Below are positions 1 to 64,000 of a stretch of DNA of 64,000 nucleotides, one piece after another (within the stretch, counting starts at the first letter, position 1; each line of letters begins with the position of its first letter). The DNA is taken from IMG/VR virus record IMGVR_UViG_3300031344_000002, positions 62,001 through 126,000 of that record, one strand, 5' to 3'. A program made the position numbers and the translations under genes. The notes beneath the pieces were generated by a model. It was given only the letters and a program-made list of their open reading frames with translations, made no database searches and was not told the DNA's origin.

Positions 1-2
1 GT

Positions 3-830
3 GTTGGTGGATTGAATTCAAGTACAGCAATTGCTGGTTGTCAATTATCTTGTATTATTCAAATGATAGTTGCACCAGTAATTAGTCCTTCTTTAATACC
101 ACCAAGTAGTTCACTATCTCTATCACCAGCAACAACAACTTTTGAAATAGGTTGTAATATTGCATTTATTGGTATAATAAATTTTAATAGTGGTGTTGTA
201 TCTCCAGTATATTGTGGAGGTCCTTCAGTAAGAACTGGTGCAGCAACTGGTTATACTTTTACGAATATTGGTGGTAACCAATATTCTGGTATAAATAATA
301 CATGTATAATGCCAAGTATATCAATAACATCGGGTAATAATACTGCATCTGGTGTTGCTACATATGCTTCAGGTCAAACTCCTATAAATAGTGATGGTAG
401 TTTATTAATAGGTTGTACATGTCCTGCTGGAAGTATATCATCTAGTGTGGTGGTTTGTGGTATTTATCCATATTTTTATGGAAATAGTGTAAGTGCTCCT
501 ACTGCTGGTTCGGCATTACTTACAACAGGAAATAAATGTGTAACTGATAGTAGTAATAACGTTATTGTAAATTATAATGTTACAAGTAAATATATTTGGC
601 TTGCAGTTCCTACAATATCAACAATAAAGACCAAATGGGAAGGTTCAAATGCTCCAACAACAAATACAGAATCAATACCCGGTGGATTATTTAATGTACC
701 AACATCAGTATTAGTAAATTCTCCAAGTTCTTGTTGGACAGGAGTAAATTATAATTTTTACATTAGTAATTATCCTACAAGTACAATAGCTGGTATTACT
801 CCTTATAATATAACATTTAAAAATAGTTAA
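3..830 (+). CDS. Tail fibre/virion structural protein, 5'-truncated; paralog of the C-terminal module of 834..3674
   Basis: The frame is open to the window edge (gtt ggt gga ttg...). It shares TFE(I/V)GCNI and GIYPYFYG...Y(I/L)W(L/F)A(V/Y)P with the next ORF and is S/T/G/N-rich. Confidence 0.6.
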   Translation, partial: VGGLNSSTAIAGCQLSCIIQMIVAPVISPSLIPPSSSLSLSPATTTFEIGCNIAFIGIINFNSGVVSPVYCGGPSVRTGAATGYTFTNIGGNQYSGINNTCIMPSISITSGNNTASGVATYASGQTPINSDGSLLIGCTCPAGSISSSVVVCGIYPYFYGNSVSAPTAGSALLTTGNKCVTDSSNNVIVNYNVTSKYIWLAVPTISTIKTKWEGSNAPTTNTESIPGGLFNVPTSVLVNSPSSCWTGVNYNFYISNYPTSTIAGITPYNITFKNS

Positions 831-833
831 AAA

Positions 834-3674
834 ATGGCAACACAATTAAATACAAATATAAAAGTTTCTGCACCATTACCAATTGATAAACGATATTTAA
901 GCGAAAGAACTATTGGTGGTAGTCCATTACCATATTCAGCAACAACTGAAGTATTTTCAATAATTCCTTCAAGTGAAAGATATATTGGGTTAACTGTTAA
1001 TATTAATAATGTTGATTATTGGTTTAAAAATAATACAACGAATTTAATATTAAAAACGATTACTGGTTCAACATCAAATATTAATAATGTTACTGGCGGA
1101 ACAAATATTGGATATTTTAGTGGAAAAACTGGTATACAAATGCTTAATTTAAGTGGTGCTGGTTTTGGTATATATGAGGGTGATTATTATTCAGAATATA
1201 ATAATTATTATCGAGATAGTTCAGGATTTGTAAGACTTGGTACACCAACATATCATGGAGCACTTAGACGTGCATATATAAATTCTACAAGAACAGTTTC
1301 TTGGTTATTTGACCAAGGTTTAAATGCATGGCAATTAAGTAATTTTGATATTACTTTATATATTGGAAGTTATGTTCCCATTATTGGATATACAGGTAGT
1401 GGATATACAAATACTACATGGAATGGAAGTAATTATAATGGTTCTGTTTTAGTTACTGCGTATGGTAGTTTAAATACTGGTAATACAATTACAATAGGAA
1501 GTCCAGTTTTTTCAGATAAACAATTTAGTGAACTTAGATTTAAAACATTAAAATCGAAGACACCGAATTTCGTTAATATAAGTAATGATGATAGTTTTAT
1601 ATATTTTTCTGGTTCATCATCATTAATAAAAGGTAAAAATGTTGGTACTGGTATTGGTGTTTATTCTGGTGTAACTGGAAATACTTTACAATTTAAAAGT
1701 ATTCTTGGAACAGGTAGTACTACAGTAATAAATAATGGTGGTACTATTCTCATATCTTCAAGTAATGCAATAACTGGTGCAACCAATGGTTTAACAAAAG
1801 ATAATCTAAATATTAAATTAGGTGGAACATTAACTGGTAATACAGTAATAACTGATAATCGTGTAACGCCTGTTGGTATTCAATATGGCGGAAATTATGC
1901 GCCATATTTTACTTCTCGTTCACTTGTTGATAGGGGTTATGTTGAATCGGTTGCAACTGGACTTATTCCTAAATTAGCAGTAAAAGTTGCAACAATTTCG
2001 GCAATAACATTAAATGGATTAACATTAATTGATGGAATTCCTGTTACTGATGGTGATAGAGTTCTAGTAAAGAATCAATATGATGAAACTAAAAATGGAA
2101 TATATAGTGCAAGTACAAGTACTTGGATTCGTGCAACTGATTTTAATTTTGTACCTACTGGAGAAGTAGCACAAGGTGCAATAATTCCAGTTGTTACTGG
2201 TAATACACAAAAAAATACTCTATGGGTATTGGTCACACCAAATCCAATTATTAGTGGTGTTACATCCTTAACATTTGGATTATTTAATAATCCAATATTA
2301 AATCAAGGTACTGGTATTTTAATTATAGGTAATACTATTTCTGTTGATGGTTCAAGTCTTGCTGGAAATTCAATTAATTGGACTGGTAATACATTTAATG
2401 TTAATATTAATAGTGGAACATTACAAACAGCTTTAAATTCTAAATTAAACACAACAACATTTAATAATTATTCAGGAATTACCGTTCCAACAAATTATTA
2501 TAATAAAACACAAATTAATAATTATACTGGTAAAACCAACACTGTTATAATTAATGCAATTACTGGTGCAACTAATGGTTTGACAAAGCAAGGTAATCAT
2601 GATGTGGTATTGGGTGGTACAATAACGGGCGCAACGACAATTGCTATTAATAGTGGTGGTACTTTAACAATTGTTGATAATCGTACATCAAAAATTGGTA
2701 TACAATATGCTGCAAATTATAATTCTGGATTTACTGATAATTCTCTTATAACTAAAAAATATGTTGATGATAATATAATTAATACAACTGGTGCTACTAT
2801 ATATAATTTAGGTTCACCTGCTGCAATAACTTTAGGTGGAATTGTTTCAGGAACAACATTAACTGGAAAAACTACTAATCAAATACTTGAAGAATTATTA
2901 GTTCCAACATTAAATCCAACATTAATAGCACCTTCAAGTACAATTGCTTTAAATCCATCTGGAACATTTGAGGTTGGTTGTAATATATCAACATTATGTG
3001 TCACAACCGCATTTAATCAAGGTTGTATTTGTCCACAATATTCTGCTATTTGTGATAAAAGAAGTGGTGATGCTAATCATTATTGCTTTACTGGCGCACA
3101 AGTTGCAAATGATTATGCATGTACTTCAACAAGTTTAATAGAATATGCAACAAATTATATTATTTCTGCTGGTACTGCAACTTGGGGTTCATGTGTATTT
3201 TATGATGCAGGTGTTCAACCAAAAAATAGTAAAGGCGGTAATTATTCAACACCACTTTCTTCAAATAATACTGGTGCACAAACAGCTACTTTAACTGGTA
3301 TATATCCATATTTTTATGGCAAATGTACTTGTCCGGGTTCTGCTGGAGCAAATCGTCCCACAGCAACAAGTTCAATGGTTTCTAGTGGTACAAAAATTGT
3401 TGCAAGTTCATCAAGTTCTATTAGTATCAATTTTAATAGTGGTAGTGATGATTATTTGTGGTTTGCATATCCAGCATCAAATACAGATAAAACATGTTGG
3501 TGTATAACTGCACTTAATAATGGTTCTATTGGTGGCGGTATTAGTCCTGCATGTAATTTATTTCCATCATCTAATATAATTAGTGTTACAACAACTTGTT
3601 GGTCAGGACAAAGTTATAAAGTTTATATTAGTAATAAACAAACATGTGTAACTTCATCAATGTTAATAAGTTAA
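834..3674 (+). CDS. Tail fibre-like structural protein (946 aa)
   Basis: T/G/N-rich, with repeated NGLTK.G...LGGT(L/I)TG and SL(V/I)(D/T)K.YV stalk motifs and a VLVKNQ...KNGIY...W.RATD module typical of phage fibres. Confidence 0.7.
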   Translation: MATQLNTNIKVSAPLPIDKRYLSERTIGGSPLPYSATTEVFSIIPSSERYIGLTVNINNVDYWFKNNTTNLILKTITGSTSNINNVTGGTNIGYFSGKTGIQMLNLSGAGFGIYEGDYYSEYNNYYRDSSGFVRLGTPTYHGALRRAYINSTRTVSWLFDQGLNAWQLSNFDITLYIGSYVPIIGYTGSGYTNTTWNGSNYNGSVLVTAYGSLNTGNTITIGSPVFSDKQFSELRFKTLKSKTPNFVNISNDDSFIYFSGSSSLIKGKNVGTGIGVYSGVTGNTLQFKSILGTGSTTVINNGGTILISSSNAITGATNGLTKDNLNIKLGGTLTGNTVITDNRVTPVGIQYGGNYAPYFTSRSLVDRGYVESVATGLIPKLAVKVATISAITLNGLTLIDGIPVTDGDRVLVKNQYDETKNGIYSASTSTWIRATDFNFVPTGEVAQGAIIPVVTGNTQKNTLWVLVTPNPIISGVTSLTFGLFNNPILNQGTGILIIGNTISVDGSSLAGNSINWTGNTFNVNINSGTLQTALNSKLNTTTFNNYSGITVPTNYYNKTQINNYTGKTNTVIINAITGATNGLTKQGNHDVVLGGTITGATTIAINSGGTLTIVDNRTSKIGIQYAANYNSGFTDNSLITKKYVDDNIINTTGATIYNLGSPAAITLGGIVSGTTLTGKTTNQILEELLVPTLNPTLIAPSSTIALNPSGTFEVGCNISTLCVTTAFNQGCICPQYSAICDKRSGDANHYCFTGAQVANDYACTSTSLIEYATNYIISAGTATWGSCVFYDAGVQPKNSKGGNYSTPLSSNNTGAQTATLTGIYPYFYGKCTCPGSAGANRPTATSSMVSSGTKIVASSSSSISINFNSGSDDYLWFAYPASNTDKTCWCITALNNGSIGGGISPACNLFPSSNIISVTTTCWSGQSYKVYISNKQTCVTSSMLIS

Positions 3675-3694
3675 TAAATAAAAAATATAAAAAA

Positions 3695-6091
3695 ATGGCA
3701 ATACAATTAAATGATAATTTAAAGATTAATGTTGGAAATCCAATTGATTCAAGATATTTAAATTCTTGTAATTATCCATATGTGAGTGTTGCAGCAGTTA
3801 ATGCTGGCATTCCTCAATCACAAAGATATAGTGGTTTAACAGTAAATATACTTAATACTGAATATTGGTATCAAACAGGTACTAATGATGGTAATTTGGT
3901 AATTAAAAATGTTGGTAGTACTGGTGGTACAACTGTATGCGCAAATAATGGTTTAACAAAAAATGGTAATATAGTATCGCTAGGTGGAACATTAACAGGT
4001 AATACAACAATATCATTACCCCTCAATTCTCAAAGAAGTTTTACTGTTGGTAATGGCAATACTGCTCATTTTTATGGCGGTTATTTTTCTGTAAAAATAG
4101 ATTGTGTTTTTGCATGTAATAATGGAATATTTTTGGGTGCAAGAAATAGTTCTGGAAGTGGTACTGAAAGTGTAATACAATTAATTCCTTCTGGAATTAC
4201 AATTTGTGGTGTAAATAATAACAATTTTAGCGGTATTAATTATTATTGTGATTATAGCGTAAATTATACTAATCGTTCATTAGTTGACAAAGGTTATGTT
4301 CTTAGTGTAATTTCTGGTAGTACTGGTGGAACCAATATATGTAGTACAGATAAACAAATAATATTTAATAGTTCTAATATTCTTTGCGGTAGTAATAATT
4401 TTACATATAATTGCACAGGTGATTCATTAGCAGTAAATCAATACAGTGGTGCATTAGGCTGTAATTCAGTAGCAATGGCTGGTGGTTATACATATAGTGG
4501 TTATTCAGTAGCAATGGCTGGTAGTCAAACATTTGGTTTTTATTCAGTAGCAATGGCTAGTGGTGCAGCATGTGGTTATAATTCAGTAGCAATGGCACAA
4601 GGTACTGCTTGTGGTGGTGGTTCAGTAGCAATGGCTGGTGGTACTGCATATGCTGATTGTTCAGTAGCAATGGCTTTTGCTGCAGCATGTGGTTATAATT
4701 CAGTAGCAATGGCTGGTGGTACTACATGTGGTTGTATGTCAGTAGCAATGGCTAATGGCAATACAACTACTGGTGGAACAAATTCTGTAGCAATGGCTGG
4801 TGGTTATACTTGTGCTGATTATTCAATAGCAATGGCTAATGGTACTGCTTGTGGTATTAATTCAATAGCAATGGCTAATGGAATTGCATTTAATTGTTAT
4901 TCGGTAGCAATGACTGGTGGTCATACATGTGGTGATAATTCAGTAGCAATTGGTAATGGAAGTATTACATGTGGTTATAATTCAGTAGCAATAATTGGTG
5001 GTATTGCATGTGGCGATAGTTCAGTAGCAATGAATGGTGGTATTACAAATACTGGTGCAACATGTTCAATAGCAATGATTGGTGGCGATACATTTGGTTA
5101 TAATTCAGTAGCAATAATTGGTGGTATTACAAATACTGGTGCAACATGTTCAATAGCAATGATTGGTGGTAATACTTATAGTTGTGGTTCAATAGCAATG
5201 GTTAATGGTTCTACATTTGGTAATAATTCAGTAGCAATGGCTGGCGGTTATACTTGTGGTTGTTATTCAGTAGCAATGGCAGGTAGCTGTGCATATGCTG
5301 ATTTTTCAGTAACAATGGCTGGTGGTGCTGCAAATGGTTGTTGTTCAGTAGCAATGGCAAATGGCACTGCATGGGGATATCTGTCAGTAGCTATAAGTCC
5401 ATTTACATACGCTTATGGCTGTAATTCAGTAGCAATGGCTGGTGGTTATACATATAGTGGTGGAACAAATTCAGTAGCAATGGCTAGTGGTCAAGCATGT
5501 GGTTGTATGTCAGTGGCAATGGTTGGTGGTATTGCATGTGGTCAAAATTCAGTAGCAATGGCTGGTGGTACTACTTGTAGTGGTGGAACAAATTCAGTAG
5601 CGATTGCTGATGGTACTACTTGTGGTTGTAATTCAGTAGCAATGGCTAATGGTGTTACTTGTGGTGATTATTCGATAGCTATGGCACAAGGTACTACTTA
5701 TGGTTGTAATTCAGTAGCAATGGGTGGTGGTCAAGCAGGTGGTGATAATTCAGTAGCAATGGGCGGTTCTGTTGCTGGTGGTAATTATTCAGTAGCAATG
5801 GGTAATGGTGCTGCTAGTGGTATTGGTTCAGTAGGAATGGCTGGTGGTAATGCTTGTGGTTGTTATTCAGTGGCAATGGCTGGTGGTTGTGCAATTATTG
5901 ATTGTTCAATTTCTATGGGTAATTTATTTTGTGGTAATACTACTGGCAATACCGTTACAATAAATAATATATTAAAATTAGCACCAACAACAACACCAGC
6001 AAATCCAACTTTAGGTACAATATTTACTTGTACTGACAATCATTTATATTTTTATAATGGAAGTGCTTGGAAACAATTAGATAATCTATAA
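3695..6091 (+). CDS. Tail fibre/adhesin with about 37 SVAM-type beta-roll repeats (YadA-head-like)
   Basis: Likely start is the ATG at 3695 (MAIQLND, paralogous to MATQLNT at 834). Repeats of x-S-V-A-M-A-x-G occur mostly every 13 aa. Confidence 0.7.
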   Translation: MAIQLNDNLKINVGNPIDSRYLNSCNYPYVSVAAVNAGIPQSQRYSGLTVNILNTEYWYQTGTNDGNLVIKNVGSTGGTTVCANNGLTKNGNIVSLGGTLTGNTTISLPLNSQRSFTVGNGNTAHFYGGYFSVKIDCVFACNNGIFLGARNSSGSGTESVIQLIPSGITICGVNNNNFSGINYYCDYSVNYTNRSLVDKGYVLSVISGSTGGTNICSTDKQIIFNSSNILCGSNNFTYNCTGDSLAVNQYSGALGCNSVAMAGGYTYSGYSVAMAGSQTFGFYSVAMASGAACGYNSVAMAQGTACGGGSVAMAGGTAYADCSVAMAFAAACGYNSVAMAGGTTCGCMSVAMANGNTTTGGTNSVAMAGGYTCADYSIAMANGTACGINSIAMANGIAFNCYSVAMTGGHTCGDNSVAIGNGSITCGYNSVAIIGGIACGDSSVAMNGGITNTGATCSIAMIGGDTFGYNSVAIIGGITNTGATCSIAMIGGNTYSCGSIAMVNGSTFGNNSVAMAGGYTCGCYSVAMAGSCAYADFSVTMAGGAANGCCSVAMANGTAWGYLSVAISPFTYAYGCNSVAMAGGYTYSGGTNSVAMASGQACGCMSVAMVGGIACGQNSVAMAGGTTCSGGTNSVAIADGTTCGCNSVAMANGVTCGDYSIAMAQGTTYGCNSVAMGGGQAGGDNSVAMGGSVAGGNYSVAMGNGAASGIGSVGMAGGNACGCYSVAMAGGCAIIDCSISMGNLFCGNTTGNTVTINNILKLAPTTTPANPTLGTIFTCTDNHLYFYNGSAWKQLDNL
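4457..5920 (+). repeat. Coding tandem repeat array (tcagtagcaatggct core, period 39-45 nt)
   Basis: About 37 in-frame units counted from the translation. An exact 45-nt copy sits at 4457-4501 and 5417-5461. Confidence 0.9.
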
Positions 6092-6102
6092 TAATTAAAT
6101 AA

Positions 6103-6144
6103 TAACAAAAAATAGTGAGAAGAAATTTTCATTATTTTTTGTTA
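6103..6144 (+). terminator. Intrinsic terminator-like hairpin after the fibre operon
   Basis: taacaaaaaatagtgaga / tttcattattttttgtta form an 18-bp stem with G-U pairs. Confidence 0.6.
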
Positions 6145-6195
6145 TATAAATATTTAAAATATTTTCTTAAAATTAATAACTTTTACATTTGTTTT

Positions 6196-6205
6196 AGTAT
6201 TTATA
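6196..6205 (+). promoter_or_regulatory. Putative phage late promoter motif AGTATTTATA
   Basis: 23 nt upstream of ATG 6229; one of about 22 oriented copies. Confidence 0.65.
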
Positions 6206-6228
6206 AAATATTATAAAAAATTATAAAT

Positions 6229-7134
6229 ATGATAATAGATAATAAAATAAAAGAAAATGATAGTTACGTTGTGCTTGAAATTTCTGGGGGGCATGGTAAG
6301 AATATTCAAGCAACAGCAGTAATTAGAGCAATAAAAAAACAATATCCTACTAGGAAAATTATTGTGGTGGGAAGCTGGGATGCCCCGTTTTTTAATAATC
6401 CCAATATATTTAGATTTTATTTACAGGGTCAAATGCAATATTTCAAGGATGACTATCTTAAAGATGATACGATTATAATGAAACATGACCCCTATAATGA
6501 AACTAATCATATTTTAAGAAAAGAACATTTAACTGAAACTTGGTGCAAAATGTTTGGTATTCCTTATGATGGTTATAAACCAGAACTTTATATAAATCCA
6601 AGAGAACTTGAAATAGCAAAAGATAAAATAAAACCAGATTCTCGTCCCATAATGCTTCTTCAAACGCATGGTGGCGGGGGTCAGACGTATTCAAAAAAGT
6701 CTTGGTATAGAGATATGCCAGTGGAGATAGCTCAAAAATTGGTAAATTATTTCAATAAATCATATAGAATTCTTCACATAAAAAATCCTGACCAACCAAA
6801 TTTACAAGGAGTAGAACCTCTTAATTTACCTTTAAGAGAATTATATGCTGTGTTTCCCTTAAGTACAAAAAGATTATTTATTGATAGTTTTGCAGCACAT
6901 GCTGCAGCAGCATTAGGTTTACAAAGTACTGTTTGTTGGATTGGTAACAGTCCTACTGTTTTCGGATATCCTGAAAATATTAATATATTACCAAATGCTA
7001 ATATTGTTAATCAATTTAATAAATATACGTACTTAATTGATGATATTAGTGGGTTTGTACAATCTTTTCCTTATGATACAGTTAATGTTTTTGATATAAA
7101 TCAAATAATTGAAGCAGTAAATAAACAAAAGTAA
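6229..7134 (+). CDS. Glycosyltransferase, GT9/heptosyltransferase-like
   Basis: GGHGKNIQATAVIRAIKKQYP N-terminus and FIDSFAAHAAAALG...VCW C-terminal motif. Confidence 0.65.
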   Translation: MIIDNKIKENDSYVVLEISGGHGKNIQATAVIRAIKKQYPTRKIIVVGSWDAPFFNNPNIFRFYLQGQMQYFKDDYLKDDTIIMKHDPYNETNHILRKEHLTETWCKMFGIPYDGYKPELYINPRELEIAKDKIKPDSRPIMLLQTHGGGGQTYSKKSWYRDMPVEIAQKLVNYFNKSYRILHIKNPDQPNLQGVEPLNLPLRELYAVFPLSTKRLFIDSFAAHAAAALGLQSTVCWIGNSPTVFGYPENINILPNANIVNQFNKYTYLIDDISGFVQSFPYDTVNVFDINQIIEAVNKQK

Positions 7135-7163
7135 AATATTATAATCTTTATTGTAACAATACA

Positions 7164-7172
7164 AGTATTTAT
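7164..7172 (+). promoter_or_regulatory. Putative late promoter motif AGTATTTAT
   Basis: 17 nt upstream of ATG 7190. Confidence 0.6.
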
Positions 7173-7189
7173 TATAAAAATAAAACATT

Positions 7190-7432
7190 ATGTTATCAGA
7201 AGATGTATATAATTTACTACAAATCAATCAATCAAAATTTATTGATGTAGTATCTCCAACAATGATTTTTATAGGTATTACAAATAATTTAAAAGATACT
7301 GCTGCTAAGAATTGGAGTATTCAAAAAATTTCACAAGTTGGTACAGTTTGGCGTTTTGAATATCCTTATGGTGACCAAAATTTTGCATATGTTTGGGATA
7401 ATAGAAACAATGGTACATATACTTATCAATAA
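7190..7432 (+). CDS. Small virion-associated hypothetical protein
   Basis: 80 aa with W.IQKI...YP.G...F...WDNR, a pattern seen in small phage structural proteins; follows a late motif. Confidence 0.5.
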   Translation: MLSEDVYNLLQINQSKFIDVVSPTMIFIGITNNLKDTAAKNWSIQKISQVGTVWRFEYPYGDQNFAYVWDNRNNGTYTYQ

Positions 7433-7464
7433 TATGTTAAATAAATTATAAAAAAGATTAATTA

Positions 7465-7827
7465 ATGGCAACATTTGCAATAGATTTATTATCAGGAACG
7501 GCATTATTACTTACAGGTAATTTTGGCAGTAGTGGAAGTACTTCTTCATCATGGGGTTCAATAATTGGTGTATTAAGTGGTCAAACTGATTTACAAAACA
7601 CATTAAATACTAAATTAAATATTTCTGCATTTAATAATTATACTGGTACTACAATTCCTAACACATTAAATACTAAATTAAATATTTCTGCATTTAATAA
7701 TTATACTGGTACTACAATTCCTAATACTTATCATAATAAAACAGAAATTGATAATTATACAGGTAGTTCGGTTGTTCTTTTAACACAAAGAATGGCAAAA
7801 TTATTTGCATATAATAATTTCGATTAA
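7465..7827 (+). CDS. Small fibre-related structural protein with an internal 21-aa duplication
   Basis: WGSIIGVLSGQTDLQ and two copies of NTLNTKLNISAFNNYTGTTIP. Confidence 0.55.
   Translation: MATFAIDLLSGTALLLTGNFGSSGSTSSSWGSIIGVLSGQTDLQNTLNTKLNISAFNNYTGTTIPNTLNTKLNISAFNNYTGTTIPNTYHNKTEIDNYTGSSVVLLTQRMAKLFAYNNFD
7597..7722 (+). repeat. Perfect 63-nt tandem duplication
   Basis: Units 7597-7659 and 7660-7722 are identical. Confidence 0.9.
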
Positions 7828-7893
7828 ATTTCGACACCTAATTGCTGTTAACTAATTTATTATCTGTTGAACCAAATAAGGTTTTTATTATAC

Positions 7894-8868
7894 TTATATT
7901 TGTATATTTGTAAAATCGTAAATTTCATTTGAAATTTGACATGTTATATTATATGTATTAGCACCATTAATATTATTTCCTAAGCCAGTCCAGTTTTTAC
8001 CGTCATAAGAATAAGCCAAATTATTAGTTCCAGTACCAGCAGCAACGAACATCTTACCATTATAAATAACACTTTGTCCACGTGTTGAAAATATTGTATT
8101 TCCTAAACCATGCCAAATAATTCCGTCTGTCGACCAAGCTATATAATTAGTACCTATTCCTACTGCTACAGATATGCCATTACCTCTAACGCCTCCAAAT
8201 CCCCTTGTTGTAAAAATGGTGTTATTAATACCAGTCCAATTAATACCATCATAGGAATAAGCTATTGAATATGTGCCAGCATCCCCAAAAGCAATAAATT
8301 TAGAACCGTCCCAAAAACCTCCCCTAGCAATCGTAAATATCGAATTACCACAGCCATTCCAAACTATACCGTCATCACTCCATGCAATAGAGTTAGTACC
8401 GCCACCAAATGCAACGAATCTATTACCATTATTACAAATATTTATGCCATAACTTGAAAAAATATTTGTACCTAATTGATGCCAATTAATTCCATTTTTT
8501 GAATACGCTAAAGTAGATAAAAGTTGACCCGTTGTATAACCGACTGCAACATATATGTTTTTTTTATATGATATGGCATAAATAATATTGTTAATGCTAC
8601 CATTTTGACTACCAAAGTTTAAGTTTATTTTATGCCATTTTTTTAAATCATAACTATATGACAAACAGGAATTTTGTACAGTACTAATAGTAGTATTACG
8701 ACCAGTTTGAAAAGCAATTTTATCAAATATATAAAAACCTAGTGAAATTTGTTCATATTTTAAAGGGTATTGATTATAATTAATACCATCATAACTAATA
8801 CTTGGGGGAATATTAGCAACGCTATTAGGAACAATTACAATATTTTTATTAATTGTTTTCACTTTCAA
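7894..8868 (-). CDS. Beta-propeller-like protein with Asp-box (S-x-D-G-x-x-W) repeats; start uncertain
   Basis: Repeats YSYDLKKW, YSKNGINW, WSDDGIVW, YSYDGINW, WSTDGIIW, YSYDGKNW. The annotated start is TTG, preceded in frame by ATG-TAA. Confidence 0.6.
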   Translation of the reverse strand: MKVKTINKNIVIVPNSVANIPPSISYDGINYNQYPLKYEQISLGFYIFDKIAFQTGRNTTISTVQNSCLSYSYDLKKWHKINLNFGSQNGSINNIIYAISYKKNIYVAVGYTTGQLLSTLAYSKNGINWHQLGTNIFSSYGINICNNGNRFVAFGGGTNSIAWSDDGIVWNGCGNSIFTIARGGFWDGSKFIAFGDAGTYSIAYSYDGINWTGINNTIFTTRGFGGVRGNGISVAVGIGTNYIAWSTDGIIWHGLGNTIFSTRGQSVIYNGKMFVAAGTGTNNLAYSYDGKNWTGLGNNINGANTYNITCQISNEIYDFTNIQI

Positions 8869-8898
8869 TAGTTACATTTTGTTGGTTATGTTTATTAT

Positions 8899-9315
8899 TT
8901 AATAGTTTGCACCTTCTACAATAACATCTTGTTGGTCTTGAACTCCAGCATAAACACTTTGAGCAACGCCTAATATTACACCACTTGGAAGAAATAAACC
9001 ACCAGTTATAATAATATTTTTAGCACCAATTGCTGTGGTACTACGAGTTGCCGTAGCTATAGCTATTTCATTATCTAATTTCCAAGTACTACCACCATCA
9101 CTAGATAAAAATATTTTACCTGTCATTGCAGAACTAGCTCCTGCACTTAATTGTGAATTTATATAAGTAATTTTATCTACTCTTGTACCATTTGTAGCAC
9201 CCGTTACAACTTTTGTAATAGAACCACTACCATTAGATGCAGTATTACCAGTTACTAAACGAGTCATACCTAAAATAAATGTGTTGGAAAAGATTGGGTT
9301 TAAATTTGCACTCAT
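8899..9315 (-). CDS. Small beta-rich tail fibre-associated protein
   Basis: 138 aa, G/T/S/A-rich, with an Asp-box LSSDGGSTW; has its own late motif on the minus strand. Confidence 0.5.
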   Translation of the reverse strand: MSANLNPIFSNTFILGMTRLVTGNTASNGSGSITKVVTGATNGTRVDKITYINSQLSAGASSAMTGKIFLSSDGGSTWKLDNEIAIATATRSTTAIGAKNIIITGGLFLPSGVILGVAQSVYAGVQDQQDVIVEGANY

Positions 9316-9350
9316 TTTTATTTTAATTTATTAATTAATATTATTTTATA

Positions 9351-9359
9351 ATAAATACT
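9351..9359 (-). promoter_or_regulatory. Putative late promoter motif AGTATTTAT on the minus strand
   Basis: ataaatact on +; points toward the only minus-strand genes. Confidence 0.6.
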
Positions 9360-9401
9360 TATAGTTTATCAAATAAATGATTTATTATTTTGATTCTTTT
9401 T

Positions 9402-9411
9402 AGTATTTATA
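9402..9411 (+). promoter_or_regulatory. Putative late promoter motif AGTATTTATA
   Basis: 17 nt upstream of ATG 9429; divergent from the 9351 copy. Confidence 0.65.
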
Positions 9412-9428
9412 ATAAAAATAACAATAAA

Positions 9429-9719
9429 ATGGTAAGTAAAATTTTAGAAATATTTTCACACAATGGTGAATTAAGTTCAAAACGAATAGGTGGATTTATG
9501 TTAATAATATCAGGAATAGTTTTATGTTTTACATATTATGAAAAAACATTATGTCTGGGTGTTATATCAATTGGTGCAGGACTTTTGGGATTTACAAGTG
9601 TTGAAAAAATATTTGAAGATAAGGATAATTCAAATAATGTTTGCGCTAAAGAAAATACAGATAATAATTCAAATAATATTACCACTAAAGAAGATACTGG
9701 TAATGACGTTGCCAAATAA
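9429..9719 (+). CDS. Small two-TM membrane protein, holin-like
   Basis: The start was moved to ATG 9429 because the TTG at 9390 lies upstream of the promoter motif. SSKR is followed by two hydrophobic segments and a charged tail. Confidence 0.45.
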   Translation: MVSKILEIFSHNGELSSKRIGGFMLIISGIVLCFTYYEKTLCLGVISIGAGLLGFTSVEKIFEDKDNSNNVCAKENTDNNSNNITTKEDTGNDVAK

Positions 9720-9724
9720 ATAAA

Positions 9725-10138
9725 ATGGATTACTCGACATTCAATATTAACAACTTTTTTATTAAAAAAGATAGCACATTTCCTGAATTAAAATATCCAT
9801 TGTTGCAACATACATTAGAACAATATGGTATAACTTCAGATATGCTCGAAAATGTTGCAGTTACAGTATCTATGATTGATGAAAATGGATTGTATCGTAT
9901 TGCAAATGTTCCAGCAAATCTTGTTATTAATGATAATAGACTAGATTTTCCTGCTGAAGAAAAATATACATTAACATATAAATTTAAGCTAAGAGATACA
10001 AGAAAAACAGGTAATTACAAATTGGAACTTACTGTAGATTTTTTAGGAAATGAATTTTGTGGAAAGATAAAATTTCCAGTTAATGGTTATATAAATGTTA
10101 TAATATCTGATTCAATTACTAAGACCACAGTTGTTTAA
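9725..10138 (+). CDS. Ig-like baseplate upper protein (BppU N-terminal-like)
   Basis: FFIKKDST.P.L...LTYKF...DT...G.Y..E..V.F...KFP..GYI.V.I pattern. Confidence 0.5.
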   Translation: MDYSTFNINNFFIKKDSTFPELKYPLLQHTLEQYGITSDMLENVAVTVSMIDENGLYRIANVPANLVINDNRLDFPAEEKYTLTYKFKLRDTRKTGNYKLELTVDFLGNEFCGKIKFPVNGYINVIISDSITKTTVV

Positions 10139-10201
10139 TATTAAATTTATTATAGTTATGATATGAACTTCCATTAATAAGAACTCTTTTTAAAAAAAAT
10201 A

Positions 10202-10232
10202 ATTGACATTTTTGTTTTTTTGATTATCTTTG
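10202..10232 (+). promoter_or_regulatory. Bacteroidota-type host sigma70 promoter
   Basis: aTTG at 10202-10205, 19-nt spacer, TATCTTTG (TAnnTTTG) at 10225-10232. Confidence 0.65.
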
Positions 10233-10253
10233 CATGTAAAGTCAAAAAGTTAT

Positions 10254-12050
10254 ATGCAATCATTACCTTTATTTATTATTTCTTGTGAAAGAATTTCTAA
10301 AAGACAAGCATATTATCTTAGGTTTCAATATAATGAAGGATTAATAAATAATCTTAAATCATTACCTGAAGATACTCGTAAATGGAATGCTGGAATGATG
10401 GTATGGGAAATAACCACATTATCATTATTCTCTTTAATTAAAAAATATAAGGGTTCTAATAAAATTCATTTTGATTTTGGTAATGATGATAGTCGGAATA
10501 TTTTTATTCAACAAATTAAAAAACTTGAAATTGCTGAAGTTGAGAAACGTAAATTTATTGCTGAATTAAATATTAAGAAAGAACATTGGGTTAAATATAA
10601 GCAGGAATTAGAAGAAACATATGAAAAATATATAGATGTTGTTCAAAAAAATTTAAAACCAAATATAACATTATTTAAACATCAAGTTGTAGGAATAATG
10701 TTTTTAAATGTAGTAAGAAATGCATTATTAGCTTTAGGGATGGGTTCAGGAAAAACTTTAATTTCAATAGGTTATGTAGAAATGAATGGTTTTAAAAAAG
10801 TAATTGTTATAACACCCAACTCATTGAAATACAATTACTTAAATGAAGTAAAAAAATTTTCAAACAATTCACAAGTTTTTATTGTTGGTAAAAAAAATAC
10901 GTGTAATATTGAAAATAGTAAATACATTATCTTCAATTATGATTATTTTAATTCATCTGATTTTAATAAGGTGAAAGATAAGTTTGATAAATTAAATATA
11001 GGTAAAATAGATTGTTTAATTGCAGATGAGTGTCATCGTATTTCTTCAACTTCAACAAATACGTATAAAGCGTTTAAAAGATTATTTAAAGACGATATTT
11101 TTAATGATGGAAAAATATCAAAAATTTTTATGTCCGGGACTCCAGCAAAATCGCACGCATATCAGTTATATAGCGTGTTACATCAAATTTCACCATTAGA
11201 ATTTCCAACAAAAGATAAATTTTATAAAATTTATTGTGGAATGTCGTATAATATCGATGGCTTTGGTTGGGAAACAGATATTAGTTTAACAAAATTCGAA
11301 GAATTATTTAATAAAATAAGCCCATTTACATACAGAAAAAAACTTGAAGAAATGCTTCTCGATTTGCCAGAGAAAACAGTACAAAAAATAGTTCTTGAAA
11401 TGACACCTAAAGAATATGAAATATATTATGAATTAGAAGATGGAACAATTAATGAGTTTAATGATAAAAAAATCATACATCCATTAGCAATATTAAGTAA
11501 GTTACGAGAATATACTAGTCATTTGAAAACAAATAGTGTGAGAGAATTAATAGATTCAATTTTAGAATGTGGCGATAAATTAGTAATTGTAGATTTTTTC
11601 AAAAAAAGTTTACATGAATTACATGATAAATATCCTGAAATATCAAAACTTCATATTGGAGATGTTTCTGATACTGAAAGAGCCGAAATTGTTAGAGATT
11701 TTCAAGATGAAAATGGAAAAACCAAATTATTATTGGGTTCTCAAAGTACAATTTCTGAAGGACTTACATTAACAGCAGCAAATAAGATTGGTATTATTAC
11801 TGTACCGTGGACACCTTCTGATATGGACCAGATAGTTTTTCGAATTTATCGCATAAATCAGCGCAATGCAGTTAATGCATATTTTTTTGTATATAAAGAT
11901 ACTATAGATGAATACGTTTTCGATTTATGTGAAAAGAAACATCAAGAACTTTCAATGGTAATTGATGGGAAAAAATCCGAATCAGACATTAATCAAAGTA
12001 TTATTAATGACTTAATTAATATAATAAAAAATAAGCATAAAAAAATCTAA
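10254..12050 (+). CDS. SNF2-family helicase with N-terminal HARP-like domain
   Basis: GMGSGKT, IADECH, MSGTP and SEGLTLTAA motifs; N-terminal F.YNE.LI..LKSLP...RKWN...WEI. The start was moved to ATG 10254 because the listed TTG lies inside the promoter. Confidence 0.85.
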   Translation: MQSLPLFIISCERISKRQAYYLRFQYNEGLINNLKSLPEDTRKWNAGMMVWEITTLSLFSLIKKYKGSNKIHFDFGNDDSRNIFIQQIKKLEIAEVEKRKFIAELNIKKEHWVKYKQELEETYEKYIDVVQKNLKPNITLFKHQVVGIMFLNVVRNALLALGMGSGKTLISIGYVEMNGFKKVIVITPNSLKYNYLNEVKKFSNNSQVFIVGKKNTCNIENSKYIIFNYDYFNSSDFNKVKDKFDKLNIGKIDCLIADECHRISSTSTNTYKAFKRLFKDDIFNDGKISKIFMSGTPAKSHAYQLYSVLHQISPLEFPTKDKFYKIYCGMSYNIDGFGWETDISLTKFEELFNKISPFTYRKKLEEMLLDLPEKTVQKIVLEMTPKEYEIYYELEDGTINEFNDKKIIHPLAILSKLREYTSHLKTNSVRELIDSILECGDKLVIVDFFKKSLHELHDKYPEISKLHIGDVSDTERAEIVRDFQDENGKTKLLLGSQSTISEGLTLTAANKIGIITVPWTPSDMDQIVFRIYRINQRNAVNAYFFVYKDTIDEYVFDLCEKKHQELSMVIDGKKSESDINQSIINDLINIIKNKHKKI

Positions 12051-12063
12051 TAATTGAGAAAAC

Positions 12064-12459
12064 ATGGCAACCGATTATACATGGAATACCAATCCAATTC
12101 GAGACATATTAATGAATATGTTATTATCTAATTTTAATATTACAAATGGTGGTGCAAAACAAGAACTTCATAATATTTTTACACAAGTTATTGAACCATA
12201 TTTAAATAATAGAGGTGATTTAATTTATTTAGATTTTAATGTAAAAAAGAATAAAAATTATTATAAAGTTATTGGAAATAACCTTATAACAAGTCTTTGG
12301 CTTTCTGGAATTTTACCTGAAAATCCAAATGAAGTGATGAGAAATAATCAATATAAATTTGGTGATATAACATATCATTATGATATTAAAACGCATAAAT
12401 TAGAATATAGTATTAAAAAACAAAAAATAACAAATAAAAACAATAGGAAAAATGGATAA
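12064..12459 (+). CDS. Hypothetical protein
   Basis: 131-aa ORF tightly packed between helicase and polymerase. Confidence 0.5.
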   Translation: MATDYTWNTNPIRDILMNMLLSNFNITNGGAKQELHNIFTQVIEPYLNNRGDLIYLDFNVKKNKNYYKVIGNNLITSLWLSGILPENPNEVMRNNQYKFGDITYHYDIKTHKLEYSIKKQKITNKNNRKNG

Positions 12460-15400
12460 ACAAAACGTATTAAAAGAAATTAAATATTTTCTTGAAGGTT
12501 ATAATAATGATTTAAAATACATTGTAAATGTTGAAACTGACCCAAGAACAAATATTGCTAATTGTATAATACATGAACCAAATAAAGAACCGAGAATAGA
12601 AAATATTACATATGTTCCATTTCTTTATATGAAAGATTTATCAAGATTAAAATTTAAATTATATGAAAATCAATCAGAACAATATATTGAAAGTAAAAAA
12701 GTAAAATATGGAATAACTATTACTCCATTAAAAACCGGTAATCAAAAAAGATTAGTAGAAGGTTATTGCTTTAAAATAACTAGTAGTAGGTCACATAATG
12801 ATATTATGAATTACTTAAAAGATGGTGGAATTGACCCATATGAAAAATTAACTGAAGATGATGGTAAGACGATAATTAAAGATAAAAAAGGTGAACCAAT
12901 TTATTTATATCGTGATTGTTTTTATTCGCCAAGAATTACAGAACAATTTTTTATTTCAACACAAACGAGATTATATAAAGGATATGAAGAATATAAAAAT
13001 GTTCATAAATTAACATTTGATATTGAAACTACTGGTTTACGTTATCAAATTGCCAGAGTATTTGCTATTGGAGTTAAAGATAATCGTGGTTTTGAAACAA
13101 TATTGGAAGCAGCAAAAATTAATGATGATGAATCTGAAATTCGATTAATTCAAGATTTTTTTAATTTAGTTCATCATATAAAACCTGCAATTATTTCAGG
13201 ATATTTTAGTGAAACATTTGATTTTGATTTTATTTTAGGTAGAGCAAAAATACTTAAAATGAATTTAACAGAATTGCCACAAGGACTTAAAGAAGGAATA
13301 CAATTAAAAAGAAGGGGTAATGTTTCTGTTAAGTATGGTAATACTGCTGATAAATATACTGCTACAGAAATGTGGGGACTTTCCATAATTGATATAATAC
13401 ACGCAACAAAACGAACTGCAGCAGTAAATTCTGATTTAAAAGAAACTGGATTAAAATATGTTGCAAAGTTTGAAAAAATTGCTAAACCAAACAGAACATA
13501 TATTAAAGGAGAAGATAATTCAATTGGTAAATATTATCATGAAAATAAAATATTTCTCATTGATGAAAAAAATAATTATATTCAAGTACCTGATGAATAT
13601 CAAGAAGTTGCCAAAAATCTTTACAAACTTCAAATCAATAAAACTAATTTTAGTGATGAACAATATAAAGAATTAAGAAAAACATATCTTGATGAAAATA
13701 AAGAATTTATTGAATGGTTTAGAAAGGAAGCATTTCCAAAAAATTTAATTACATTTATTGGTGGTAAAAAATTGATAAAACAATATCTTCTTGATGACTT
13801 ATGGGAAACAGAACAAGTAGATGAATTATATAATCAATCATCATTTATGTTGGCAAAAATAGTTCCCACTACATATCAACGTATTTGTACAATGGGTACT
13901 GCTGCGATTTGGAATTTACTTTTAACTGCATGGAGTTATGAAAATGATTTAGCAATACCTCAATCAGATAAATATGAAAAATTTAGTGGTGGTTTAGCTA
14001 GATGTTATAAAACAGGATATTCAGAACGTATAATTAAGATTGATTATGCTTCACTTTATCCTATGATTCAATTAACAGAAGGGGTATTTCCTATCTTTGA
14101 TATAACTGGTGTTATGGAAAAGTTATTACTTTATCTTACAACTACTCGTAATATTTATAAAAAATTGGCAAATATTACTAAATTAGATAAGGAAGAAGTT
14201 GAATTGTCGAGACAAATTGACCCAGAAATACATATAAAATATATTAATAATGAACTTACTGCAGCAGATGTTGCAATGTCTAAAGTTAAACAACTACCTA
14301 TTAAGATTTTAAATAATTCATTATTTGGTGCATTGGGTTCGAATATTTCATTTAATTGGTCAGATAATGTTTGTGCAGCAAGAATTACTTGTGTGGGTAG
14401 AATTCATTTAAGACATGCAATTAATTGGTTTAGTAAATATGGTTGTGTTGCATTACTTGCAGTTACCGATGGTATTAATTTTCAATATCCTGAAAGAACA
14501 ACAATTAAAATAACTGATGAAGAAATGTTTGAAAATCAGCTAGAAGGTACAATTGAAGAAATGTGGAAGTATGATGATAAAGTGGGCATTGCAGCACTTA
14601 TTGAAAAATATAATAAGGAAGAAATGAAACCACCTTATATGAGTATAGACGATGATGGCAAAAGTATTTCATGTTTAAATCTTTCACGTATTAATTATGG
14701 TACACTTTCAATGGCTAAAGATAAGAAGACTGGTGAAATGAAAGAAAAGGTTAAATTAACAGGTAATACAATAAAGTCTAAAGTAATGCCAGAATATATT
14801 GAAGAATTTATTGATAAAGGATTAAATATGATACTTCATGGTCAAGGAAAGGAATTTGTGAAGTATTATTATGATTATGTTGATGATATTCGTTATATGA
14901 GAATTCCTTTGAAAAAAATTGCAAGTAAAAGTAAAATCATAAAGACTTTGAGTGCATATAAGAAAAGAGGTAGTGATAAAAATGGTAGGGAAAAGGGTAT
15001 GCAAGCACATATGGAATTATTGATTGAAAAACGTGAAAAAATAGCTGCAGAACTTTTTGAAAAACATAAAGATAATCTTAATCTTGAAAAAATTAAAAAA
15101 GAACTTACAATTGATGATAAAATAAGATTAATAGCTAATTATATGCCACAAGAACCTGAATTGGATAGTGTAGTATATTATGTAAATAGTGGATATAAAA
15201 AATCTTATGGCGATTCTCGTAAAATTACAGACAAAATTACTAATGAGGAAAGGTACTGTGCTACATTGATTAATAATGAAGACCTTCAACAAAATCCAAA
15301 TATGACTGGAGTATATAATTATGCGAAATATCTTGATGCTTTTAATAAAAGAGTTGAAACACTTTTGGTTGGATTTGCACCTGATGTTCAGAAAAAAATA

Positions 15401-16111
15401 TTGGTTGAAATGGATAAAGAAGATAATTTAATAAAAGCAGATTTTAGTCCATTACTTGATGAATTAGCATTAAGAAATTTTGATTCTGACAATTTTGATG
15501 AATCAATGTATTTAGAAGACCTCGAAGTTGATTTTTGGAATAAGACTGGATATGACCCTAGAAAGATTTGGAATGGTTTTAAAATGCATAAAGAATATTG
15601 TGTTCATTATGAAATATATGATAGTGCGTTAAATTTTCTTAATGAAAAAATGATTGCAAGTAATAAATCAAAAATTAAATCAATAAATGATGAATATAAA
15701 GAAGGAGATTTAGTACTTGTAAAAGATGGTAGTAATTATCATGTCGGTTTATATAATGGTGTCTATATTCAAATAATTAAAAGTAATGTTGATATTCCTA
15801 AAAGTCAAATTGAACTTGACCTTGATAAAGAAAGAGAAGAACGTCAAAAGAAAATTCAAGAATTGGGAATTACTGAATTGGCAACTAAAACTGATAGAGA
15901 ATTATTTTTAGAAAAGGAAAGAAAATTTAGAATGACAGCGTTTGCAGAATTCAAACAAAAATATGGAATTCCATTAGATAAAACTATGGAATGGGTATTT
16001 GCAGAAATGGAACATTCTGATGAAGCATTTGAGGATTTTGTTATTGAAAAACATGAATGTATGGAAGGTGATGTCGATGAATATGTTGATGATAATGATA
16101 TAAAAACTTAG
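12452..16111 (+). CDS. Family B DNA polymerase with 3'-5' exonuclease
   Basis: FDIETTG (ExoI), FDFDFI (ExoII), YLLDDL (ExoIII), DYASLYP (motif A), KILNNSLFG (motif B), AVTDG (motif C variant). Confidence 0.92.
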   Translation: MDKQNVLKEIKYFLEGYNNDLKYIVNVETDPRTNIANCIIHEPNKEPRIENITYVPFLYMKDLSRLKFKLYENQSEQYIESKKVKYGITITPLKTGNQKRLVEGYCFKITSSRSHNDIMNYLKDGGIDPYEKLTEDDGKTIIKDKKGEPIYLYRDCFYSPRITEQFFISTQTRLYKGYEEYKNVHKLTFDIETTGLRYQIARVFAIGVKDNRGFETILEAAKINDDESEIRLIQDFFNLVHHIKPAIISGYFSETFDFDFILGRAKILKMNLTELPQGLKEGIQLKRRGNVSVKYGNTADKYTATEMWGLSIIDIIHATKRTAAVNSDLKETGLKYVAKFEKIAKPNRTYIKGEDNSIGKYYHENKIFLIDEKNNYIQVPDEYQEVAKNLYKLQINKTNFSDEQYKELRKTYLDENKEFIEWFRKEAFPKNLITFIGGKKLIKQYLLDDLWETEQVDELYNQSSFMLAKIVPTTYQRICTMGTAAIWNLLLTAWSYENDLAIPQSDKYEKFSGGLARCYKTGYSERIIKIDYASLYPMIQLTEGVFPIFDITGVMEKLLLYLTTTRNIYKKLANITKLDKEEVELSRQIDPEIHIKYINNELTAADVAMSKVKQLPIKILNNSLFGALGSNISFNWSDNVCAARITCVGRIHLRHAINWFSKYGCVALLAVTDGINFQYPERTTIKITDEEMFENQLEGTIEEMWKYDDKVGIAALIEKYNKEEMKPPYMSIDDDGKSISCLNLSRINYGTLSMAKDKKTGEMKEKVKLTGNTIKSKVMPEYIEEFIDKGLNMILHGQGKEFVKYYYDYVDDIRYMRIPLKKIASKSKIIKTLSAYKKRGSDKNGREKGMQAHMELLIEKREKIAAELFEKHKDNLNLEKIKKELTIDDKIRLIANYMPQEPELDSVVYYVNSGYKKSYGDSRKITDKITNEERYCATLINNEDLQQNPNMTGVYNYAKYLDAFNKRVETLLVGFAPDVQKKILVEMDKEDNLIKADFSPLLDELALRNFDSDNFDESMYLEDLEVDFWNKTGYDPRKIWNGFKMHKEYCVHYEIYDSALNFLNEKMIASNKSKIKSINDEYKEGDLVLVKDGSNYHVGLYNGVYIQIIKSNVDIPKSQIELDLDKEREERQKKIQELGITELATKTDRELFLEKERKFRMTAFAEFKQKYGIPLDKTMEWVFAEMEHSDEAFEDFVIEKHECMEGDVDEYVDDNDIKT

Positions 16112-16129
16112 CAATATTAACAATTGATT

Positions 16130-16139
16130 AGTATTTATA
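16130..16139 (+). promoter_or_regulatory. Putative late promoter motif AGTATTTATA
   Basis: 14 nt upstream of ATG 16154. Confidence 0.65.
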
Positions 16140-16153
16140 TTAAAATTAATTAA

Positions 16154-16792
16154 ATGATATTAAAAAAGATAGATTTACTCGAAATAATCGATTCGAATGG
16201 TGAGTTAATTGGTAAAAATGATACGCCTACAAATGGCAGTGATTTAGAAAGTCAAGCTAATAATACTACCGATTATAATGCCAAAATTGGCACACAACCC
16301 TTTAGATATGATATGTTGGGTCGTTTTGGATTTTCCAATTTAAGTTTTACTGAGGGAAAAGAAAATCAAGAACAGAAAGAATTATTAAAAGATTTGGCAG
16401 TACTTGTTCATGAAAAATATATGAAGGATTTACAATATTTTTATAAAAACCCCAATAAATTAAAAAGTGATTATAGAAAAGTTGTTGGTGATAAATTTCA
16501 TTCAGAGGAATGTCAAAAAGCAGATATGGAATGGGCAAAAAAAATAATTAAAATAATGGAACTATATTTCGAAAATGTATTTAAAGAACCAATTGACGAA
16601 ATTAATTCAATTACGGAAAGTAAGGTAGAGGAAGATAAACTCGTCAATAAAAAATCTGAAGATGAAATATCAAAAAAATCTGAAAACCAAGAAATTAAAA
16701 ACAAAAAACTCCAAAAAGTTGCTGGTTTAATCAATAAACTCGATAAAAAAGATATTGATAAACTAATAAATTTATTGGAAAGAAGTAGATAA
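16154..16792 (+). CDS. Hypothetical (putative virion-internal) protein
   Basis: 212-aa charged ORF behind a late motif; contains LLE and ITE motifs. Confidence 0.5.
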   Translation: MILKKIDLLEIIDSNGELIGKNDTPTNGSDLESQANNTTDYNAKIGTQPFRYDMLGRFGFSNLSFTEGKENQEQKELLKDLAVLVHEKYMKDLQYFYKNPNKLKSDYRKVVGDKFHSEECQKADMEWAKKIIKIMELYFENVFKEPIDEINSITESKVEEDKLVNKKSEDEISKKSENQEIKNKKLQKVAGLINKLDKKDIDKLINLLERSR

Positions 16793-17583
16793 TGAATAAT
16801 ATGGCGAATAAAGAATTATATGATAAAACCTATCCTGTGCCTCAAAACATACTTAAAAGTATTGAGGTGGCGAAAGCATCTACTTCAGATAGTAATGGTC
16901 TAAAAAGGGCAAATTTTATACTTAAAAACGGTGTTTTAACATATCAGGCATTAAAAAGATTAAAGAATTTTTTTGATTATTTTAATCCACAAACTCAAAA
17001 TAAAACACAATATGCACTTGCTGGTGGTGATTTAATGAAACGATTTATTGAAACATCGTTAGCGCAAGATAGGGCAGGTGTTGTACGTAGTAAGAAAATT
17101 AAACAGGATATAACCACCAATCCTAATTCGGAATTAAAACCTTATCAAAGACCAAGGTTAAACGAAGAAAGGAAAGAATTAAAAAAAAACGCTGTTGCAG
17201 TAATTGTCAATAATGATAATAAAATTTTATTACTTAAAAGAGCAGATGATAGTAAAATTTGGATGCCAAATAAATGGTCATTGGTTGGTGGTGAAATGAA
17301 AAAAGATGAAACACCACAACAAGCCATTGAGAGAGAAATACTTGAAGAAACTAAATTAGAAATTAAAAAATTTATAAAATCACTTAGTATTCAAAGAAAA
17401 ACTGATAGTATTGAACACGTATTTGCTTGTAGATATACTGGTGAAGAAACAGATGTTAAATTAAATGATGAAAATACAAAGTATGGCTGGTATGATGTTT
17501 CTGAAATGAAATATTTAGATACTGTACCACATTTAATAGAATATATTACACTTGTATTTAAATCATATGAAGATGAAAAATAA
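16792..17583 (+). CDS. Nudix hydrolase with N-terminal helical domain
   Basis: Nudix box GGEMKKDETPQQAIEREILEETKLE; an LNE motif sits at the domain junction. Confidence 0.85.
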   Translation: MNNMANKELYDKTYPVPQNILKSIEVAKASTSDSNGLKRANFILKNGVLTYQALKRLKNFFDYFNPQTQNKTQYALAGGDLMKRFIETSLAQDRAGVVRSKKIKQDITTNPNSELKPYQRPRLNEERKELKKNAVAVIVNNDNKILLLKRADDSKIWMPNKWSLVGGEMKKDETPQQAIEREILEETKLEIKKFIKSLSIQRKTDSIEHVFACRYTGEETDVKLNDENTKYGWYDVSEMKYLDTVPHLIEYITLVFKSYEDEK

Positions 17584-17594
17584 TTTGGTTTAGA

Positions 17595-17604
17595 ACTATT
17601 TATA
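17595..17604 (+). promoter_or_regulatory. Putative late promoter motif ACTATTTATA
   Basis: Upstream of ATG 17639. Confidence 0.55.
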
Positions 17605-17638
17605 ATAAATAATAGTAAAAAAATTAAAATATAAAAAA

Positions 17639-17926
17639 ATGGCAGAAATTATATGTGATAATAGTAGTAGATTATTAGTAAATAGTGCAAGTTTTAGAGA
17701 TGAAAATCTTGTTAGAAATAAAATTTGTCATGGCTATACCTTTAATAATGAATATTGTACAGGAAATGCTGATACAATTTCTGATGGTGATTGTCGAGGT
17801 AGAGACCCACAAACACCGGGTGCATCAATTGGTACTAATGAAGATATTGCAGATAGAACTTGTTCAATCGCAAAAAATAGTAATCGTTATACTCCCGGTC
17901 ATGAATATTGCGCAGCAACTGCATAA
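17639..17926 (+). CDS. Small Cys-containing hypothetical protein
   Basis: 95-aa ORF behind a late motif. Confidence 0.55.
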   Translation: MAEIICDNSSRLLVNSASFRDENLVRNKICHGYTFNNEYCTGNADTISDGDCRGRDPQTPGASIGTNEDIADRTCSIAKNSNRYTPGHEYCAATA

Positions 17927-18882
17927 TAGTGATGATGATAACAGAAATTAAAATATTTTTTAACAATATCAAAAATCTTCGCCATCTATTAAAAGAAGGT
18001 GTTGGTGAGAATGATATTGTCAATGCAATTCAAAAACATGAATATATTTATATTTATTATGCAGGAGATAATACAATTGAAAGAGGATATAGAACAATTC
18101 GACCTTTTGTATTAGGTACAAGCACTGCAGGTAATAAAGTTTTAAGAGCATGGCAAGATAAGGGTAAAAGTGATAGTCTTAGAGTAGATAGTCCAAGAAA
18201 ACGACCTAATCATGAATATCATAGAGATAATGATGGTAAAGAAAAAGCTGGTTGGAGATTATTTCTTGTAGATAAAATAAGTTCGGCATATCCAACAGGA
18301 AAACGTTTTGTTGATGAAGATGGTAATGTAATGATTCCACCTTTATATAATCAAAACGATAAGCAAATGACGAATATTATTGCTTCTGTTTCACCAAAAG
18401 AACCTAAATCAGTGCAAACAAAAGGTTTAGGTAAAGTTGCAGCACCTTCAGTTGTTGCATCAAAAGTAGATAAATCGCAATTTAATACTCAAACAAATAA
18501 ATTTAAAAAATTTTATAATGCTGGTAAGCAAAAAAGAGATGCAACTGCAAAAGATATTCAAAATTTATATGATGTTGCTAAAAGAGTTATGAAAAAATCA
18601 CCAGATAGATATTTAGTTGCTATTGATAAAAAGGGTGATTTTAATCTTGTTGATATTGCTCAAAAAGATAAACTTCCACCAGAAGCAATTGTTGGAAAAT
18701 TAACAAATCTTTACGATAAATTAGTTAGAACAACAAAAACAACAGTACCTGCAGAACAAAGTTTCATTAAACAACAAAAAGATTCTGTTATGAAAAAACA
18801 ATCAAATATAAATAAAACACCAACGATGGTTAAAGAAAATGAAAAAAATCTTATTCAAGGAAAAACTTTTTTCAAACAATAA
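17908..18882 (+). CDS. WYL-domain protein with basic C-terminal extension
   Basis: IYY...RTIRPFVLG...VLRAWQ...GWRLFLVDKIS matches the WYL-like fold pattern. The true start may be a few codons downstream. Confidence 0.65.
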   Translation: MRSNCIIVMMITEIKIFFNNIKNLRHLLKEGVGENDIVNAIQKHEYIYIYYAGDNTIERGYRTIRPFVLGTSTAGNKVLRAWQDKGKSDSLRVDSPRKRPNHEYHRDNDGKEKAGWRLFLVDKISSAYPTGKRFVDEDGNVMIPPLYNQNDKQMTNIIASVSPKEPKSVQTKGLGKVAAPSVVASKVDKSQFNTQTNKFKKFYNAGKQKRDATAKDIQNLYDVAKRVMKKSPDRYLVAIDKKGDFNLVDIAQKDKLPPEAIVGKLTNLYDKLVRTTKTTVPAEQSFIKQQKDSVMKKQSNINKTPTMVKENEKNLIQGKTFFKQ

Positions 18883-18892
18883 AGTATTTATA
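18883..18892 (+). promoter_or_regulatory. Putative late promoter motif AGTATTTATA
   Basis: 22 nt upstream of ATG 18915. Confidence 0.65.
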
Positions 18893-18914
18893 AAAAAATA
18901 TAAAATTTTATAAA

Positions 18915-19598
18915 ATGGCAACAAAACCTGATTTAAATAAACTTAAAACTGAAATAGCAAGTCGTAAGCGAGAAAAAAGTATTGCACCTGTTGGTATGGG
19001 AGCACAGAATCAATTAGGTGCATCACCAAGAGATACGTTTTTAAATGGATTGTTGGAATCTTTGAAAACTGGTAGAGATACAGCATCAAGTAATTTAGTT
19101 AAAATTGTTGATAATCAAGTGGCTGCAAAGCATAAAGAAACTGCAAGACTTCCAATTAATGAAACGGTAGCACCTGTTCAACGTTCAACTATTCAACAAT
19201 CATCTATACATGAAACGGTTGATATGTCACCAGAAAGAGATGAATTATTATATCGAGACCTTGATAAACAGAGAAAACAAACAATTGCCGATGCAATGGC
19301 TGCTGGAATAGCACCCAATAAAAGTATGAATACTGGAATGCCATCTTACAATCCAAATACTGGACAACCAATGCAAATTAATGAAGGATATTTGGTTGAG
19401 AATGTAAAGAAAATTGTTGATAATTATTTAATTGATAATTTTGGTCCTGTTGTAGAAGAAGCAATTAAAGGTACAATTATTGAAATGTATGCTGTTGAAA
19501 GAATTAAAGAAGTCTTACAAGAAAATCGTGAAATGATAAAAACACTTGTATACGAAACTATTCGAGAAATACAAGCAAAGAGTAAAGCAAAGGCATAA
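18915..19598 (+). CDS. Hypothetical virion-internal/scaffold-like protein
   Basis: Contains INE, IHE, INE and LVE motifs; follows a late motif. Confidence 0.5.
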   Translation: MATKPDLNKLKTEIASRKREKSIAPVGMGAQNQLGASPRDTFLNGLLESLKTGRDTASSNLVKIVDNQVAAKHKETARLPINETVAPVQRSTIQQSSIHETVDMSPERDELLYRDLDKQRKQTIADAMAAGIAPNKSMNTGMPSYNPNTGQPMQINEGYLVENVKKIVDNYLIDNFGPVVEEAIKGTIIEMYAVERIKEVLQENREMIKTLVYETIREIQAKSKAKA

Positions 19599-19627
19599 TA
19601 ATTATTATACTTTTTTATTATTGAGTT

Positions 19628-19637
19628 TGTATTTATA
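19628..19637 (+). promoter_or_regulatory. Putative late promoter motif TGTATTTATA
   Basis: 19 nt upstream of ATG 19657. Confidence 0.6.
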
Positions 19638-19656
19638 ATCATACTCATATTCAAAA

Positions 19657-22600
19657 ATGACATACGAAGAATTTAAACAAAATTTTTTAGCGGATTTTCT
19701 TAATATAAAATCATTTGCAGGTAGAATACAATATGCTAATGAACATCTATCAAGAATTGGTAGTGGTAGTGGTAGGATTGTGTATGATATTGATGGTCAA
19801 AAAGTATTAAAATTAGCAAAAAATGCTAAAGGTATTGCACAAAATAAAGCAGAAGCTGGTATTGGATATTATGGGGATACGCAACATATTGTTACAATTA
19901 TTTATGATAATGCAGATGATGATAGTTGGTTAATTGCAGAAAAAGCAAAAAAAGTAAACGAAAAAAGAATTAAAGAATTAACGAGTATTCCAAGTCTTAA
20001 TGATTTGTATTATTATTTAAGAAATAATGAATCTGAAAATAAAGGTGGAAGTGGAATTTTTGGACAAAACGAAAATATTAAAAATCAATTAGATAATAAT
20101 GAATTTATCATTGATTTAATAGATTTTGTTGCAAATTATTCAATAAGTGTTGGTGATTTGGGTAGACCAAGTTCTTATGGTGAAGTACTCCGTGATGGTC
20201 AACCAACAATTGTATTAACAGATTATGGATTAAATGATGAAGTATATGATACACATTATAATCCACAAAAAAAGCAAAAATATCGTATGTATGAATTATA
20301 CAATTTTGCTGATGGTAATGATGATATTCTTTCTGATATAGGTAATGTTGGACAAGACCAAAGACATGGAATGTGGGCATTAATGCCATATGGTGTAGGT
20401 GATGGCGATGGTGTAATAAATGAAGAATTTAAAGAATTTATTATAAGAAGAAGCATATATCCAAATAAACCAATAAAGAATATGCCAGAACTTGTAGATA
20501 ATTTTCATGAATGTGTAAATAATCTTAAAGAAACATTAAATCATGTAGATGATAAGAAAAAATTCTATAATAATTTATTGGAACTTCAAAAATATCTTAT
20601 TTCTCAAAATTATTATGATAGAGAACCACTTAGTAGTGAAGAATATGTTATAAATGAAGATATTGAACAACAATCGCCACAAGTTCAAAAATTTACATTA
20701 ACTGATGTAAATTATGCAACTGAAATTGCTAAGACTAGTGCTGAAAAATTAGGGTTTAAAATATTAAAAACAATTGGCGGTGGTTCAAATGGTTTTGCAT
20801 TTGATATTGGCGATACAAAAATTTTTAAACTTTCTGCTGATATTAGTGAAGCAGATGCAGCAACAAAATTAATAAGAGTAAAACCAACACATCTTGCAAT
20901 TGTTTATAATTTATATAAAATAGTGGATACTGAAAAAAATCAGGCATTCTTTGGAATAATCGAACGTCATATAACAGATAAACCACTTCAACAATTTAAT
21001 CGAAACATAGATATTATTAATAGTATTATGCCAAATAATATGTCGATAGTTGATTTTTATATAATGATGAAAAAGAATTTTGATTATAATAATTTAATTA
21101 ATTTAGCAAAAAATATACTTACAGAAAAACCTGAAGTAAATATTTCAAATATAGAAAGACAACAAGCATATGATTGGATGATAGGATTGTTCGAAATTAA
21201 AAAAGAATTATTGAGTTATAATATTAAATCAGATGATTATGGTAATCCAGAAAATCTTGGATATGAGGGGGGTATTTTAAAATTCTTTGATTTTGGTGGT
21301 TATCGAGGTGTTAATGAACCTGATTTGGGAGATGCAAATATTATATTTTTACCTGAAAACGAAGAAATATTAGATGAAAAATATAATAGAAATATTGCAG
21401 ATAATATAGCCAATCAAATTGCAAAAACAAAAGGATATAATGAACCAAAATATGTAGATGCTGGTGAATATGGTGTTGCTTATGATATTGGTGATGATAA
21501 AATTTTAAAAATAACTGCAGATAATAGTGAAGCAGCAGAAAATTTAAAACTTATAAATAAACCATTAAAATATATAGCACAACCATATAATGTATTTACA
21601 ATCGATTCAAAAAATACATATATTTCTAAAACATATGCAATTGTTTTGGAAAAATTAAAAACAGACCCACAAAAATTTAAAAGACTTAAAGAAAGAATTG
21701 ATTTTATTTTTGGAAAAATATTTAATCTCAGACTTTATGATATTATTGATTATTATATAAATGGATATGGGGACATAGATACAAAAAAAATTGATGGATA
21801 TATGTCAAAAAATCCAGAAGATGCTGAATTTTTTTATTCTATATTAAGAATTGCTGAAGAAGCAAAACAATATGGAGTTGAAAGTTTGGATTATTTTAAT
21901 TATACTAATTTAGGATATAAAAAAAATGGAGTAATTGCATTTTTTGATGTGGGATTTAGTAATGGTTACTTACAACCGAATGGTGCAGAAAATATAAAAA
22001 TAACTGAAGATGGAACTTCAAAATTCTCAACACCAAATAGTATTGGACAAGATAATTTTCCACCATATGAAAATAATGATACATCTCCAGTTACAGATAA
22101 TAACGTACCAACAACTCCAGAAAGTGTAAAAGAAGATTTAGAATATCATCATGTTGTAGGTGATGCAACACAAGATAAATTTGCTCTTGATGAAATTGGA
22201 AAAAAATCATTTATGAAGGGAGCACAAGCTGTTACAGTAAAAAAGAAATGTAGATTAGGTGGTTTGGGAAATACAAGTGTAGCTTGTAATCAAGGTGATA
22301 TTAATAATCTTGATATTAAAACAATTAATGAAAATAATAATATTGATTTATTAAAATTGCAATTAGCACAAGCAGCACAAAAAGTTTATAATGAATGGGA
22401 ACAAGATGAAAATGGTATGGATTGTACATTAGGTTCTGGTGGTATATGTCAAGATATTGCTGGTGCAATGTGTGATATATTAATAAATAATAATATTGAA
22501 TGTACAACAGTATCTCAGCAAATTGGTGACCAACATGTTTATGTTGTCGCTCAAACAGACGATGGTATATATGATATAGATATTTCACCATATTTATATG

Positions 22601-25600
22601 AAGAAGGTAGTGGTTATTGTTGGAAAAAAATACCTGATGTTGAATTTAATGAAAGATATATTAATATAAATAAAATAAGTTCAGACCCTAATGATTATGA
22701 AAAATATATAATTAATGAAAATTATAATAAAAAAATTAATGAACAATCAATTAATGAAACAAATTTACCGCATAATAAAACTTTTTGGGCATGGGTGTCA
22801 CCAGATAATAAATTCACTGAAGTATCTAAACTTCAACATGCAGGATTTATTGAAGGAAAATATCCTGAACTATCATATGATTTAGATGCGTTATTTTATC
22901 AAGCATTTAGAGAAGGTTGGGTACGAGTAATTTATGAATATAACTCAGACAGATTTATGGGTACTTTATCTATGAATGGATTTGATAAAGAAAGAGTTAA
23001 ATCAGTATTTAAGGACATGTTTTTTGATTTAATTAAATATGGAAATAATATAATTTATTTAGATTATGAAGTTGGTGGTAATGCTGATATAATAAGAACA
23101 GGTAATGCGGAAGGAAAAGCAAAATTGGTGAATTATGTAAATGAACAATCAATTAAAGATTTTGAAAAACAAATTGAAAAAGATAATAAAGATGATAAAT
23201 TAGATAAACTTCTTTTATTTGAAGAAGATGACTATAAAGTATATGCAGTTAATGGTAAATATGTAAGAAGTAAAAATCCGGGACTGAATTTTGATGAATG
23301 GGTTGATGGCGGTCATCATTATGTTGATTTAGACCTACCAAAAAAAGAACAAAAATACGCTAAACATATTCCAGAAGATGAAATTTGGGTTGATGATGTA
23401 TTCATTATAAAACCTGATGATTTAGGCGCAATATTATTACATGAAACACTTGAAAGACATTTAATGAAATACTATGGTTTGAAATATAGTAATGATGGCG
23501 AAGGTAAAGATGGTGCTCATGAAATTGCAAATAAAGCAGAAGTAGAATTTAGAGAAAGAGTAAAAAATGGTTTTGGTCGTGATGTTAGTGAAGAAATTTA
23601 TACTAAATTTGTAAAAAATTATACAAAGAAACATCCAAAAAAGAAATTAAAAATTAATGAAGAAAATTATGTTGGAAAAGCATATAGAGTGAATTCTAAT
23701 TTCATTCAATCTAAAGGAACTACTGCAGGTGATGTTGTTAGATTTGAAATGAAAGAATTAGGTAATGTTGATGATTTTAATATAACTCCTGAAAAATTAA
23801 AAGAACTTGATAAATATCCAGCTAAAGATATTGTCTGGATTACAAAAACATTTGAGGATGCAAAAAGATATTCTAATGAAGATGACTTTTCAGATATCGA
23901 TGAATTTGATATTAATAATGGCGAAATTATTGGTGAAGATGGTGATGGTGGATATCTTATTTTAATTAAAAAACATAATTTAAATGAATCAATAATGATT
24001 GAAGATGATTCTCAATCAAATAATAAAATTACTGGTTTTGTAAATAATTTAAAACAAAAACCATTTATTCAATCACTTATAAATGGTTTAAAATCAGATG
24101 TTTATGTTGTTGGAGGGGCTGTTCGTGACCTTATTCTTAATAAACCAAACAAAGATATTGATTTGGTTGTAGGAAAAGTACCTATAGATACATTAATTTC
24201 ACAATTACAAAAATTTGGTAAAGTTGATGTTGTTGGTAAATCATTTGGTGTTATTAAATTTATTGATAAAGATGGTACTGACTATGATATAGCATTACCA
24301 AGGGTTGATAGAAAAAATGACGAAGGTGGTTATCGTGGCTTTGATGTTCAAAGTGATGAAAATCTCCCAATTGAAGATGAACTTATTAGAAGAGATGCAC
24401 GTTTCAATGCTATGGCAATTAATATCAATACTGGTAAATTTATTGACCCTTTAGGTGGATTAGATGATATTAAAAAGAAACAAATATCTGCAGCAAATCC
24501 TGATGCGTTTTCAGACGACCCATTAAGAGCATTAAGATTTTGTTCGTTTGCTAGTCGTTTTGGTTTCACAATTGAACCACAAACGATGCAAATGATTAAA
24601 GATAATGCGAGTAGAATTAAAGAAATTCCGCCAGAAAGAATATTAATTGAATTTGATAAAATTTTAAAAAAAGGCGACAAACGTATTGGTATACAACTGC
24701 TTAAAGACACTGGTTTATTTCAACAAATTTTTAATTTTGATTTAAAACAATCAACAATTGATAGAAGTCCATTTGAAGAAGTTAAAACAATGGGTGAGTT
24801 TATTTATTTATTAACACGATTATTACCAAATCCTGCAGAATTTTATAAAAATAATTTAAAAGGTGATATTGATACTTATAAGGAAATTAAAGCACTTGAA
24901 ATGGCATTTGATAGTGGTGAAGCAACTAATTTAATTGAAGCACGAACAGTTGCGCATAATATGTATGTAACATCACCACAATCACTTCAAAGCCAAATAA
25001 TACCTAGTGTAATTGAAACCGCAGCACAAGAATTATTACAAGGCAAATATCCAAAAGCAGTTGGTGAACTAGCAATTAATGGCAATGATTTAATTCAATT
25101 TGGATTAAAAGGTAAAGAGATTGGTGATATGTTAAAATCATTATTGTTAAAGGTATATTCAAATAATGTTAGGAATAATCGAGATGATTTATTAAATTTG
25201 ACAAGTCAAAAAAATAAATCAATAAAACAAGAAGGTGTTGCAGATAAATATGCAGAAAAAACTTTTAATGTTCCTGACTCAAATACTGCAATGGATGTTA
25301 AAGCAATGGGTGGTATAGAAAAAAATAAAGAAAAACCATATGCAATTAGTGAAGAGGGTGATTTATTTTTTAAGAACCCAAAATCATTAACAAATTTTGA
25401 TAAAAATGTTAGGGCAATTGCTGATAGTGATGGAAACTTATTTGTTGCACAAGTAAATGGTAATTTTCTTCATGGAGATATTGCAAGAACATTAGGAATT
25501 GTTGGATGGATATATGAAAATAATGATTATGTGTTGTTACATAGAGCAGGAAACACAAATAATTTTGGATTGAGTGATAGTAATTATAATGATATTAGAA

Positions 25601-26610
25601 ATTTTAAAGATATACGTGAAAGTGCAATACAAATATTAAATAAAACAAAAAAAAGAAATCCACAATATAATTTTTACCTTAAATATTTTAACAATATAGA
25701 TGATGATAGTATGCCTATTGATAATATAGGTCTTAATGAAAATATTGATGGTCAACATAAAACAATTACTGAAGAATATCATGAAGTTGGTGATGGTAAA
25801 TATGTAGTAAATAATAAAATTGTTGATATTAATTTCTTTGTTAATGAATATAATAAATGGAATACTGAAAGTGGAAGAGGAAGAGCAGAATATTCAGACC
25901 CAAATGAAGCATCAGTATTAGAATTTTTACAAAATAATTATGAAGATTTTAGCCATAATGAAAAATTAAAACATAAATTATTATGGAAACTTACAGATAA
26001 TGACGTTTTAAATGAAACACCAATTGATTCAATAACTTCAGATAATATAATAACACCGCAATATATAAAAGATGTAGAACGTAGTGATAATTATGAAAGA
26101 TATATTGAATATTATAAATATGAAAATAATTTGGAGGATGAAGATAAGGAAGTTATTGAACAAAATGAAGATTTTAAAAAATGGTTTATATGGGAATTAA
26201 AAAATAAATATGATGATGTAATAGATAAAATAAAAGAGAAAATAAAACCAAATGATACTATTGATATTTGGAGAGAAATGACAGTTGATGATAATTGGAT
26301 TTATCATATTGGTACACAAGGAAAACATTTAGGTATTTATTGGTCTTGGGAAGAAAATGCTGCTGAAGCACATTGGGGAGATAGTAAAAAATATAATAAA
26401 GCAATAATAAAAACATCTGTGAAAGAAGACAATATTGATTGGACTAATACAATATATGCTAATATGGATTTGGCTCTTGGCGAAGATGAAAAAGAAATAA
26501 CATTATTTAAAAATACATCATTAAAAATTGAAGAATTATATATAAATGGTGAAGATATTATGGATTCTCCGCAAGCAATACCAATTAAAAATAAAATATT
26601 TTATGCTTAA
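19657..26610 (+). CDS. Giant polyvalent multi-enzyme protein: three kinase-like domains, Cys-His-Asp domain, zincin, two ART-like domains, CCA-adding/poly(A) polymerase-family nucleotidyltransferase
   Basis: Kinases: GSGSGRIVY/VLKL/DYG, GGGSNGFAF/IFKL/DFG, DAGEYGVAY/ILKI/DVG. Other motifs: GICQD...HVYV...DID; HETLERH; GGAVRD..DID..RRD..FNA..DDPLR; WR..YWS..EDEKE. Confidence 0.8.
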   Translation: MTYEEFKQNFLADFLNIKSFAGRIQYANEHLSRIGSGSGRIVYDIDGQKVLKLAKNAKGIAQNKAEAGIGYYGDTQHIVTIIYDNADDDSWLIAEKAKKVNEKRIKELTSIPSLNDLYYYLRNNESENKGGSGIFGQNENIKNQLDNNEFIIDLIDFVANYSISVGDLGRPSSYGEVLRDGQPTIVLTDYGLNDEVYDTHYNPQKKQKYRMYELYNFADGNDDILSDIGNVGQDQRHGMWALMPYGVGDGDGVINEEFKEFIIRRSIYPNKPIKNMPELVDNFHECVNNLKETLNHVDDKKKFYNNLLELQKYLISQNYYDREPLSSEEYVINEDIEQQSPQVQKFTLTDVNYATEIAKTSAEKLGFKILKTIGGGSNGFAFDIGDTKIFKLSADISEADAATKLIRVKPTHLAIVYNLYKIVDTEKNQAFFGIIERHITDKPLQQFNRNIDIINSIMPNNMSIVDFYIMMKKNFDYNNLINLAKNILTEKPEVNISNIERQQAYDWMIGLFEIKKELLSYNIKSDDYGNPENLGYEGGILKFFDFGGYRGVNEPDLGDANIIFLPENEEILDEKYNRNIADNIANQIAKTKGYNEPKYVDAGEYGVAYDIGDDKILKITADNSEAAENLKLINKPLKYIAQPYNVFTIDSKNTYISKTYAIVLEKLKTDPQKFKRLKERIDFIFGKIFNLRLYDIIDYYINGYGDIDTKKIDGYMSKNPEDAEFFYSILRIAEEAKQYGVESLDYFNYTNLGYKKNGVIAFFDVGFSNGYLQPNGAENIKITEDGTSKFSTPNSIGQDNFPPYENNDTSPVTDNNVPTTPESVKEDLEYHHVVGDATQDKFALDEIGKKSFMKGAQAVTVKKKCRLGGLGNTSVACNQGDINNLDIKTINENNNIDLLKLQLAQAAQKVYNEWEQDENGMDCTLGSGGICQDIAGAMCDILINNNIECTTVSQQIGDQHVYVVAQTDDGIYDIDISPYLYEEGSGYCWKKIPDVEFNERYININKISSDPNDYEKYIINENYNKKINEQSINETNLPHNKTFWAWVSPDNKFTEVSKLQHAGFIEGKYPELSYDLDALFYQAFREGWVRVIYEYNSDRFMGTLSMNGFDKERVKSVFKDMFFDLIKYGNNIIYLDYEVGGNADIIRTGNAEGKAKLVNYVNEQSIKDFEKQIEKDNKDDKLDKLLLFEEDDYKVYAVNGKYVRSKNPGLNFDEWVDGGHHYVDLDLPKKEQKYAKHIPEDEIWVDDVFIIKPDDLGAILLHETLERHLMKYYGLKYSNDGEGKDGAHEIANKAEVEFRERVKNGFGRDVSEEIYTKFVKNYTKKHPKKKLKINEENYVGKAYRVNSNFIQSKGTTAGDVVRFEMKELGNVDDFNITPEKLKELDKYPAKDIVWITKTFEDAKRYSNEDDFSDIDEFDINNGEIIGEDGDGGYLILIKKHNLNESIMIEDDSQSNNKITGFVNNLKQKPFIQSLINGLKSDVYVVGGAVRDLILNKPNKDIDLVVGKVPIDTLISQLQKFGKVDVVGKSFGVIKFIDKDGTDYDIALPRVDRKNDEGGYRGFDVQSDENLPIEDELIRRDARFNAMAININTGKFIDPLGGLDDIKKKQISAANPDAFSDDPLRALRFCSFASRFGFTIEPQTMQMIKDNASRIKEIPPERILIEFDKILKKGDKRIGIQLLKDTGLFQQIFNFDLKQSTIDRSPFEEVKTMGEFIYLLTRLLPNPAEFYKNNLKGDIDTYKEIKALEMAFDSGEATNLIEARTVAHNMYVTSPQSLQSQIIPSVIETAAQELLQGKYPKAVGELAINGNDLIQFGLKGKEIGDMLKSLLLKVYSNNVRNNRDDLLNLTSQKNKSIKQEGVADKYAEKTFNVPDSNTAMDVKAMGGIEKNKEKPYAISEEGDLFFKNPKSLTNFDKNVRAIADSDGNLFVAQVNGNFLHGDIARTLGIVGWIYENNDYVLLHRAGNTNNFGLSDSNYNDIRNFKDIRESAIQILNKTKKRNPQYNFYLKYFNNIDDDSMPIDNIGLNENIDGQHKTITEEYHEVGDGKYVVNNKIVDINFFVNEYNKWNTESGRGRAEYSDPNEASVLEFLQNNYEDFSHNEKLKHKLLWKLTDNDVLNETPIDSITSDNIITPQYIKDVERSDNYERYIEYYKYENNLEDEDKEVIEQNEDFKKWFIWELKNKYDDVIDKIKEKIKPNDTIDIWREMTVDDNWIYHIGTQGKHLGIYWSWEENAAEAHWGDSKKYNKAIIKTSVKEDNIDWTNTIYANMDLALGEDEKEITLFKNTSLKIEELYINGEDIMDSPQAIPIKNKIFYA

Positions 26611-26666
26611 AAATTACTAAATAAAACATACAATATCTAAAAAATGAAAATTCTTCTATATTTTAT

Positions 26667-26676
26667 AGTATTTATA
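26667..26676 (+). promoter_or_regulatory. Putative late promoter motif AGTATTTATA
   Basis: 12 nt upstream of GTG 26689. Confidence 0.55.
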
Positions 26677-26688
26677 GAAAAATGAATT

Positions 26689-27558
26689 GTGTTAGATATT
26701 AATGTAATTAAAAATAAAAGAATTTTTAAATTAACAAAAGATGAATTAAATTATTTGTATCGTGATTTAAATATGTCACAAACTGATATTGGAAAATTAC
26801 TTAATACTGATTCAAGTAATGTTTCAAGAAAATTTAAAAAAGAAAGCATAATTGCAGATAAAGGAAATGAATATATTTCAAAAAAACAATTACAAACACA
26901 AATTGAATTAACTAAAGAAATTTTAGTAATTGAATATCCAAACAATTCAATTACTAAAATAGCAAAAAAATTTGGTGTTAGCTATTCTTTTATTTATAAA
27001 AAATTAAATGAATTTGATATTCCAATACAAAAAAATGGTTATTTTCAAACAAAATATATTGATAATATAACATATGATACATTATTTGATTTATATTGGA
27101 ATAAAAAATTAAGTTTGTTTGAAATAGGTACAATATTTTGTGCTGATAAAAATTTAATTAAAAGAAGATTAAAAGAATTTAAAATAAAAATTAGAACAAA
27201 AAAAGAGGCATTTAATTTAGTTGAATATAAAAAGAAGAAAAGTGAAATTATAAAATCTATAATTGGAAATGAGTTCAAACCAGTTTATAATAAAGAATCA
27301 ATTCCAATAATTGAAGAATTTGGTAAAAAAATGGGATATAATTTTATTCATGCCGAAAATGGTGGTGAACATTTAATAGATGAATTATTTTATTGGGTGG
27401 ATGGATATGATTATGATAAAAATGTTGTTGTTGAATATTACGAAAAGGCACATAAATATAAAAAAGAATATGATAGAAATAGAATTTCAAGAATTAAACA
27501 ATTTTTAGAATGTAAAATTTTTATAATTTATGAAAATGGAATAATAGAAGAAAAATAA
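26689..27558 (+). CDS. Putative homing endonuclease (tandem HTH modules plus C-terminal PD-(D/E)xK/Vsr-like nuclease)
   Basis: Three HTH-like repeats (SQTDIGKLL, SITKIAKKFGVS, SLFEIGTIF) followed by NGGE...YWVDGYD...VVEYYE..H. Confidence 0.6.
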   Translation: MLDINVIKNKRIFKLTKDELNYLYRDLNMSQTDIGKLLNTDSSNVSRKFKKESIIADKGNEYISKKQLQTQIELTKEILVIEYPNNSITKIAKKFGVSYSFIYKKLNEFDIPIQKNGYFQTKYIDNITYDTLFDLYWNKKLSLFEIGTIFCADKNLIKRRLKEFKIKIRTKKEAFNLVEYKKKKSEIIKSIIGNEFKPVYNKESIPIIEEFGKKMGYNFIHAENGGEHLIDELFYWVDGYDYDKNVVVEYYEKAHKYKKEYDRNRISRIKQFLECKIFIIYENGIIEEK

Positions 27559-27569
27559 AATAATAAAAA

Positions 27570-27953
27570 ATGAATAATATATCTTATAGTGCAGTCGTTC
27601 TTGATGATAGGTCAAAACAAAGACTTATTGAACGATTTAAAACAATTATTCCAGAAGGATTCGAAATTGTTGCGCATCACATGACTATTAACATGGGTGA
27701 AATCGACCCAAAACTTGAAAAATATCTAGGATTGCCAGTACGATTAAGTGTTAATGAATTTGCTATAGATGATAAAGTAATGGCTGTGGGGGTTAGCGGT
27801 TTTGAAACACACAACGCTAAAGCACATATTACATTAGCTGTAAATCGAGCAAATGGTGGTAAACCAATGATGTCAAATAAATTAACTAATTGGCAACCAT
27901 TAAAAAGACCATTATATATAACAGGTAAAGTAATAGAAGTGGAATTTAAGTAA
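27570..27953 (+). CDS. 2H phosphoesterase (tRNA-ligase cyclic phosphodiesterase-like)
   Basis: Two HxT motifs, AHHMTI and AHITLA, plus YSAVVLD and GKPMMSN. Confidence 0.75.
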   Translation: MNNISYSAVVLDDRSKQRLIERFKTIIPEGFEIVAHHMTINMGEIDPKLEKYLGLPVRLSVNEFAIDDKVMAVGVSGFETHNAKAHITLAVNRANGGKPMMSNKLTNWQPLKRPLYITGKVIEVEFK

Positions 27954-27954
27954 C

Positions 27955-28458
27955 ATGGCTGATTGGAAAGAATCATCAAGAATGGGTTTTGAATTTGAAG
28001 ATTTTTGTTTAAAAGATTTAAATGAAAAATTATTTCCTCTTGCATATAAAAATATGAAAAAAGAAGAGTATAGTTATTATGATATTATACTTTTTAATGG
28101 TAAATTTGCAGAAAAACAAAAAACAATTGAATGTAAGTTTGATAAAATGGGTAGTGTTAGTGGTAACATTTGTATTGAAACTGGATGTTGGGGGAGGCAA
28201 TCAGGATTATTAATTACAAAAGCTGATTATTGGATTATTGGTGATGGTATTATAACATATATTGCTAAAACAAAAAGAATACATGATTGTATTGTTGAAA
28301 ATATAAATCAAATCGAGTATAAGAAAAAAACAAAAATTGAACAAAAGAAAGGTATTTTTAAAGAAATGGATATGTATATTATTCCAAAAAGATTCTTTGA
28401 ACCTTATTGTGAAGAAATTAATAATATTAATGAAATGAAATATAATTGTTTATTATGA
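27955..28458 (+). CDS. PD-(D/E)xK-family nuclease-like protein
   Basis: GFEFE...YDIIL...TIECKFD...GNICIE...SG...TKADYW. Confidence 0.6.
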   Translation: MADWKESSRMGFEFEDFCLKDLNEKLFPLAYKNMKKEEYSYYDIILFNGKFAEKQKTIECKFDKMGSVSGNICIETGCWGRQSGLLITKADYWIIGDGIITYIAKTKRIHDCIVENINQIEYKKKTKIEQKKGIFKEMDMYIIPKRFFEPYCEEINNINEMKYNCLL

Positions 28459-28462
28459 TTAA

Positions 28463-29050
28463 ATGTATTTAGAAATGGAAAATAATATTAAAAGATTAAT
28501 TATCAGTGACTTAGATGGAACTTTGATTAATTCACCAATGCCAGAAACAGGTAAAGTTCAATGGTCTGAGAAAATGAAAACGCCATATAAATATCAAGGT
28601 TGGTGGGGTCGTCCAGAAAGTTTGGATTTAAACGTTTTTGATATTAAACCATTTTCAAGTGTATTGAATCAATTAAAAGAAGAACAGGCAAAGCCAAATA
28701 CTTATGTAATAATACTTACATCAAGAATGGAAAAACTACGTCCACAAGTTCAAGCAATACTTGATGCAAATCATATTGTTGTTGATAAACTTGATATGAA
28801 ACGTGCAGAAGGAGATAAAGGAAAGAAAGTTTTGAGATATGTGGAGCAATTTCCAGAATTGGAAGAAATAAATGTTTACGATGATAGAGATACAGACATT
28901 CAATCTTATGTAGCAATTAAAAATCAAATTCCAAAAAGTATTAGATTTAATATATATTTAGCAAAAGAAGGTAAATTATCTTTATTAGAAAATAGATTTA
29001 CATTATTAAATATTATTCGTGAAGAAATTCAAAATATTTTAAAAAATTAA
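28463..29050 (+). CDS. HAD-family phosphatase, RNA-repair (Swiss Army Knife HAD/Pnkp-like) type
   Basis: DLDGTL (motif I), NSP..., GWW, LTSR (motif II), K, YDDR (motif IV). Confidence 0.75.
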   Translation: MYLEMENNIKRLIISDLDGTLINSPMPETGKVQWSEKMKTPYKYQGWWGRPESLDLNVFDIKPFSSVLNQLKEEQAKPNTYVIILTSRMEKLRPQVQAILDANHIVVDKLDMKRAEGDKGKKVLRYVEQFPELEEINVYDDRDTDIQSYVAIKNQIPKSIRFNIYLAKEGKLSLLENRFTLLNIIREEIQNILKN

Positions 29051-29056
29051 AACAAC

Positions 29057-29066
29057 TGTATTTATA
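29057..29066 (+). promoter_or_regulatory. Putative late promoter motif TGTATTTATA
   Basis: 19 nt upstream of ATG 29086. Confidence 0.6.
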
Positions 29067-29085
29067 ATAAAAATTAATAAACATT

Positions 29086-29940
29086 ATGTTAAAAAATGGA
29101 AGACCATATCATTTACCACAAATAAGTATGCCATATGACATTGTTTTAAATAAACTTGATGAAGAAGGAATTAAATATGAATTAGTTTCATTGAATCCAA
29201 GTGAAGACGATGGAATAAAAACATCTCAAAATGTGGTGTATTCAGATGAAATGGAAAAATGTAATGTTGATGATACAAATCCAATATGGCTTTCAAATGA
29301 TGGTGAAAATATTAATATTTGCGATGGGCATCACAGGTATGTTAAATCATTGATTGACAATAAGTTACTTAAAGCAGTTAAACTCGATTTAAATGAAAAA
29401 GATGCTAGTAGAGTGTTAAATAAAATTCAAGATATTTACGAATATGAACAAGCACGTAATATGGAAGAAGTGGAAGACCAAGATGCAATTAATTATTATG
29501 ATAATAATGCAGAAAGCGGTAAAGAAAATACTAATACAGAATTTTTAGATTCATTAGAAGAAGATAATTTAGCACTACAAGCAGAAGCACCAAGTAAAAA
29601 TGAAAAAACAATTGTTGCATATAGAAAAGAACCAATTAAAGAAAATTCAATTATTGGAAATTTTTTTATATTAAAACCAATTGATGGGTATGATAAATAT
29701 GAAATTAATTTCGAAAATTTATTAGACGTAAATGCATTAGGTATTGTTTATAAAGATGGACAAGAACCAGTTGATATATTAGCGAAAAACTGGTTTCCAC
29801 ATATAAATTTTGAAAAATTAAGCGAGCAATATAATGTTCCAGCATTAAATCTAAAAAATAAAGCAATTGCAGAAAAAGCAATGAAAAATGGTTATGATGG
29901 AATTAAATATAATGATACATTAATACAAGGATTAAAATAA
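29086..29940 (+). CDS. ParB/Srx-like domain plus possible ART-like C-terminal domain
   Basis: PIWLS...ICDGHHRY (ParB-like); C-terminal half has AYR...GNFF...GYDGIKY. Confidence 0.55.
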   Translation: MLKNGRPYHLPQISMPYDIVLNKLDEEGIKYELVSLNPSEDDGIKTSQNVVYSDEMEKCNVDDTNPIWLSNDGENINICDGHHRYVKSLIDNKLLKAVKLDLNEKDASRVLNKIQDIYEYEQARNMEEVEDQDAINYYDNNAESGKENTNTEFLDSLEEDNLALQAEAPSKNEKTIVAYRKEPIKENSIIGNFFILKPIDGYDKYEINFENLLDVNALGIVYKDGQEPVDILAKNWFPHINFEKLSEQYNVPALNLKNKAIAEKAMKNGYDGIKYNDTLIQGLK

Positions 29941-29948
29941 TTAAAAAC

Positions 29949-30320
29949 ATGAGTACATTTAAAATTATAAACATAACAAATCTCGCTTCAAAGCGAGATT
30001 TTAAATACAATTCAATACTTGATATTGATTATGTAGATAAAATGACAAAAAAAATTATTAGTATAAAACCCGGTGATACTGCTTATTTAACAATACCGTC
30101 ATTACCTTTGTCAGTACATAGGTTAAGAGTTAAAAATTTAATAACTGTAGATGAAATTGATAGTATAGAGTTTGCCAAATCAATGAAGAATATAAAAACT
30201 AAAACAGTTATTAAAGAAGTTGTTGATGAAGAAGAAAAAAAATCTATTCAGAAAAGTAAAAAAAAATATTCTAAAAAAGAAGAAGAAGCAGATACTGAAG
30301 TAGATATGAAGCACATATAA
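29949..30320 (+). CDS. Hypothetical protein
   Basis: 123-aa ORF with charged tail, followed by a terminator. Confidence 0.55.
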   Translation: MSTFKIINITNLASKRDFKYNSILDIDYVDKMTKKIISIKPGDTAYLTIPSLPLSVHRLRVKNLITVDEIDSIEFAKSMKNIKTKTVIKEVVDEEEKKSIQKSKKKYSKKEEEADTEVDMKHI

Positions 30321-30344
30321 ACATATTTATGCATCAAATAATAT

Positions 30345-30370
30345 AAAGCCAACATTTTGTTGGCTTTTAT
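30345..30370 (+). terminator. Intrinsic terminator
   Basis: aaagccaac-atttt-gttggcttt followed by a T-run. Confidence 0.75.
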
Positions 30371-30457
30371 TTTTAAATAACCTTTCATATTTGATAATTT
30401 TATATTATTTTTACGTATTTAATAATAAATTACATTATTTTATAATAAATTATAAAT

Positions 30458-31846
30458 ATGGACGGCAAAATAAGAGTTTTATTTTATAACCTTGATGGTG
30501 CAGGAGTAAATTTTTTTCGAACACTTTCCCCAGCAATGGAACTTGAAAGGAATCATTCAGAAGATTTTTATGTTGAAATTAATCCACAAATTGATTTTAA
30601 CGACCCAAAATTCGTTGATTATCTTAAAACATTTCATATCATACATTACCATCGTCAATTTCTTGGTGAAACACAAAAAATGATTCAATTAGCTAATGAA
30701 TTAAGAAAATCAGGAACAATTTTAATTGTTGATATCGATGACTATTGGAAATTACATAAACAACATCCTTTTTATATGATGAGTCAAGAAAAGAAATTGT
30801 ATGTTCCAATTATTGAAAATCTTAAAATTGCCGATTATGTTACAACTACAACTGATTTATTTGCTTCAGAAATTCGTACCATAACTGGTAAAGATAATGT
30901 TGAAGTATTCTATAATTCAGTTGACCCGATTTGGATGAAACAATTTCAAAATAATTGGAAACCTGACCCTGATGGTTTGGTAAGAATAACTTATGCTGGA
31001 GGTTCAAGTCATTTGGGTGATATAGAACAACTTGAAGGAGTTATGAATGTACTTTCCAACGACCCACAAGTTAAAGATAAATTTAAGATTATACTAGCGG
31101 GTTTTGATTGTGAAGGTAATACAACAGATATTACATTTAATCAAGAATTTGGTGATGAATTGCAAAAAAGAGGATTATGGAAACCAGAAATAGTAAAAGC
31201 AATTAATAATTCAAAAGGTAATGTCGATGCAATTCCTAAACTACCAATAGATTTAAAAGAAAAATATAGAGATAAAATATTTAATCAGAATCAAAGAGAT
31301 ATTACATCTAAAGAAAGTGTATATTTGAATTATGAAAATATTTTAACTGATAATCATCATATGATTAAAAATCTTGATTATTTACAATGGCTTATGAATT
31401 TAGAAAGAAACGTAAAGTATGAAAATGAAGGTAATTTTGGTAGACGTTGGACACAAAAAGCAAATACATATGCACAAGTACTTGATGAAACTGATATAGT
31501 AATTGCTCCACTTGCCAATAATCCATTTAATAAAATGAAGTCGAATCTTAAACAAGTTGAATGTTGGACAAGAAAACTTCCTATAGTATGTTCAGATATT
31601 CCACCATATAATGTACATGGTAAGCACATGGAAAATTGTGTATTAATTCCGATGGAATTACCAAAAAATGCAAGAAAATATTGGGTTAAGTATTTAAAGA
31701 GACTTATATTGGATGCAGATTTAAGAAAAAAACTTGGTGAACAATTATATGAAGACTTTAAGGTTGAATATTCATTAAAAAATGTAACCCAGAAACGTGC
31801 AGAATTTTATAAGGCAGTAGTTGCTAAAACATTAGTAGTAGTTTAA
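30458..31846 (+). CDS. Glycosyltransferase, GT-B fold (GT4-like)
   Basis: G..FFR...P, IVDIDDYW, DYVTTTT, DIVIAPL..N.FN.MKSNLK..E and PIVCSD.PPY motifs. Confidence 0.75.
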   Translation: MDGKIRVLFYNLDGAGVNFFRTLSPAMELERNHSEDFYVEINPQIDFNDPKFVDYLKTFHIIHYHRQFLGETQKMIQLANELRKSGTILIVDIDDYWKLHKQHPFYMMSQEKKLYVPIIENLKIADYVTTTTDLFASEIRTITGKDNVEVFYNSVDPIWMKQFQNNWKPDPDGLVRITYAGGSSHLGDIEQLEGVMNVLSNDPQVKDKFKIILAGFDCEGNTTDITFNQEFGDELQKRGLWKPEIVKAINNSKGNVDAIPKLPIDLKEKYRDKIFNQNQRDITSKESVYLNYENILTDNHHMIKNLDYLQWLMNLERNVKYENEGNFGRRWTQKANTYAQVLDETDIVIAPLANNPFNKMKSNLKQVECWTRKLPIVCSDIPPYNVHGKHMENCVLIPMELPKNARKYWVKYLKRLILDADLRKKLGEQLYEDFKVEYSLKNVTQKRAEFYKAVVAKTLVVV

Positions 31847-31857
31847 AAAACAAAAAC

Positions 31858-32451
31858 ATGAAAAAAAGTAAAATTAAAAAATTAATAAGAAAAGAAATTA
31901 ACAAAATACTTCCTTTCTTAATAGAAGAATTATTAAATGCAGTAAAATATCAGAACATTTATAACAAATCTGATGATATTGGCAAAGTAGAAAATGTTGA
32001 CAATAAATCAAATACTACATTCGATGAGGATGTGAGATTTGATAATATTAAGAAAGAATATCCAGAAATCGATGAAATTAAAAATAAAGTTCAACAAACT
32101 TTTTTTCCTTCTGGTGTTGAAACTAGGTTTGTTAACTATTTAGCAGAAGCTGTTTTATTAAATAAAAGAATTATTAAACGAGATGGAAATTGGAAAGGTG
32201 AATATTATAAGAATCTTTTTAATGAATTTAAAAAAATTGTTGACGACTATAATGATGTGTATTATAATAAGGCAAAAAAAGAATTATCATTAAATAATGA
32301 ATTAAATAATATTTCCACTACTTTGAATGATTTAAAAAAGGAATCAATTATTAATAATAATAATAAATTAGTAATTGATTTGGATGAATTGAAAAAAGAA
32401 AATTTTGAACAAAAAATTAATAATATGACTAATGAAGCAAATAATAGTTAA
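31858..32451 (+). CDS. Hypothetical protein
   Basis: 197-aa ORF in an operon. Confidence 0.5.
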   Translation: MKKSKIKKLIRKEINKILPFLIEELLNAVKYQNIYNKSDDIGKVENVDNKSNTTFDEDVRFDNIKKEYPEIDEIKNKVQQTFFPSGVETRFVNYLAEAVLLNKRIIKRDGNWKGEYYKNLFNEFKKIVDDYNDVYYNKAKKELSLNNELNNISTTLNDLKKESIINNNNKLVIDLDELKKENFEQKINNMTNEANNS

Positions 32452-32464
32452 TTAATAAATTTAG

Positions 32465-33376
32465 ATGAAACATTTATTTCAAAAAATAATTCTTTGGACA
32501 TATATAAAAATTCATACAATTATTATATATGTTTCTTTGGCATTATATAGGACTGAAGAAGACATATTAAAATCATCTGCTATTGATATTCAGGATAAAG
32601 ATAAAAAAACAACAAGAAAACTTCATAAAAATCCTTTGCTTGAAAAATTTTATGCTGGTCAACGTGATGAACGCTATGTTAAAGATTATTATGAACTTCT
32701 TAAGAAAGCAGATAAATTTATGTGCAAATCAACACCACATCAAATGGCTGTTGCTGCAGATAAACATGGCATGAGTTATGGAATGAAAGACCAATATGGT
32801 CGTAGATATGAACATTATGGATTTTTCGATGATAAGCATAAACATGCTGGTAAGACATTGGGTGAGGTTTTGACTTTAGAATTTGAAGAAAGGCGTACTA
32901 AAGATGACAATTATAAAATAATGTACATTTTTAATAATAAACCAATTGAAGTGGGTTTTGCAAAAGTATTGGATGTTGTAGAAAAAACCCAAAAAGAAAA
33001 TGCGGATTTTGAATATGAGGTACAAGATATGTTCAAGAAATCCAAATCTTTTGAATTTCCAATTAAAGCAACACATATTAATGAAAATATTATAAATAAA
33101 ATTGAGGAATTAACAGAATATTTACACATAAAAAGAATCGGTTTTGAATATAGGATATTAGAATTTTTCATACCATTGAAGTTTAAAACTTCAGAATTAG
33201 ATGATGATTCAAATGCGTTTAAGGAAATTCAAGATATTAAAGAAATTTATGTGAGAGATGAATATGGCGAATTGAAAGCATTTAGAATTATTAAATTCGT
33301 GAAAAGATTAATACATAATGACATATATGAAGTCCTGAAATTTGAAGGAATTGAAATGGAAACAATAAAATTATAA
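32465..33376 (+). CDS. Hypothetical protein with N-terminal hydrophobic segment
   Basis: 303-aa ORF in an operon. Confidence 0.5.
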   Translation: MKHLFQKIILWTYIKIHTIIIYVSLALYRTEEDILKSSAIDIQDKDKKTTRKLHKNPLLEKFYAGQRDERYVKDYYELLKKADKFMCKSTPHQMAVAADKHGMSYGMKDQYGRRYEHYGFFDDKHKHAGKTLGEVLTLEFEERRTKDDNYKIMYIFNNKPIEVGFAKVLDVVEKTQKENADFEYEVQDMFKKSKSFEFPIKATHINENIINKIEELTEYLHIKRIGFEYRILEFFIPLKFKTSELDDDSNAFKEIQDIKEIYVRDEYGELKAFRIIKFVKRLIHNDIYEVLKFEGIEMETIKL

Positions 33377-33396
33377 TAAAACTAAAACGAAATATT

Positions 33397-33906
33397 ATGG
33401 CAGATTCAAGTTTTTTAGAAAAACTCAAAAAAGCAGTTGATACTGGTGAGTTTAATTCAGAAGCAGCAAAAAAAATAATTGAAATTGATAAATTAGCAGA
33501 TGAAAAATTATCAACAATGACAAAACCTAATATATCTATTGAGGATAGTGATTTATCGAAATCAATTAATGACCGTGTAAAAAAAGCGGGTATTAAAACT
33601 GTAAGTGAAGAAGAAGTACTTATACTTAATTCAGAATATGAAAAAAAAATGCAAGAAATGAAAGAAAGTGATGAAGAAAATAAACGAATTGCTGGATTAA
33701 CAAATTTGGCTGATAAACAACTTGAAACACTTATCGAAATTGAAGATATGTTGAAAGCAAGCATTCAAGATTTGTTATCTTTTACCAAAGAACTTGAAGA
33801 AAAATTTGGTAAAGAATTTGAAGCAAAGAATCCAATATTTACAAACTTACTTGAAAAAATTAATCAAATAAATATGAAATATAAGAATTCTATTATTAAC
33901 AATTAA
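33397..33906 (+). CDS. Hypothetical coiled-coil protein
   Basis: 169 aa, E/K-rich. Confidence 0.5.
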   Translation: MADSSFLEKLKKAVDTGEFNSEAAKKIIEIDKLADEKLSTMTKPNISIEDSDLSKSINDRVKKAGIKTVSEEEVLILNSEYEKKMQEMKESDEENKRIAGLTNLADKQLETLIEIEDMLKASIQDLLSFTKELEEKFGKEFEAKNPIFTNLLEKINQINMKYKNSIINN

Positions 33907-33917
33907 AAATAATTATT

Positions 33918-34382
33918 ATGGCAAAAATTGAAAAAGCATCAGAAGAAATGATTAATCTTTTCGGTGAAATTAAAAGTAAAACAACAATCAAAAATTGGCT
34001 TGAATTTGAAGTTCTTTGTAACAATAAACAAAAGGAACTTTATAAAATCGTTAAAACAAATGACCTTGTAGAGGTATTAACAAATGGTATTAATTTTGCG
34101 GTCATTTTTAACGAAGAAATTTTCGACCAATTACCCCCAGACTTACAAGAAATTGCAATTGTTGAATGTCTTGCAGGTGTAAGTGTCAATGAAACAGACA
34201 CAGTTTCATTAGAGAAACCTAATTTCAATACACATACTGGTGTATTAGAAAAATATGGACATGCTCCAATTATTACATTACATGAATCAATTAAAAGCCT
34301 TTATGATGTAAAAAAACAAAAAGAGGATGAGGCAAAAGCATTAACAAAAGGTAAACGAGGTAGAAAACCAAAGCAAATGTAA
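33918..34382 (+). CDS. Hypothetical protein resembling phage metallopeptidase-like proteins but lacking HExxH
   Basis: FNEEIFDQLPPDLQEIAIVECL, where such families usually carry HEL.H. Confidence 0.35.
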   Translation: MAKIEKASEEMINLFGEIKSKTTIKNWLEFEVLCNNKQKELYKIVKTNDLVEVLTNGINFAVIFNEEIFDQLPPDLQEIAIVECLAGVSVNETDTVSLEKPNFNTHTGVLEKYGHAPIITLHESIKSLYDVKKQKEDEAKALTKGKRGRKPKQM

Positions 34383-34401
34383 ATAAATTATTAATAATAT
34401 T

Positions 34402-34430
34402 AAATCCCGGCAAGTTTGTCGGGATTTTTT
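34402..34430 (+). terminator. Intrinsic terminator
   Basis: aaatcccggca-agtt-tgtcgggattt followed by a T-run. Confidence 0.8.
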
Positions 34431-34438
34431 ATTTATTA

Positions 34439-34448
34439 AGTATTTATA
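34439..34448 (+). promoter_or_regulatory. Putative late promoter motif AGTATTTATA
   Basis: Directly after the terminator and 15 nt before the gp25-like ATG. Confidence 0.7.
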
Positions 34449-34463
34449 TAAAAAATAATTACA

Positions 34464-34862
34464 ATGAATTCATATAATATTACTTATCCATTTCGAGATG
34501 ACCAAGCGACCAATTCATTTCTTTTAATGAATCAAGTAAGTAAAGATTCATATAGTTCTAATTTGCTTTTACTTTTATTAACGCAAAAGAATGAAAGATA
34601 TTATGAACCAGATTATGGTACAAATTTATTAAAATATATATTTGAACCAAATGATAATTTAACTTCAAATCAAATAGAAGAAGAAATTAAAAATACTGTT
34701 TCATTATATATTCCAGAAATTAAAATAACTTCAGTAACATTTAATACAGTGGTTGATGATAATGGACAACCAATGTCCGATAATCAAATAAATGTTAATA
34801 TTAAATTTGTGTATACTGAAGGTGTACTTAATGAAGAAGGTAATATTGATTTAAATTTTTAA
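34464..34862 (+). CDS. Baseplate wedge protein, T4 gp25-like
   Basis: I.YPF...LLLLT.K.ERYY.PDYGT.L..YIFEP...I.EEI...V..YIPEI.I. Confidence 0.85.
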   Translation: MNSYNITYPFRDDQATNSFLLMNQVSKDSYSSNLLLLLLTQKNERYYEPDYGTNLLKYIFEPNDNLTSNQIEEEIKNTVSLYIPEIKITSVTFNTVVDDNGQPMSDNQINVNIKFVYTEGVLNEEGNIDLNF

Positions 34863-34864
34863 AT

Positions 34865-35611
34865 ATGACAATATCTTTGTGTATTACATGTATGAATAGA
34901 ATAGAGTTTTTAAATTTAACTATATTTAAAAATATTGAATTAATTAAAGAATTTAATGATTTTAATAATAATAAATTTGAAATATCATTATGTAATTATG
35001 ATTCTAAAGATGATTTAGATAAATTCGTTTCTAATAATCTTCAAGAATATATAAATTCTGGATTATTAAAATATATTAAAGTTAATAATAAGAAATATTT
35101 TAATATGCCACATTCAAAAAATATAGCACATAGATATTCAACTGGTGATGTATTAATTAATTTTGATTGTGATAATACATTAAATAAATATGTTGTAAAT
35201 TTCATTCATCAAACATTTACAATAAATGATATTAATAAAATATATTTAAGTGATTCAGAATGCTGTGGATTTTTGGGTTTAAGTAGATTTAATTTTTTTA
35301 AATTAGGTGGTTATAATGAAAATTTATTTTCATATGGTTTTGATGATATTGATTTAAAAAGAAGACTTGAAAAACATCTTAATTGTTCAAACATATCGTT
35401 ACCAAAATGTTTTCAATATAATACAAATTGCGTGATTCATCAAAATAGTGAATTTAAAATTCTTAATTTTAATAAAGAATTGGATGGTGTTATTTATAAT
35501 AATATAAGTCAAACAACAGAATATAATGCAAAGATTTCAAATTTTTATGATAAAAATAATGTTATGAACCCAAACGAATTCGAAGGAATTGATTTTGGAA
35601 ATTTAAAATAA
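34865..35611 (+). CDS. Glycosyltransferase, GT-A fold (GT2/GT7-like)
   Basis: ITCMNR, LINFDCD (DxD) and GGYNE....YGFDD.DL..RL. Confidence 0.75.
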   Translation: MTISLCITCMNRIEFLNLTIFKNIELIKEFNDFNNNKFEISLCNYDSKDDLDKFVSNNLQEYINSGLLKYIKVNNKKYFNMPHSKNIAHRYSTGDVLINFDCDNTLNKYVVNFIHQTFTINDINKIYLSDSECCGFLGLSRFNFFKLGGYNENLFSYGFDDIDLKRRLEKHLNCSNISLPKCFQYNTNCVIHQNSEFKILNFNKELDGVIYNNISQTTEYNAKISNFYDKNNVMNPNEFEGIDFGNLK

Positions 35612-35619
35612 AAAATAAA

Positions 35620-37470
35620 ATGGCAAATAATACAACAACAAACATAATTCAATATAATTCTCGAACATTTAGTGATATTCGTACCGACCTCATTAGTTAT
35701 ATTAGAAGCACATATCCTGAGATTTTTCAAGACTTTTCAGATAGTTCGATTGGAAGCCTACTTATTGATTTAAACGCAGGTGTTGCCAACAACTTGAGTA
35801 TTAACACTGATAGGACATTTCAAGAAACACAGTTGCAATTCGCACAACAAAGGTCATCAATTCTTAATATTGCAAAAAATATGGGATTTAATATTCCTGC
35901 GAGAAAACCAAGTGTTACTGTTATAGATTTTACTACAACGATTCCTGTTTTAGGTAATGCTCCAGACCCCTCATATTATCCTGTTTTAGATGCTGGAGCA
36001 CAAGTAATTGGTGGTGGTAAAATTTTTGAAACTCAAGCAACCATAGATTGGAATTCACCATATAGTAGTTTGGGTGACTCAAATCGTAGAATTATACCGA
36101 ATTTAGACTCAAATGGTATTACTGTAAGTTATTTAGTTACAAAAAGAGAAGTTGTTATAAATGGTGGAACAAACATATATAAAAGAATTATTAATACAGC
36201 AGATGTAATACCATTTTTTAGTATAGTATTACCTGACCCAGATGTAATTGAAATTGAAAATGTAATACTTTTAGAAGGGACAAATTATACCACAAATCCA
36301 GATATTAGTGAATTTTATAATCCAAATAATATGTATTATGAAGTAGATTATTTGGCACAACAACGAGTATTTGTTGTGGATAATACAAGTTCGAGTGCAA
36401 ATACAAATACTAATGGATTAAAATCAGCTACTTGGATTGATGTAACGAGAAAATTTATTAAAGAATATACCCCACAAGGTTATTGTAAATTAACATTTGG
36501 TTCTGGCGATGCAGATGTTAATGCATTTAAAGAAGGTTTTTTAAAAGAAGGTGTTAGCAATGTTTATTTTCTTGAAAATTTCTTAAATAACACTGCTTTG
36601 GGTGAAAAACTTAAATCAAATTATACATTATTCATACGATATAAAACAGGCGGTGGCGTTAGTTCAAATATTGGTGCTAATGTGCTCACACAACTTGGTT
36701 CATATAATCTTAGGCTTGTGGGTTCTCGTCAAGATTATAATCAAACAGTACAAAGGAGTTTAAAAGTAACAAATCCAATTCCAGCAATTGGTGGAAATGA
36801 TGGTTTGAGTATTGAACAAATCAGACAATTAATCAAATATAATTTTTCAAGTCAAGAAAGAAGTGTAACCTTAACTGATTATTTATTACAAATATATAAA
36901 ATGCCGGGTCAATTTGGTTCTCCATTTCGTGCCAATGCATATAAAGAAAATAATAAGGTAGTAATTCCAATACTTGGTATTGGTTCAGATGGTACATTAT
37001 CTAATACAAGCAATTCTTTATTGAAAGAAAATATTGCAAAATATTTATCACAATATCGAATGATTAATGATTATATTGAAATTAGAGATGGTCAAATATT
37101 TAATTTAGCATTTGATATTGATGTATATGTTGAAAATATATCTGATAATCAAGTTGCAAATAGTATTATAACATTAGTTATTGCTTTTCTTAATATTAAT
37201 AATCATGAAATGAATCAGGATATATTTCTTGGTCAACTTCAAACTGAAATTTTAAATGCAAATGGTGTTATAAATGTTATTGGAATAACTGTTTATAATA
37301 AAGTTGGTGGACAATATTCAAATAATGTAATTGCACAATCAATAATTGATACAACAACTGGTGAAATTGAAGTGGTTAATAATACAATACATTCAATGCA
37401 AAATTCAATGTTTGAAATAAAATTTCCTTCAAAAGATATTACTATCTTCCTGCGTAAAAGTATTAGTTAA
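35620..37470 (+). CDS. Baseplate wedge protein, T4 gp6/P2 J-like
   Basis: SRTFSDIR.DLI..., ETQLQFAQQRSSI..IAK..G, GGND..SIEQIRQ and Q.R.VT..DY. Confidence 0.85.
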   Translation: MANNTTTNIIQYNSRTFSDIRTDLISYIRSTYPEIFQDFSDSSIGSLLIDLNAGVANNLSINTDRTFQETQLQFAQQRSSILNIAKNMGFNIPARKPSVTVIDFTTTIPVLGNAPDPSYYPVLDAGAQVIGGGKIFETQATIDWNSPYSSLGDSNRRIIPNLDSNGITVSYLVTKREVVINGGTNIYKRIINTADVIPFFSIVLPDPDVIEIENVILLEGTNYTTNPDISEFYNPNNMYYEVDYLAQQRVFVVDNTSSSANTNTNGLKSATWIDVTRKFIKEYTPQGYCKLTFGSGDADVNAFKEGFLKEGVSNVYFLENFLNNTALGEKLKSNYTLFIRYKTGGGVSSNIGANVLTQLGSYNLRLVGSRQDYNQTVQRSLKVTNPIPAIGGNDGLSIEQIRQLIKYNFSSQERSVTLTDYLLQIYKMPGQFGSPFRANAYKENNKVVIPILGIGSDGTLSNTSNSLLKENIAKYLSQYRMINDYIEIRDGQIFNLAFDIDVYVENISDNQVANSIITLVIAFLNINNHEMNQDIFLGQLQTEILNANGVINVIGITVYNKVGGQYSNNVIAQSIIDTTTGEIEVVNNTIHSMQNSMFEIKFPSKDITIFLRKSIS

Positions 37471-37487
37471 AATTAATAAATTTATTA

Positions 37488-38159
37488 ATGGAAACAATAA
37501 AAAAAACAATACTTCAGGCATTAACTACAGGAACAACGTCTGGGTGTAAAGATAATTGTAGAATTATTATTCCAGATTTAGCTGCAGTTTATTATATTAA
37601 AATTAGTCTTACTCAAGAGGCACACGATTTTGGATTTTTTGATGCAGATATTATCGATAGTTTTCCTTATAGTAATCAAGAACCAATTGGACTTGGTAAT
37701 TTAACCAATAATATAATAATTACTGGTGTAACAGCAAATAGTAGATTAATAGAATTAAAAAAATATACTAAAGGTGTTCCATTTTCTCAACAATATTTTG
37801 GCAATGGGTCTATATCTGTTGATGGTGTTGATTATAATAATTCAACAGAAAACATGATTGTTATTTATTATATTGGTGGGATTAAATTTATTGATACTTA
37901 TACTGGAAGTGCAACAACTACAACATTTAGTTTTATTGGACAAGGATATAATAGTCTTGATTTTATTAATGTACCATATTATAAAGATTTTAATAAAGAA
38001 AATATTATTAGTAATCCAGAAATTAATAATGATATATTTATAATAAGACAGGAATTATCAGCATTTGATTCAAATTATAGATTAGAATATATAACAGATT
38101 TAATTGATTTGACAACATATGCTGGTGGTAGATTTTTTAATATAGTAAATGATGCGTAA
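37488..38159 (+). CDS. Baseplate-region structural hypothetical protein
   Basis: 223-aa ORF inside the baseplate operon. Confidence 0.5.
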   Translation: METIKKTILQALTTGTTSGCKDNCRIIIPDLAAVYYIKISLTQEAHDFGFFDADIIDSFPYSNQEPIGLGNLTNNIIITGVTANSRLIELKKYTKGVPFSQQYFGNGSISVDGVDYNNSTENMIVIYYIGGIKFIDTYTGSATTTTFSFIGQGYNSLDFINVPYYKDFNKENIISNPEINNDIFIIRQELSAFDSNYRLEYITDLIDLTTYAGGRFFNIVNDA

Positions 38160-38161
38160 AT

Positions 38162-39007
38162 ATGAAAATAATTCAATCTTTTGCACAATTTAAAGAAGGT
38201 AGTCCATATAAAATGAATAAAAATATTTATTTAAATTTTTATTCATTTTATTTAAGTTATTTAACATTAAATAAATATTATGGTAATGTAACAATGATTT
38301 GCAATGAAGAAGCATTTAATTCATTTATTAAATATATTCCATATGATGAAATAATTTTCATGAAAAATAATAATAGTTTTGATTTTTGGAGCGTATATAA
38401 AATAGATGCAATGAAATTAATTTCTGATGATTTAATTCATGTTGATTCCGATGTTTTTATTTTTGATGATTTATTTCGTGATTTTATTGATGGGGATTAT
38501 GATATATTGGCTCAAGATGTTCAAAAATGGAATAATAATGATACTATGAAAAATTATGTAAATAATAATGCGAAATTTTTATTAGATAATAATATTATTG
38601 ATGCAAAAATTTTTGATAATAAAATTGCAAGTGGTGGTGTACTTGGACTTAAAAATAATGTAAAGGAAAAATATTTTGATGCTGTTGATAAAACATATGA
38701 CGCAATGAAAAATAATAAAATTGCTGATACTAATTTAAAACCTGTAATTTTAGAAGAATTAACATTATATCTTGTTGCAATTTCTAATAAATATAAAATT
38801 TATATCATTTTACCAAACGATTTAATTTCTAAATATGGTCTTACTGATGCGGGTAATAAGAAAAAATATGTGCACATGTGGTTTGATAGTAGATTTGATG
38901 ATAGAAACATAACATTAATAAAAAATAAGATTAGATATGAATTTCCTCATAATTATTCTTTGGTTGATAAATATGAAATGAATGTATTAAAGGAAATTAA
39001 AATTTAA
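38162..39007 (+). CDS. Putative glycosyltransferase/nucleotide-diphospho-sugar-binding protein
   Basis: FWSVYK..A...IHVDSDVF (DxD) GT-A-like pattern. Confidence 0.5.
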   Translation: MKIIQSFAQFKEGSPYKMNKNIYLNFYSFYLSYLTLNKYYGNVTMICNEEAFNSFIKYIPYDEIIFMKNNNSFDFWSVYKIDAMKLISDDLIHVDSDVFIFDDLFRDFIDGDYDILAQDVQKWNNNDTMKNYVNNNAKFLLDNNIIDAKIFDNKIASGGVLGLKNNVKEKYFDAVDKTYDAMKNNKIADTNLKPVILEELTLYLVAISNKYKIYIILPNDLISKYGLTDAGNKKKYVHMWFDSRFDDRNITLIKNKIRYEFPHNYSLVDKYEMNVLKEIKI

Positions 39008-39013
39008 TTCGAA

Positions 39014-39023
39014 TGTATTTATA
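39014..39023 (+). promoter_or_regulatory. Putative late promoter motif TGTATTTATA
   Basis: Upstream of GTG 39066. Confidence 0.5.
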
Positions 39024-39065
39024 ATTAATAAAACATAATTAGTAACAAATTAAATATTTATAAGA

Positions 39066-39977
39066 GTGGGCGTAGGTACGTTTGGTATAACAAGAGCTTC
39101 TGATGTAAGTATCGATGATATTGATATTTATTATAATTATACACCTGATAGAGAAACATTAAATAATGACATATTTAAATTAAATGCATCAGAATTATTA
39201 ACATATAATTATTTACCGAGTGATGGTAGCGACCCGAATTATATCAATGGTGATGAAAATTTATTGGAAGGATTATATAATTTAAGATTACCTGCATCAG
39301 TATTTACTAGTTTAGGAATATATACATTATATATAAGACCAAAAAATGCAATAACAACAATTATCGATTGTAGTGTATTATCTTCATTACCAAGTGTAAG
39401 AGGAATTGTGCTTGATGGTAATCAATTACCTTCAAGTATGATAGCAAATAATGCATTACAAGGATATCGAATTGAATATATCGATGCAACAACCAATAAT
39501 AAAATAAGAAATGTTGTTCGTTATGTAGTAACTTCAAATAAAGTAGTTCCTGTTAGTGAAAATATTGGAAATACTAGTCAAAAAGCTATTAGATATCGTT
39601 TTGATGATAGCGGTACTTTATTATTTTTACAATTAACTCCAAGTAGTTCTTCAGATGTTAAACCAAATATTTCGCCATTTATTGGTAATCCAAATCAAAC
39701 AATTATTATTTCAAATACATTTTTTTCACCACTTGTAATTGAAGTTGATTTAGTCGCTAATACAATTGATACTCTTTCTGATATTGTTGCTGGTGAACAA
39801 ATTAAAGATGTTCAAAACGGAATATTAACATATTATGATTCAAATAGAGTAATTACAAAACAATTTGATGTTTACGAAATAAAAAATGATGTTGGTAATA
39901 CTCCTCTATTTGAAGTAAAAGAAAAACGTGTAAACCTAGACACATCCGAAGATTTCGATACAATTACAAATTTTTAA
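39066..39977 (+). CDS. Structural protein of the baseplate region
   Basis: G.FG..R.SDV..DDI.IYY...LEGLYNLRLP...F...GIYT.YIRP; located among structural genes. Confidence 0.55.
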   Translation: MGVGTFGITRASDVSIDDIDIYYNYTPDRETLNNDIFKLNASELLTYNYLPSDGSDPNYINGDENLLEGLYNLRLPASVFTSLGIYTLYIRPKNAITTIIDCSVLSSLPSVRGIVLDGNQLPSSMIANNALQGYRIEYIDATTNNKIRNVVRYVVTSNKVVPVSENIGNTSQKAIRYRFDDSGTLLFLQLTPSSSSDVKPNISPFIGNPNQTIIISNTFFSPLVIEVDLVANTIDTLSDIVAGEQIKDVQNGILTYYDSNRVITKQFDVYEIKNDVGNTPLFEVKEKRVNLDTSEDFDTITNF

Positions 39978-40037
39978 TTATTTTCGTGTATTTATTTCAA
40001 AAATCCCAATCTAAAATAAAAACTTATTTGGTTCGGA

Positions 40038-40047
40038 ACTATTTATA
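40038..40047 (+). promoter_or_regulatory. Putative late promoter motif ACTATTTATA
   Basis: 16 nt upstream of GTG 40064. Confidence 0.55.
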
Positions 40048-40063
40048 TTAAATTATAAAGTCT

Positions 40064-43000
40064 GTGGCAAAAATAAAAGTAATAAACACAAATCTCGACC
40101 AAAATTTAAATGGAACTTTTTTTAATGATGCTCCTTCAAAAACAATATTTACGTTTGGGAGTTTTAATGTTACATCTAATTTTGATGGTAAATTAACCAT
40201 AGACTATACCAATACTCTTAGTTCATTTGTTCGTCCTGTTACATTAGAAACAATGGGAATTTCAGATGTTCAGTCTCAAATATTACAAACAAATACAATA
40301 AATGCAGTATTAAATTTAGATAAGTCTGATTTAAATACATTTGTTAGATTTGGTTCTGCTTATGAATTTCTAAGAGTATCAATACAAAATATTATTCTTG
40401 CATATCCGGGAAGTCTTTTTGCGGATTCTCAAAAAGTTCGTGGTGGTAATATAACATTTTCGGGTTATTCATATAATGTAACAGCAAATACTGCAACATT
40501 TTATATACCAACAGCATTTACAACAAATATTTTTGGATTGATTTTTAATTCTGGAAATACAAATGTGTCAAATGATAATCAAATAACAAATTTAAATATT
40601 TCATACAATAATTATGTTGTATGGTTATCAATTGCTCCTGAATCCTTTTACCCAATAGTTGGGTTTACTGGAAATACTGTAGATAGTATTTATACTCTTT
40701 CAAAATATTATTTAAAAGTACAGGTCACTGGTGACCCATTTTCTTTATATACTGATGGTACTAGTCATACAGGTAATATTGATTTTCACGTAAAACCAAA
40801 TAATATAATTTTTGAAGAATATCGAGCATTACTTAGTGATTATGAAAAATATATTGTATCTGAAAGAAGTGGTACAAATGGATTTCAATTTGCATTAAAA
40901 GACCCAACATTACTTGATAATGGGTCTATTATATATTCGGATGCAATAATGCTTTGGACAACATCTGATAAATATAATATTGATATAAACACCTCCAATT
41001 ATCAAAAATTTTTAGAAATTGTATTAACAATTGGTGCAAAATATGATGCAATTAAAACTGATTTAATTGCAAGATTTTTAACACCTGCTTCATTAAAAAC
41101 ATATGACCAAACAGAAAATGGTAAAGTAACCAAACTATTAAGAATCTATGGTAGAGAATTTGACCAATTAAGGCAATTTATTGATTCTTTGGTTTATATT
41201 AATAAAGTTACTTATGATAAATTAAATAATATTCCAGACCAATTAGTAAGTAATATGGCAAGGACATTTGGATGGAATTATTTTTCATTGGTTAATGAAA
41301 GTGAATTAGTTCAAAGTATTTTAACTATTAATGATATAGAAAGAAATTTAAATGAAGATTTATTACCAGCAGAAATTGATATAGAATTGTGGAGAAGAAT
41401 ATTAAATAATACAAATTATTTTTGGAAATCAAAAGGAACTCGTGAAGCAATAAAATCAATATTTTTATTAATTGGTATACCTGAACCATTTATTAATATT
41501 ACAGAATATGTCTATACTGTCGATGGTAAAATTAATCCAAATAGCGTTCAAATAGCTCAACAAGATTTTCCTTCAAATTCATTACCTTATGATACAAATG
41601 GTTATCCAGTTGCACCATTAGAAACAAATGATTTTTATTTTCAAGTTTCAGGTGATACAGATGGTGGTCAGGCTTATCTTAATGTATTTCGAACAGCAGG
41701 ATTTAATCTTTCGGCAACGGTTGATAATAGAAAATCATGGATACAAACAGGTGCAACAACAAGAATTGATAATACAACGCCACAATATTATCAAGAAGAT
41801 AGTAAACTTGTGATTAATACAAAAGAAGTAGATATTGCGCTTGATACAGCACGTGGTATTGAATATGATGTTTATGATTATATTAAAAATGTAGATTTTC
41901 CGGCAAATAATAGTGGATATACATTACCATATTCATATGTTAACATATCGTTAGATTATACGGGAACTCAAAATACATTTCAACTTCCAACACCATATGA
42001 TAAAACTCAAGGTGATTTAGAAGTTCGTTTTAATGGTATTTTATTAAATGCGCCAAAAACTGGTAGTACTAGTAATATTGTAACTCGTGCGGATTATAGT
42101 GTTTCTGGAAATAGTTTTACTATTTTAAATGGTAATTATGCAACTAATTCAAATAATCGTAGAGATGTTATTGAGGCAACATTTATTTACAGTGGTGGAA
42201 CACGACCTGTTACTGGAATTACAATTCAATATATTGTAACACGTATTAGACCACAATTTCCATATACATATATTCCATTACCAAGTCTTCCACGTGGTGA
42301 TGTTCAAGTAACAATAAATGGTATTGCACTAACAAAAGGTACATCACAATTTACTGCAGATTATATCGTTGACCCAAACAATACAACAGGTCATAGTCAA
42401 ATTATTTTACAAAATACAGATGTAATATCATTTTTGGCAATTAATCCAGAAGTACAAGTAGCATATGTCGAAGTTTATGGTAGTAATGATATTAATGCAA
42501 GAAGTGAAGTTGTAAGAATTGATAGTTTTAATAATAGTAAAATATATTTTAATTCTAGTGCAAATAAATATGTTTATAAATTAAATTATAAGGCAAATAA
42601 AGCATCAGATATTAAATTTTTGGTTGATGGTATTGCATTAGAGCCATATAGAGATTATGATATTAATATAATGAATCCATATGAAATATTTTTACCAAAT
42701 GGTCTTAAATATGGAAATGTTCTTAGTGTTTATTATCTTGTTGGTGGAAACGCTGTATTTACACCAGTTGTTTCAGATAGTTTTGGAATTGGTGATATAA
42801 GTAAATTATCATTTTTGGAATTTATTGTATTAATTCAAAAAAAGATGATTAATGCAAGAAATAGAAAAACAATATCGGATTTTAATGGTGGCTGGTATCC
42901 TACATTATTAAGAATTTATGAAATGTATATGCAAAGAAGTACATTATCAACTGGCAATACTTTACATTCAAATGGATATACATTTGAAAATTTATATCCA

Positions 43001-43738
43001 TTTTTAAATAAATATAATGCATTTTTTCAAAGATTTGTAGACCAATTATTATCAGCCACAATTATATTAAAAAATGGTGGTTTATTAATTCGTAATACTG
43101 TATTCACAAAACAAAAATTTACATATAAGAGAGGTGTAAATGTCTCTCCATCTGGAACTACATATCATTATAGTCCAGAACCACCACATAATTATGGGGA
43201 AATTCCACCTATTGGTATTGGTAATTTAACAAGTAGAGGAACATTACAATATTTGGGTGATGATGGTGCAATGTTTGTTATAAAACAAACTCCAGAACCA
43301 TCAGCAAGTGATTTATATATAGAAACTAATGCAGGTACTGCTGGAATTGGTTCTATGGTAAATATTGGTGGTAAAAATATTAATGGATTAGATATTATAA
43401 CTGAATATGGTGTGTCGTATAAAAAATCAACAGTTCCAACATGGTCAAAATGTAATATATTAGGTACACCTTCAGATACATCATTTAGTATTACATTAAA
43501 TAATTTAGCTGAAGGTACTATATATAATTATAATGCGTATGTTCATTCACATAGTCTTGGAAATACTGGTAATACATTATCATTAAAAACATTAACGACA
43601 CCAGCACCAGTACCACCATCAGGTAGAACAAGACAAAATACATCAAGTTCTTCAACAGTAATTTGTGGTACTGGTGGATATGCTATTCAATGTTATCCTA
43701 ATATTCAATGGTATGGAATGCAATATAGACCGAAATAA
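40064..43738 (+). CDS. Large baseplate/tail protein (P2 gpI/T4 gp7-like wedge domain) with C-terminal FN3 domains
   Basis: WRRILNN..YFWKSKGTREAI..IF..IGIP (tail protein I-like). FN3 signature ITEYGVSY..W..L..GT.YNYNAY. Ends in the first half of another FN3. Confidence 0.7.
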   Translation: MAKIKVINTNLDQNLNGTFFNDAPSKTIFTFGSFNVTSNFDGKLTIDYTNTLSSFVRPVTLETMGISDVQSQILQTNTINAVLNLDKSDLNTFVRFGSAYEFLRVSIQNIILAYPGSLFADSQKVRGGNITFSGYSYNVTANTATFYIPTAFTTNIFGLIFNSGNTNVSNDNQITNLNISYNNYVVWLSIAPESFYPIVGFTGNTVDSIYTLSKYYLKVQVTGDPFSLYTDGTSHTGNIDFHVKPNNIIFEEYRALLSDYEKYIVSERSGTNGFQFALKDPTLLDNGSIIYSDAIMLWTTSDKYNIDINTSNYQKFLEIVLTIGAKYDAIKTDLIARFLTPASLKTYDQTENGKVTKLLRIYGREFDQLRQFIDSLVYINKVTYDKLNNIPDQLVSNMARTFGWNYFSLVNESELVQSILTINDIERNLNEDLLPAEIDIELWRRILNNTNYFWKSKGTREAIKSIFLLIGIPEPFINITEYVYTVDGKINPNSVQIAQQDFPSNSLPYDTNGYPVAPLETNDFYFQVSGDTDGGQAYLNVFRTAGFNLSATVDNRKSWIQTGATTRIDNTTPQYYQEDSKLVINTKEVDIALDTARGIEYDVYDYIKNVDFPANNSGYTLPYSYVNISLDYTGTQNTFQLPTPYDKTQGDLEVRFNGILLNAPKTGSTSNIVTRADYSVSGNSFTILNGNYATNSNNRRDVIEATFIYSGGTRPVTGITIQYIVTRIRPQFPYTYIPLPSLPRGDVQVTINGIALTKGTSQFTADYIVDPNNTTGHSQIILQNTDVISFLAINPEVQVAYVEVYGSNDINARSEVVRIDSFNNSKIYFNSSANKYVYKLNYKANKASDIKFLVDGIALEPYRDYDINIMNPYEIFLPNGLKYGNVLSVYYLVGGNAVFTPVVSDSFGIGDISKLSFLEFIVLIQKKMINARNRKTISDFNGGWYPTLLRIYEMYMQRSTLSTGNTLHSNGYTFENLYPFLNKYNAFFQRFVDQLLSATIILKNGGLLIRNTVFTKQKFTYKRGVNVSPSGTTYHYSPEPPHNYGEIPPIGIGNLTSRGTLQYLGDDGAMFVIKQTPEPSASDLYIETNAGTAGIGSMVNIGGKNINGLDIITEYGVSYKKSTVPTWSKCNILGTPSDTSFSITLNNLAEGTIYNYNAYVHSHSLGNTGNTLSLKTLTTPAPVPPSGRTRQNTSSSSTVICGTGGYAIQCYPNIQWYGMQYRPK

Positions 43739-43750
43739 ATTATGAAAATA

Positions 43751-43760
43751 AGTATTTATA
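43751..43760 (+). promoter_or_regulatory. Putative late promoter motif AGTATTTATA inside the 36-nt in-frame spacer
   Basis: 14 nt upstream of ATG 43775. Confidence 0.6.
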
Positions 43761-43774
43761 AAAAATAATATAAA

Positions 43775-44731
43775 ATGCCAACACCTACTTGGACAACAAC
43801 GACATTGACGGCAGGACCTCTTGCAAGTAATTCATATACAATGGCAATTCCAAATTTGTCTGCTAATACTAAATATGAATATAGGGCATATTTTATTGTT
43901 AATGGTATTGCATATTATGGAAATACACTTACTGGTAGTACATTACCAGTACCACCTGTTTCACCAACAGTATGTACTGGTGTTGTTGGCACAGTATTGT
44001 CAACAAAATTTCCAATAAACAATAATAAAGTATGTACCATAGGTAGTTCACCAATTAATGAATACGGAATATTATATACACAACTTAGTTCTTGGGGAAC
44101 GAATTGTAATTTAATTTATTCTAATTCCAGTTGTTCCGCACTTGTAAAAATAAATTCAACATGTTCTACAATTGGAGCAGGAAGTTGTTTTTGTAATTGT
44201 GCTTGTCATCTTTCTCCAAATACTATGACATATTATCGAGCATTTGTAAAAAATAGCGCAGGTCTTGGATATGGTGTTATTAAATGTCAACAAACAGCAC
44301 CGCCATCACAAATTAATTTATGTATGTTTGCTTCAAATGGTGGTGATGGTACAACAATTAGTTCTAAATGTGCTTGTTTTTATTCAACACCAGTAATGAC
44401 AGCAGGTGAATGTTATTGTGTTACATTAAATATTGATTTACATAATAGTTATACTTCTGCTGGTTCATATTCGTCAATTTCTGTCGTTAGATATCCAATT
44501 GGTACTTGTTTAAGTTGTTGTATATCAGGAGGACAAGATTGTTATACTGGTTCATTAAGTTTTCCATTTTGTGCTGGTGATTTATATTGTATAACAGCAA
44601 CTGCAGCAATTCCAACAACAGCATGTGCGAATATAAACACATCATCGATTTTTATTGGCGGAATTACTAATATAGTTGGTGGATATGCAAAAGGTACAAC
44701 ATGTACATGTATTTGTGCTGTAACTGGTTAA
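43775..44731 (+). CDS. FN3-containing, Cys-rich tail-associated protein (begins mid-FN3)
   Basis: PTW...L..NTKYEYRAY, then INEYGILY...L.PNT..YYRAF, then a Cys-rich C-terminal domain. Confidence 0.6.
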   Translation: MPTPTWTTTTLTAGPLASNSYTMAIPNLSANTKYEYRAYFIVNGIAYYGNTLTGSTLPVPPVSPTVCTGVVGTVLSTKFPINNNKVCTIGSSPINEYGILYTQLSSWGTNCNLIYSNSSCSALVKINSTCSTIGAGSCFCNCACHLSPNTMTYYRAFVKNSAGLGYGVIKCQQTAPPSQINLCMFASNGGDGTTISSKCACFYSTPVMTAGECYCVTLNIDLHNSYTSAGSYSSISVVRYPIGTCLSCCISGGQDCYTGSLSFPFCAGDLYCITATAAIPTTACANINTSSIFIGGITNIVGGYAKGTTCTCICAVTG

Positions 44732-44757
44732 TAAAAGAAATTAAAATAATTTATTAT

Positions 44758-44767
44758 AGTATTTATA
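44758..44767 (+). promoter_or_regulatory. Putative late promoter motif AGTATTTATA
   Basis: 19 nt upstream of ATG 44787. Confidence 0.65.
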
Positions 44768-44786
44768 AAATATATATTAAAATTAA

Positions 44787-46115
44787 ATGGCATTTATTGA
44801 AAAAAAAGACCCTGTTGTTATAAACATAAAATTAACATCAAAAGGTAGAGAATTATTATCTCAAGGTAATTTAAATTTTAAATATTATACAATTGGCGAT
44901 AGTGAAATAGATTATGCATATACAGATGCAGTTAATACTATTTCCACCAACTATACTGAATTTAATACGAATATATTAAAACCAGTAGATAAGAATCCAA
45001 ATCCATTAAGTTTTATTCCAAGAAATTTAAGCGGTGACCCATATAATGTAATATCAACCATACCTGTTACATCATATAGTGTTGAAAATCATATTGATTC
45101 TATAGGATTTTTTACAAATAGTGGCAATACTTTTATTGTTGATAGTAATCATGTGAAACAACCAGATGCAATGATTCAAGTAAATACTATTACTGGTGGT
45201 ACAAAACTTACATTATTAAAAGCACCAACATATGGTACAAGCGGAAATGAACCTCAATCTGGTGATTCATTATTTATAAGGTGGACACATAGTAATAGTA
45301 CCACAGGAAATAGTTATAATGTTAATAAAAATTATCCAACTCCTAATTTATGGTATAAAATTACCAATAAATTTTCAGGTTCTTTAGCAAGCGGTAATGT
45401 TTCAATTGGTGTTGATAGGGAATTACCAAATTTTAGTACATTAGGACTTTCTTCAACAGTTAAAGCAAGTGCAATGATTTATTATAATACTATTAATTAT
45501 AGTGGTAATACTATGGCAAATATGTCACCAACAGAATATCTTGATGAAAGTGTTTTATCTTTTTTACAGAATAGTCAATGTCCAACAATAATATTTCCTT
45601 TTTGGAATATGTCAATTATATTTACAGAAGAAATTGCGGGAGTACAAGCAGCAAACTTAAAATATACCCAATTTAAAAATAAAGCGTTTGGTAGTTTTGT
45701 ATCATATATTCAAAATCAATCACCCATTTATAAAAAATTGGGCGTTATTCATTATACAAATTCATCACCAGCAAATGTTTATGGGGAAGGATTTTTATTA
45801 AAATCAACTATATTAGAAATTCCCACAATAATGTGGCATAAATCAACAGGAACTAAAATGGGACTTACATTAATACCATATTCAATTGATGGTAGTCCAA
45901 TGTATCTGACAGGTTCATCAAATGTTAATTATGGATTAGGAACTCCATATTATTATCTTATTGATGTTAATGATACAACATTAACACCATATTCTGTTGG
46001 TAAAGTGTTTCCTGAATTAAAAATATTCGTTATAGAAGACCAAGAATTATTATTTGCAATGTCATATAAATCAAATAGGTCTTGGACTCTTCCTAATTAT
46101 ACAATTAATACTTAA
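44787..46115 (+). CDS. Tail/baseplate fibre-attachment-like protein
   Basis: KLTSKGRELL..G...F.Y..IGDSE N-terminus resembles tail-collar/fibre N-termini. Confidence 0.5.
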   Translation: MAFIEKKDPVVINIKLTSKGRELLSQGNLNFKYYTIGDSEIDYAYTDAVNTISTNYTEFNTNILKPVDKNPNPLSFIPRNLSGDPYNVISTIPVTSYSVENHIDSIGFFTNSGNTFIVDSNHVKQPDAMIQVNTITGGTKLTLLKAPTYGTSGNEPQSGDSLFIRWTHSNSTTGNSYNVNKNYPTPNLWYKITNKFSGSLASGNVSIGVDRELPNFSTLGLSSTVKASAMIYYNTINYSGNTMANMSPTEYLDESVLSFLQNSQCPTIIFPFWNMSIIFTEEIAGVQAANLKYTQFKNKAFGSFVSYIQNQSPIYKKLGVIHYTNSSPANVYGEGFLLKSTILEIPTIMWHKSTGTKMGLTLIPYSIDGSPMYLTGSSNVNYGLGTPYYYLIDVNDTTLTPYSVGKVFPELKIFVIEDQELLFAMSYKSNRSWTLPNYTINT

Positions 46116-46121
46116 AATAAT

Positions 46122-46847
46122 ATGGCATCAACTTATACAATTTACGCAACATATGCATTAGTTCCAACCGGAAATACATCAGCATATAAACAAGCAATTC
46201 ATTGTAATTATATTAATAATATACAACTTGTTACCACCAATATTAATATCGAAGAACTTCGTATTAATTTTGTAAATAGTGGTGATTTTAAATTCTTAAG
46301 TAGTGCAACAACAAGTGGAATTGGATATACCGTACATAGAATATATGTAATATTTCAAAGAATTTTAAATCAACCCGGACAACCAATACCTCAACCAGTA
46401 TCAACAAAATGGAAATATTTAGATGTCACAGACCAAATAATTGGACATCACATTCCATTAACAGCAAACGATTTAACAAGTATTGTTTTTAAAATACCTT
46501 TCATAAATTATACACTATATCCAACATATAATTTAAATTATCTTAATTATCCTTCAGTAAGTCAAACAAGTCAATTATGTTTTGGTGATGAAGAATATTT
46601 TTTTGGAAATGTAACTACTGACATTAAAGCAGATGTTTATACTACAGATATGTCAATTAATGTGGATTTAAATGAATTTAATTCAAGTACTAATTTATCT
46701 TGGGAAGGTGGTTTTTCAAAAGTTTATATTAGTGAAGTTGCGTTATATGATAGTAATAAAAATTTAGTTGCTATTGGTAAATTGAATAACCCTGTGCCAA
46801 AAGATGAAACAATTTCCAGAACACTTCTTTTTGCATATGATTTTTAA
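46122..46847 (+). CDS. Tail/baseplate fibre-attachment-like protein
   Basis: C-terminal ISEVALYD..KNLVAIGKL..P..K motif typical of tail-collar/fibre N-terminal modules. Confidence 0.55.
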   Translation: MASTYTIYATYALVPTGNTSAYKQAIHCNYINNIQLVTTNINIEELRINFVNSGDFKFLSSATTSGIGYTVHRIYVIFQRILNQPGQPIPQPVSTKWKYLDVTDQIIGHHIPLTANDLTSIVFKIPFINYTLYPTYNLNYLNYPSVSQTSQLCFGDEEYFFGNVTTDIKADVYTTDMSINVDLNEFNSSTNLSWEGGFSKVYISEVALYDSNKNLVAIGKLNNPVPKDETISRTLLFAYDF

Positions 46848-46884
46848 AATAATCATAAAATTTTATATTTTTTTATAGTTTCTT

Positions 46885-46893
46885 AGTATTTAT
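46885..46893 (+). promoter_or_regulatory. Putative late promoter motif AGTATTTAT
   Basis: 8 nt upstream of ATG 46902; an alternative ATG lies at 46926. Confidence 0.5.
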
Positions 46894-46901
46894 TATAAAT
46901 T

Positions 46902-47135
46902 ATGGATAAAATTTATAATAAAAACATGAAAGATTTACTTACACTTAATGATTCAAAACCAAAATCTATTATAATCGAAGGTGATTTACATAATAGATTT
47001 AAGTTATTATGTAAAGGAAAAAGTTTAAAAATTGGTGGTGTTATTGAAGACTTAATACAACTATATTTAGATAATCCTAAAGCAATTCAAAAAATGATTG
47101 ATGAATTTAAAGAAAAACAATTAAAATACGTATAA
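46902..47135 (+). CDS. Ribbon-helix-helix-like DNA-binding protein
   Basis: KSIIIEGDLHNRFKLLC...IGGVIEDLIQLYL strand-helix-helix pattern. Confidence 0.55.
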   Translation: MDKIYNKNMKDLLTLNDSKPKSIIIEGDLHNRFKLLCKGKSLKIGGVIEDLIQLYLDNPKAIQKMIDEFKEKQLKYV

Positions 47136-47152
47136 TATATAAAGACACTATT

Positions 47153-47764
47153 ATGGAAAAATACATTTGGTCGTTAGATATTTCTACAACTAACATAGGT
47201 AGTGCTCTTTGGAGTGATAAAGGAAAACTTATTGAGCTTAAACATCTTGAATTAAAAACCGATAAAAATATTCCTATTGAAATTAGAGATATTCATAAAG
47301 CAGAAATTTTTAGAAAATATGTAAATGAATATAAAGAACGTATATTACATGAACTTAATGGTGAAATAATACATATTATTGTAGAAGAACCACTTGGTGG
47401 AAGTAATAATGCAAATACTGTATCATTACTATATGGATTCAATGGCATTTGTAGATATATTTTATTTATTGTATTTGGTTTATATCCTAAAAAAATAAGT
47501 GTATATGATTCACGTAAAATATTTTGTTCAGAATTTGTACATACTAAGAAAAGAAAAGGCGAAATTGTTGAAGAACTTTCATTTCCACTTGAATATCGTG
47601 ATAAAAAAAAGTTGTATATCTGGGAAAAAGTTTCTAAATTAGAACCCCAAATTGAATGGTTTTACAAAAAAGATAGTAAAGAACCAAAAGATATGTGTTT
47701 TGACTTAAGTGATTCATATGCGGTAGGTTACGCTGGTTTAAAAAAATTGGGTATTATTAAATGA
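47153..47764 (+). CDS. RuvC-like Holliday junction resolvase
   Basis: SLDISTTNIG, IIVEEP and DLSDSYAVG acidic catalytic motifs. Confidence 0.75.
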   Translation: MEKYIWSLDISTTNIGSALWSDKGKLIELKHLELKTDKNIPIEIRDIHKAEIFRKYVNEYKERILHELNGEIIHIIVEEPLGGSNNANTVSLLYGFNGICRYILFIVFGLYPKKISVYDSRKIFCSEFVHTKKRKGEIVEELSFPLEYRDKKKLYIWEKVSKLEPQIEWFYKKDSKEPKDMCFDLSDSYAVGYAGLKKLGIIK

Positions 47765-48069
47765 AATATATATATTTAATACAATCATTAGAAAATAGTC
47801 ATTATAAAATTGGAGTATCTAAGCATCCTAATAAACGTCTAAAAGAATTGCAAACGGGAAACTCTTCTGAATTAAAATTAATTAATACATATAAATCAGA
47901 ATTTGCACATCAAATTGAAAGAACATTACAACGAAGATATTCACATTTAAAAAAAGAAGGTGAATGGTTCGATATGTCAATAATTAATGAAGTTATATTC
48001 AATAATGAATGTAGGAAAATTGAAGAAAATTTAATTTTTTTGAAAAAAAGTGGGAATGTATTTATATAA
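47761..48069 (+). CDS. GIY-YIG/T5orf172-like protein
   Basis: YIYLI...YKIGVS..P.KRL.ELQTGN...E..L...Y...K.EGEWF. Confidence 0.8.
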   Translation: MKYIYLIQSLENSHYKIGVSKHPNKRLKELQTGNSSELKLINTYKSEFAHQIERTLQRRYSHLKKEGEWFDMSIINEVIFNNECRKIEENLIFLKKSGNVFI

Positions 48070-48125
48070 AATTTAATACATAATATGCAAAAAAATTAAA
48101 AAATGAACTCGGATTATTATAAACT

Positions 48126-48157
48126 CTTGCATTATCTATAAATTTGTATTAAGTTTG
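48126..48157 (+). promoter_or_regulatory. Bacteroidota-type host sigma70 promoter
   Basis: cTTG at 48126-48129, 20-nt spacer, TAAGTTTG at 48150-48157. Confidence 0.6.
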
Positions 48158-48191
48158 ACGAAAATATAATTTTTATCTAAAATATTATAAT

Positions 48192-49628
48192 ATGAAAAGA
48201 GAAAGAATAGAAAAAGCAATTGAAGTTATAAATTATGCAATCAAAAATCAAATATCAGTTAAAGAAGCCTCAGTTAAATGCGGATATTCTGATACTTATA
48301 TAAAAAATATTAAAGCAATTGTATATGATGATTATGAAAATGGAATTCTTGAAGATGAATTATTCACATTATTTAATGATGCATATGAAGAATATAAACC
48401 TACAAATAAAGAATTTTCTGAAACCAATAATGAAAAACCAATCGACCTTCCATCCACACTTGACGGGGAAAAAATAAAATTTACTGCTAGTGGAAATGAA
48501 GCTGAAGCAGAATGGTTAAGTGGTTCAAATTATCCAGCAGACCATGTGAAAACACTTGAACAATTACTTGAAATATGTGAAGTAGATTTAAAACTTTGGA
48601 AAGTAAAAGATTTTTTGGTTAATAAATGGGATGTTTCAATGAAGGTTATGGATATTCCACAAACAATTCAAAATTTTCAAGTAAAAGCACGTCTTGAAAA
48701 AGATATTCAATATAGTGATTCAAAAGATATTCAAGAAATTTTTGCTGATATGGCACGTACTTATCAACCTCCTGTTCTTGATTGGACACCAATAAAACCT
48801 TCAAAAGGTAAAGAAAATAATTTGCTTGAAATATCAATATTTGATTTACATATAGGTAAACTTGCATGGGGTGGAGAAACTGGTGAAAATTATGATACAA
48901 AAATAGCACGTGAGAGATTTTTAATTTCAATTGAAAAACTTTTACATAGAGCAAGTGGATTTGAATTTTCACGTATTTTATTTCCAGTTGGAAATGATTT
49001 TTTTAATAGTGATACAATATTTAATACAACTACAAAAGGAACACAACAAGATGAAGACCTTAGATGGCAAAAAACATTTAATGTTGGTGTAAAATTACTT
49101 ATTGATGGAATCCATATGTTAAAACAAACAGGTGTTCCTGTAGATGTGATTGTAATTCCCGGTAATCATGATTTTGAACGTAGTTTTTATATGGGAAAAT
49201 ATTTAGAAGCATGGTTTAATAATGACCCACAAGTAAGTATAAATTGTGGTGCATCACCAAGAAAATATTATCATTTTGGTAATTTATTGCTTGGATTAAC
49301 TCATGGTAGTGAAGAAAAAGAAAGTTCGCTACCAATGCTTATGGCTACTGATATTGAATCAAAGCCAATGTGGAGTGAAACTAAATTTCATGAATGGCAT
49401 TTAGCACATATACATCGAAAAAGAAATGTAAAATATGAAATAAATAAAAGTAGAGAATTAAATGAAGACCTTGGTGTAACCATAAGATATCTTTCAAGTC
49501 TCACAGGTACAGAAGAATGGCATCATAAAAAAGGTTTTGTAGGTAGCATAAAAGCAGCAGATGCATTTATTTGGAATGATATATTTGGATTGGTTGCTAT
49601 ATTAAATACAAATATTATTTTAGAATAA
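48192..49628 (+). CDS. Calcineurin-like metallophosphoesterase with N-terminal HTH
   Basis: DLHIG, GNDFFN, PGNHD, THG and HIH motifs. Confidence 0.75.
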   Translation: MKRERIEKAIEVINYAIKNQISVKEASVKCGYSDTYIKNIKAIVYDDYENGILEDELFTLFNDAYEEYKPTNKEFSETNNEKPIDLPSTLDGEKIKFTASGNEAEAEWLSGSNYPADHVKTLEQLLEICEVDLKLWKVKDFLVNKWDVSMKVMDIPQTIQNFQVKARLEKDIQYSDSKDIQEIFADMARTYQPPVLDWTPIKPSKGKENNLLEISIFDLHIGKLAWGGETGENYDTKIARERFLISIEKLLHRASGFEFSRILFPVGNDFFNSDTIFNTTTKGTQQDEDLRWQKTFNVGVKLLIDGIHMLKQTGVPVDVIVIPGNHDFERSFYMGKYLEAWFNNDPQVSINCGASPRKYYHFGNLLLGLTHGSEEKESSLPMLMATDIESKPMWSETKFHEWHLAHIHRKRNVKYEINKSRELNEDLGVTIRYLSSLTGTEEWHHKKGFVGSIKAADAFIWNDIFGLVAILNTNIILE

Positions 49629-49645
49629 ATTAATAATTAAATGAT

Positions 49646-50173
49646 ATGGTTAAAAAAAGCAATAATTTAATAAAATTGGCAAAAGATAAAAAACCAAAAG
49701 ATAGTAAAATATCTACGCCAGAAAAAGATGAAAAAATAATAATCAGTCCTGAAGAGGAACGTGATTTAAAGGCAAAAGCGAAAGTTGAAGAACTATTACA
49801 AGATGTACAATTAACATCAGAAAAAAAAGAAGAAGAATTACTTGAAGTTGATGAAGAACCAAAAGGAATTGAATGGCTTGAAGAACAAATTCAATTACTT
49901 TCAGATGCGAATGAAAATCTTAAAGCAGAATTAATACTTACAAAAGAAGATTATTCGAAAATTTTTGAAGAAAATCAACGACTTAAAGATGGTGTTGGTG
50001 ACGGTGCAATAAAATTAAAAGTAATTGAATTATTTAATGAAATACAAAATAATCATCTTCAATTAGGTAGTGACCCAATAACAAATATTGGTAATTTTAG
50101 AATTTATTGTCCGGGCTTCTTAAATCGTTTAATATTATTCTTCCCATTTTTGGAAAGTGTTAGAAAATATTAA
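49646..50173 (+). CDS. Hypothetical coiled-coil protein
   Basis: 175 aa, E/K/L heptads. Confidence 0.5.
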   Translation: MVKKSNNLIKLAKDKKPKDSKISTPEKDEKIIISPEEERDLKAKAKVEELLQDVQLTSEKKEEELLEVDEEPKGIEWLEEQIQLLSDANENLKAELILTKEDYSKIFEENQRLKDGVGDGAIKLKVIELFNEIQNNHLQLGSDPITNIGNFRIYCPGFLNRLILFFPFLESVRKY

Positions 50174-50213
50174 ATAGTTAATATAAATAACCGAATTTTT
50201 AAATATAATAATT

Positions 50214-50627
50214 ATGAAAACATTTAACAATGATTTTATCGAAACAATCGATAATAAATACAATAAAGGAAAAAAGTCTAAAGAAAATCCATTAAAAAGA
50301 TGGAAAAGAATTGGTTTATTGAAAGATTTACCTGAAAATAGAATGGAAATGATGGCAAATTCATTTGAATATCTTTTAAATTTATTGGAAGAAATTGAAG
50401 AGAAGAAACCTTCTAATGGAGATGCGAATTCTATAGCATTCCCAATAATAAGACGAATTGGTGGTGTTATTGATATTACTAATAATGATATAGTAAATAT
50501 TGTTAAAGAAATTAACGAGCAATATAAAGATTATAATACTTTTGATGAAAAATTATATGGGGATGATAAAGAACTTGCATTTTGTACAGAATATTCCGAA
50601 AAGAAAATAAAGGAATTAAAAAATTAA
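50214..50627 (+). CDS. Hypothetical protein
   Basis: 137-aa ORF in an operon. Confidence 0.5.
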   Translation: MKTFNNDFIETIDNKYNKGKKSKENPLKRWKRIGLLKDLPENRMEMMANSFEYLLNLLEEIEEKKPSNGDANSIAFPIIRRIGGVIDITNNDIVNIVKEINEQYKDYNTFDEKLYGDDKELAFCTEYSEKKIKELKN

Positions 50628-50629
50628 TT

Positions 50630-50842
50630 ATGTATATTGATAAAGAAAAATGGAATTATTTAATTGAAAAACATTATATTTCTATTTGTGATAGAAAACA
50701 CCCACCATTTAAACACACAATAGTAGAAATGGTTGAATGGTGGTATAAAATAATAAGAATACAAGGTGAAAAGGAAGCAGAATTAACAATTAAATCTATA
50801 ACTAATTGTAATGATAAAGGAATTTTTTATCATCCTGTTTAA
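50630..50842 (+). CDS. Small hypothetical protein
   Basis: Likely start is ATG 50630, just after the previous stop. Confidence 0.4.
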   Translation: MYIDKEKWNYLIEKHYISICDRKHPPFKHTIVEMVEWWYKIIRIQGEKEAELTIKSITNCNDKGIFYHPV

Positions 50843-50907
50843 ATAAAAAATATAATAATATGAGTAAAATAATATTTTAAAAACAAAAATAATTTCTTTA
50901 GTTTCTC

Positions 50908-50947
50908 AATTTGCCATAAATCCTTTGAATTATGGCAAATTTTTTTT
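50908..50947 (+). terminator. Perfect 12-bp inverted repeat plus T-run, overlapping the primase promoter
   Basis: aatttgccataa (50908-50919) and ttatggcaaatt (50930-50941). Confidence 0.55.
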
Positions 50948-50954
50948 ATATTTG
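50924..50954 (+). promoter_or_regulatory. Bacteroidota-type host sigma70 promoter
   Basis: TTTG at 50924-50927, 19-nt spacer, TATATTTG at 50947-50954. Confidence 0.7.
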
Positions 50955-50959
50955 CATCT

Positions 50960-52024
50960 ATGAATAATTATCGTGGTCAAGAATTTTATAGTATAATTCA
51001 AAATATATTCGGTGACGTTCATGGAACTGGACCACAATTTCAGGTAGAATGTCCTATCTGTCAAGATAATAAATTTAATCTTGAAATAAATACGGCAAAA
51101 GGTAAGGGCATATTTAAATGTTGGTCGTGCCAGTCACCACCCTTCAGTGGTTCACTTTCTAAACTAATTTATTTATACGGGTCCAAATCAGACTATGCAC
51201 TCTATAAGTCATATGCAAGTATTTATAGTAATTATTCATATGAAAATAATAATGATGAACAAGAATATGTACAGGTTAAACTTCCAAGTGAAATGATATT
51301 ATTTTCTAAAATTGAAGAAGGAAATCCTGAACATTTTGAAGCATATAATTATCTTATTAATGAAAGAAAAATAAGTCGAGAACTTTTTTTAAAATATCGG
51401 TTTGGTTTTTGTACCACTGGAAAATATGCCAAGAGAATAATAGTCCCGTCTTATGATATGACTGGTGATGTGAATTATTTTATTTCACGTAGTTATGATT
51501 CAAAAGAAAAAAGAAAATATTTAAATCCTGTTGCAGATAAAAATAAAATCATTTTTAATGAAGGTTTTATTAATTGGGACTCAACCGTTTTTTTATGTGA
51601 AGGTGTTTTTGATGCATTTTCATTACCCAATGCAATTCCATTATTAGGAAAAACATTATCAATAACACTTTTTAATAAACTAAATGAATTAAAACCAAAT
51701 ATAATTGTTTTATTAGACCCTGACGCAATAAAAAATGCAATAAATTTATATCAAACATTACATACTATTTATGTTGGTTGTGAAGATAGAATTAGAATTG
51801 TCGAATTACCAATAAAAGAAGATATCGATAGACTTAGAAAAGATTATGGAATTGAAAAAGTAATTGAAACGCTGTATACTGCAAGAAAACTAAATAATAA
51901 TGATTGTTTTATAAATAAATTAACTAAACCTTATGATAATAGCAGTAGAGCAGGAAAAGGAAGATATGATTCTTATTCAAAATACTTTGAATGGAAATCC
52001 ACAAGCGCAAGAAAAACTATATAA
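50960..52024 (+). CDS. DNA primase (DnaG-type, Zn finger plus TOPRIM)
   Basis: CPIC...KCWSC, EGVFDA and LLDPDA. Confidence 0.88.
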   Translation: MNNYRGQEFYSIIQNIFGDVHGTGPQFQVECPICQDNKFNLEINTAKGKGIFKCWSCQSPPFSGSLSKLIYLYGSKSDYALYKSYASIYSNYSYENNNDEQEYVQVKLPSEMILFSKIEEGNPEHFEAYNYLINERKISRELFLKYRFGFCTTGKYAKRIIVPSYDMTGDVNYFISRSYDSKEKRKYLNPVADKNKIIFNEGFINWDSTVFLCEGVFDAFSLPNAIPLLGKTLSITLFNKLNELKPNIIVLLDPDAIKNAINLYQTLHTIYVGCEDRIRIVELPIKEDIDRLRKDYGIEKVIETLYTARKLNNNDCFINKLTKPYDNSSRAGKGRYDSYSKYFEWKSTSARKTI

Positions 52025-52544
52025 TAAATATAAAAAACTTATTATGAATTTCTTAAAAGCTAAATATTCACAAAGTGATATTGATGATGTATCAGAAATA
52101 ATGATTAAAATTTTTATAAATTTAAAATTGTTCGATAATACAAAATCAAAATTTAGCTCATGGGTATTTAGCATTGCTAAAAATTATATGATAGATAAAT
52201 GGCGTAGCAATGCCACATTTAGTGCTGAAAATATTAATTATATAACAACAAATGATTGTATATCTACATCAAATAATAGTAATTATATTACATCAACAAA
52301 TATAAATAATCTCGAATTTATTACAAATTATAACATGGAATTTGAGAATAATAACTCAATAAATTATATTTCAAAACAATTATCACCTGAAGAATTTACT
52401 TTACTTGATATGAAATATGTTCAGGGATATGATTATTGTGAAATTGGAAAAGAATTTAATGTTTCAAGTTCTACAATTAGCAATAGAGTCAATTATATTA
52501 AAACTAAACTCAAAAAAAACAATCCAGAGATAATTTATGATTAA
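51933..52544 (+). CDS. Phage RNA polymerase sigma factor (ECF/sigma70-like); start uncertain (51933 or 51966)
   Basis: LYNKYKKLI, FSSWVFSIAKNYMIDKWR (region 2) and region 4 HTH GYDYCEIGKEFNVSSSTISNRV. Confidence 0.8.
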   Translation: MIIAVEQEKEDMILIQNTLNGNPQAQEKLYNKYKKLIMNFLKAKYSQSDIDDVSEIMIKIFINLKLFDNTKSKFSSWVFSIAKNYMIDKWRSNATFSAENINYITTNDCISTSNNSNYITSTNINNLEFITNYNMEFENNNSINYISKQLSPEEFTLLDMKYVQGYDYCEIGKEFNVSSSTISNRVNYIKTKLKKNNPEIIYD

Positions 52545-52548
52545 ATCA

Positions 52549-52558
52549 AGTATTTATA
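52549..52558 (+). promoter_or_regulatory. Putative late promoter motif AGTATTTATA
   Basis: 16 nt upstream of ATG 52575. Confidence 0.65.
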
Positions 52559-52574
52559 AAAAATATTTGATATC

Positions 52575-53939
52575 ATGAAAAGAGGTATTTTTGAGTATGT
52601 TAATTTACAAAAGCAAAATCTTACCAGTAAAGAAGGTAAACCATATGTGAGATATATTGTAGTTTCTGATATAAATCTTGAAACAAAAAAAGTAAAAGAA
52701 AAATTAGCATCACTTGGTTTTCGATGGAATGGCAAAGAATGGTGGATATTTGGAAGTAATTTAACGCAAGAAATTCTTAATGCTTTAAAATCAATCAATG
52801 CTGAATTAGAAACACAAGGTGGTCAAACAGGTAATCTTCAGGATTTTCTTACACAATTAGAAAATCTAAAATCGGAAGTACAAAAATCAAATATGCCATC
52901 TAAAACAAAATCTGAACTCGAAACAAAAATTGAACAATATGTTGAAGATATTGCAAATGCAACTGATGAAAAAGCTGCTTCTGCTGAATTTCAAAAATTT
53001 TTAGACTTTTCACATAAATTTCATAATTATAGTTTTAGCAATATTATGTTAATCTATTTACAGGATTCAAAAGCATCTAAAGTTGCTGGTGAAGGTACTT
53101 GGAATAGAAAATTTAAAAGGCAAGTTATTGATAAAACAAAAGCAATTACTATTTGGTGTGGTAATAAATTTTATAAAAAATCTGATGGTAAATTAGCACA
53201 ATATACATTAGACCAACAAAAAAAAGATAGTGAATACATTAAAAAAGTTGAAGCTGGCGAAGCACCAACGAATAAAAATGAATTAGATGCAATTAAATCA
53301 AGAAAACAAATAGTTCATATAAAATACGACCCATGTATTGTTTATGATATTACAAATACATCTGGTGAACCAGTTCCAGAAGAACTAAATTGGAAAGGTG
53401 CTTATGATGACCGTGCAGATGCAAAAGCATTATTTATAATTTCTAAAAAAAGTCTTGAAAATATGGGAATTAAAGTAACTCAAAATCCTTCAAGTGGTGG
53501 TGAGGGTGGTTGGAGTAGTAAAGGTCATATAAATGTTAGTCAAGATGCAACAGGTAGTGGTGCAGCATCAACTATTTTTCATGAATGGGCACATGATTTA
53601 TTACATCATGAAGGTGGAAAATTTTATGATAAAGCAATGGATTATTTTCAAAAGAAAGGTGATTTAAATTATTCTGAAGTAAAACAAATAAGAGAAATTC
53701 AAGCAGAAACAATATCTGCAGTTCTTTGTAGATATTATGGATTACCTTCAGAGCATCATCCCACATATATGGCATTATGGCAAGCACAAGGTAAATTAAG
53801 CAGTAAACAATTAATAAAAGAAAATATTTCAACTGTTACTGATGTAAGCAATTTTATTATACATCAAGTTGATATTAATAGGGATGAATTTGATAAAGCA
53901 AGAGTGGAAATGCAACAACAAGTGCAACCAGAACAATAA
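52575..53939 (+). CDS. ArdC-like anti-restriction protein (ssDNA-binding N domain plus zincin-like metallopeptidase)
   Basis: FHNYSFSNIMLIYLQ...VAG..TW; HEWAH...H...E.QAE..SA.LC.YYGL. Confidence 0.75.
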   Translation: MKRGIFEYVNLQKQNLTSKEGKPYVRYIVVSDINLETKKVKEKLASLGFRWNGKEWWIFGSNLTQEILNALKSINAELETQGGQTGNLQDFLTQLENLKSEVQKSNMPSKTKSELETKIEQYVEDIANATDEKAASAEFQKFLDFSHKFHNYSFSNIMLIYLQDSKASKVAGEGTWNRKFKRQVIDKTKAITIWCGNKFYKKSDGKLAQYTLDQQKKDSEYIKKVEAGEAPTNKNELDAIKSRKQIVHIKYDPCIVYDITNTSGEPVPEELNWKGAYDDRADAKALFIISKKSLENMGIKVTQNPSSGGEGGWSSKGHINVSQDATGSGAASTIFHEWAHDLLHHEGGKFYDKAMDYFQKKGDLNYSEVKQIREIQAETISAVLCRYYGLPSEHHPTYMALWQAQGKLSSKQLIKENISTVTDVSNFIIHQVDINRDEFDKARVEMQQQVQPEQ

Positions 53940-53992
53940 TATATTCATTAGTTAAATACCATAATATAAAATTTTAACAGTTTTAAAAAATC

Positions 53993-54024
53993 CTTGCATT
54001 ATACATAGGGTTTCAATATATTTG
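53993..54024 (+). promoter_or_regulatory. Bacteroidota-type host sigma70 promoter
   Basis: cTTG at 53993-53996, 20-nt spacer, TATATTTG at 54017-54024. Confidence 0.65.
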
Positions 54025-54055
54025 TAAAAATAATTTTATGTAATTTAATTATGAA

Positions 54056-57000
54056 ATGATTCAAAAAATTGCTCATTTAAGCGACATTCATATCCGCAAA
54101 ACTCCTACAAGAAATGAAGAATATACAAAAGTCTTTGAAAATTTAATAAAATCACTAACTGAAAATAAACCTGATAGAATTGCCATTGTTGGTGACTTAG
54201 TGCATGATTATCTTGATTTACAAGGTGAACAACTAATTATGGCAAATAAATTTTTAAATGATTTGGCTGCAATAGCACCAGTAAGAATAACTAGAGGTAA
54301 TCACGATTGTCGTAAAAAGAATTTAAAACGTGTCGATAGTATCGAAGCCATAGTAAAAACATTAAATAATCCAAATGTTATTTATTATGATAAAACAGGT
54401 TTTTATGATGATGAAAATATAACGTGGGTAGTTTGGCATCATGGTGATAATAAAAATAATCCTTGGAAAATCAAGCAAGGTAAACAAATTGAAATTGATA
54501 GGAAAAGTAATAAGAGAATTTATATTGACCTTTTTCATGACCCAATAATTGGTTGTAAATCTACGACTGGTTTTGAAATGAAAAGTAAATCATATTATAA
54601 AATTACAGATTTTAAAGGCGATTTTTCGATGTTTGGTGATATTCATTGTATGCAATTTTTAGATAAAAATAAAACTAAAGTATATTCAGGAAGTCTTTTG
54701 GCACAAGATGTTACAGAGGGAGATTCTTCCTTTCATGGATATTTATTATGGGATGTTATAAATAAAACAGCACAAGAAATTTCAATACATAATGATTATT
54801 CGTTTAAAAATATAAAAATTACGCCATATACTGATTTTGATAATTTGGATTTCGAAATTGAAAATCCAACTAAATATATGAAAGTTAGATTTATTTGGGG
54901 TACTTTACCACAAACACGTACAAAAGAGAATGAAAGAAAGATAATTGAATATTTAAAATCTAAATATAAAAATATTATTATTTCACATAAAAATGAATTT
55001 CTTGAAAATGAAAAAATTGATGTAAATGAAAGCATTACTCTGCAGAATATAACGGATAAAGCAGTACAACAAGAAATATTTAAAGAATATTTAACAAAAA
55101 TTGGTGCTGATGAACAATTAATAACCGATGTGTTTGCACTAGATGAAGAAATCCTCAATGAAATAGAAATAAATATAGACCAAAGTATTGAATGGGATAT
55201 AATTAAATTTGGTGGTAAAAATTTTATGTCATATGAAACAATGGATATTGATTGGCGTAATATGGATGGTTTGTTTCAAATAACTGGAATAAATACCGCA
55301 GGTAAAACAACAATTATGAAAATTTTATCATATGTTTTATTTGGTAAAACTTTAGAAACAGAAACTCGCATGAAATATGGTGATATGCGTTTTGTTAATA
55401 ATAGGAATAATGCAAGTTTTTGTGAAGCCTATCTTGTAATTGAAGCTAATGGTGAATATTTTGGAATTAAAAAGAAAACGGAAATTATAAAAAATAAAAG
55501 TGGTGAAATTACTAGTACACCGACCACATTAAATTATTATATACTTGCAACTCCTGATGATGAAATGAATGATGAAACATCAATAGGAAAACTTGACGAA
55601 GACCGTAGAATAAAAACTCAAAAGAAATTTGAAGCAATTATTGGTACATATGATAATTTTATGCGTATTGTTATGACAACTAGTGATACACTTAATAGAA
55701 TATTATCAAATGATATGTCTACATTTATTGACAGTTTACTTTATGATAGCGGATTGGATATTTTTGACAAAAAACTTGAAGGTTTTAAAATATATCAAAA
55801 AAGAGTAAATGAAAAACCAAGAGTTACTTGTAATATTGAATTTACTAATGTGGAAAATGCAAGATTACAACAAGAAATTGTTGCACTTGAAGGAGAAATA
55901 ACTCAAATAGAAACAGTGAAACTTCCTGATATTCAAAATCGAATTGAAATTGGTAGAAAATATGTAGAAGACTTATCAAAGAAATTATATAAAATAGACT
56001 CAGAAATTTACAATCTGGACGTAGATAATGCACGTGAGGATATAAGTGCCAACAAAAAGAATATTGTTGAAATAAAGGCACAAGAAATGATTTTAAAACA
56101 AAGTATCATACCATTGAAAGAAACATATGATATTGAAAGACTAAAAATTCTTCTTGAAAAAAAAGAATTTCATAAAACTAATGAATATAATAAAAAATTA
56201 GACATTAAAAATCTTGAACGGCTAAAATCCGAAGAAGAACATAAAATTGAAATAATTAATGGCGATATTTTTAAATTAAAACAAGATGGTGTTAAATTAA
56301 AAAAAGAAATTACTGATTTAAAAAATAGTAAAATCTGTAGTCAATGTGGACAAGTTATTGAAAAACAAGAACATAAAGACCATATTGAAAAAACGGTTAA
56401 AGAAAAAGAAAAAGAAATGTATATTATTGCAGATAAAATTAATGTAAAACAAACTGTTGGTATACAAGAACATCAAATAATAATCAATGCAAAAGCTAAT
56501 GAAATTAAAAAAATAAATGAAAGTATTAGGCAATCTGCATTAGAAATGGAAGAAATTCTTAAAGAAATTGGAACACTTACTAATGAAAAAAATGATGTCG
56601 AAAAACGTAAGGAATTACAAATTGAATTAGACCAAATTCCAATAAAAATTCAAAATGAAGAACTAAAAATTAATATTCTTGAACAAAAGATAACAAGTCA
56701 TGAAAATAGTTTACTTCAAATTGAAGAAAATAAAAAGATTGAAAAAGGTATTGCTACAGCTAAATTAAAATTAGGTGAACTTGAAATTGAAAAAACCGAT
56801 GAGAATGAAAATGTATATATTAGAAAAACAAATATTGGTGAAAAACAACTAAAGACTAAAAATAATGAAATACTTATTACTGAATTCAAAACACAAGAAT
56901 ATCGTGATACTGTTATGAATCTTTATAAAAAATGTGTTCATCGTGATGGTATACCAAGGCAAATGTTAAGTAATTATATTATACCAAAAATTAATTTGGC

Positions 57001-57388
57001 TTTGGAAGAAGCATTATCTGTTGCACAATTCAAAGTATGGCTTGATACTGATGATTTAAGACCAAAATTGGTATATGATTGTAGACCAACAGCAATCATT
57101 GATTGTATTAGTGCAAGTGGTAAAGAAAGAACTTTTTCAAGTATTGTATTAAAATCTGCATTAAATCAAATTAATATAAAAGCTAAACCGACAATGTTTT
57201 TACTTGATGAAGTTATGGGTAAATTGGATGAAGAAGGTAGTGTTGAAGAATTTATTGAAATATTACAAATAATTAAAAAGAATATGAAAAAAATGTTAGT
57301 TATTGAACAAAGAATAGATATTAATCCAGATTATTTAATTAATGTACAATTAAATGAAGATGGAATTTCATCACTTACATTAGAATAA
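54056..57388 (+). CDS. Fused Mre11/SbcD nuclease and Rad50/SbcC ATPase (gp47-gp46-like)
   Basis: SDIH, GDLVH, GNHD, GDIH; Walker A GINTAGKTT; Zn hook CSQC; signature SASGKE; Walker B FLLDE. Confidence 0.88.
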   Translation: MIQKIAHLSDIHIRKTPTRNEEYTKVFENLIKSLTENKPDRIAIVGDLVHDYLDLQGEQLIMANKFLNDLAAIAPVRITRGNHDCRKKNLKRVDSIEAIVKTLNNPNVIYYDKTGFYDDENITWVVWHHGDNKNNPWKIKQGKQIEIDRKSNKRIYIDLFHDPIIGCKSTTGFEMKSKSYYKITDFKGDFSMFGDIHCMQFLDKNKTKVYSGSLLAQDVTEGDSSFHGYLLWDVINKTAQEISIHNDYSFKNIKITPYTDFDNLDFEIENPTKYMKVRFIWGTLPQTRTKENERKIIEYLKSKYKNIIISHKNEFLENEKIDVNESITLQNITDKAVQQEIFKEYLTKIGADEQLITDVFALDEEILNEIEINIDQSIEWDIIKFGGKNFMSYETMDIDWRNMDGLFQITGINTAGKTTIMKILSYVLFGKTLETETRMKYGDMRFVNNRNNASFCEAYLVIEANGEYFGIKKKTEIIKNKSGEITSTPTTLNYYILATPDDEMNDETSIGKLDEDRRIKTQKKFEAIIGTYDNFMRIVMTTSDTLNRILSNDMSTFIDSLLYDSGLDIFDKKLEGFKIYQKRVNEKPRVTCNIEFTNVENARLQQEIVALEGEITQIETVKLPDIQNRIEIGRKYVEDLSKKLYKIDSEIYNLDVDNAREDISANKKNIVEIKAQEMILKQSIIPLKETYDIERLKILLEKKEFHKTNEYNKKLDIKNLERLKSEEEHKIEIINGDIFKLKQDGVKLKKEITDLKNSKICSQCGQVIEKQEHKDHIEKTVKEKEKEMYIIADKINVKQTVGIQEHQIIINAKANEIKKINESIRQSALEMEEILKEIGTLTNEKNDVEKRKELQIELDQIPIKIQNEELKINILEQKITSHENSLLQIEENKKIEKGIATAKLKLGELEIEKTDENENVYIRKTNIGEKQLKTKNNEILITEFKTQEYRDTVMNLYKKCVHRDGIPRQMLSNYIIPKINLALEEALSVAQFKVWLDTDDLRPKLVYDCRPTAIIDCISASGKERTFSSIVLKSALNQINIKAKPTMFLLDEVMGKLDEEGSVEEFIEILQIIKKNMKKMLVIEQRIDINPDYLINVQLNEDGISSLTLE

Positions 57389-57402
57389 AAATATATTATA
57401 AA

Positions 57403-57411
57403 ACTATTTAT
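57403..57411 (+). promoter_or_regulatory. Putative late promoter motif ACTATTTAT
   Basis: 15 nt upstream of ATG 57427. Confidence 0.45.
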
Positions 57412-57426
57412 GGATAAACTGTAGAT

Positions 57427-58578
57427 ATGGATTTAAAAAAATACGATGAATTAAGAAAAAAGATTAACACTAAAGACTTTGAAGGTAATAATAAAGGTCT
57501 TGATAAATGGTTATATTTATTTTCTTTTATTGGAAATGCTGGTTCAATATTCTTTTCATACTTTCTTGTATATCCGGGATTATTAAAAGCAATTACAATT
57601 AATTTAATTGGTGGTATATGGGCAAGTATTTTTGCATTTACTTTTACAATAATATTTCTTGTTATTTTCGAAGTAATTAAACGATATTTAATTAAAAGTT
57701 TTTCAACAGATTTTGTTTCAAATAAAAAGAAAATTAAAGCAAGTATTGTTGGTTGGTTAATAATATCAGTCTCAATTATTTTATTAAGTTTTTATTTATC
57801 AATAATTGGTTCAAAAAATTTAGCATCAACAAGTACATATAAAGATAATGTTATTGAAAATAAAACAACAAATATAACTGATAGTTTATCAATATTATAT
57901 GAAAAGAAAAAGAAAACATATGAGGATGACAATACAATTTTAAGAATGATTAATAATGATTTACGTCAAAAATTAACAGAAACTCCTGTTACATATATAT
58001 CAATTAGAAATCAATATCAGGCAAATATTGATAAAAATGTAAAAATTATTGAAAATAATCAAAAAGAGGTGGATAAAATTGAAGATAAATTATCTCAAAA
58101 TGTTGTTGAATTAAAATCAAATCTTAGTGAAGTAAAAAATGTTAATAAGACAGAAGATGTACAAAATATTATTTTATTTGTGATTATTGCGTGTTTCTGC
58201 GAAATCATCATATTTTCAGGAGTATATTTTAGAGAATGGTTTGAGTACAACCTCTTTATTATCAATCAACAAAAATTTGAAAAAATATATACGAAAAAAG
58301 ATAGATATCGTTCATTATTGGCATTTATTTATAATGATGGTAAATCAACAACAGGTGATAAAGTAATAAGTGGTTTGGAATTAAAAGAATTGGTTGCTGA
58401 GAAAACTAGCATCCAAAATTCAAATAAATTTTTGGATGAATTTTTACATGATATGGATAGACTTGGAGTGTTCAATACTGTTGGCAAAAGAAGATTTATT
58501 GCTGTAACATATTATGAAGCAATGAATGTAATTGAAAGTTTTGATGATACATTGAGAATATTAGAAAATATGAAATAA
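57427..58578 (+). CDS. Multi-TM membrane protein with coiled-coil domain
   Basis: Three N-terminal hydrophobic segments, a coiled coil, then a further TM segment. Confidence 0.6.
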   Translation: MDLKKYDELRKKINTKDFEGNNKGLDKWLYLFSFIGNAGSIFFSYFLVYPGLLKAITINLIGGIWASIFAFTFTIIFLVIFEVIKRYLIKSFSTDFVSNKKKIKASIVGWLIISVSIILLSFYLSIIGSKNLASTSTYKDNVIENKTTNITDSLSILYEKKKKTYEDDNTILRMINNDLRQKLTETPVTYISIRNQYQANIDKNVKIIENNQKEVDKIEDKLSQNVVELKSNLSEVKNVNKTEDVQNIILFVIIACFCEIIIFSGVYFREWFEYNLFIINQQKFEKIYTKKDRYRSLLAFIYNDGKSTTGDKVISGLELKELVAEKTSIQNSNKFLDEFLHDMDRLGVFNTVGKRRFIAVTYYEAMNVIESFDDTLRILENMK

Positions 58579-58580
58579 TT

Positions 58581-58775
58581 ATGAAAGATATTGAAGCATA
58601 CGAAAAGGGTAAATTAATTAAGGAGGCATTAATGATTGTCAATAAACTTGCTGAATCAAATTTGGCAGATATTGATGGTGATTTTACAATTAAAGATTTT
58701 GATTATGAGGAATTACAAACTCTTATAATTCAGGCAAGAAAAATAAAGTCGAATCGTTGGTGGAAATTATTTTAA
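58581..58775 (+). CDS. Small hypothetical protein
   Basis: 64-aa ORF in an operon. Confidence 0.45.
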   Translation: MKDIEAYEKGKLIKEALMIVNKLAESNLADIDGDFTIKDFDYEELQTLIIQARKIKSNRWWKLF

Positions 58776-58778
58776 AAT

Positions 58779-58958
58779 ATGATTAGTCAAAGTGAAAATA
58801 TAATTGAACGTTTAAGAAAAGAAGGTAAATTGACTGAAATAATTATGACTTCAGAATTAATATCTGAATGGATGGAACAAATGGCAAAAATTAAAGAAGA
58901 ATTTAGAATAAAACAAAATAATTCTTGGCAAGCAGCTAAAGAAGTATGGTTAGATTAA
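58779..58958 (+). CDS. Small hypothetical protein (59 aa, not in the ORF track)
   Basis: MISQSENIIERLRKEGKL...KEVWLD fills the gap between neighbouring genes. Confidence 0.45.
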   Translation: MISQSENIIERLRKEGKLTEIIMTSELISEWMEQMAKIKEEFRIKQNNSWQAAKEVWLD

Positions 58959-58970
58959 TATAAATAAATT

Positions 58971-59423
58971 ATGAGTATAGATAAATGGGACTTAAGGTTT
59001 AATGAACTCTCCAAATTAGTTGGGTCTTGGTCTAAAGATGAGTCAACTAAAGTTGGTTCAGTAATCGTAAATTCTATAGATAAAAATCCAATATCTATGG
59101 GCTTTAACGGGTTTCCCACAAAAGTTGTAGAAAATTTACCCGAAAGGAACAAGCGTCCTGTAAAGTACTTATACACAGTGCATTCTGAGGCAAATGCATT
59201 AATTAATTGTGCAAAAAATAATCAAAAAAGTAAGGGTTGTACCATGTATGTTACATATTATCCGTGTTCAAATTGTGCTGGTTTAATTGTTAATGCAGGT
59301 ATTATTAGAATTGTTTGTGAAAACAAACCAGATTTTAATCATGAAAGATGGGGAGAAAGCTGGAAAATAGCACAAATAATATTTGATGAAGCAGGTGTTG
59401 AAGTTGAATATATAAACCAATAA
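58971..59423 (+). CDS. dCMP deaminase
   Basis: SKDESTKVG, GFNGFP, HSEANA and PCSNC zinc motifs. Confidence 0.88.
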   Translation: MSIDKWDLRFNELSKLVGSWSKDESTKVGSVIVNSIDKNPISMGFNGFPTKVVENLPERNKRPVKYLYTVHSEANALINCAKNNQKSKGCTMYVTYYPCSNCAGLIVNAGIIRIVCENKPDFNHERWGESWKIAQIIFDEAGVEVEYINQ

Positions 59424-59424
59424 A

Positions 59425-60036
59425 ATGAACATCGATAATGAAACATATAAAATAAAAGAAGAAAATCGTTATAAAACTCAAACAGTTAAAACACAAATTG
59501 TATTAGCAACTAGTTTGAGAAAAGATAGTTATCATATTACCAGACTATTACATAAAGATTTTGGTAAAACAAAAAAATGGAATACATATTCTATCAGTAG
59601 AGATGGAATTATATACCAACATTATGATAATAAATATCATTCAGATTTTCTTGGCATTAAAGAAGCAGATAAACAATCAGTTTCAATTATAATGGAAAAT
59701 ATGGGAAGTCTATTTCAAACAAATAGTGGAAAACATATTAATTGGATAAATGAGGTTTGCGATGAACAAAATGTAATTGAAAAACAATGGTATGGATATA
59801 ATTATTGGGAAAAATTTCCAGATATACAATTAGAAAATTTAGCATTACTTTGTGAAGAACTATGCGAACAATTTAATATTCCAAAAGTTTGTATTGAATT
59901 TCATAACTATCATAAAGATACTATTAGATTTAAAGGTATCGTATTTAGAAGTAACTATATTGAAGATAGTAGTGATATAAATCCATTATTCGATATCTCC
60001 AAATTTAATGAAATGTTACATAAAGAATTAGTATGA
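59425..60036 (+). CDS. Amidase_2/PGRP-like protein with apparently degenerate zinc ligands
   Basis: Y.ISRDG.IYQ, SVSI..EN.G and Q.E.L..LC.ELCE.FNIP match; IVLATS stands where IVLHHT is expected. Confidence 0.55.
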   Translation: MNIDNETYKIKEENRYKTQTVKTQIVLATSLRKDSYHITRLLHKDFGKTKKWNTYSISRDGIIYQHYDNKYHSDFLGIKEADKQSVSIIMENMGSLFQTNSGKHINWINEVCDEQNVIEKQWYGYNYWEKFPDIQLENLALLCEELCEQFNIPKVCIEFHNYHKDTIRFKGIVFRSNYIEDSSDINPLFDISKFNEMLHKELV

Positions 60037-60161
60037 AAAAAATTATAAGAAAAATCGAAGATTGGTTGTGGTTAAATGTTGGTTTTCATCATTACATGCA
60101 TAAATTAGAGAAATATGTTAAAAAGAATTCAATTGTTTTAATATATACTGATGTTGATTAA
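60033..60161 (+). CDS. Possible small ORF (42 aa, not in the track)
   Basis: ATGA overlap with the previous stop; MKKIIRKIEDWLWL... Confidence 0.3.
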   Translation: MKKIIRKIEDWLWLNVGFHHYMHKLEKYVKKNSIVLIYTDVD

Positions 60162-60170
60162 GTATTTATA
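60161..60170 (+). promoter_or_regulatory. Putative late promoter motif AGTATTTATA
   Basis: 11 nt upstream of ATG 60182. Confidence 0.65.
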
Positions 60171-60181
60171 ATAAAAATTAT

Positions 60182-60685
60182 ATGGATAATAAAAATATAA
60201 ACAACCAAAGCACACCAAATCAAATACGTATTTTTATGAAAAGAATACGTGAAGGAAAATATGAAGCAAGTGAATCATCAGAAGAAATGAAGAAGGATTT
60301 ATCAATTCAGGATATGCTTAAAATTACTCGTAAAATTAATGAAGATGTTAATACTGGAGAAGATAAAACAGCACAGAATAAAAAAACTGTTTACGACCAA
60401 AGTCGTGAAGAAGAAAAATTTACTGATTTTTTTAGAGATATGAATGTCAGCATTAAATTTATTGATTTAGAAATTTATGATAATCTAGTTTTTTGGGGTG
60501 GTACTGTCGATGGTGTAATTCAATTTGTTTACAAAGTAACTCCTGATGAAAAAACATCTGGTGTTGAATTTAATTATTTGGAAGATTTTTCGCCTGATAA
60601 TCCAGAAAATGATGAAATTGTGGGAAGAATAGAATCTTACTACGATAATTTTTATAAGTATTGGAGAAATAATATGTTACAATAA
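60182..60685 (+). CDS. Hypothetical (putative virion) protein
   Basis: 167 aa; an INE motif follows the N-terminal segment. Confidence 0.5.
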   Translation: MDNKNINNQSTPNQIRIFMKRIREGKYEASESSEEMKKDLSIQDMLKITRKINEDVNTGEDKTAQNKKTVYDQSREEEKFTDFFRDMNVSIKFIDLEIYDNLVFWGGTVDGVIQFVYKVTPDEKTSGVEFNYLEDFSPDNPENDEIVGRIESYYDNFYKYWRNNMLQ

Positions 60686-60734
60686 TAATTAAAATTATTT
60701 TGAGTTCATCCTTCCATTCAGAGGAAAGAAATTG

Positions 60735-60770
60735 AAAAACGCAAGCCAAGATGCTCTGCGTTTTTTGCTT
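60735..60770 (+). terminator. Intrinsic terminator-like hairpin
   Basis: aaaaacgca-agc...gct-c-tgcgttttt. Confidence 0.6.
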
Positions 60771-60778
60771 TTATAAAA

Positions 60779-60787
60779 AGTATTTAT
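60779..60787 (+). promoter_or_regulatory. Putative late promoter motif AGTATTTAT
   Basis: 17 nt upstream of ATG 60805. Confidence 0.6.
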
Positions 60788-60804
60788 TATAAAATATTAT
60801 AAAA

Positions 60805-61587
60805 ATGAAAAAAATTTTAGCTTTTTTAAAACAAAAGAATAATGCAATAATTACTGCGGTAATTATTATCATATTAATTCTTTCAGCAATTGTTTATTTT
60901 CAACATAAAAAAATTGCAAACCTTAATGATAAATATCAAAGTGAAGTTAAATTAAAAAATGCTTTAGTTGATACTGCCAAAGTTTATAAAAATAAAGAAA
61001 ATGAATGGGTTACAGAAAAACTAACATTACAAGGAAGTCTTAAACTTATTAATGATGTTAATAACCATCTCACTGCATCAGAACAAGAATTAACAAAAAG
61101 AGTTAAAGAATCGGAAAAAAATAATTCAGTTATTACTGCAGCACTTATTCAAACTAAAGTCGAATTGGATTCATTAAAAAGTGGAAAAGTTAGTATTAAT
61201 GATAAAGATAGTAGTATTGCATTTGCAGATTCAACAAAAAATATTAAATATAATATTGAAATTTTACATGTTAGACCAATAAGTTTAACAATATTACCAA
61301 TAATGAAATTCAATAAATTTGAATTACCCAATAAGCAATATATTCAATTTTTTTGGAGTGATAAGAAAAAAGATTATCCCATTTCATTTAGCGTAAGTAA
61401 TTCTAATGATTATTTTAAAACAGTAAATATTGATAGCTATGCTATTCCACAATTACAAAAAGATGTTATAAATCCAAGTGCTTGGCAAAAATTTACTACT
61501 TGGATAAAAAAAAGTGGTAGTTTTATAATAACTGTTGGAGTTTCTGGTGCTGCCGGAGCAGGATTATATGCTATTTTGCATAAATAA
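60805..61587 (+). CDS. Membrane-anchored coiled-coil protein, possible spanin-like lysis protein
   Basis: N-terminal TM segment, coiled coil, C-terminal hydrophobic segment; late motif. Confidence 0.45.
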   Translation: MKKILAFLKQKNNAIITAVIIIILILSAIVYFQHKKIANLNDKYQSEVKLKNALVDTAKVYKNKENEWVTEKLTLQGSLKLINDVNNHLTASEQELTKRVKESEKNNSVITAALIQTKVELDSLKSGKVSINDKDSSIAFADSTKNIKYNIEILHVRPISLTILPIMKFNKFELPNKQYIQFFWSDKKKDYPISFSVSNSNDYFKTVNIDSYAIPQLQKDVINPSAWQKFTTWIKKSGSFIITVGVSGAAGAGLYAILHK

Positions 61588-61607
61588 TATAATTTTTAAA
61601 TTAATGT

Positions 61608-61647
61608 AAAGAACGTGTGTTATTATAATATGCGTTCTTTTTATTTT
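61608..61647 (+). terminator. Intrinsic terminator
   Basis: aaagaacgtgtgtta / taatatgcgttcttt form a 15-bp stem with G-U pairs, followed by a T-run. Confidence 0.7.
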
Positions 61648-61659
61648 TAAAATAGATTA

Positions 61660-61669
61660 AGTATTTATA
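61660..61669 (+). promoter_or_regulatory. Putative late promoter motif AGTATTTATA
   Basis: 13 nt upstream of ATG 61683. Confidence 0.65.
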
Positions 61670-61682
61670 ATAAAATTATTAT

Positions 61683-61889
61683 ATGGACAATAATGATGTT
61701 AAGACAATCGTCAAGGATGAAATTAATAAATTCGTCAATGATGCTTTAGATAGGGAAGTTAAGAAAATACTTAAAAAATCTGGAAGTCAAACAAGAAATG
61801 AAATGATTAATACTATTGGAGATGCCATAGAAATGGTTTATAAAGTATTATGGCAAAAGCGTGATTTCTGGCGTACAGGGATTAAATAA
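61683..61889 (+). CDS. Small hypothetical virion-type protein
   Basis: 68 aa with VKTIVKDEI and LWQKRDFW. Confidence 0.5.
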   Translation: MDNNDVKTIVKDEINKFVNDALDREVKKILKKSGSQTRNEMINTIGDAIEMVYKVLWQKRDFWRTGIK

Positions 61890-61916
61890 TTGATTATAAA
61901 CAATTGATAATATCTA

Positions 61917-61926
61917 AGTATTTATA
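61917..61926 (+). promoter_or_regulatory. Putative late promoter motif AGTATTTATA
   Basis: 17 nt upstream of ATG 61944. Confidence 0.65.
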
Positions 61927-61943
61927 CTAAAAAAGAATAAATA

Positions 61944-64000
61944 ATGGCAACTTTAAAACCAACATTAGCGAAACCAATAAGTGTACAGTCAAAGAAATAT
62001 GAAAGTAATTTTAATAAGACCATGCATAATGTTGCACCTGATGTTAAATTAAGTGAAAGTATCGTAATGAATGAAATTGATTCATATTTAAATGAAGAAG
62101 ATTTTAAACTTAAGAAAAAAATATTTTCATTACCAAAAATGGAAGCATTAGTTTTTTCTGACCCAAAATTAAGTGCAGAATATAATAAAATGATGGGCGA
62201 TGGTAAAGATGATAATACTGGAACAAATCGTTATGGATACCACGCAAACGAAACCGTTCAAAATATATTGTTCAACGACTATGTATTAAACAGTCCAAAA
62301 TATTTACAAAAATATAAAATGGCAATACCTGTAAAAAAAGAACGCAGGGACCAAAGCGGAATCAATCAATTAAAACAAGCAGGAAAAGAAAAAATGAAAA
62401 AGACAGATAGTACGGGAACTAAAATAGTCAAACCAACTGTTGATGAAAATGATGTGACAAAAACAAAAGTATTATTTTTAGTTAATGAAAAAGACCCAAA
62501 AAATCCTGATTTATTTGCATATTTTCCTGAAGAAAATTATGATAATCGAGGAAATTTAAAAGTTGGATATTCTCATGTTGGTCAACATGGTGGGGTAGAC
62601 CCAAGATATGCAAAAGAAAGTAGATTAGCAACTCCTGAAGAATATCAAAATCTTAAAACCGAACTTGAAAGTATTGGTTATAATTTTGATGTATTAAATT
62701 CTACAAATGAAAGTACTGGTGCTGCAGGTGGTGCTGGTGCATTTAGTCCAGCATTAGGTTATGAAAAGAAAGTTAATGAAATGACTGGTACTGGTGGCGC
62801 AGGTGGTGCTGGTGATTCTGGAAGTAATTCAAGTGGTTCTGGTGCATATGTTGGACCATCAGTATGGGGTAGTGGTGATTTGATGAAAGTTAATGGTAAA
62901 TCAAAAGTAAAAACCAAACCAATGTTTCCCGGTGGTACAATAATTCAAGAAAATAAAAATTATCTTGTTGACCCAAGTGGTTTTGAAAATTTTGTTAAAG
63001 CATTAAATGAAGAAGACCTTTCATATCAAACAAAATTAGGTCAAGACTATAAACAATCACATACTGATAGTAATAAAGGATTGGGTGTTAGTGAAGTACC
63101 ACAATCAAAAGAACGTGAAAAGAGTAAAAAGGGAATTGATGATAACACATCATTATATATTGGTCAAGATGTTGATAAAATGCGAGATGATGATGTAAAA
63201 ATTCTCCATAATGATATGACACAGAAACATTCATATTTTCCACATCCAGATAATCCAAATTTAAAAAATGATGGAATTTCTGGAGTTAAAAATGAAAATA
63301 AAGAACATGAAGATAATGTAATAATTAATAAAACCAATGCTTTTAATAGTGATACTGTAAAAGATTGGGATAAAAATGATACCAATCTTGAAATGAAAAC
63401 ATTAAAAACAGGTAAAACCGATAATCCAAATCTAAATCAAATGGAAGAAAATAAAAAAATAGCAAAAGATGTTGAAGATTTTGCTTCAACAAAACATAAA
63501 AATTTGCCAGAAAAAGTAGATGAAGATTCTACAACAATGGCAAATGCATCAAAAATGCAACCTAAAGAAGATTCGATGTCTAATAAAATGGACAATACTA
63601 CAATGCCTATTGGTATACAACAACAAGGTGGTGGTATGAATGAAGAATTTAGTTTATTAGAAGAAATAAATAACGAATTGAATGCATATTCAATTCATCA
63701 TCAAAAATTAGTGAAAATGAGTGAAGATAGAAAACCATCTGCTTTGGTTCTTAGAGACCGTGTTGGCAGTGAAAATGAAAAAAACTTTAAGAAAGATTTA
63801 CAAAATAGTGATACCAAAGAAATTATTGACATCGAGAAGGAGTTGGAATGGAAAGACCAACAAAGTAATGTTGGCAAAGACCCACAAAAATTAGGGAAAG
63901 ATATCGAAGAAAAAGAAATTAAAACAACAGATGCTAAAGGTGATGAATCTTTAAAAGATGTTGGTGATAGTACAAACGATAATGGAGATGAAATTCCAAA
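61944..64000 (+). CDS. Large 3'-truncated putative head-internal/scaffold-like protein (>685 aa), missing from the ORF track
   Basis: Hand translation MATLKPTLAKP... stays open to the window end. It is charged and low-complexity, with many x-N-E motifs and G/A/S-rich linkers. Confidence 0.7.
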   Translation, partial: MATLKPTLAKPISVQSKKYESNFNKTMHNVAPDVKLSESIVMNEIDSYLNEEDFKLKKKIFSLPKMEALVFSDPKLSAEYNKMMGDGKDDNTGTNRYGYHANETVQNILFNDYVLNSPKYLQKYKMAIPVKKERRDQSGINQLKQAGKEKMKKTDSTGTKIVKPTVDENDVTKTKVLFLVNEKDPKNPDLFAYFPEENYDNRGNLKVGYSHVGQHGGVDPRYAKESRLATPEEYQNLKTELESIGYNFDVLNSTNESTGAAGGAGAFSPALGYEKKVNEMTGTGGAGGAGDSGSNSSGSGAYVGPSVWGSGDLMKVNGKSKVKTKPMFPGGTIIQENKNYLVDPSGFENFVKALNEEDLSYQTKLGQDYKQSHTDSNKGLGVSEVPQSKEREKSKKGIDDNTSLYIGQDVDKMRDDDVKILHNDMTQKHSYFPHPDNPNLKNDGISGVKNENKEHEDNVIINKTNAFNSDTVKDWDKNDTNLEMKTLKTGKTDNPNLNQMEENKKIAKDVEDFASTKHKNLPEKVDEDSTTMANASKMQPKEDSMSNKMDNTTMPIGIQQQGGGMNEEFSLLEEINNELNAYSIHHQKLVKMSEDRKPSALVLRDRVGSENEKNFKKDLQNSDTKEIIDIEKELEWKDQQSNVGKDPQKLGKDIEEKEIKTTDAKGDESLKDVGDSTNDNGDEIP

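What the first reader, a model, noticed from the sequence alone, without database searches (positions are those of the whole stretch)
6196..61926. About 22 oriented copies of (A/T)(G/C)TATTTAT(A) just upstream of structural and effector genes: a phage late promoter that is the reverse complement of the T4 late box
Copies at 6196, 7164, 9351(-), 9402, 16130, 17595, 18883, 19628, 26667, 29057, 34439, 39014, 40038, 43751, 44758, 46885, 52549, 57403, 60161, 60779, 61660 and 61917 lie 8-42 nt (mostly 11-23) before a start codon. Several directly follow terminators. The motif flips strand in front of the only minus-strand genes and is absent in front of the helicase, primase and SbcCD genes. TATTTATA is the reverse complement of the T4 late consensus TATAAATA, but here it reads on the sense strand, so it would be a different recognition code. 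Caveat: the AT-rich background inflates chance matches.
Basis: partly seen in the sequence, partly recalled or inferred. Interest (0 to 1): 0.6.

Follow-up and report, generated by a model that had tools for sequence, protein, structure and literature searches.

The report
Variant T4-type late promoter, jumbo phage
The repeated word GTATTTAT(A) is a real, strictly conserved one-box promoter that heads the virion-gene operons of a large clade of uncultivated T4-like jumbo phages with Bacteroidota-style gene signals. It is most likely read by a phage-encoded relative of the T4 late sigma factor gp55, so it is a new variant of a known kind of switch rather than a new recognition code.

Summary
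All 22 listed copies exist, and the window holds 23 intergenic copies against 1.6 expected from intergenic composition. Across the 218-kb contig, GTATTTAT is the top de novo 8-mer upstream of genes: 36 sense, 2 antisense, shuffle mean 2.2. It occurs only at operon heads and never before 144 tightly packed genes. It is invariant before orthologous genes in about 78 relatives (39-100% protein identity, 22-39% GC).

It has no -35 partner. The consensus is a-[G>C]TATTTAT-a-N2-AAA, and no single-mismatch variant other than C in place of the leading G (CTATTTAT) is enriched.

It heads baseplate, sheath and terminase genes and the capsid operon. Helicase, SbcD, primase and SbcC instead carry Bacteroidota sigma-A promoters (TTG-N19-21-TAnnTTTG). 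A third, ECF-type class (GTAAC-N16-CGTA) lies outside the window.

On the same strand TATTTATA matches the T4 late box TATAAATA at 6 of 8 positions. The clade also encodes gp55-family sigmas. The "reverse complement, different code" reading is therefore unnecessary, and specificity rests on the 5' G.

Which sigma reads the motif is inferred, not shown. The gp55-like proteins are favoured, and the ECF-like sigma in the window (51933-52544) is the main rival. No start-site data exist. Verdict: a real promoter, a new variant of a known kind, of moderate interest.

The parts
6196..6204 (+). class A box AGTATTTAT, 24 nt before ORF 6229-7134
   Evidence: kept before the G005 ortholog
7164..7172 (+). 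class A box, 17 nt before ORF 7190-7432
9351..9359 (-). class A box on the minus strand, 35 nt before ORF 8899-9315(-). One half of a divergent promoter pair
9402..9410 (+). class A box, 18 nt before ORF 9429-9719 (then 9725-10138). The other half of the divergent pair
16130..16138 (+). class A box, 15 nt before ORF 16154-16792 and the Nudix gene 16792-17583
17595..17603 (+). class A box, C variant (ACTATTTAT), 35 nt before ORF 17639-17926
18883..18891 (+). class A box, 23 nt before ORF 18915-19598
19628..19636 (+). class A box, 20 nt before the 2317-aa ORF 19657-26610
26667..26675 (+). class A box before ORF 26689 (GTG) or 26773 (ATG) to 27558
29057..29065 (+). class A box, 20 nt before ORF 29086-29940
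34402..34427 (+). intrinsic-terminator-like hairpin (11 bp stem plus T run) directly before the next class A box
34439..34447 (+). class A box, 16 nt before the baseplate operon (gp25-like 34464-34862, gp6-like 35620-37470, through to 39007)
   Evidence: kept in G005 and G001
39014..39022 (+). class A box, 43 nt before ORF 39066-39977
40038..40046 (+). class A box, C variant, 17 nt before the 1224-aa ORF 40064-43738
43751..43759 (+). class A box, 15 nt before ORF 43775-44731
44758..44766 (+). class A box, 20 nt before the conserved 442-aa ORF 44787-46115. Invariant in about 78 relatives
46885..46893 (+). class A box, 8 nt before ORF 46902-47135
48057..48065 (+). extra copy (TGTATTTAT) at the 3' end of ORF 47761-48069, 126 nt before SbcD. 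A possible distal promoter
   Evidence: a copy also lies upstream of SbcD in G005
52549..52557 (+). class A box, 17 nt before ORF 52575-53939, directly after the sigma-I gene
57403..57411 (+). class A box, C variant, 15 nt before ORF 57427-58578
60161..60169 (+). class A box, 12 nt before ORF 60182-60685
60779..60787 (+). class A box, 17 nt before ORF 60805-61587. Follows a hairpin plus T run at about 60736-60766
61608..61640 (+). terminator-like hairpin directly before the next class A box
61660..61668 (+). class A box, 14 nt before ORF 61683-61889
61917..61925 (+). class A box, 18 nt before ORF 61944 onward (907 aa, runs past the window end)
51933..52544 (+). phage ECF-like sigma factor 'sigma-I' (Sigma70_r2 plus r4, 203 aa), overlapping the 3' end of the primase gene. 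The rival candidate reader of the motif
   Evidence: orthologs sit next to primase in all six relatives examined
10203..10232 (+). contrast class B: Bacteroidota sigma-A-type promoter (TTG-N19-TATCTTTG), 21 nt before the helicase gene
   Evidence: kept in G005
48127..48157 (+). contrast class B promoter before SbcD (48192)
50925..50954 (+). contrast class B promoter ending 5 nt before the primase ATG (50960), near-leaderless. It also drives sigma-I
   Evidence: kept in G005 and G001
53994..54024 (+). contrast class B promoter before SbcC (54056)

Best explanation
GTATTTAT(A) is the late-type promoter of a T4-like jumbo phage whose host uses Bacteroidota-style signals.

It is a single -10-like box, a-[G>C]-TATTTAT-a, with no -35 element. 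An A run lies 3-5 nt downstream, and transcription probably starts there. That would give very short (about 7-12 nt) leaders without a Shine-Dalgarno sequence.

The proposed mechanism has three steps.
1. Early in infection, host RNA polymerase with host sigma-A reads the TTG/TAnnTTTG promoters of the replication genes.
2. Later, host core polymerase carrying a phage gp55-family sigma reads GTATTTAT boxes. These head about 45 operons in this contig, including baseplate, sheath-like and other virion genes. In the complete relative G005 they head the terminase gene and the capsid operon.
3. The candidate sigmas are a conserved 254-297-aa form (G000:24088-24969, minus strand) and/or a 105-aa form (G000:149333-149650). 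Both lie outside the window.

In T4 register the box reads T-13 A-12 T-11 T-10 T-9 A-8 T-7 A-6. It keeps the two adenines that gp55 buries in deep pockets and differs at -10 and -9.

Shown: the motif, its strictness, its orientation, its operon-head placement, its conservation, its separation from the two other promoter classes, and the presence of gp55-family genes.

Inferred: that it is a promoter, that it acts late, where transcription starts, and which sigma reads it.
For: Enrichment and strand bias.

Strict 8-mer: only GTATTTAT and, weakly, CTATTTAT are strand-biased among all single-mismatch variants.

No -35 element, and a downstream AAA, in three genomes of 26-40% GC.

Operon-head placement: 0 of 144 genes with an upstream gap under 15 nt carry the motif, against 46 of 185 with larger gaps. 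There is also a divergent pair at 9351/9402, and hairpins precede three copies.

Footprint:
- The box is invariant before the 442-aa ortholog in about 78 loci.
- In 85 relatives' loci it appears 299 times sense and 10 times antisense.
- 19 of 20 orthologous promoters are kept in G005, and about 9 of 16 in G001.
- The 10-mer is enriched in five distant genomes.

Gene content downstream:
- gp25- and gp6-like baseplate genes.
- A sheath-like gene.
- In G005, the terminase gene and the operon holding two gp23-type capsid genes.

Contrast: helicase, SbcD, primase and SbcC carry TTG-N19-21-TAnnTTTG. This is the Bacteroidetes sigma-A consensus (PMC6847099).

Evidence for a gp55 family in this clade:
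- The family profile of the 105-aa ORF hits T4 gp55 (7d7c_F) at E = 1.2e-10.
- 41 of 66 family members hit phrog_234, 'late sigma transcription factor'.
- The ESM Atlas places the ORF among small viral sigma region-2 proteins.
- The longer paralog aligns to that family at hhalign probability 95.8%, E = 7e-9.
- The longer paralog is present and syntenic in all seven genomes, with 47% identity between G005 and G001.

T4 late promoters are likewise one 8-bp box at -13 to -6 with no -35, and they vary among T4-like phages, for example CTAAATA in Aeh1 (PMC1524935; PMC7892883).

No RNA polymerase beta-prime domain was found in five genomes.
Against: - No transcription start sites or timing data exist. 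The only RNA run holding related sequence is kept as assembled contigs and shows neither.
- The link between sigma and motif is circumstantial. Sigma-I is equally universal and sits in an early-looking operon.
- The gp55 similarity of the long form is transitive: direct PHROG and PDB searches on it found nothing.
- The own copy of the long form carries a roughly 40-aa insertion inside the conserved motif.
- No gp45 clamp domain was found by Pfam, and gp33 was not looked for.
- The two capsid genes of G005 have no box of their own. They depend on a CTATTTAT box two genes upstream.
- Some class A genes are not obviously virion genes: Nudix, an HNH/HTH protein, and small ORFs before the helicase.
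- The exact T4 consensus is not met (6 of 8 positions).
Confidence: 0.6

Rival explanations
1. Same promoter, different reader. The ECF-like sigma-I encoded in the window (51933-52544) is made from the host-type primase promoter. It then directs host core polymerase to GTATTTAT boxes, acting as a -10-only ECF-like sigma. By my own recollection, phage phiEco32 gp36 works this way.
For: - Sigma-I has Sigma70_r2 and r4 domains and is closest to SigW/SigE among solved structures.
- It lies next to primase in all seven genomes and under a class B promoter. That is the expected position for a regulator of later genes.
- Its region 4 is atypical compared with the canonical ECF region 4 of sigma-II. 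This could fit loss of -35 reading.
- In G001 it was the best direct hit of the gp55-family profile.
Against: - The genomes also hold two subtypes of textbook ECF promoters. One is GTAACA...TCGTATAA, scattered through the genome. The other is GTAACC...CGT(A/T), clustered around sigma-II. This gives two ECF-like sigmas for two ECF-type promoter subtypes, which leaves class A for the gp55 family.
- Class A has no AAC/CGT signature.
- Sigma-I diverges to about 30% identity while the motif stays invariant. The long gp55-like protein is better conserved.
Confidence: 0.22
2. The motif is read by a host factor, either an alternative host sigma or a host activator, and not by a phage-encoded one.
For: - The host is unknown, so its sigma repertoire could not be examined.
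- Bacteroidota carry many alternative sigmas (own knowledge).
Against: - The motif differs from the Bacteroidetes sigma-A consensus, which the phage uses separately.
- The phages carry three or four sigma-like genes of their own.
- The motif is invariant across phages of 22-40% GC, which probably infect different hosts.
Confidence: 0.06
3. The motif acts in the RNA rather than the DNA. It would be a translation-initiation enhancer or an endonuclease processing site placed at a fixed distance from start codons in an organism without Shine-Dalgarno pairing.
For: - The distance to the ATG is sharply peaked at 14-17 nt.
- Starts lack Shine-Dalgarno sequences: 11 of 329 have an SD-like 4-mer.
Against: - The motif is absent from all 144 tightly packed genes and from most genes with 15-39-nt gaps, and those genes must still be translated.
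- Functional-looking copies lie 43-109 nt from the ATG.
- Copies sit right after terminators and in divergent pairs, as promoters do.
- Replication genes do without it.
Confidence: 0.06
4. It is a chance product of the AT-rich intergenic background.
For: The window is about 26% GC. The bare core TATTTAT is as common in antisense as in sense.
Against: - 23 intergenic copies are observed against 1.6 expected.
- Sense against antisense is 36 to 2 and 299 to 10 in relatives.
- The motif is conserved in genomes of 40% GC.
Confidence: 0.01

Closest known systems
Bacteriophage T4 late promoters (TATAAATA at -13 to -6) read by gp55 with gp33 and the gp45 clamp (PMC2988020, PMC7892883, PMC1524935)
   Same: - One 8-bp AT-rich -10-like box with no -35 element.
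- Heads virion and packaging genes.
- The phage is T4-like in its core genes: gp23-type capsid, gp25/gp6 baseplate, family B polymerase, gp46/47-like SbcCD.
- The phage encodes gp55-family proteins.
- 6 of 8 box positions are identical on the same strand, including the adenines at -12 and -8 that gp55 buries.
   Different: - The centre of the box is TT instead of AA.
- An upstream G (or C) is essential and carries the strand specificity.
- The gp55 relatives are either much shorter (105 aa) or longer (254-297 aa, with a C-terminal helical extension) than T4 gp55 (185 aa).
- No gp45 domain was detected.
- The host-type promoters are of Bacteroidota type, not sigma-70 type.
- The phage also carries two ECF-like sigmas and an ECF-type promoter class that T4 lacks.
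Variant late boxes of other T4-like phages, such as Aeromonas phage Aeh1 CTAAATA and the weakly conserved -13 position in RB49, KVP40 and S-PM2 (PMC1524935)
   Same: This is a precedent that the late box drifts within the T4 superfamily while keeping its one-box architecture and its place before late-gene orthologs.
   Different: Those variants keep the AAATA half. Here the AA to TT change lies in the middle of the box, and a new conserved base is added 5' of it.
ECF sigma promoters, such as B. subtilis SigW TGAAAC-N16-CGTA (PMC5758882)
   Same: - The clade contains exactly this kind of promoter (GTAAC-N16-CGTA, with a T tract after AAC).
- It also contains ECF-like sigmas, one of which is preceded by such a promoter as if autoregulated.
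   Different: That is a separate class (C) found outside the window. GTATTTAT has neither the AAC -35 nor the CGT -10.
Sigma cascades of large lytic phages, such as Bacillus phage SPO1: host sigma-A, then gp28, then gp33/34 (own knowledge; PMC13401047 abstract)
   Same: The host primary sigma serves early genes, and phage sigmas with distinct promoter consensus serve later classes.
   Different: - SPO1 promoters are two-box.
- Here at least three phage-specific promoter types coexist with three or four sigma-like genes in a T4-like genome.
Bacteroidetes sigma-A promoter, -33 TTTG / -7 TAnnTTTG (PMC6847099)
   Same: Used by this phage before helicase, SbcD, primase and SbcC. Together with starts lacking Shine-Dalgarno sequences, it points to a Bacteroidota host.
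   Different: GTATTTAT is not this element. The two classes are mutually exclusive on genes in the window.

Membership tests
T4-type (gp55-dependent) late promoter | Single -10-like box of about 8 bp with no conserved -35 element | tested here: met
   Information content is flat from -50 to -2 relative to the box in the own contig (51 sites) and in the own contig, G005 and G001 (37, 84 and 42 sites).
T4-type (gp55-dependent) late promoter | Consensus TATAAATA | tested here: not met
   The consensus is [G>C]TATTTAT(A), which matches at 6 of 8 positions in the same register. TATAAATA itself shows no sense enrichment upstream of genes: 11 sense against 32 for its complement, and that complement is the class A box itself.
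T4-type (gp55-dependent) late promoter | The phage encodes a gp55-family sigma | tested here: met
   The family profile of the 105-aa ORF hits T4 gp55 (7d7c_F) at E = 1.2e-10, and 41 of 66 members hit phrog_234. A longer paralog aligns at hhalign probability 95.8% and is present in all seven genomes. Both genes lie outside the window.
T4-type (gp55-dependent) late promoter | Placed before virion and packaging (late) genes and not before replication genes | tested here: met
   Present before the baseplate operon, the sheath-like gene, the terminase and the capsid operon. Absent from the proximal promoter regions of helicase, primase and SbcC, which carry class B. SbcD has class B plus a distal copy. 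The functions of many class A genes are unknown.
T4-type (gp55-dependent) late promoter | Activation through the gp33 co-activator and the gp45 sliding clamp | tested here: inconclusive
   Pfam DNA_PPF (the gp45 N-domain) was not found in G000, G005 or G001. Divergent clamps could be missed. gp33 was not searched for.
T4-type (gp55-dependent) late promoter | Transcription starts about 6 nt downstream of the box, late in infection | not testable with these tools
   Only assembled contigs of one peat metatranscriptome hold related sequence. They give no read ends and no timing.
ECF sigma promoter | -35 AAC motif and -10 CGT motif about 16 nt apart | tested here: not met
   Neither motif is present around GTATTTAT. 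Such promoters exist as a separate class elsewhere in the genome.
Bacteroidota sigma-A promoter | -7 TAnnTTTG with -33 TTG/TTTG | tested here: not met
   Among class A sites in the window only 6196 also has a TAnnTTTG upstream. The four strict TTG-N-TAnnTTTG sites lie before different genes.
Sigma-70 promoter (TTGACA-N17-TATAAT, or extended -10 TGnTATAAT) | Matches to the two hexamers in excess of chance | tested here: not met
   Sigma-70-type matches are at or below shuffle expectation in all four scans: 130 against 152, 161 against 179, 176 against 171, and 27 against 28.

The most novel reading that the evidence does not exclude
A T4-like jumbo phage clade runs a four-class transcription programme on host core polymerase.
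- Host sigma-A promoters.
- Two subtypes of ECF-type promoters, served by two phage ECF-like sigmas, one of them autoregulated.
- A re-coded gp55-type late box (G-TATTTAT-A), read by an enlarged gp55 relative.

The C-terminal helical extension of that gp55 relative may replace the gp33/gp45 clamp coupling of T4. This would be the first gp55-type system described for Bacteroidota phages. It would also be a natural experiment in how a region-2-only sigma changes its -10 code, through the -9 pocket residue H95 changing to Tyr or Phe together with A to T at -9.
Probability: 0.3. Interest if true: 0.7.

Novelty: new variant of a known kind. Interest (0 to 1): 0.5.

Why it matters
The motif gives a ready operon map and a temporal-class predictor for a large clade of 200-370-kb phages. 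The clade has at least about 80 contigs in IMG/VR and no cultured member.

The motif, the host-type promoters and the starts without Shine-Dalgarno sequences together point to Bacteroidota hosts.

It also offers a testable case of how the minimal late sigma of T4-like phages re-codes its one-box promoter. In addition, it exposes an unusually rich sigma repertoire (gp55-like plus ECF-like) in one genome.

Practically, the 8-mer and the two other promoter classes could serve as orthogonal parts for expression in Bacteroidota, if the cognate sigmas are confirmed.

Tried and rejected
- **Nucleotide and protein searches against cultured phages** found no relative for the 2317-aa gene, the 442-aa gene or sigma-I. 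The polymerase has only distant hits.
- **Function of the conserved 442-aa protein.** Pfam, PHROGs, a PDB profile search, a mediocre AlphaFold model (pLDDT 63) and Foldseek against PDB and BFVD gave nothing usable. It is not the capsid protein.
- **RNA evidence.** One peat metatranscriptome holds small contigs of related strains inside 40064-44731. It gives no ends and no strand.
- **Phage RNA polymerase as reader.** No Rpb1_2 domain was found in five genomes. A very divergent phiKZ-type enzyme cannot be excluded.
- **gp55 leads that failed.** Direct BLASTP of the 105-aa ORF against T4 gp55 gave nothing. A two-sequence profile also gave nothing. Only the deep family profile worked.
- **Long gp55-like protein.** PHROGs and a single-sequence PDB search found nothing. 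The PDB profile search gave only noise. The fold model was poor (pLDDT 61) and Foldseek was uninformative.
- **G004's third sigma as the ortholog of the 105-aa ORF:** not supported.
- **A fourth promoter class** among unassigned upstream regions: none found.
- **gp45 clamp by Pfam:** none found.
- **Literature search for the word GTATTTAT as a promoter:** nothing relevant.
- **Promoter heading the operons that hold the two gp55-like genes:** not identifiable.

Full report
**Setting**

The window is bases 62001-126000 of a 218,381-bp IMG/VR virus contig. The contig is 26.3% GC and CheckV rates it 66% complete.

It is a T4-like jumbo myovirus.
- It has a family B DNA polymerase, helicase, primase, SbcCD (gp46/47-like), and gp25- and gp6-like baseplate proteins.
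- A closely related complete genome is G005 (349 kb, collinear, 75-94% nucleotide identity). It adds two gp23-type capsid genes and a terminase, in the part that the own contig lacks.
- No cultured phage is close.
- Relatives are numerous in IMG/VR, up to 366 kb, some with terminal repeats.
- Start codons lack Shine-Dalgarno sequences: 11 of 329 have an SD-like 4-mer, no more than the internal controls. They show A at -3 (68%) and an A-rich stretch at -14 to -10. This is the Bacteroidetes pattern (PMC6847099).

**The observation**

All 22 listed copies are real.
- The whole-window count is 29, against 16.5 +/- 4 in shuffles. This understates the signal.
- 23 copies lie in intergenic DNA, where composition predicts 1.6 (p = 5e-28).
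- Over the whole contig, GTATTTAT is the most enriched 8-mer in the 60 nt upstream of genes. It occurs 36 times in sense and 2 in antisense. Shuffled upstream regions give 2.2 on average and at most 8 in 2000 trials. It tops all 168 permutations of its own letters.

The bare core TATTTAT is equally frequent in both orientations (56 and 58), so the strand-specific signal comes from the 5' G.

Apart from C in place of the leading G (CTATTTAT, weakly enriched), no single-mismatch variant is enriched. The element is therefore an unusually strict 8-mer.

The extended consensus is a-[G>C]-TATTTAT-a-N2-AAA. There is nothing conserved upstream to -50. This holds in the own contig and also in G005 and in G001, which is 40.5% GC.

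**Why it is a promoter rather than a per-gene signal**
- The box never precedes any of the 144 genes that follow their neighbour by fewer than 15 nt. It precedes 46 of the 185 genes with larger gaps, so it marks operon heads.
- It forms a divergent pair at 9351(-)/9402(+), and a tandem pair at 39987/40038.
- It sits directly after terminator-like hairpins at 34402-34427, about 60736-60766 and 61608-61640.
- Copies 43-109 nt from the start codon exist, so the spacing to the ATG is preferred, not obligatory.

**Conservation**
- Before the ortholog of the 442-aa gene (44787-46115), the 8-mer is invariant in essentially all of about 78 loci. The protein there has diverged to 39-44% identity and GC ranges from 22 to 39%, and the flanks have diverged.
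- In 85 non-redundant relatives' loci (1.47 Mb), the word occurs 299 times in sense and 10 in antisense upstream of genes. Its distance to the ATG peaks at 14-17 nt.
- Gene by gene, 19 of 20 window class A genes with an ortholog in G005 keep the box at the same distance. About 9 of 16 do so in the distant G001.
- The 10-mer AGTATTTATA is enriched in five further genomes: 14-35 copies against 0-7 for the reversed control.

**Two other promoter classes give the contrast**

- helicase, at 10203-10232;
- SbcD, at 48127-48157;
- primase, at 50925-50954;
- SbcC, at 53994-54024.

This is the Bacteroidetes sigma-A consensus (PMC6847099). These sites are kept in G005, and the primase site also in G001. 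E. coli-type sigma-70 matches are not above chance.

A third class lies outside the window: ttGTAAC(A/C)tttt-N-CGTAta, with 16 nt between GTAAC and CGTA. It precedes 16 genes in the own contig and 38 in G005. This is the textbook ECF pattern, with an AAC -35 followed by a T tract and a CGTA -10 as for SigW (PMC5758882). It comes in two subtypes, both also present in G001:
- a scattered GTAACA...TCGTATAA type;
- a GTAACC...CGT(A/T) type with a TAAACCAA leader, clustered on about 20 small genes.

No fourth class was found among the unassigned upstream regions.

Class A dominates the large-gene, virion-rich part of the genome. Class C dominates the small-gene regions.

**Who reads class A**

No RNA polymerase beta-prime domain is present in five genomes, so a sigma on host core polymerase is the natural reader. 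The clade has several sigma-like genes.

(i) *Sigma-I.* This lies in the window at 51933-52544. It is ECF-like (regions 2 and 4, closest solved relatives SigW, SigE and SigL). It overlaps the end of the primase gene, lies under its host-type promoter, and is present in all genomes.

(ii) *Sigma-II.* This has a canonical ECF region 4. It lies inside the GTAACC cluster and is itself preceded by such a promoter in three genomes, as autoregulated ECF sigmas are. It falls in the part missing from the own contig.

(iii) *A 105-aa ORF, G000:149333-149650.*
- It first appeared as a weak phrog_234 hit.
- An exhaustive profile search gave 78 related clusters.
- Their alignment hits T4 gp55 (PDB 7d7c_F) at E = 1.2e-10.
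- 41 of 66 members hit phrog_234, 'late sigma transcription factor'.
- The ESM Atlas places the ORF among small viral sigma region-2 proteins.

(iv) *A 254-297-aa paralog, own copy at G000:24088-24969 on the minus strand.*
- The same family profile found it.
- It is syntenic in all seven genomes and 47% identical between G005 and G001.
- It aligns to the gp55-like family at hhalign probability 95.8% over the region-2 core.

T4 late promoters are a single box, TATAAATA, at -13 to -6 with no -35 element (PMC1524935, PMC7892883). On the same strand TATTTATA differs from it only at -10 and -9.

gp55 flips the adenines at -12, -9 and -8 into pockets (Y97; N13/H95; T99). Here A-12 and A-8 are kept. 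The family keeps the residues aligned with F86 and Y97. The residue aligned with H95, in the -9 pocket, is Tyr or Phe. This last point is suggestive only.

The most economical assignment is therefore:
- host sigma-A reads class B;
- the two ECF-like sigmas read the two ECF-type subtypes;
- the gp55-like sigma(s) read class A.

**What remains open**
- No start sites or timing are available. The single RNA run that holds related sequence is kept only as contigs.
- The long gp55-like protein is linked to gp55 only transitively, and its model was too poor for fold comparison.
- gp45 was not detected, and gp33 was not sought.
- The capsid genes of G005 depend on a CTATTTAT box two genes upstream.
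- Many class A genes have no known function, so 'structural and effector genes' is only partly verified.
- The promoters that drive the gp55-like genes themselves could not be identified.

**Verdict**

The finding is real and functional-looking. The 'late promoter' reading is reasonable. The 'reverse complement, different code' reading should be replaced by 'same-strand variant of the T4-type one-box late promoter, with an added essential 5' G/C'.

It is a new variant of a known kind in an uncultivated Bacteroidota-type jumbo phage clade. The unusually rich sigma and promoter repertoire is the more interesting by-product.

Noticed in passing
window 10203-10232, 48127-48157, 50925-50954, 53994-54024: Canonical Bacteroidota sigma-A promoters (TTG-N19-21-TAnnTTTG) lie before helicase, SbcD, primase and SbcC. 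Together with starts that lack Shine-Dalgarno sequences and have A at -3, they point to a Bacteroidota host.
   Followed up: yes
window 50947-50962; also G000:134610 and 140283 (minus strand): The -7 box TATATTTG ends only 4-6 nt before the ATG. Transcription would then start at or next to the start codon, giving leaderless or near-leaderless mRNAs. The arrangement before primase is kept in G005 and G001.
   Followed up: partly
G000:8329-216496 (16 sites, none in the window); G005 289-305 kb; G001 9.5-20 kb: A third promoter class of textbook ECF type (GTAAC-N16-CGTA) occurs in two subtypes. One subtype is clustered on about 20 small genes around a second ECF-like sigma gene that looks autoregulated. 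That cluster has a conserved TAAACCAA leader.
   Followed up: partly
window 51933-52544: An ECF-like sigma factor gene overlaps the last 92 nt of the primase gene. It is conserved next to primase in all relatives examined.
   Followed up: yes
G000:24088-24969(-) compared with G005:175942-176706: The long gp55-like gene exists in two forms. One has a roughly 40-aa insertion exactly inside the conserved region-2 motif (own contig, G006, G001). The other lacks it (G002-G005). The nature of the insertion is unknown.
   Followed up: no
window 4461-5887, inside ORF 3644-6091: About 36 tandem copies of a 39-nt (13-residue) unit. This is probably a repetitive fibre or beta-helix protein. The preceding 946-aa ORF has tail-fibre or decoration-like Ig domains.
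   Followed up: no
window 19657-26610: A 2317-aa ORF under a class A box carries a poly(A) polymerase / CCA-adding nucleotidyltransferase head and RNA-binding domain at residues about 1480-1850. The rest is unassigned.
   Followed up: no
window 30345-30367 and 30458-31846: A perfect bidirectional terminator hairpin is followed by a 137-nt gap and a 462-aa glycosyltransferase-like gene. None of the three promoter classes is present.
   Followed up: no
window 39887-40001: In two DNA runs that hold close strains, this intergenic stretch, which contains the extra box at 39987, is replaced by 118 other letters. The proximal box at 40038 is kept.
   Followed up: no
G005:210702-214097: Two adjacent 561-aa gp23-type major capsid paralogs lie in one operon.
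   Followed up: no
window 7597-7724: A perfect 63-nt direct duplication lies inside ORF 7465-7827.
   Followed up: no

Follow-up and report, generated by a model that had tools for sequence, protein, structure and literature searches.

An ATG-start open reading frame, encoding a protein of 265.6 kDa, lies within the 64,000-nucleotide stretch of DNA analysed here (hereafter the window), and its product strings together dissimilar domains joined at short motifs of the type [ILV]-x-E. This raises the question of whether the protein works as one chain or is a cargo polyprotein that is cut at these motifs into separate enzymes. The source is an uncultivated jumbo myovirus whose baseplate genes are T4-like; in its lineage, the DNA polymerase shares no more than 25% identity with that of any deposited phage. 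In T4, the prohead protease gp21 cleaves after Glu in L/I-X-E, and 10-residue CTS propeptides bring variable internal proteins into the heads (PMC9026906). Polyvalent proteins, one of them with a truncated kinase, have been predicted to be packaged and processed (PMC5512222). A cargo polyprotein of the kind considered here would combine these two already known kinds of system.

Modular organization of the polyprotein

The open reading frame occupies exactly the coordinates given in the sequence-only reading, from which the analysis started. The polyprotein is made up of about 13 modules that fold independently and are evolutionarily unrelated (Table 1); six of them are of unknown fold. We compared it with 120 giant homologs, in which the sets of modules differ and are re-ordered.

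Table 1. Features of the polyprotein gene and of its upstream region, with positions in the window.
Feature	Position	Strand	Description
212-aa gene	16154..16792	+	10-residue leader ending [LI]-x-E
316-aa gene	17932..18882	+	leader of about 21 residues, with [LI]-x-E then GVGE at its end
Promoter-like motif TGTATTTATAAT	19628..19639	+	27 nt before ATG
Polyprotein ORF	19657..26610	+	2317 aa
K1, aa 1-256	19657..20424	+	kinase-like domain 1 (1-204) and disordered loop; terminates VINE256
Helical module, aa 257-334	20425..20658	+	terminates VINE334
K2, aa 335-574	20659..21378	+	kinase-like domain 2; terminates ILDE574
K3, aa 575-783	21379..22005	+	kinase-like domain 3
Conserved disordered stretch and two-Cys module, aa 784-892	22006..22332	+	terminates TINE892
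M5, aa 893-1021	22333..22719	+	candidate papain/transglutaminase-like Cys-His-Asp domain; terminates IINE1021
Two spacer peptides, 8 and 5 aa	22720..22758	+	between tandem sites E1021, E1029, E1034; pLDDT <50
M6, aa 1035-1163	22759..23145	+	alpha/beta domain; terminates YVNE1163
M7, aa 1164-1335	23146..23661	+	'zincin' of the sequence-only reading; terminates KINE1335
M8, aa 1336-1444	23662..23988	+	first 'ART-like' domain of the sequence-only reading; terminates NLNE1444
M9, aa 1445-1859	23989..25233	+	class II CCA-adding tRNA nucleotidyltransferase; terminates IKQE1859
M10, aa 1860-2028	25234..25740	+	terminates GLNE2028
M11, aa 2029-2120	25741..26016	+	small domain, TITEE2039 site near start; terminates VLNE2120
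M12, aa 2121-2317	26017..26607	+	'R-S-E ART-like' domain of the sequence-only reading

The N-terminal part forms a constant block that ends at TINE892. Residues 1-204 of K1 were predicted with a pLDDT of about 90, gave Foldseek matches to kinase and APH folds and conserve the G-loop, Lys52, Glu66, Asp167 and Asp189. K2 (pLDDT >90, kinase-like fold backed by Foldseek searches) is missing from about one third of the homologs, and K3 (pLDDT >90) conserves a Gly loop, Lys618, Glu625, Asn751 and Asp764. Structure prediction and Foldseek thus bear out, at the level of the fold, the three kinase-like domains that had been recognized in the sequence-only reading; all three are truncated. The helical module, with predicted helices at residues 256-316, is missing from some homologs, with breakpoints at 256-258 and 325-335. 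The segment containing the disordered stretch and the two-Cys module is kept in 117 of the 120 homologs; it includes SVKE826 and ALDE846, and 43 sequences show no variation at K862, C865, G869, C877, N878, G880, D881 and E892.

The best-defined enzyme is M9, which matches the Pfam domains PolyA_pol (1.3e-21) and PolyA_pol_RNAbd (5.9e-18), PHROG 2244 (2e-57), positions 22-394 of the 396 of NCBIfam PRK13299 and, by Foldseek, the structure 1miv (TM 0.77 over 422 columns). The previously claimed nucleotidyltransferase of the CCA/poly(A) polymerase family is therefore a full class II CCA-adding enzyme. For M5, the Cys-His-Asp core that had been suggested is plausible, and the module is probably a hydrolase: in its predicted structure, of moderate confidence only, Cys931 lies at the N-terminus of a helix and His960 and Asp973/975 on the following two strands, all being conserved in four sequences. 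Three other labels are not supported. M7 (pLDDT 83-95) carries the conserved motif HExxE...AHxxANxxE, in which the second His expected of the proposed zincin is not conserved, and it had no match at E <= 0.001 in Pfam, PDB sequence or Foldseek searches. M8, poorly modelled and shared at varied positions with fourteen homologs (45-77% identity), and M12 had both been called ART-like; no test that we ran supports this, and neither showed a relation to ART-PolyVal. Among the remaining modules, M6 (pLDDT >90) is present at varying positions in 27 homologs, M10 (pLDDT 71-92) occurs in up to five paralogous copies per homolog and M11 is present in 79 of the 120. The homologs also contain ART-PolyVal, Acb1/2H, GNAT and NleE-like domains, which are hallmark polyvalent-protein and counter-defence domains.

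The [ILV]-x-E motif coincides with module boundaries

Each module closes with a disordered linker that bears [I/L/V/M]-x-Glu. All junction motifs listed in the sequence-only reading are correctly placed. They include V331-E334 (20647), I571-E574 (21367), T889-E892 (22321) and the triple site E1021/E1029/E1034, followed along the chain by E1163, E1335, E1444, IKQE1859, E2028, TITEE2039 and E2120. The polyprotein contains 14 [ILV]NE tripeptides for 3.4 +/- 1.8 expected, a number reached in none of 2000 shuffles; the corresponding values are 31 for 19.7 in the remaining ORFs of the window, pooled, and 776 for 284 in the 120 homologs. Structure prediction places 11 of the 14 sites in low-confidence linkers (10-residue blocks with mean pLDDT <70), which make up 27% of the chain (binomial P = 7.5e-5). 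The other three, as well as 36 of the 60 [ILVM]xE sites, fall in folded regions, so that this short motif cannot by itself define cleavage.

The homologs link the motif to the boundaries. Homology breakpoints cluster at the motif residues, directly after the Glu: among about 40,000 internal HSP ends, 60% are no more than 5 residues away from an [ILVM]xE Glu, versus 24% of random positions. The control motifs [ILVM]xD, [ILVM]xK and the phiKZ-type [AGST]xE showed no enrichment at HSP ends (0.7-1.0x). At the junction that closes the constant block, 113 of 115 homologs have Glu as P1 and 113 of 115 have I, L or V as P3, while P2 (N 47, K 29, D 19, T 7 and others) and P1' vary. On either side of the CCA module the motif is invariably present, as [MLI]-N-E before it and as [ILM]-[KNQ]-E after it. 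At the DNA level only AAT GAA is common to the junctions and the P3 codons vary, so that it is the peptide that is under selection.

Natural gene fissions in relatives coincide with the same junctions. One relative (L002) has an ORF terminating in ...KKIN*, the stop replacing the Glu, and in three others (L006, L007 and L008) the CCA module begins a separate ORF; the inserts at the fissions are LAGLIDADG homing endonucleases.

Standalone homologs and neighbouring genes carry leaders ending in the same motif

For M12, standalone homologs of about 200-220 aa and devoid of any Pfam domain make up more than 100 clusters; such homologs also exist for M7 and for the kinase-like unit. These proteins carry N-terminal leaders of 12-18 residues that end in [ILM]-x-E, exactly at the start of the domain; for M12, the motif lies within one residue of the E2120 equivalent in 37 of 46 leaders. 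Since no domain precedes the motif in these proteins, an explanation as a linker fails there. Some of them belong to T4-like phages encoding Peptidase_S77 and Gp23. In one case (P0136), the gene lies 4-9 kb from those for a Peptidase_S77 (6.4e-15) and for a Gp23 capsid protein whose N-terminal 60 residues include four sites; a scaffold-like protein with 23 sites is encoded next to it. The leaders resemble capsid-targeting propeptides and occur beside head genes. In contrast to these more distant relatives, the polyprotein itself has no such leader, its residues 3-30 forming confident helices of the first domain.

Two genes upstream of the polyprotein gene, of 212 and 316 aa, encode leaders of this kind, each conserved in six of six syntenic relatives; the product of the former is a candidate for co-packaged cargo. 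Both genes carry the upstream motif of the polyprotein gene, TGTATTTATAAT, which lies on the plus strand 27 nt 5' of the ATG, as previously noticed, and is a candidate late promoter. The pattern (A/T)GTATTTATA(A/T) was found 19-31 nt 5' of 14 ORFs, namely the polyprotein ORF and 13 others, including the gp25/gp6 baseplate operon (34441), and was not found before the helicase, DNA polymerase, primase and SbcCD genes. By synteny the polyprotein gene adjoins the gp25/gp6-like baseplate module. Its other neighbours (PolB, NUDIX, HAD_SAK_1 and the 2H CPD tRNA_lig_CPD) correspond to replication and RNA repair, with which a cytoplasmic role would fit too.

Processing and possible delivery of the polyprotein

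These data make it moderately probable that the protein is a cargo polyprotein of the polyvalent class which a prohead protease of the T4 type cuts at L/I-x-E sites and which is packaged and ejected. The delimitation of modules by such sites is well supported by the invariant Glu and hydrophobic P3 in more than 100 shuffled homologs, by the fissions at junctions and by the leaders of standalone homologs and neighbouring genes. The initial proposal of a processed polyvalent protein thus holds as regards sites that delimit modules, whereas its zincin and two ART labels do not.

The chain could instead stay uncleaved and act, perhaps even travel, intact like N4 vRNAP or P1 DarB, the motifs serving as conserved linker or docking elements such as helix caps or scaffold-binding motifs. 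Giant packaged proteins that remain intact are known, the N4 vRNAP being one (PMC5512222), and many copies of the motif lie within folded domains; yet a strict P1 Glu with hydrophobic P3 and free P2 and P1' is the pattern of a protease site, spacers of 5-8 residues are flanked by tandem sites, the leaders of standalone homologs end in the same motif and the fissions reveal modules working apart, so that we regard this alternative as rather unlikely. It is most improbable that the motif is a scar of recombination or fusion at the DNA level, devoid of function in the protein. ATT AAT GAA does contain the stop/start signals TAATGA, nearly every junction in this AT-rich genome is encoded by AAT GAA and the modules are often fused, split and re-ordered, but P2 and the P3 codons differ across homologs under an invariant Glu, no sequence is common beyond two codons and the enrichment is specific to a hydrophobic P3 plus Glu; the Asp and Lys controls gave none.

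Two other scenarios accept cleavage and place it differently. A late cytoplasmic polyprotein, unpackaged and cut in the cell by a Glu-specific phage or host protease for RNA repair and host takeover, would suit the neighbouring genes, the normally free cytoplasmic state of phage CCA-adding enzymes and the missing N-terminal targeting leader. It seems unlikely to us, however, given that the known L/I-x-E-specific phage proteases act in the prohead interior (PMC9026906), that the promoter motif is common to the baseplate operon and that the leaders of the standalone homologs are propeptide-like. Alternatively, M5 and/or M7 could process the chain, the prohead protease being uninvolved. Such embedded-peptidase processing was proposed by Iyer et al. 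for MPTase-bearing polyvalent proteins (PMC5512222), and the papain/transglutaminase-like arrangement of M5 and the conserved His/Glu pair of helices in M7 would agree with it. Nevertheless, of the 120 homologs no more than 11 contain M5 and 28 contain M7 while the junction motif is universal, M7 has neither HExxH nor a peptidase match, and phages that encode a gp21-type protease but lack M5- or M7-type modules also harbour standalone homologs bearing this leader; we consider self-processing quite improbable.

In the model of a packaged cargo polyprotein that we infer, transcription would be late, from the promoter type shared with the baseplate operon, and the chain would be incorporated into the prohead. 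A Glu-specific protease of the T4 gp21 type (assemblin fold) would then cut after each exposed L/I/V-x-E; this enzyme is assumed in the studied phage, as the 64-kb window and about 45 kb of additional flanks yielded no gene for a prohead protease, a scaffold or a major capsid protein. Cleavage would give products of about 10-47 kDa, together with small spacer peptides. Ejected along with the DNA, the products would immediately act on proteins and RNAs of the host, possibly by phosphorylation and tRNA 3'-end repair and, in relatives, by ADP-ribosylation, acetylation and destruction of cyclic-nucleotide signals. If this is true, the host would receive a whole set of separate enzymes from a single gene.

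Genomic context of the polyprotein gene

The intact ORF at positions 19657-26610 begins with ATG and codes for a protein of 2317 residues (265.6 kDa), called here the polyprotein. The window is AT-rich phage DNA (~26% G+C) with nearly all genes on the + strand, in which the polyprotein gene is flanked on one side by a replication block (SNF2-type helicase, family B DNA polymerase and NUDIX protein) and on the other by a T4-like baseplate block (a gp25-like gene and a gp6-like wedge gene), an order that is also found in distant relatives. A DNA similarity search against deposited phages gave no match, and the CCA module of the polyprotein alone was matched in the corresponding protein search; the family B DNA polymerase shares at most 25% identity with that of any deposited phage. 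Since the relatives are located on contigs of 200-366 kb, the phage belongs to an uncultivated jumbo-phage lineage. The possibility of an alternative genetic code or of an assembly chimera was rejected, the ORF being intact under code 11 and having more than 100 collinear relatives.

The motif (A/T)GTATTTATA(A/T) is present on the + strand, 19-31 nt upstream of the start codons, in 14 ORFs, among them the polyprotein gene, the gp25/gp6 baseplate operon and, further downstream, four genes that are presumably structural; it is not present before the helicase, polymerase, primase and SbcCD genes. Late expression from a promoter of this type can reasonably be inferred, and a sigma-70-family factor encoded in the window (see table) is a candidate for its recognition.

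The HAD_SAK_1 gene downstream and the NUDIX gene upstream of the polyprotein place its CCA module in an RNA-repair setting, and ~30 kb further on there is a HAD_SAK_2 gene (locus L019). Elsewhere in the window, positions 4001-6000 (ORF 3644-6091) have a G+C content of 37.5%, versus ~26% elsewhere, with a strong GC skew. This 815-aa ORF has no PHROG match, and the preceding 946-aa ORF carries an Ig-like 'head decoration/tail fibre' domain. In a 326-kb relative (L011), the polyprotein gene is followed by a 532-aa gene (L011:15110-16708) with a weak match to ArdC-N (anti-restriction), a typical polyvalent-protein domain kept here as a separate gene, and a 61-aa ORF stands alone between the two.

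Features of the window and of related loci (window coordinates unless a locus of a relative, L002 or L008, is named)
Feature	Position	Strand	Remarks
Gene with N-terminal leader	16154-16792		10-residue leader, conserved in all six syntenic relatives and ending [L/I]-x-E
NUDIX protein	16792-17583		Upstream of the polyprotein
Gene with N-terminal leader	17932-18882		Leader of ~21 residues ending [L/I]-x-E (~residue 22) in all six syntenic relatives
HNH/HTH endonuclease-like ORF	26689-27558		Directly after the polyprotein
tRNA-ligase-type cyclic phosphodiesterase (2H), 127 aa	27570-27953		Match 4.5e-5
HAD_SAK_1 domain protein ('Swiss Army Knife' RNA-repair type)	28463-29050		Downstream of the polyprotein
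Sigma-70-family factor, 203 aa	51933-52544		Sigma70_r2 4.5e-10, r4 6.8e-7
LAGLIDADG homing endonuclease gene	L002:13489-14493	minus	
LAGLIDADG homing endonuclease gene	L008:2342-3157		

Module composition

Residues 1-204, 339-567 and 575-783 are predicted to form paralogous short protein-kinase-like domains (K1-K3). The three kinase-like domains proposed in the sequence-only reading are borne out by their bilobal fold, with Foldseek probabilities of 0.97-1.0 to TYK2, ULK1, IRAK4, JNK3 and APH(2'') and further matches to phage protein kinases, and by the conservation of the Gly loop and of the Lys, Glu and Asp residues. There is no Pfam kinase match in K1-K3 and no Pfam polyvalent-specific domain in the whole protein; K1-K3 fit the truncated kinase of polyvalent proteins of Iyer et al. 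The CCA/poly(A) polymerase-family enzyme recognized in the same reading also holds, with Pfam matches to PolyA_pol (1.3e-21) and to the RNA-binding neck (5.9e-18) and with GGAVRD...DID in the translation. For this module (M9, residues 1445-1859), the match to NCBIfam PRK13299 spans positions 22-394 of 396, and Foldseek aligns it with 1miv at a TM-score of 0.77 over 422 columns. M9 thus has the complete head-neck-body-tail architecture of a class II CCA-adding enzyme; as its score is below the NCBIfam equivalog cut-offs, its specificity may be for CCA or for A addition.

For the module M5 (residues 893-1021), read as a Cys-His-Asp domain, the papain/transglutaminase-like topology and the residues fit, with Cys931 at the start of a helix and His960 and Asp973/975 on the next strands (four sequences, pLDDT 40-75), which makes it a candidate hydrolase of this type; it has no database match, and a phmmer search against PDB sequences gave nothing meaningful. 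The module M7 had been called a zincin on the basis of H-E-x-x-x-x-H; the second His is not conserved across 28 homologs and M7 lacks the HExxH motif of zincins, only H-E-x-x-E and a later A-H-x-x-A-N-x-x-E being conserved in these homologs. At E <= 0.001, M7 matches nothing in Pfam or among PDB sequences, and its confident model finds no relative with Foldseek. The two modules described as ART-like, M8 and M12, find no Pfam, PDB or profile support, and hhalign gives them at most 4% probability to the ART-PolyVal module of the family itself. On its predicted strands, M12 nevertheless conserves an aromatic-Arg, a Ser and an E-x-E, so that it may still be an ART. Searches of M7 and M12 against PDB sequences by phmmer gave nothing meaningful. 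M6, M10 and M11 have confidently predicted folds with no function assigned.

Two features of the modelling bear on these modules: Foldseek searches with the half-models were swamped by kinases and CCA enzymes, leaving the small modules without informative structural matches, and the misplacement of module fragments by MAFFT made the second C-half alignment (A3) worse than the previous one (A2), so that M8 is poorly modelled. The ~13 modules are mutually unrelated, the hhalign probability between any two not exceeding 6%. Homologs add modules of the ART-PolyVal, GNAT, NleE-like methyltransferase, Acb1-like/2H phosphoesterase and tRNA-ligase CPD types, indicating that the family mixes host-protein modification, signal destruction and RNA repair.

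A Glu-terminated motif at the module junctions

The [ILV]-N-E tripeptide occurs 14 times in the polyprotein, versus 3.4 times expected by shuffling, and none of 2000 shuffles reached 14. All other ORFs of the window together show a mild excess only (31 versus 19.7), and 120 large homologs together contain 776 versus 284. Every motif coordinate of the sequence-only reading is correct. The structure was predicted as two halves from homolog alignments, with low-confidence stretches between confident domains at residues 328-338, 568-573, 784-857, 888-894, 1020-1035, 1328-1353, 1438-1452, 1853-1868, 2023-2043 and 2116-2135; the motifs, previously proposed to lie in linkers, coincide exactly with these stretches. 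Blocks of mean pLDDT below 70 make up 27% of the chain and contain 11 of the 14 [ILV]-N-E sites (P = 7.5e-5). The remaining three (E102, E554 and E2064), as well as most matches to the looser [ILVM]xE, lie inside folded domains, so that a junction cannot be recognized from the tripeptide alone.

A search of 5.8 billion proteins yielded 136 relatives of 1300-2900 residues, and nine related loci were found in IMG/VR. The first ~890 residues, comprising the kinase-like domains, a helical module and a two-Cys module, are constant (constant block, residues 1-892, with 2151 cluster-level relatives at E <= 0.001 and 215 at E <= 1e-30), and the CCA module is nearly so; the other modules come and go, reorder or reach five copies. 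As to whether relatives carry the domains in shuffled order, a check proposed in the sequence-only reading, both the presence and the order of modules vary among the 120 homologs. Homology to the query breaks near residues 256, 334, 574, 892, 1021-1034, 1163, 1335, 1444, 1859, 2028 and 2120.

Where the constant block ends, at a set distance from an invariant Asp, the junction residue (P1) is Glu in 113 of 115 homologs and the residue two positions before it (P3) is I, L or V in 113 of 115, with a free P2 (N, K, D, T and others) and a variable P1' residue; directly after this Glu, the sequences split into unrelated modules. Likewise, [M/L/I]-N-E stands before the CCA module and [I/L/M]-[K/N/Q]-E after it in every case. 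When the homologs were aligned all versus all, 60% of ~40,000 internal alignment ends fell within five residues of an [ILVM]xE Glu, versus 24% of random positions, and no such enrichment at the alignment ends was found for the controls [ILVM]xD, [ILVM]xK and the phiKZ-type [AGST]xE. Residues 784-892 (22006-22332), predicted to be disordered and yet strongly conserved, are the most universally retained part of the protein (117 of 120 homologs) and end in an invariant two-Cys element (K862, C865, G869, C877, N878, G880 and D881); they could be a targeting or docking element.

Fission and fusion of the gene at module boundaries

In relatives, the polyprotein is split by LAGLIDADG insertions located exactly at module junctions. 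In four relatives of 90% identity (L002-L005), the first ORF ends with ...K-K-I-N followed by a stop codon that replaces the junction Glu, and the homing endonuclease gene is inserted on the opposite strand. In three others (L006, L007 and L008), the CCA module begins an ORF of its own and the upstream ORF stops a few residues past I-N-E or I-D-E; in L008, an endonuclease gene lies between the two. The cyclic phosphodiesterase is encoded by a free gene in the window, whereas in L008 it is fused to the polyprotein as its C-terminal module (L008:3141-6080), indicating that modules undergo both fusion and fission. As to whether related phages encode the domains as separate genes, the CCA module and the cyclic phosphodiesterase are found both fused and free.

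Leaders on standalone homologs and neighbouring genes

The most informative result is the presence of the motif in leaders of standalone homologs. More than 100 homolog clusters of M12 are standalone proteins of ~200-220 residues, which start with basic, amphipathic leaders of 12-17 residues ending in [I/L/M]-x-E; the leader Glu falls within one residue of the equivalent of E2120 in 37 of 46 M12 homologs. Motif-ending leaders are also present on M7 and on the kinase-like unit, both in standalone proteins and where these units begin more distantly related giant proteins, and internal copies of these two units are likewise preceded by the motif.

One standalone M12 homolog is encoded on a T4-like marine myovirus contig, 4-9 kb from Peptidase_S77 and Gp23-family capsid genes. 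The Peptidase_S77 (gp21-family) gene (6.4e-15) is interrupted by an intein, with Intein_splicing/Hint matches between its two halves (L014:391-2241). In the Gp23-family capsid protein, [ILVM]xE occurs four times within the first 60 residues and not at all over the following 300, and the scaffold-like protein encoded next to it has 23 such sites; from this site pattern, both look like textbook gp21 substrates. Cultured phages gave no tblastn match to a standalone M12 homolog, and the genes around standalone M12 homologs on jumbo contigs provided no useful information.

The polyprotein itself begins at once with the helix of its first domain (pLDDT ~90) and has no early site. It thus lacks an N-terminal capsid-targeting propeptide, as does the subfamily of the query, and a search for a capsid-targeting peptide common to its N-terminus and to other ORFs of the window found none. 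Just upstream of the polyprotein gene, two genes with conserved leaders (see table) encode candidate head-internal cargo proteins; the one starting at 16154 shares the upstream motif of the polyprotein gene and the one starting at 17932 sits downstream of the motif-bearing ORF 17639. In addition, a 167-aa ORF (27955-28458) contains L-N-E at residues 22-24 and I-N-E nine residues before its C-terminus (two sites versus 0.19 expected), the N-terminal site not being conserved in more distant relatives.

Comparison with known systems

Polyvalent proteins of phages and conjugative elements, with their disparate catalytic domains, a truncated kinase, the likely packaging and processing into separate units and the explicit analogy with RNA-virus polyproteins, have already been described (Iyer et al. 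2017), and a few of them end in assemblin-like peptidase domains; the published processing model invokes embedded peptidases (MPTase) and describes no cleavage-site grammar (PMC5512222). The polyprotein resembles them in its many disparate domains per chain (~13 modules in a phage-encoded protein, within the range of 2-15 that defines them), rapidly shuffled architectures, presumed late-gene or virion context and truncated Ser/Thr/Tyr-kinase-like domain, and in the ART-PolyVal, GNAT and 2H domains of its relatives. It differs in that most members of its family lack an embedded peptidase, in that every module boundary carries a T4-type L/I/V-x-E, and in that its CCA-adding module and its domain combination are not listed there (PMC5512222, in which 'CCA' occurs 0 times).

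In T4, gp21 cleaves after Glu in L/I-X-E, 10-residue capsid-targeting propeptides load diverse internal proteins into heads, Alt is trimmed at both ends and the cargo is ejected against host defences (PMC9026906). The tripeptide is the same as here, and leaders are present on standalone module homologs, beside S77 and Gp23 genes. However, the T4 cargo (IPI-III and Alt) is encoded by separate small genes with one N-terminal leader each, whereas ~13 units are joined here in one 266-kDa chain in which the sites delimit modules and the N-terminal leader is absent. In the phages phiKZ, 201phi2-1 and SPN3US, a protease related to gp21 (gp175/gp245, MEROPS S80) processes numerous internal head proteins by cleavage after Glu, with multiple redundant sites per propeptide (PMC10052503, PMC5694885). 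These are also jumbo phages, but their motif is S/A/G-X-E or A-X-E, a type not enriched at the junctions of the query family, and their cleavage strips N-terminal propeptides without separating a chain of enzymes.

The polyprotein shares with the 'Swiss Army Knife' RNA-repair and phage tRNA-repair enzymes the CCA module and, in relatives and adjacent genes, 2H/LigT, tRNA_lig_CPD and HAD_SAK domains; in contrast to them, RNA-repair enzymes are mixed here with kinase-like and counter-defence modules, with putative protease sites in between. Polyproteins of RNA viruses are likewise single products, which 3C-like proteases split into several enzymes at short conserved sites, in many cases following Glu or Gln; in their case, the protease is embedded, the domains show no relation and the genomes differ from those of dsDNA phages. 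Our literature search found no description of polyvalent proteins regularly punctuated by prohead-protease sites, nor of cargo units passing between standalone genes with leaders and modules of a polyprotein.

Probable processing and possible fate of the modules

It is nearly certain that the protein is organized as modules separated by a delimiter. Proteolysis at the L/I/V-x-E junction sites is probable, and the complete pathway of loading into the prohead, cleavage by a gp21-type protease and ejection is slightly favoured. The best-supported reading is that of a polyvalent cargo polyprotein, from which a Glu-specific, T4 gp21-type protease would free the individual modules.

Several other explanations were weighed. 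The junction motif could be a scar of fusion at the DNA level, and the codons AAT GAA are indeed common to the junctions; this explanation is disfavoured because P2 and the codons vary, and since AAT GAA alone is common and the P3 codons differ, the constraint acts on the peptide. The motif could also be a linker element that is never cleaved; standalone homologs have no upstream domain, so that an inter-domain linker fails to explain their motif, whereas a cleavable propeptide explains it.

If the chain is cleaved, the embedded peptidases of the published model could do it themselves, and the putative Cys-His-Asp module M5 and M7 would be the modules to consider; self-processing is disfavoured because most homologs lack both. 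Processing could finally take place in the cytoplasm without packaging. On the side of packaging stand the leaders of standalone homologs, one of them encoded near gp21-family and capsid genes, and, indirectly, the late-type promoter motif and the baseplate neighbourhood of the polyprotein gene. The gp21-type pathway itself is weakened chiefly by the absence of an N-terminal leader in the subfamily of the query and by the gene content around the polyprotein: no protease, scaffold or capsid gene was found in the 64-kb window or in ~45 kb of flanks, and a walk up- and downstream along the 276-kb contig met replication, lysis and RNA-repair genes and no head genes. Processing by a gp21-type protease would give polyvalent proteins, whose processing has been open since their first description, a concrete and directly testable mechanism, based on the conserved T4-type site at each module boundary; the published idea of self-cleavage meets a family in which embedded peptidases are mostly missing. 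It would also link T4 capsid targeting and gp21 processing with polyvalent effector proteins, two separate bodies of knowledge.

M6, M7, M8, M10, M11 and M12, which have no known fold, are candidates for counter-defence or host-takeover enzymes of new kinds, and the host may receive a finished tRNA 3'-end repair activity upon injection. As a tentative extension, which we consider quite possible, a cargo grammar could be widespread in T4-related and jumbo phages, in which a short peptide ending in L/I/V-x-Glu would direct the head loading and the release by the prohead protease of any effector module, with modules shuttling between 'internal protein' genes and giant polyproteins. If so, the protease site would be a universal plug-and-play delimiter, providing a sequence rule to find hundreds of injected anti-defence enzymes in metagenomes. 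The junction motif also offers a simple rule for dividing giant metagenomic phage proteins into functional units.

Follow-up and report, generated by a model that had tools for sequence, protein, structure and literature searches.

Three tandem minimal kinase-fold domains, probable distant relatives of the T7 gp0.7 kinase, in a giant polyvalent jumbo-phage protein

Introduction

The T7 gp0.7 kinase (T7K; Pfam 38 PF27024) and JSS1_004 are phage-encoded kinases of minimal fold, ending shortly past the DFG-equivalent, that broadly phosphorylate host and defense proteins (PMC13645617, PMC12345140). Promiscuous phosphorylation by T7K disarms many bacterial defense systems, and the enzyme is recognized by a DPV motif, a D-M-H-S-G-N catalytic loop, and a shutoff domain (PMC13645617). 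It is the one kinase of an early protein of ~360 aa in Autographiviridae. The jumbophage homologs of T7K covered in PMC13645617 are, by what its text states, single-kinase proteins.

Truncated kinase folds are also known from phage polyvalent proteins, in which many catalytic domains share one polypeptide (Iyer et al. 2017, PMC5512222). Kinase-PolyVal (PF18762) comprises truncated domains of the Ser/Thr/Tyr-kinase superfamily that have lost the C-terminal subdomain and occur in such proteins or stand alone; its hallmarks are a Glu before strand 2, a Gln in the last N-lobe strand, and a His...Asp motif with an insert (PMC5512222). A depleted C-lobe is likewise found in the minimal effector kinases SteC, OspG, and NleH, secreted bacterial proteins with targets in eukaryotic hosts.

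Here, we analyze a 64,000-nucleotide stretch of an IMG/VR virus record (hereafter, the window), in which an initial annotation had noticed three tandem kinase-fold domains in one phage protein. Predicted structures and homolog families agree with that observation and place the domains in a widespread array of probable T7K relatives.

Results

The array is encoded by a single open reading frame, P0001 (19657 to 26610, plus strand; 2317 aa), the sole long ORF at this place, and all motif strings that had been quoted for it occur in one frame. P0001 is a giant multidomain "polyvalent" phage protein that combines three kinases, a CCA-adding enzyme, and at least four unassigned modules, the positions of which differ among relatives. 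The kinases take up the first third of the protein. The CCA-adding or poly(A) polymerase-type tRNA nucleotidyltransferase domain (24100 to 25197, plus strand; aa 1482-1847) matches PF01743 (1.3e-21), PF12627 (5.9e-18), and PF13735 in Pfam and phrog_2244, tRNA nucleotidyltransferase, in PHROGs (2.1e-57). The record containing the window measures 218 kb, and complete relatives have genomes of 335-519 kb; the source is a soil or peat jumbo phage of roughly 350 kb with a GC content of only ~26%. P0001 is adjoined by genes for a DNA polymerase, a helicase, a NUDIX protein, and an HNH endonuclease, and no MuF or portal linkage was seen among its neighbors. Short contigs identical to the P0001 gene occur in RNA libraries from peat; since DNA carry-over is possible in these libraries, we make no claim of transcription.

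Domain 1 (D1) lies at 19699 to 20268 (aa 15-204, HMM limits), domain 2 (D2) at 20692 to 21333 (aa 346-559), and domain 3 (D3) at 21382 to 21987 (aa 576-777), all on the plus strand. The initial annotation had thus pointed to the right region, although its range of 19747-21970 (aa 31-771) falls slightly inside the true limits of aa 15-777 (19699-21987). D1 contains a G-loop (aa 34-43), the VLKL Lys52, Glu66, the catalytic loop GDLGRPSS (aa 166-173) with catalytic Asp167 and no Asn, and DYG (aa 189-191) with Asp189. The corresponding elements of D2 are the G-loop at aa 373-382, the IFKL Lys391, Glu398, DDYGNPEN (aa 526-533) with Asp527 and Asn533, and DFG (aa 545-547) with Asp545. D3 has its G-loop at aa 600-609, followed by the ILKI Lys618, Glu625, LDYFNYTN (aa 744-751) with Asp745 and Asn751, and DVG (aa 764-766) with Asp764. 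A module of ~140 aa (20269 to 20691, plus strand; aa 205-345) fills the space between D1 and D2. It was delimited by phmmer against fetched relatives, among which it has 75 matches with E values down to 1e-64, directly after D1 every time; it is common to the long proteins and missing in stand-alone D1 homologs (~200-240 aa).

Structure prediction, which had been proposed as a check, yielded kinase-like folds: AlphaFold (AF2) pLDDT was 91.5 for the D1 model and 91.3 for the D2 / D3 model, and structural matches were almost exclusively protein-kinase-like. The top Foldseek matches of D1 were ULK1, APH(2''), PsiK, PknS, and CK2, and, besides protein kinases, it has APH, RIO, and the Ark1 RNA kinase among its structural neighbors; D2 and D3 have protein kinases as their best matches. 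The models contain the elements of the protein-kinase-like (PKL) fold, i.e., a five-stranded N-lobe sheet with alphaC, a hinge, and a helical lobe with catalytic loop, beta7-beta8, and DFG. They finish within ~15-20 residues after DFG, without the activation segment (DFG...APE) and the alphaF-alphaI subdomain of canonical Hanks-type kinases. Structural alignments to CDK2 (1-151), MPS1 (516-669), and PKR (257-445) stop at residues 151, 669, and 445, only 5-13 residues past the DFG Asp of these enzymes, in agreement with the assignment of Asp545 and Asp764 to the DFG position. As modeled, D1, D2, and D3 are truncated, "minimal" kinase-fold domains that end just after the DFG-equivalent.

Profile searches had also been proposed. 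No Pfam family (2025 copy), Pkinase and PK_Tyr included, matched aa 1-340, 340-580, or 570-800 at E ≤ 1, and phmmer and hmmsearch with D1, D2, and D3 came up empty in Pfam, NCBIfam, and PDB sequences; more distant relatives match Pfam APH, ABC1, and WaaY directly. PHROGs offered only phrog_4301 ("unknown function"), for D1.

Homologs of every domain type (n=91 for D1, 42 for D2, and 94 for D3) preserve the beta3 Lys, alphaC Glu, catalytic Asp, and DFG Asp at 89-100%, which makes a dead pseudokinase, as the initial annotation had entertained, unlikely. Conservation reaches 98-100% at Lys52, Glu66, Asp167, and Asp189 of D1; in D2, Lys, Glu, Asp, and Asn are invariant (100%) and the DFG Asp is 98% conserved, and the catalytic residues of D3 range from 89 to 100%. 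The one departure from the PKL residue set is the loop Asn, which is retained in 97-100% of D2 and D3 homologs; as had been noted from the P0001 sequence, D1 lacks it, and the position is Ser/Thr in 96% of the 91 D1 homologs, with a few relatives still bearing Asn.

A word search with D1 returned 49 matches, and D2 and D3 together have homologs in 470 representative clusters at 50% identity. Among named phage genomes, tblastn found only two hypothetical proteins of Xanthomonas jumbo phages, both matching D1; further D1 homologs were located on MAG contigs that bear the labels Saprospiraceae, Muiribacterium, and Bacilli. D2 and D3 had been taken for recent paralogs. They share 31% identity (E 5e-18) and fall into separate clades of a FastTree tree (local SH-like supports), each with orthologs from dozens of other phage proteins, and the order D1-D2-D3 recurs in at least 22 representative clusters (≤50% identity). 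The duplication is older than the split of these clusters, and D2 and D3 are therefore old paralogs as judged from their sequences. The family profiles of D1 and D2 align at 97.6% in hhalign, convincingly over the N-lobe and in doubtful register over the C-lobe.

D1-D2-D3 is a conserved N-terminal module of jumbo-phage polyvalent proteins with variable downstream modules, and the array is widespread among many uncultured giant phages rather than a one-off. Relatives of full-length type measure 1000-2330 aa, others carry up to five kinase copies in one protein, and D1 also occurs as stand-alone proteins of ~220 aa. The accompanying domains are ART-PolyVal, GNAT, 2H/Acb1-like phosphoesterase, and CCA-adding domains, the last in 8 of the 9 long relatives scanned, together with 2'-5' RNA ligase-like (2H) and tRNA-ligase CPD domains; more distant multikinase proteins have T4 Rnl1-like RNA ligase and cytidylyltransferase domains. 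In the closest complete relative, a LAGLIDADG endonuclease gene stands between one gene for the kinase array (1163 aa) and another for the CCA part (1032 aa). Minimal truncation, the polyvalent CCA-adding context, and the wide conservation of the array had escaped the initial annotation.

Single sequences of T7 gp0.7 and the domains showed no significant match, and it took family profiles and intermediates to make the comparison informative. Profiles of the T7 family and D3 align directly, in register over 148 columns, at only 38% in hhalign (E 3e-4). A set of 88 intermediate domains, which share a D-[YFW]-H-x-G-N-[IL]-M loop and were selected partly by this catalytic-loop pattern, aligns with the T7 gp0.7 family at 97.8% (E 8e-13, 147 columns) and with D3, D2, and D1 at 99.9%, 99.6%, and 96.5%, respectively. 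The nearest named viral structures to the domains are T7-type "protein kinase" models (E 2e-6), and an adjoining ESM-Atlas cluster carries Phage_T7_kinase. This chain of profiles suggests that D1 to D3 are distant relatives of T7 gp0.7, a divergent branch of its superfamily joined through intermediates, and the comparison with gp0.7 drawn earlier has proved apt. The phage-encoded minimal fold is not the only point of agreement with T7K. After beta3, the Lys is followed at short distance by an acidic residue (K-x3-D-x-S-E in the domains, K-x5-E-D in T7), the catalytic loop is of S-x-D type, and the profiles align in register over the whole domain; the intermediates carry the D-x-H-S-G-N-I-M loop of T7. 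However, none of the T7K signature features (PMC13645617) was found in D1 to D3. Their loops, D-Y-x-N-x-x-N-L-G (D2, D3) or G-D-x-x-R-x-S-S-Y-G (D1), are one residue longer and devoid of His, D-[FYV]-G (DYG, DFG, DVG) replaces DPV, and P0001 has no C-terminal shutoff or DNA-binding domain. Unlike the single copy in T7, three copies are contained in 2317 aa, and the carriers are soil or peat jumbo phages rather than Autographiviridae.

Membership of the domains in Kinase-PolyVal was rejected on HMM, hhalign, and signature residues alike. Of 401 Bacteroidota genomes, 16 gave matches to the PF18762 HMM (1e-17 to 1e-65); the whole 218-kb record gave none at E ≤ 10, and 12 true members from Bacteroidota genomes aligned with D1, D2, and D3 at hhalign probabilities of ≤2%. 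These members display G-A-E-Q before strand 2, V-x-x-Q in the last N-lobe strand, and an L-H-D-E-N loop, whereas D1 to D3 show G-x-G, E-K/E-R, and no His. The D1 family profile matched SteC (8jbi; E 5e-5) over the N-lobe only, where both have G-S-G-S-x-x-x-V-Y and V-x-K-x-x-x-N-x-x-G-I; unlike D1 to D3, SteC retains HD and DGD motifs and the alphaF/alphaG helices required for substrate binding (PMC13395416), and, in contrast to the phage domains, it acts, like OspG and NleH, on eukaryotic hosts. RIO, Bud32, APH(2''), and the ArkI/Ark1 RNA kinase bear no significant sequence relation to D1 to D3, in which neither the C-terminal substrate-binding subdomain of APH nor the N-terminal helix and flexible loop of RIO were seen.

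Discussion

On balance, we favor the reading that D1, D2, and D3 are catalytically competent minimal phosphotransferases of the T7 gp0.7 branch that phosphorylate host proteins, which we consider somewhat probable. Each domain brings together an N-lobe with its G-loop, beta3 Lys, and alphaC Glu, a helical segment ahead of the catalytic loop, a catalytic Asp, and a metal-binding DFG-type Asp. As to the activity, substrates, and timing that we infer for the array, it would spend ATP after infection on the phosphorylation of several sets of host proteins, and perhaps of phage proteins, on the model of the T7 kinase, which redirects the host and disarms defense systems. Host proteins are the most likely substrates. 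These may be divided among the three old paralogs, with D1, which has Ser/Thr for the loop Asn and a C-terminal module of its own, probably the most divergent in chemistry or target. Against this reading, the direct profile link between T7 and D3 is weak and the strong one needs intermediates selected by pattern, D1 is without the metal-binding Asn, and the domains are without the DPV, His loop, and shutoff domain of T7K. Fused and neighboring modules also hint at RNA rather than protein targets, since the CCA-adding enzyme, the 2H phosphoesterase, and the T4-type RNA ligase of distant relatives are RNA-repair enzymes.

Phosphorylation of RNA or nucleotides instead of proteins, e.g., by a polynucleotide or tRNA kinase within an RNA-repair or tRNA-protection multienzyme, is accordingly an alternative that we regard as unlikely but deserving of attention. 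Such kinases could counter host anticodon/acceptor-stem nucleases alongside the CCA-adding, 2H-phosphoesterase, and RNA-ligase modules. The CCA-adding enzyme in the same polypeptide and in nearly all long relatives scanned, the 2H/2'-5' RNA ligase-like and tRNA-ligase CPD domains of relatives, and the Rnl1-like ligase and cytidylyltransferase of distant multikinase proteins fit this role; none of these proteins was seen to carry a P-loop polynucleotide kinase, and D1 to D3 are missing the peptide-binding C-lobe. The long relatives are, however, orthologs, and the repeated co-occurrence with the CCA-adding domain is therefore not independent evidence; moreover, array and CCA genes are separate in the closest complete relative. 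D2 and D3 resemble protein kinases best in structure, the sequence link leads to the T7 kinase, a protein kinase likewise without a C-lobe, dozens of protein kinases match at least as well as Ark1, and three to five RNA kinases per protein would be without precedent. Small-molecule kinases of APH, choline-kinase, or ABC1 type, with an antibiotic-like compound, a sugar or lipid, or a defense second messenger as the target of inactivation, are improbable enough to receive little weight. APH(2'') enzymes rank at or near the top of the structural matches, distant relatives match Pfam APH, ABC1, and WaaY around the catalytic loop, and relatives contain Acb1-like 2H domains, which degrade signaling nucleotides. 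Nevertheless, those Pfam matches span only the ~40-residue catalytic-loop region, the APH alignments have a high rmsd (16-19 A over full length), the APH-type C-terminal helical substrate-binding subdomain is absent, and the homology chain ends at the T7 kinase.

At least one domain, D1 above all, might instead bind nucleotides as a pseudokinase and regulate or scaffold the other domains or the enzymes downstream, leaving a single true catalyst. The Ser/Thr of D1 at the Mg-binding Asn position of kinases, the precedent of tandem kinase-pseudokinase pairs (TYK2 is among the two-domain structural matches), and the need of the minimal kinases OspG and SteC for partners or phosphorylation to be active (PMC13395416) all speak for this arrangement. 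We nonetheless deem it quite improbable: the near-invariance of the four other D1 residues extends to stand-alone ~220-aa proteins, which have nothing to regulate, a few D1 relatives still have the loop Asn, and D2 and D3 retain all catalytic residues. Coincidental motifs in an AT-rich, low-complexity ORF, with domains unrelated to kinases, would be in keeping with the low GC content and the failure of D1 to D3 to match Pfam, NCBIfam, or PDB sequences, but we practically discard this explanation. It is contradicted by high-confidence kinase folds, by hundreds of homologs in which the catalytic residues are conserved, and by the profile links with SteC and the T7 kinase. Our data show the fold, homology, residue conservation, and architecture of D1 to D3. 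Distinctly unlikely, finally, is a mixed role in which tandem T7-kinase-like arrays (two to five copies per protein) are a jumbo-phage strategy with substrate classes split among copies, at least one being an RNA or tRNA kinase. That copy would provide the polynucleotide-kinase step that the fused CCA-adding, 2H-phosphoesterase, and RNA-ligase repair modules lack, and the remaining copies would phosphorylate host defense proteins.

Our findings delineate a large branch, probably of the T7-kinase superfamily, without a named function in Pfam (2025 copy), NCBIfam, or PHROGs, which resides in uncultured jumbo phages as part of giant multieffector proteins with two to five arrayed copies each. If active, the arrays would constitute a natural experiment on how substrates are divided among duplicated minimal kinases, and a role for kinase-fold enzymes in phage RNA repair would become testable. 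Active domains of this kind would also be a source of compact (~200-residue) kinase scaffolds.

Results

A single uninterrupted ORF of 2317 residues on the plus strand (window 19657-26610) carries three kinase-like domains, D1 (residues 15-204), D2 (residues 346-559) and D3 (residues 576-777), with limits set by HMM. The initial annotation had proposed three tandem kinase folds at window 19747-21970, i.e., residues 31-771 of this ORF, and all the motif strings that it quoted were found there. Searches with the three domains gave no match in Pfam (E≤1), in NCBIfam or, by phmmer, among PDB chains; the only PHROG match of D1 was phrog_4301, of unknown function. Because sequence libraries gave no match, sets of homologues were built: 49 word-search matches for D1 (alignment A1), mostly stand-alone proteins of ~200-240 residues, and 470 representative clusters at E≤1e-3 for D2 and D3 (alignment A2), nearly all within proteins of 1000-2400 residues.

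AlphaFold2 models computed with these alignments reached mean pLDDT values of 91.5 (D1) and 91.3 (D2 and D3). Foldseek comparison with the PDB retrieved, at a probability of ~1, ULK1, APH(2''), PsiK, PknS and CK2 for D1 and JNK3, p38, APH(2'')-Ia, PknS, CaMKI and GCN2 for the D2/D3 model, which bears out the claimed kinase folds. The structural alignments stop at CDK2 151, MPS1 669 and PKR 445, i.e., 5-13 residues beyond the DFG aspartates of these targets, end points that agree with the modeled Asp545 and Asp764 as DFG equivalents. Beyond this position the models hold only a short strand or, in D1, two short helices; the activation segment, the APE motif and helices alphaF-alphaI are missing, and additional helices separate the hinge from the catalytic loop. 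The model matches, together with alignments ending just past the DFG motif, thus identify all three as truncated protein-kinase-like domains. The D1 profile also matched the N-lobe of SteC, a minimal effector kinase of Salmonella (8jbi; E 5e-5).

Residue conservation was counted after realignment of domains scoring ≥100 bits. In D1 (n=91), the beta3 Lys52, alphaC Glu66 and DFG Asp189 are invariant (100% each) and the catalytic Asp167 is present in 98%, while the loop Asn position holds Ser/Thr in 96% and Asn in 2%. D2 (n=42) retains Lys391 (beta3), Glu398 (alphaC), Asp527 (catalytic) and the loop Asn533 in 100% and Asp545 (DFG) in 98%. The corresponding D3 figures (n=94) are 100% for Lys618, 99% for Glu625, 89% for catalytic Asp745 (Glu in 8 domains), 97% for Asn751 and 95% for Asp764. 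Such conservation, seen also in single-domain proteins that stand alone, speaks for all three domains being catalytic; D1, if catalytic, would operate with a modified metal site.

D2 and D3 had been taken for recent paralogs, a view refuted by their 31% identity (E 5e-18) and by their phylogeny. In a tree built with FastTree from 133 D2/D3-type domains (score ≥120 bits, >170 model positions covered), with five D1 domains serving only as outgroup, D2 forms one clade with support 100 nested within D3-type domains, and the D2 and D3 of this ORF each group with orthologues from many other proteins. The duplication, as judged from the tree, is therefore old. The D1 and D2 profiles align with an hhalign probability of 97.6%, with a secure N-lobe and a doubtful C-lobe register.

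Membership in Kinase-PolyVal (PF18762), the family of the truncated kinases reported from polyvalent proteins by Iyer et al. 2017, was considered and rejected. The HMM has no match in this genome at E≤10 (it matches 16/401 Bacteroidota genomes, with E up to 1e-65), 12 aligned PF18762 members reach hhalign probabilities of ≤2% against D1, D2 and D3, and the family signatures G-A-E-Q, V-x-x-Q and L-H-D-E-N are missing, which together place the three domains outside this family. A language-model neighbor search led to a cluster carrying Phage_T7_kinase. In a viral structure library, the best matches were several uncharacterized proteins of uncultured phages (E down to 3e-11), and the nearest named ones were T7-type protein kinases (E ~2e-6). 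One T7 gp0.7 sequence alone gave no significant match to the domains, and a seven-member T7-family profile reached a probability of only 38% against the D3 set (E 3e-4, 148 columns), in an alignment fully in register from G-loop through beta3, beta5 and catalytic loop to DFG. The T7 kinase loop, D-M-H-S-G-N-I-M, resembles that of distant multi-kinase proteins (e.g., D-Y-H-S-G-N-I-M). An intermediate set of 88 of 129 low-scoring domains, chosen partly by this loop pattern, matched the T7 family at 97.8% (E 8e-13, 147 columns) and D3, D2 and D1 at 99.9%, 99.6% and 96.5%, respectively; despite the loop-based selection, the matches extend over the whole domain. From these profile comparisons we concluded that D1-D3 probably represent a divergent branch within the superfamily of T7 kinase. 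They differ from T7 kinase in having D-[FYV]-G instead of DPV and a remodeled catalytic loop, one residue longer and lacking the His.

The same ORF encodes a CCA-adding/poly(A)-polymerase-type tRNA nucleotidyltransferase (residues 1482-1847, window 24100-25197, plus strand), a domain found in 8/9 long relatives scanned; GNAT, 2H phosphoesterase/Acb1-like, tRNA-ligase CPD and ART-PolyVal domains are also present among long relatives. Of 200 fetched proteins, 22 representatives have D1-D2-D3 at the N-terminus, 23 have D1-D3 and 9 have D1-D2. The 140 residues following D1 are a conserved module present in 75 relatives. Apart from the CCA domain, window 21997-26607 holds at least six further modules without Pfam, NCBIfam or PHROG match (aa ~780-1475 and 1880-2317); downstream modules sit at differing positions among relatives. 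Directly after D3, aa 780-~890 (window 21994-22330; E-D-G-[ST]-S-K-F-S-T ... I-G-Q-D) is conserved, with 125 matches among relatives, at times two in one protein, and may be a linker or processing site. The unassigned modules include a stretch resembling Cys...His...Asp, with G-G-I-C-Q-D at aa 928 and D-Q-H-V-Y at aa 958, and another with L-L-H-E-T-L-E-R-H at aa 1260. A peat-metagenome contig (run X9) has an in-frame gap of precisely 142 codons (426 nt; window 22321-22748), dropping a Cys/His-rich module (aa ~889-1031), and in an RNA-library contig (run X10) positions 22335 and 23810 are connected through 145 letters of other sequence; strains thus vary by whole modules.

In more distantly related proteins, three to five kinase copies occur along 1000-2400 residues. 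Such multi-kinase proteins also contain domains of T4 Rnl1-like ligase and cytidylyltransferase, and the kinase copies in them directly match Pfam APH, ABC1 and WaaY. Three giant proteins from the D2 and D3 search (P0140, P0151 and P0185), with three to four kinase copies, the T7-like D-Y-H-S-G-N-I-M loop, a T4 Rnl1-like RNA ligase and cytidylyltransferase-like domains, represent, by their domain content, a second type of multi-kinase architecture, one centered on RNA/NAD.

The window derives from a jumbo tailed phage, recovered as a 218-kb IMG/VR record (CheckV completeness 66%; GC content ~26%); relatives with the same gene are complete genomes of 335-519 kb with terminal repeats. Nearby genes encode a helicase, DNA polymerase, HNH endonuclease, glycosyltransferase, baseplate wedge protein, primase, SbcCD-like nuclease and, three genes upstream of the kinase gene, a 263-aa NUDIX protein (window 16792-17583) whose hydrolase domain lies in the C-terminal half, the N-terminal ~115 aa lacking assignment. 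An 815-aa ORF (window 3644-6091) without PHROG match sits in the sole raised-GC stretch (0.375 versus ~0.26), with strong GC skew. Near-identical DNA occurs in metagenomes from rhizosphere, peat and permafrost; RNA-library contigs identical to the kinase gene are not proof of transcription.

Discussion

The kinase array observed in the initial annotation is confirmed, its interpretation only partly supported. The ORF and its relatives share the domain pattern of polyvalent proteins, in which truncated kinases have already been described (Iyer et al. 2017, PMC5512222). The main rival to protein phosphorylation is that the kinase-fold domains act on RNA, as the RNA-repair enzymes among the partner modules and the absence of a P-loop polynucleotide kinase would suggest. 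However, the long relatives are orthologous to one another, which makes the architecture they have in common a single observation, and in the closest complete relative (L005, 349 kb) the two parts are separate genes. There, at 8984-16705, an oppositely oriented gene for a LAGLIDADG homing endonuclease (334 aa) separates a 1163-aa kinase part from a 1032-aa CCA part, the latter 87% identical to aa 1447-2317 of the ORF. Readings of the domains as pseudokinases, as small-molecule kinases or as a chance occurrence of kinase-like motifs are weaker.

T7 kinase and its homologue JSS1_004 phosphorylate Ser, Thr and Tyr promiscuously, inactivating defense proteins and redirecting the host (PMC13645617; PMC12345140). 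In view of its homology and setting, the array would most likely serve in protein phosphorylation: it would use ATP to modify several groups of host proteins, and the old paralogues D1-D3 would each be specialized for different targets.
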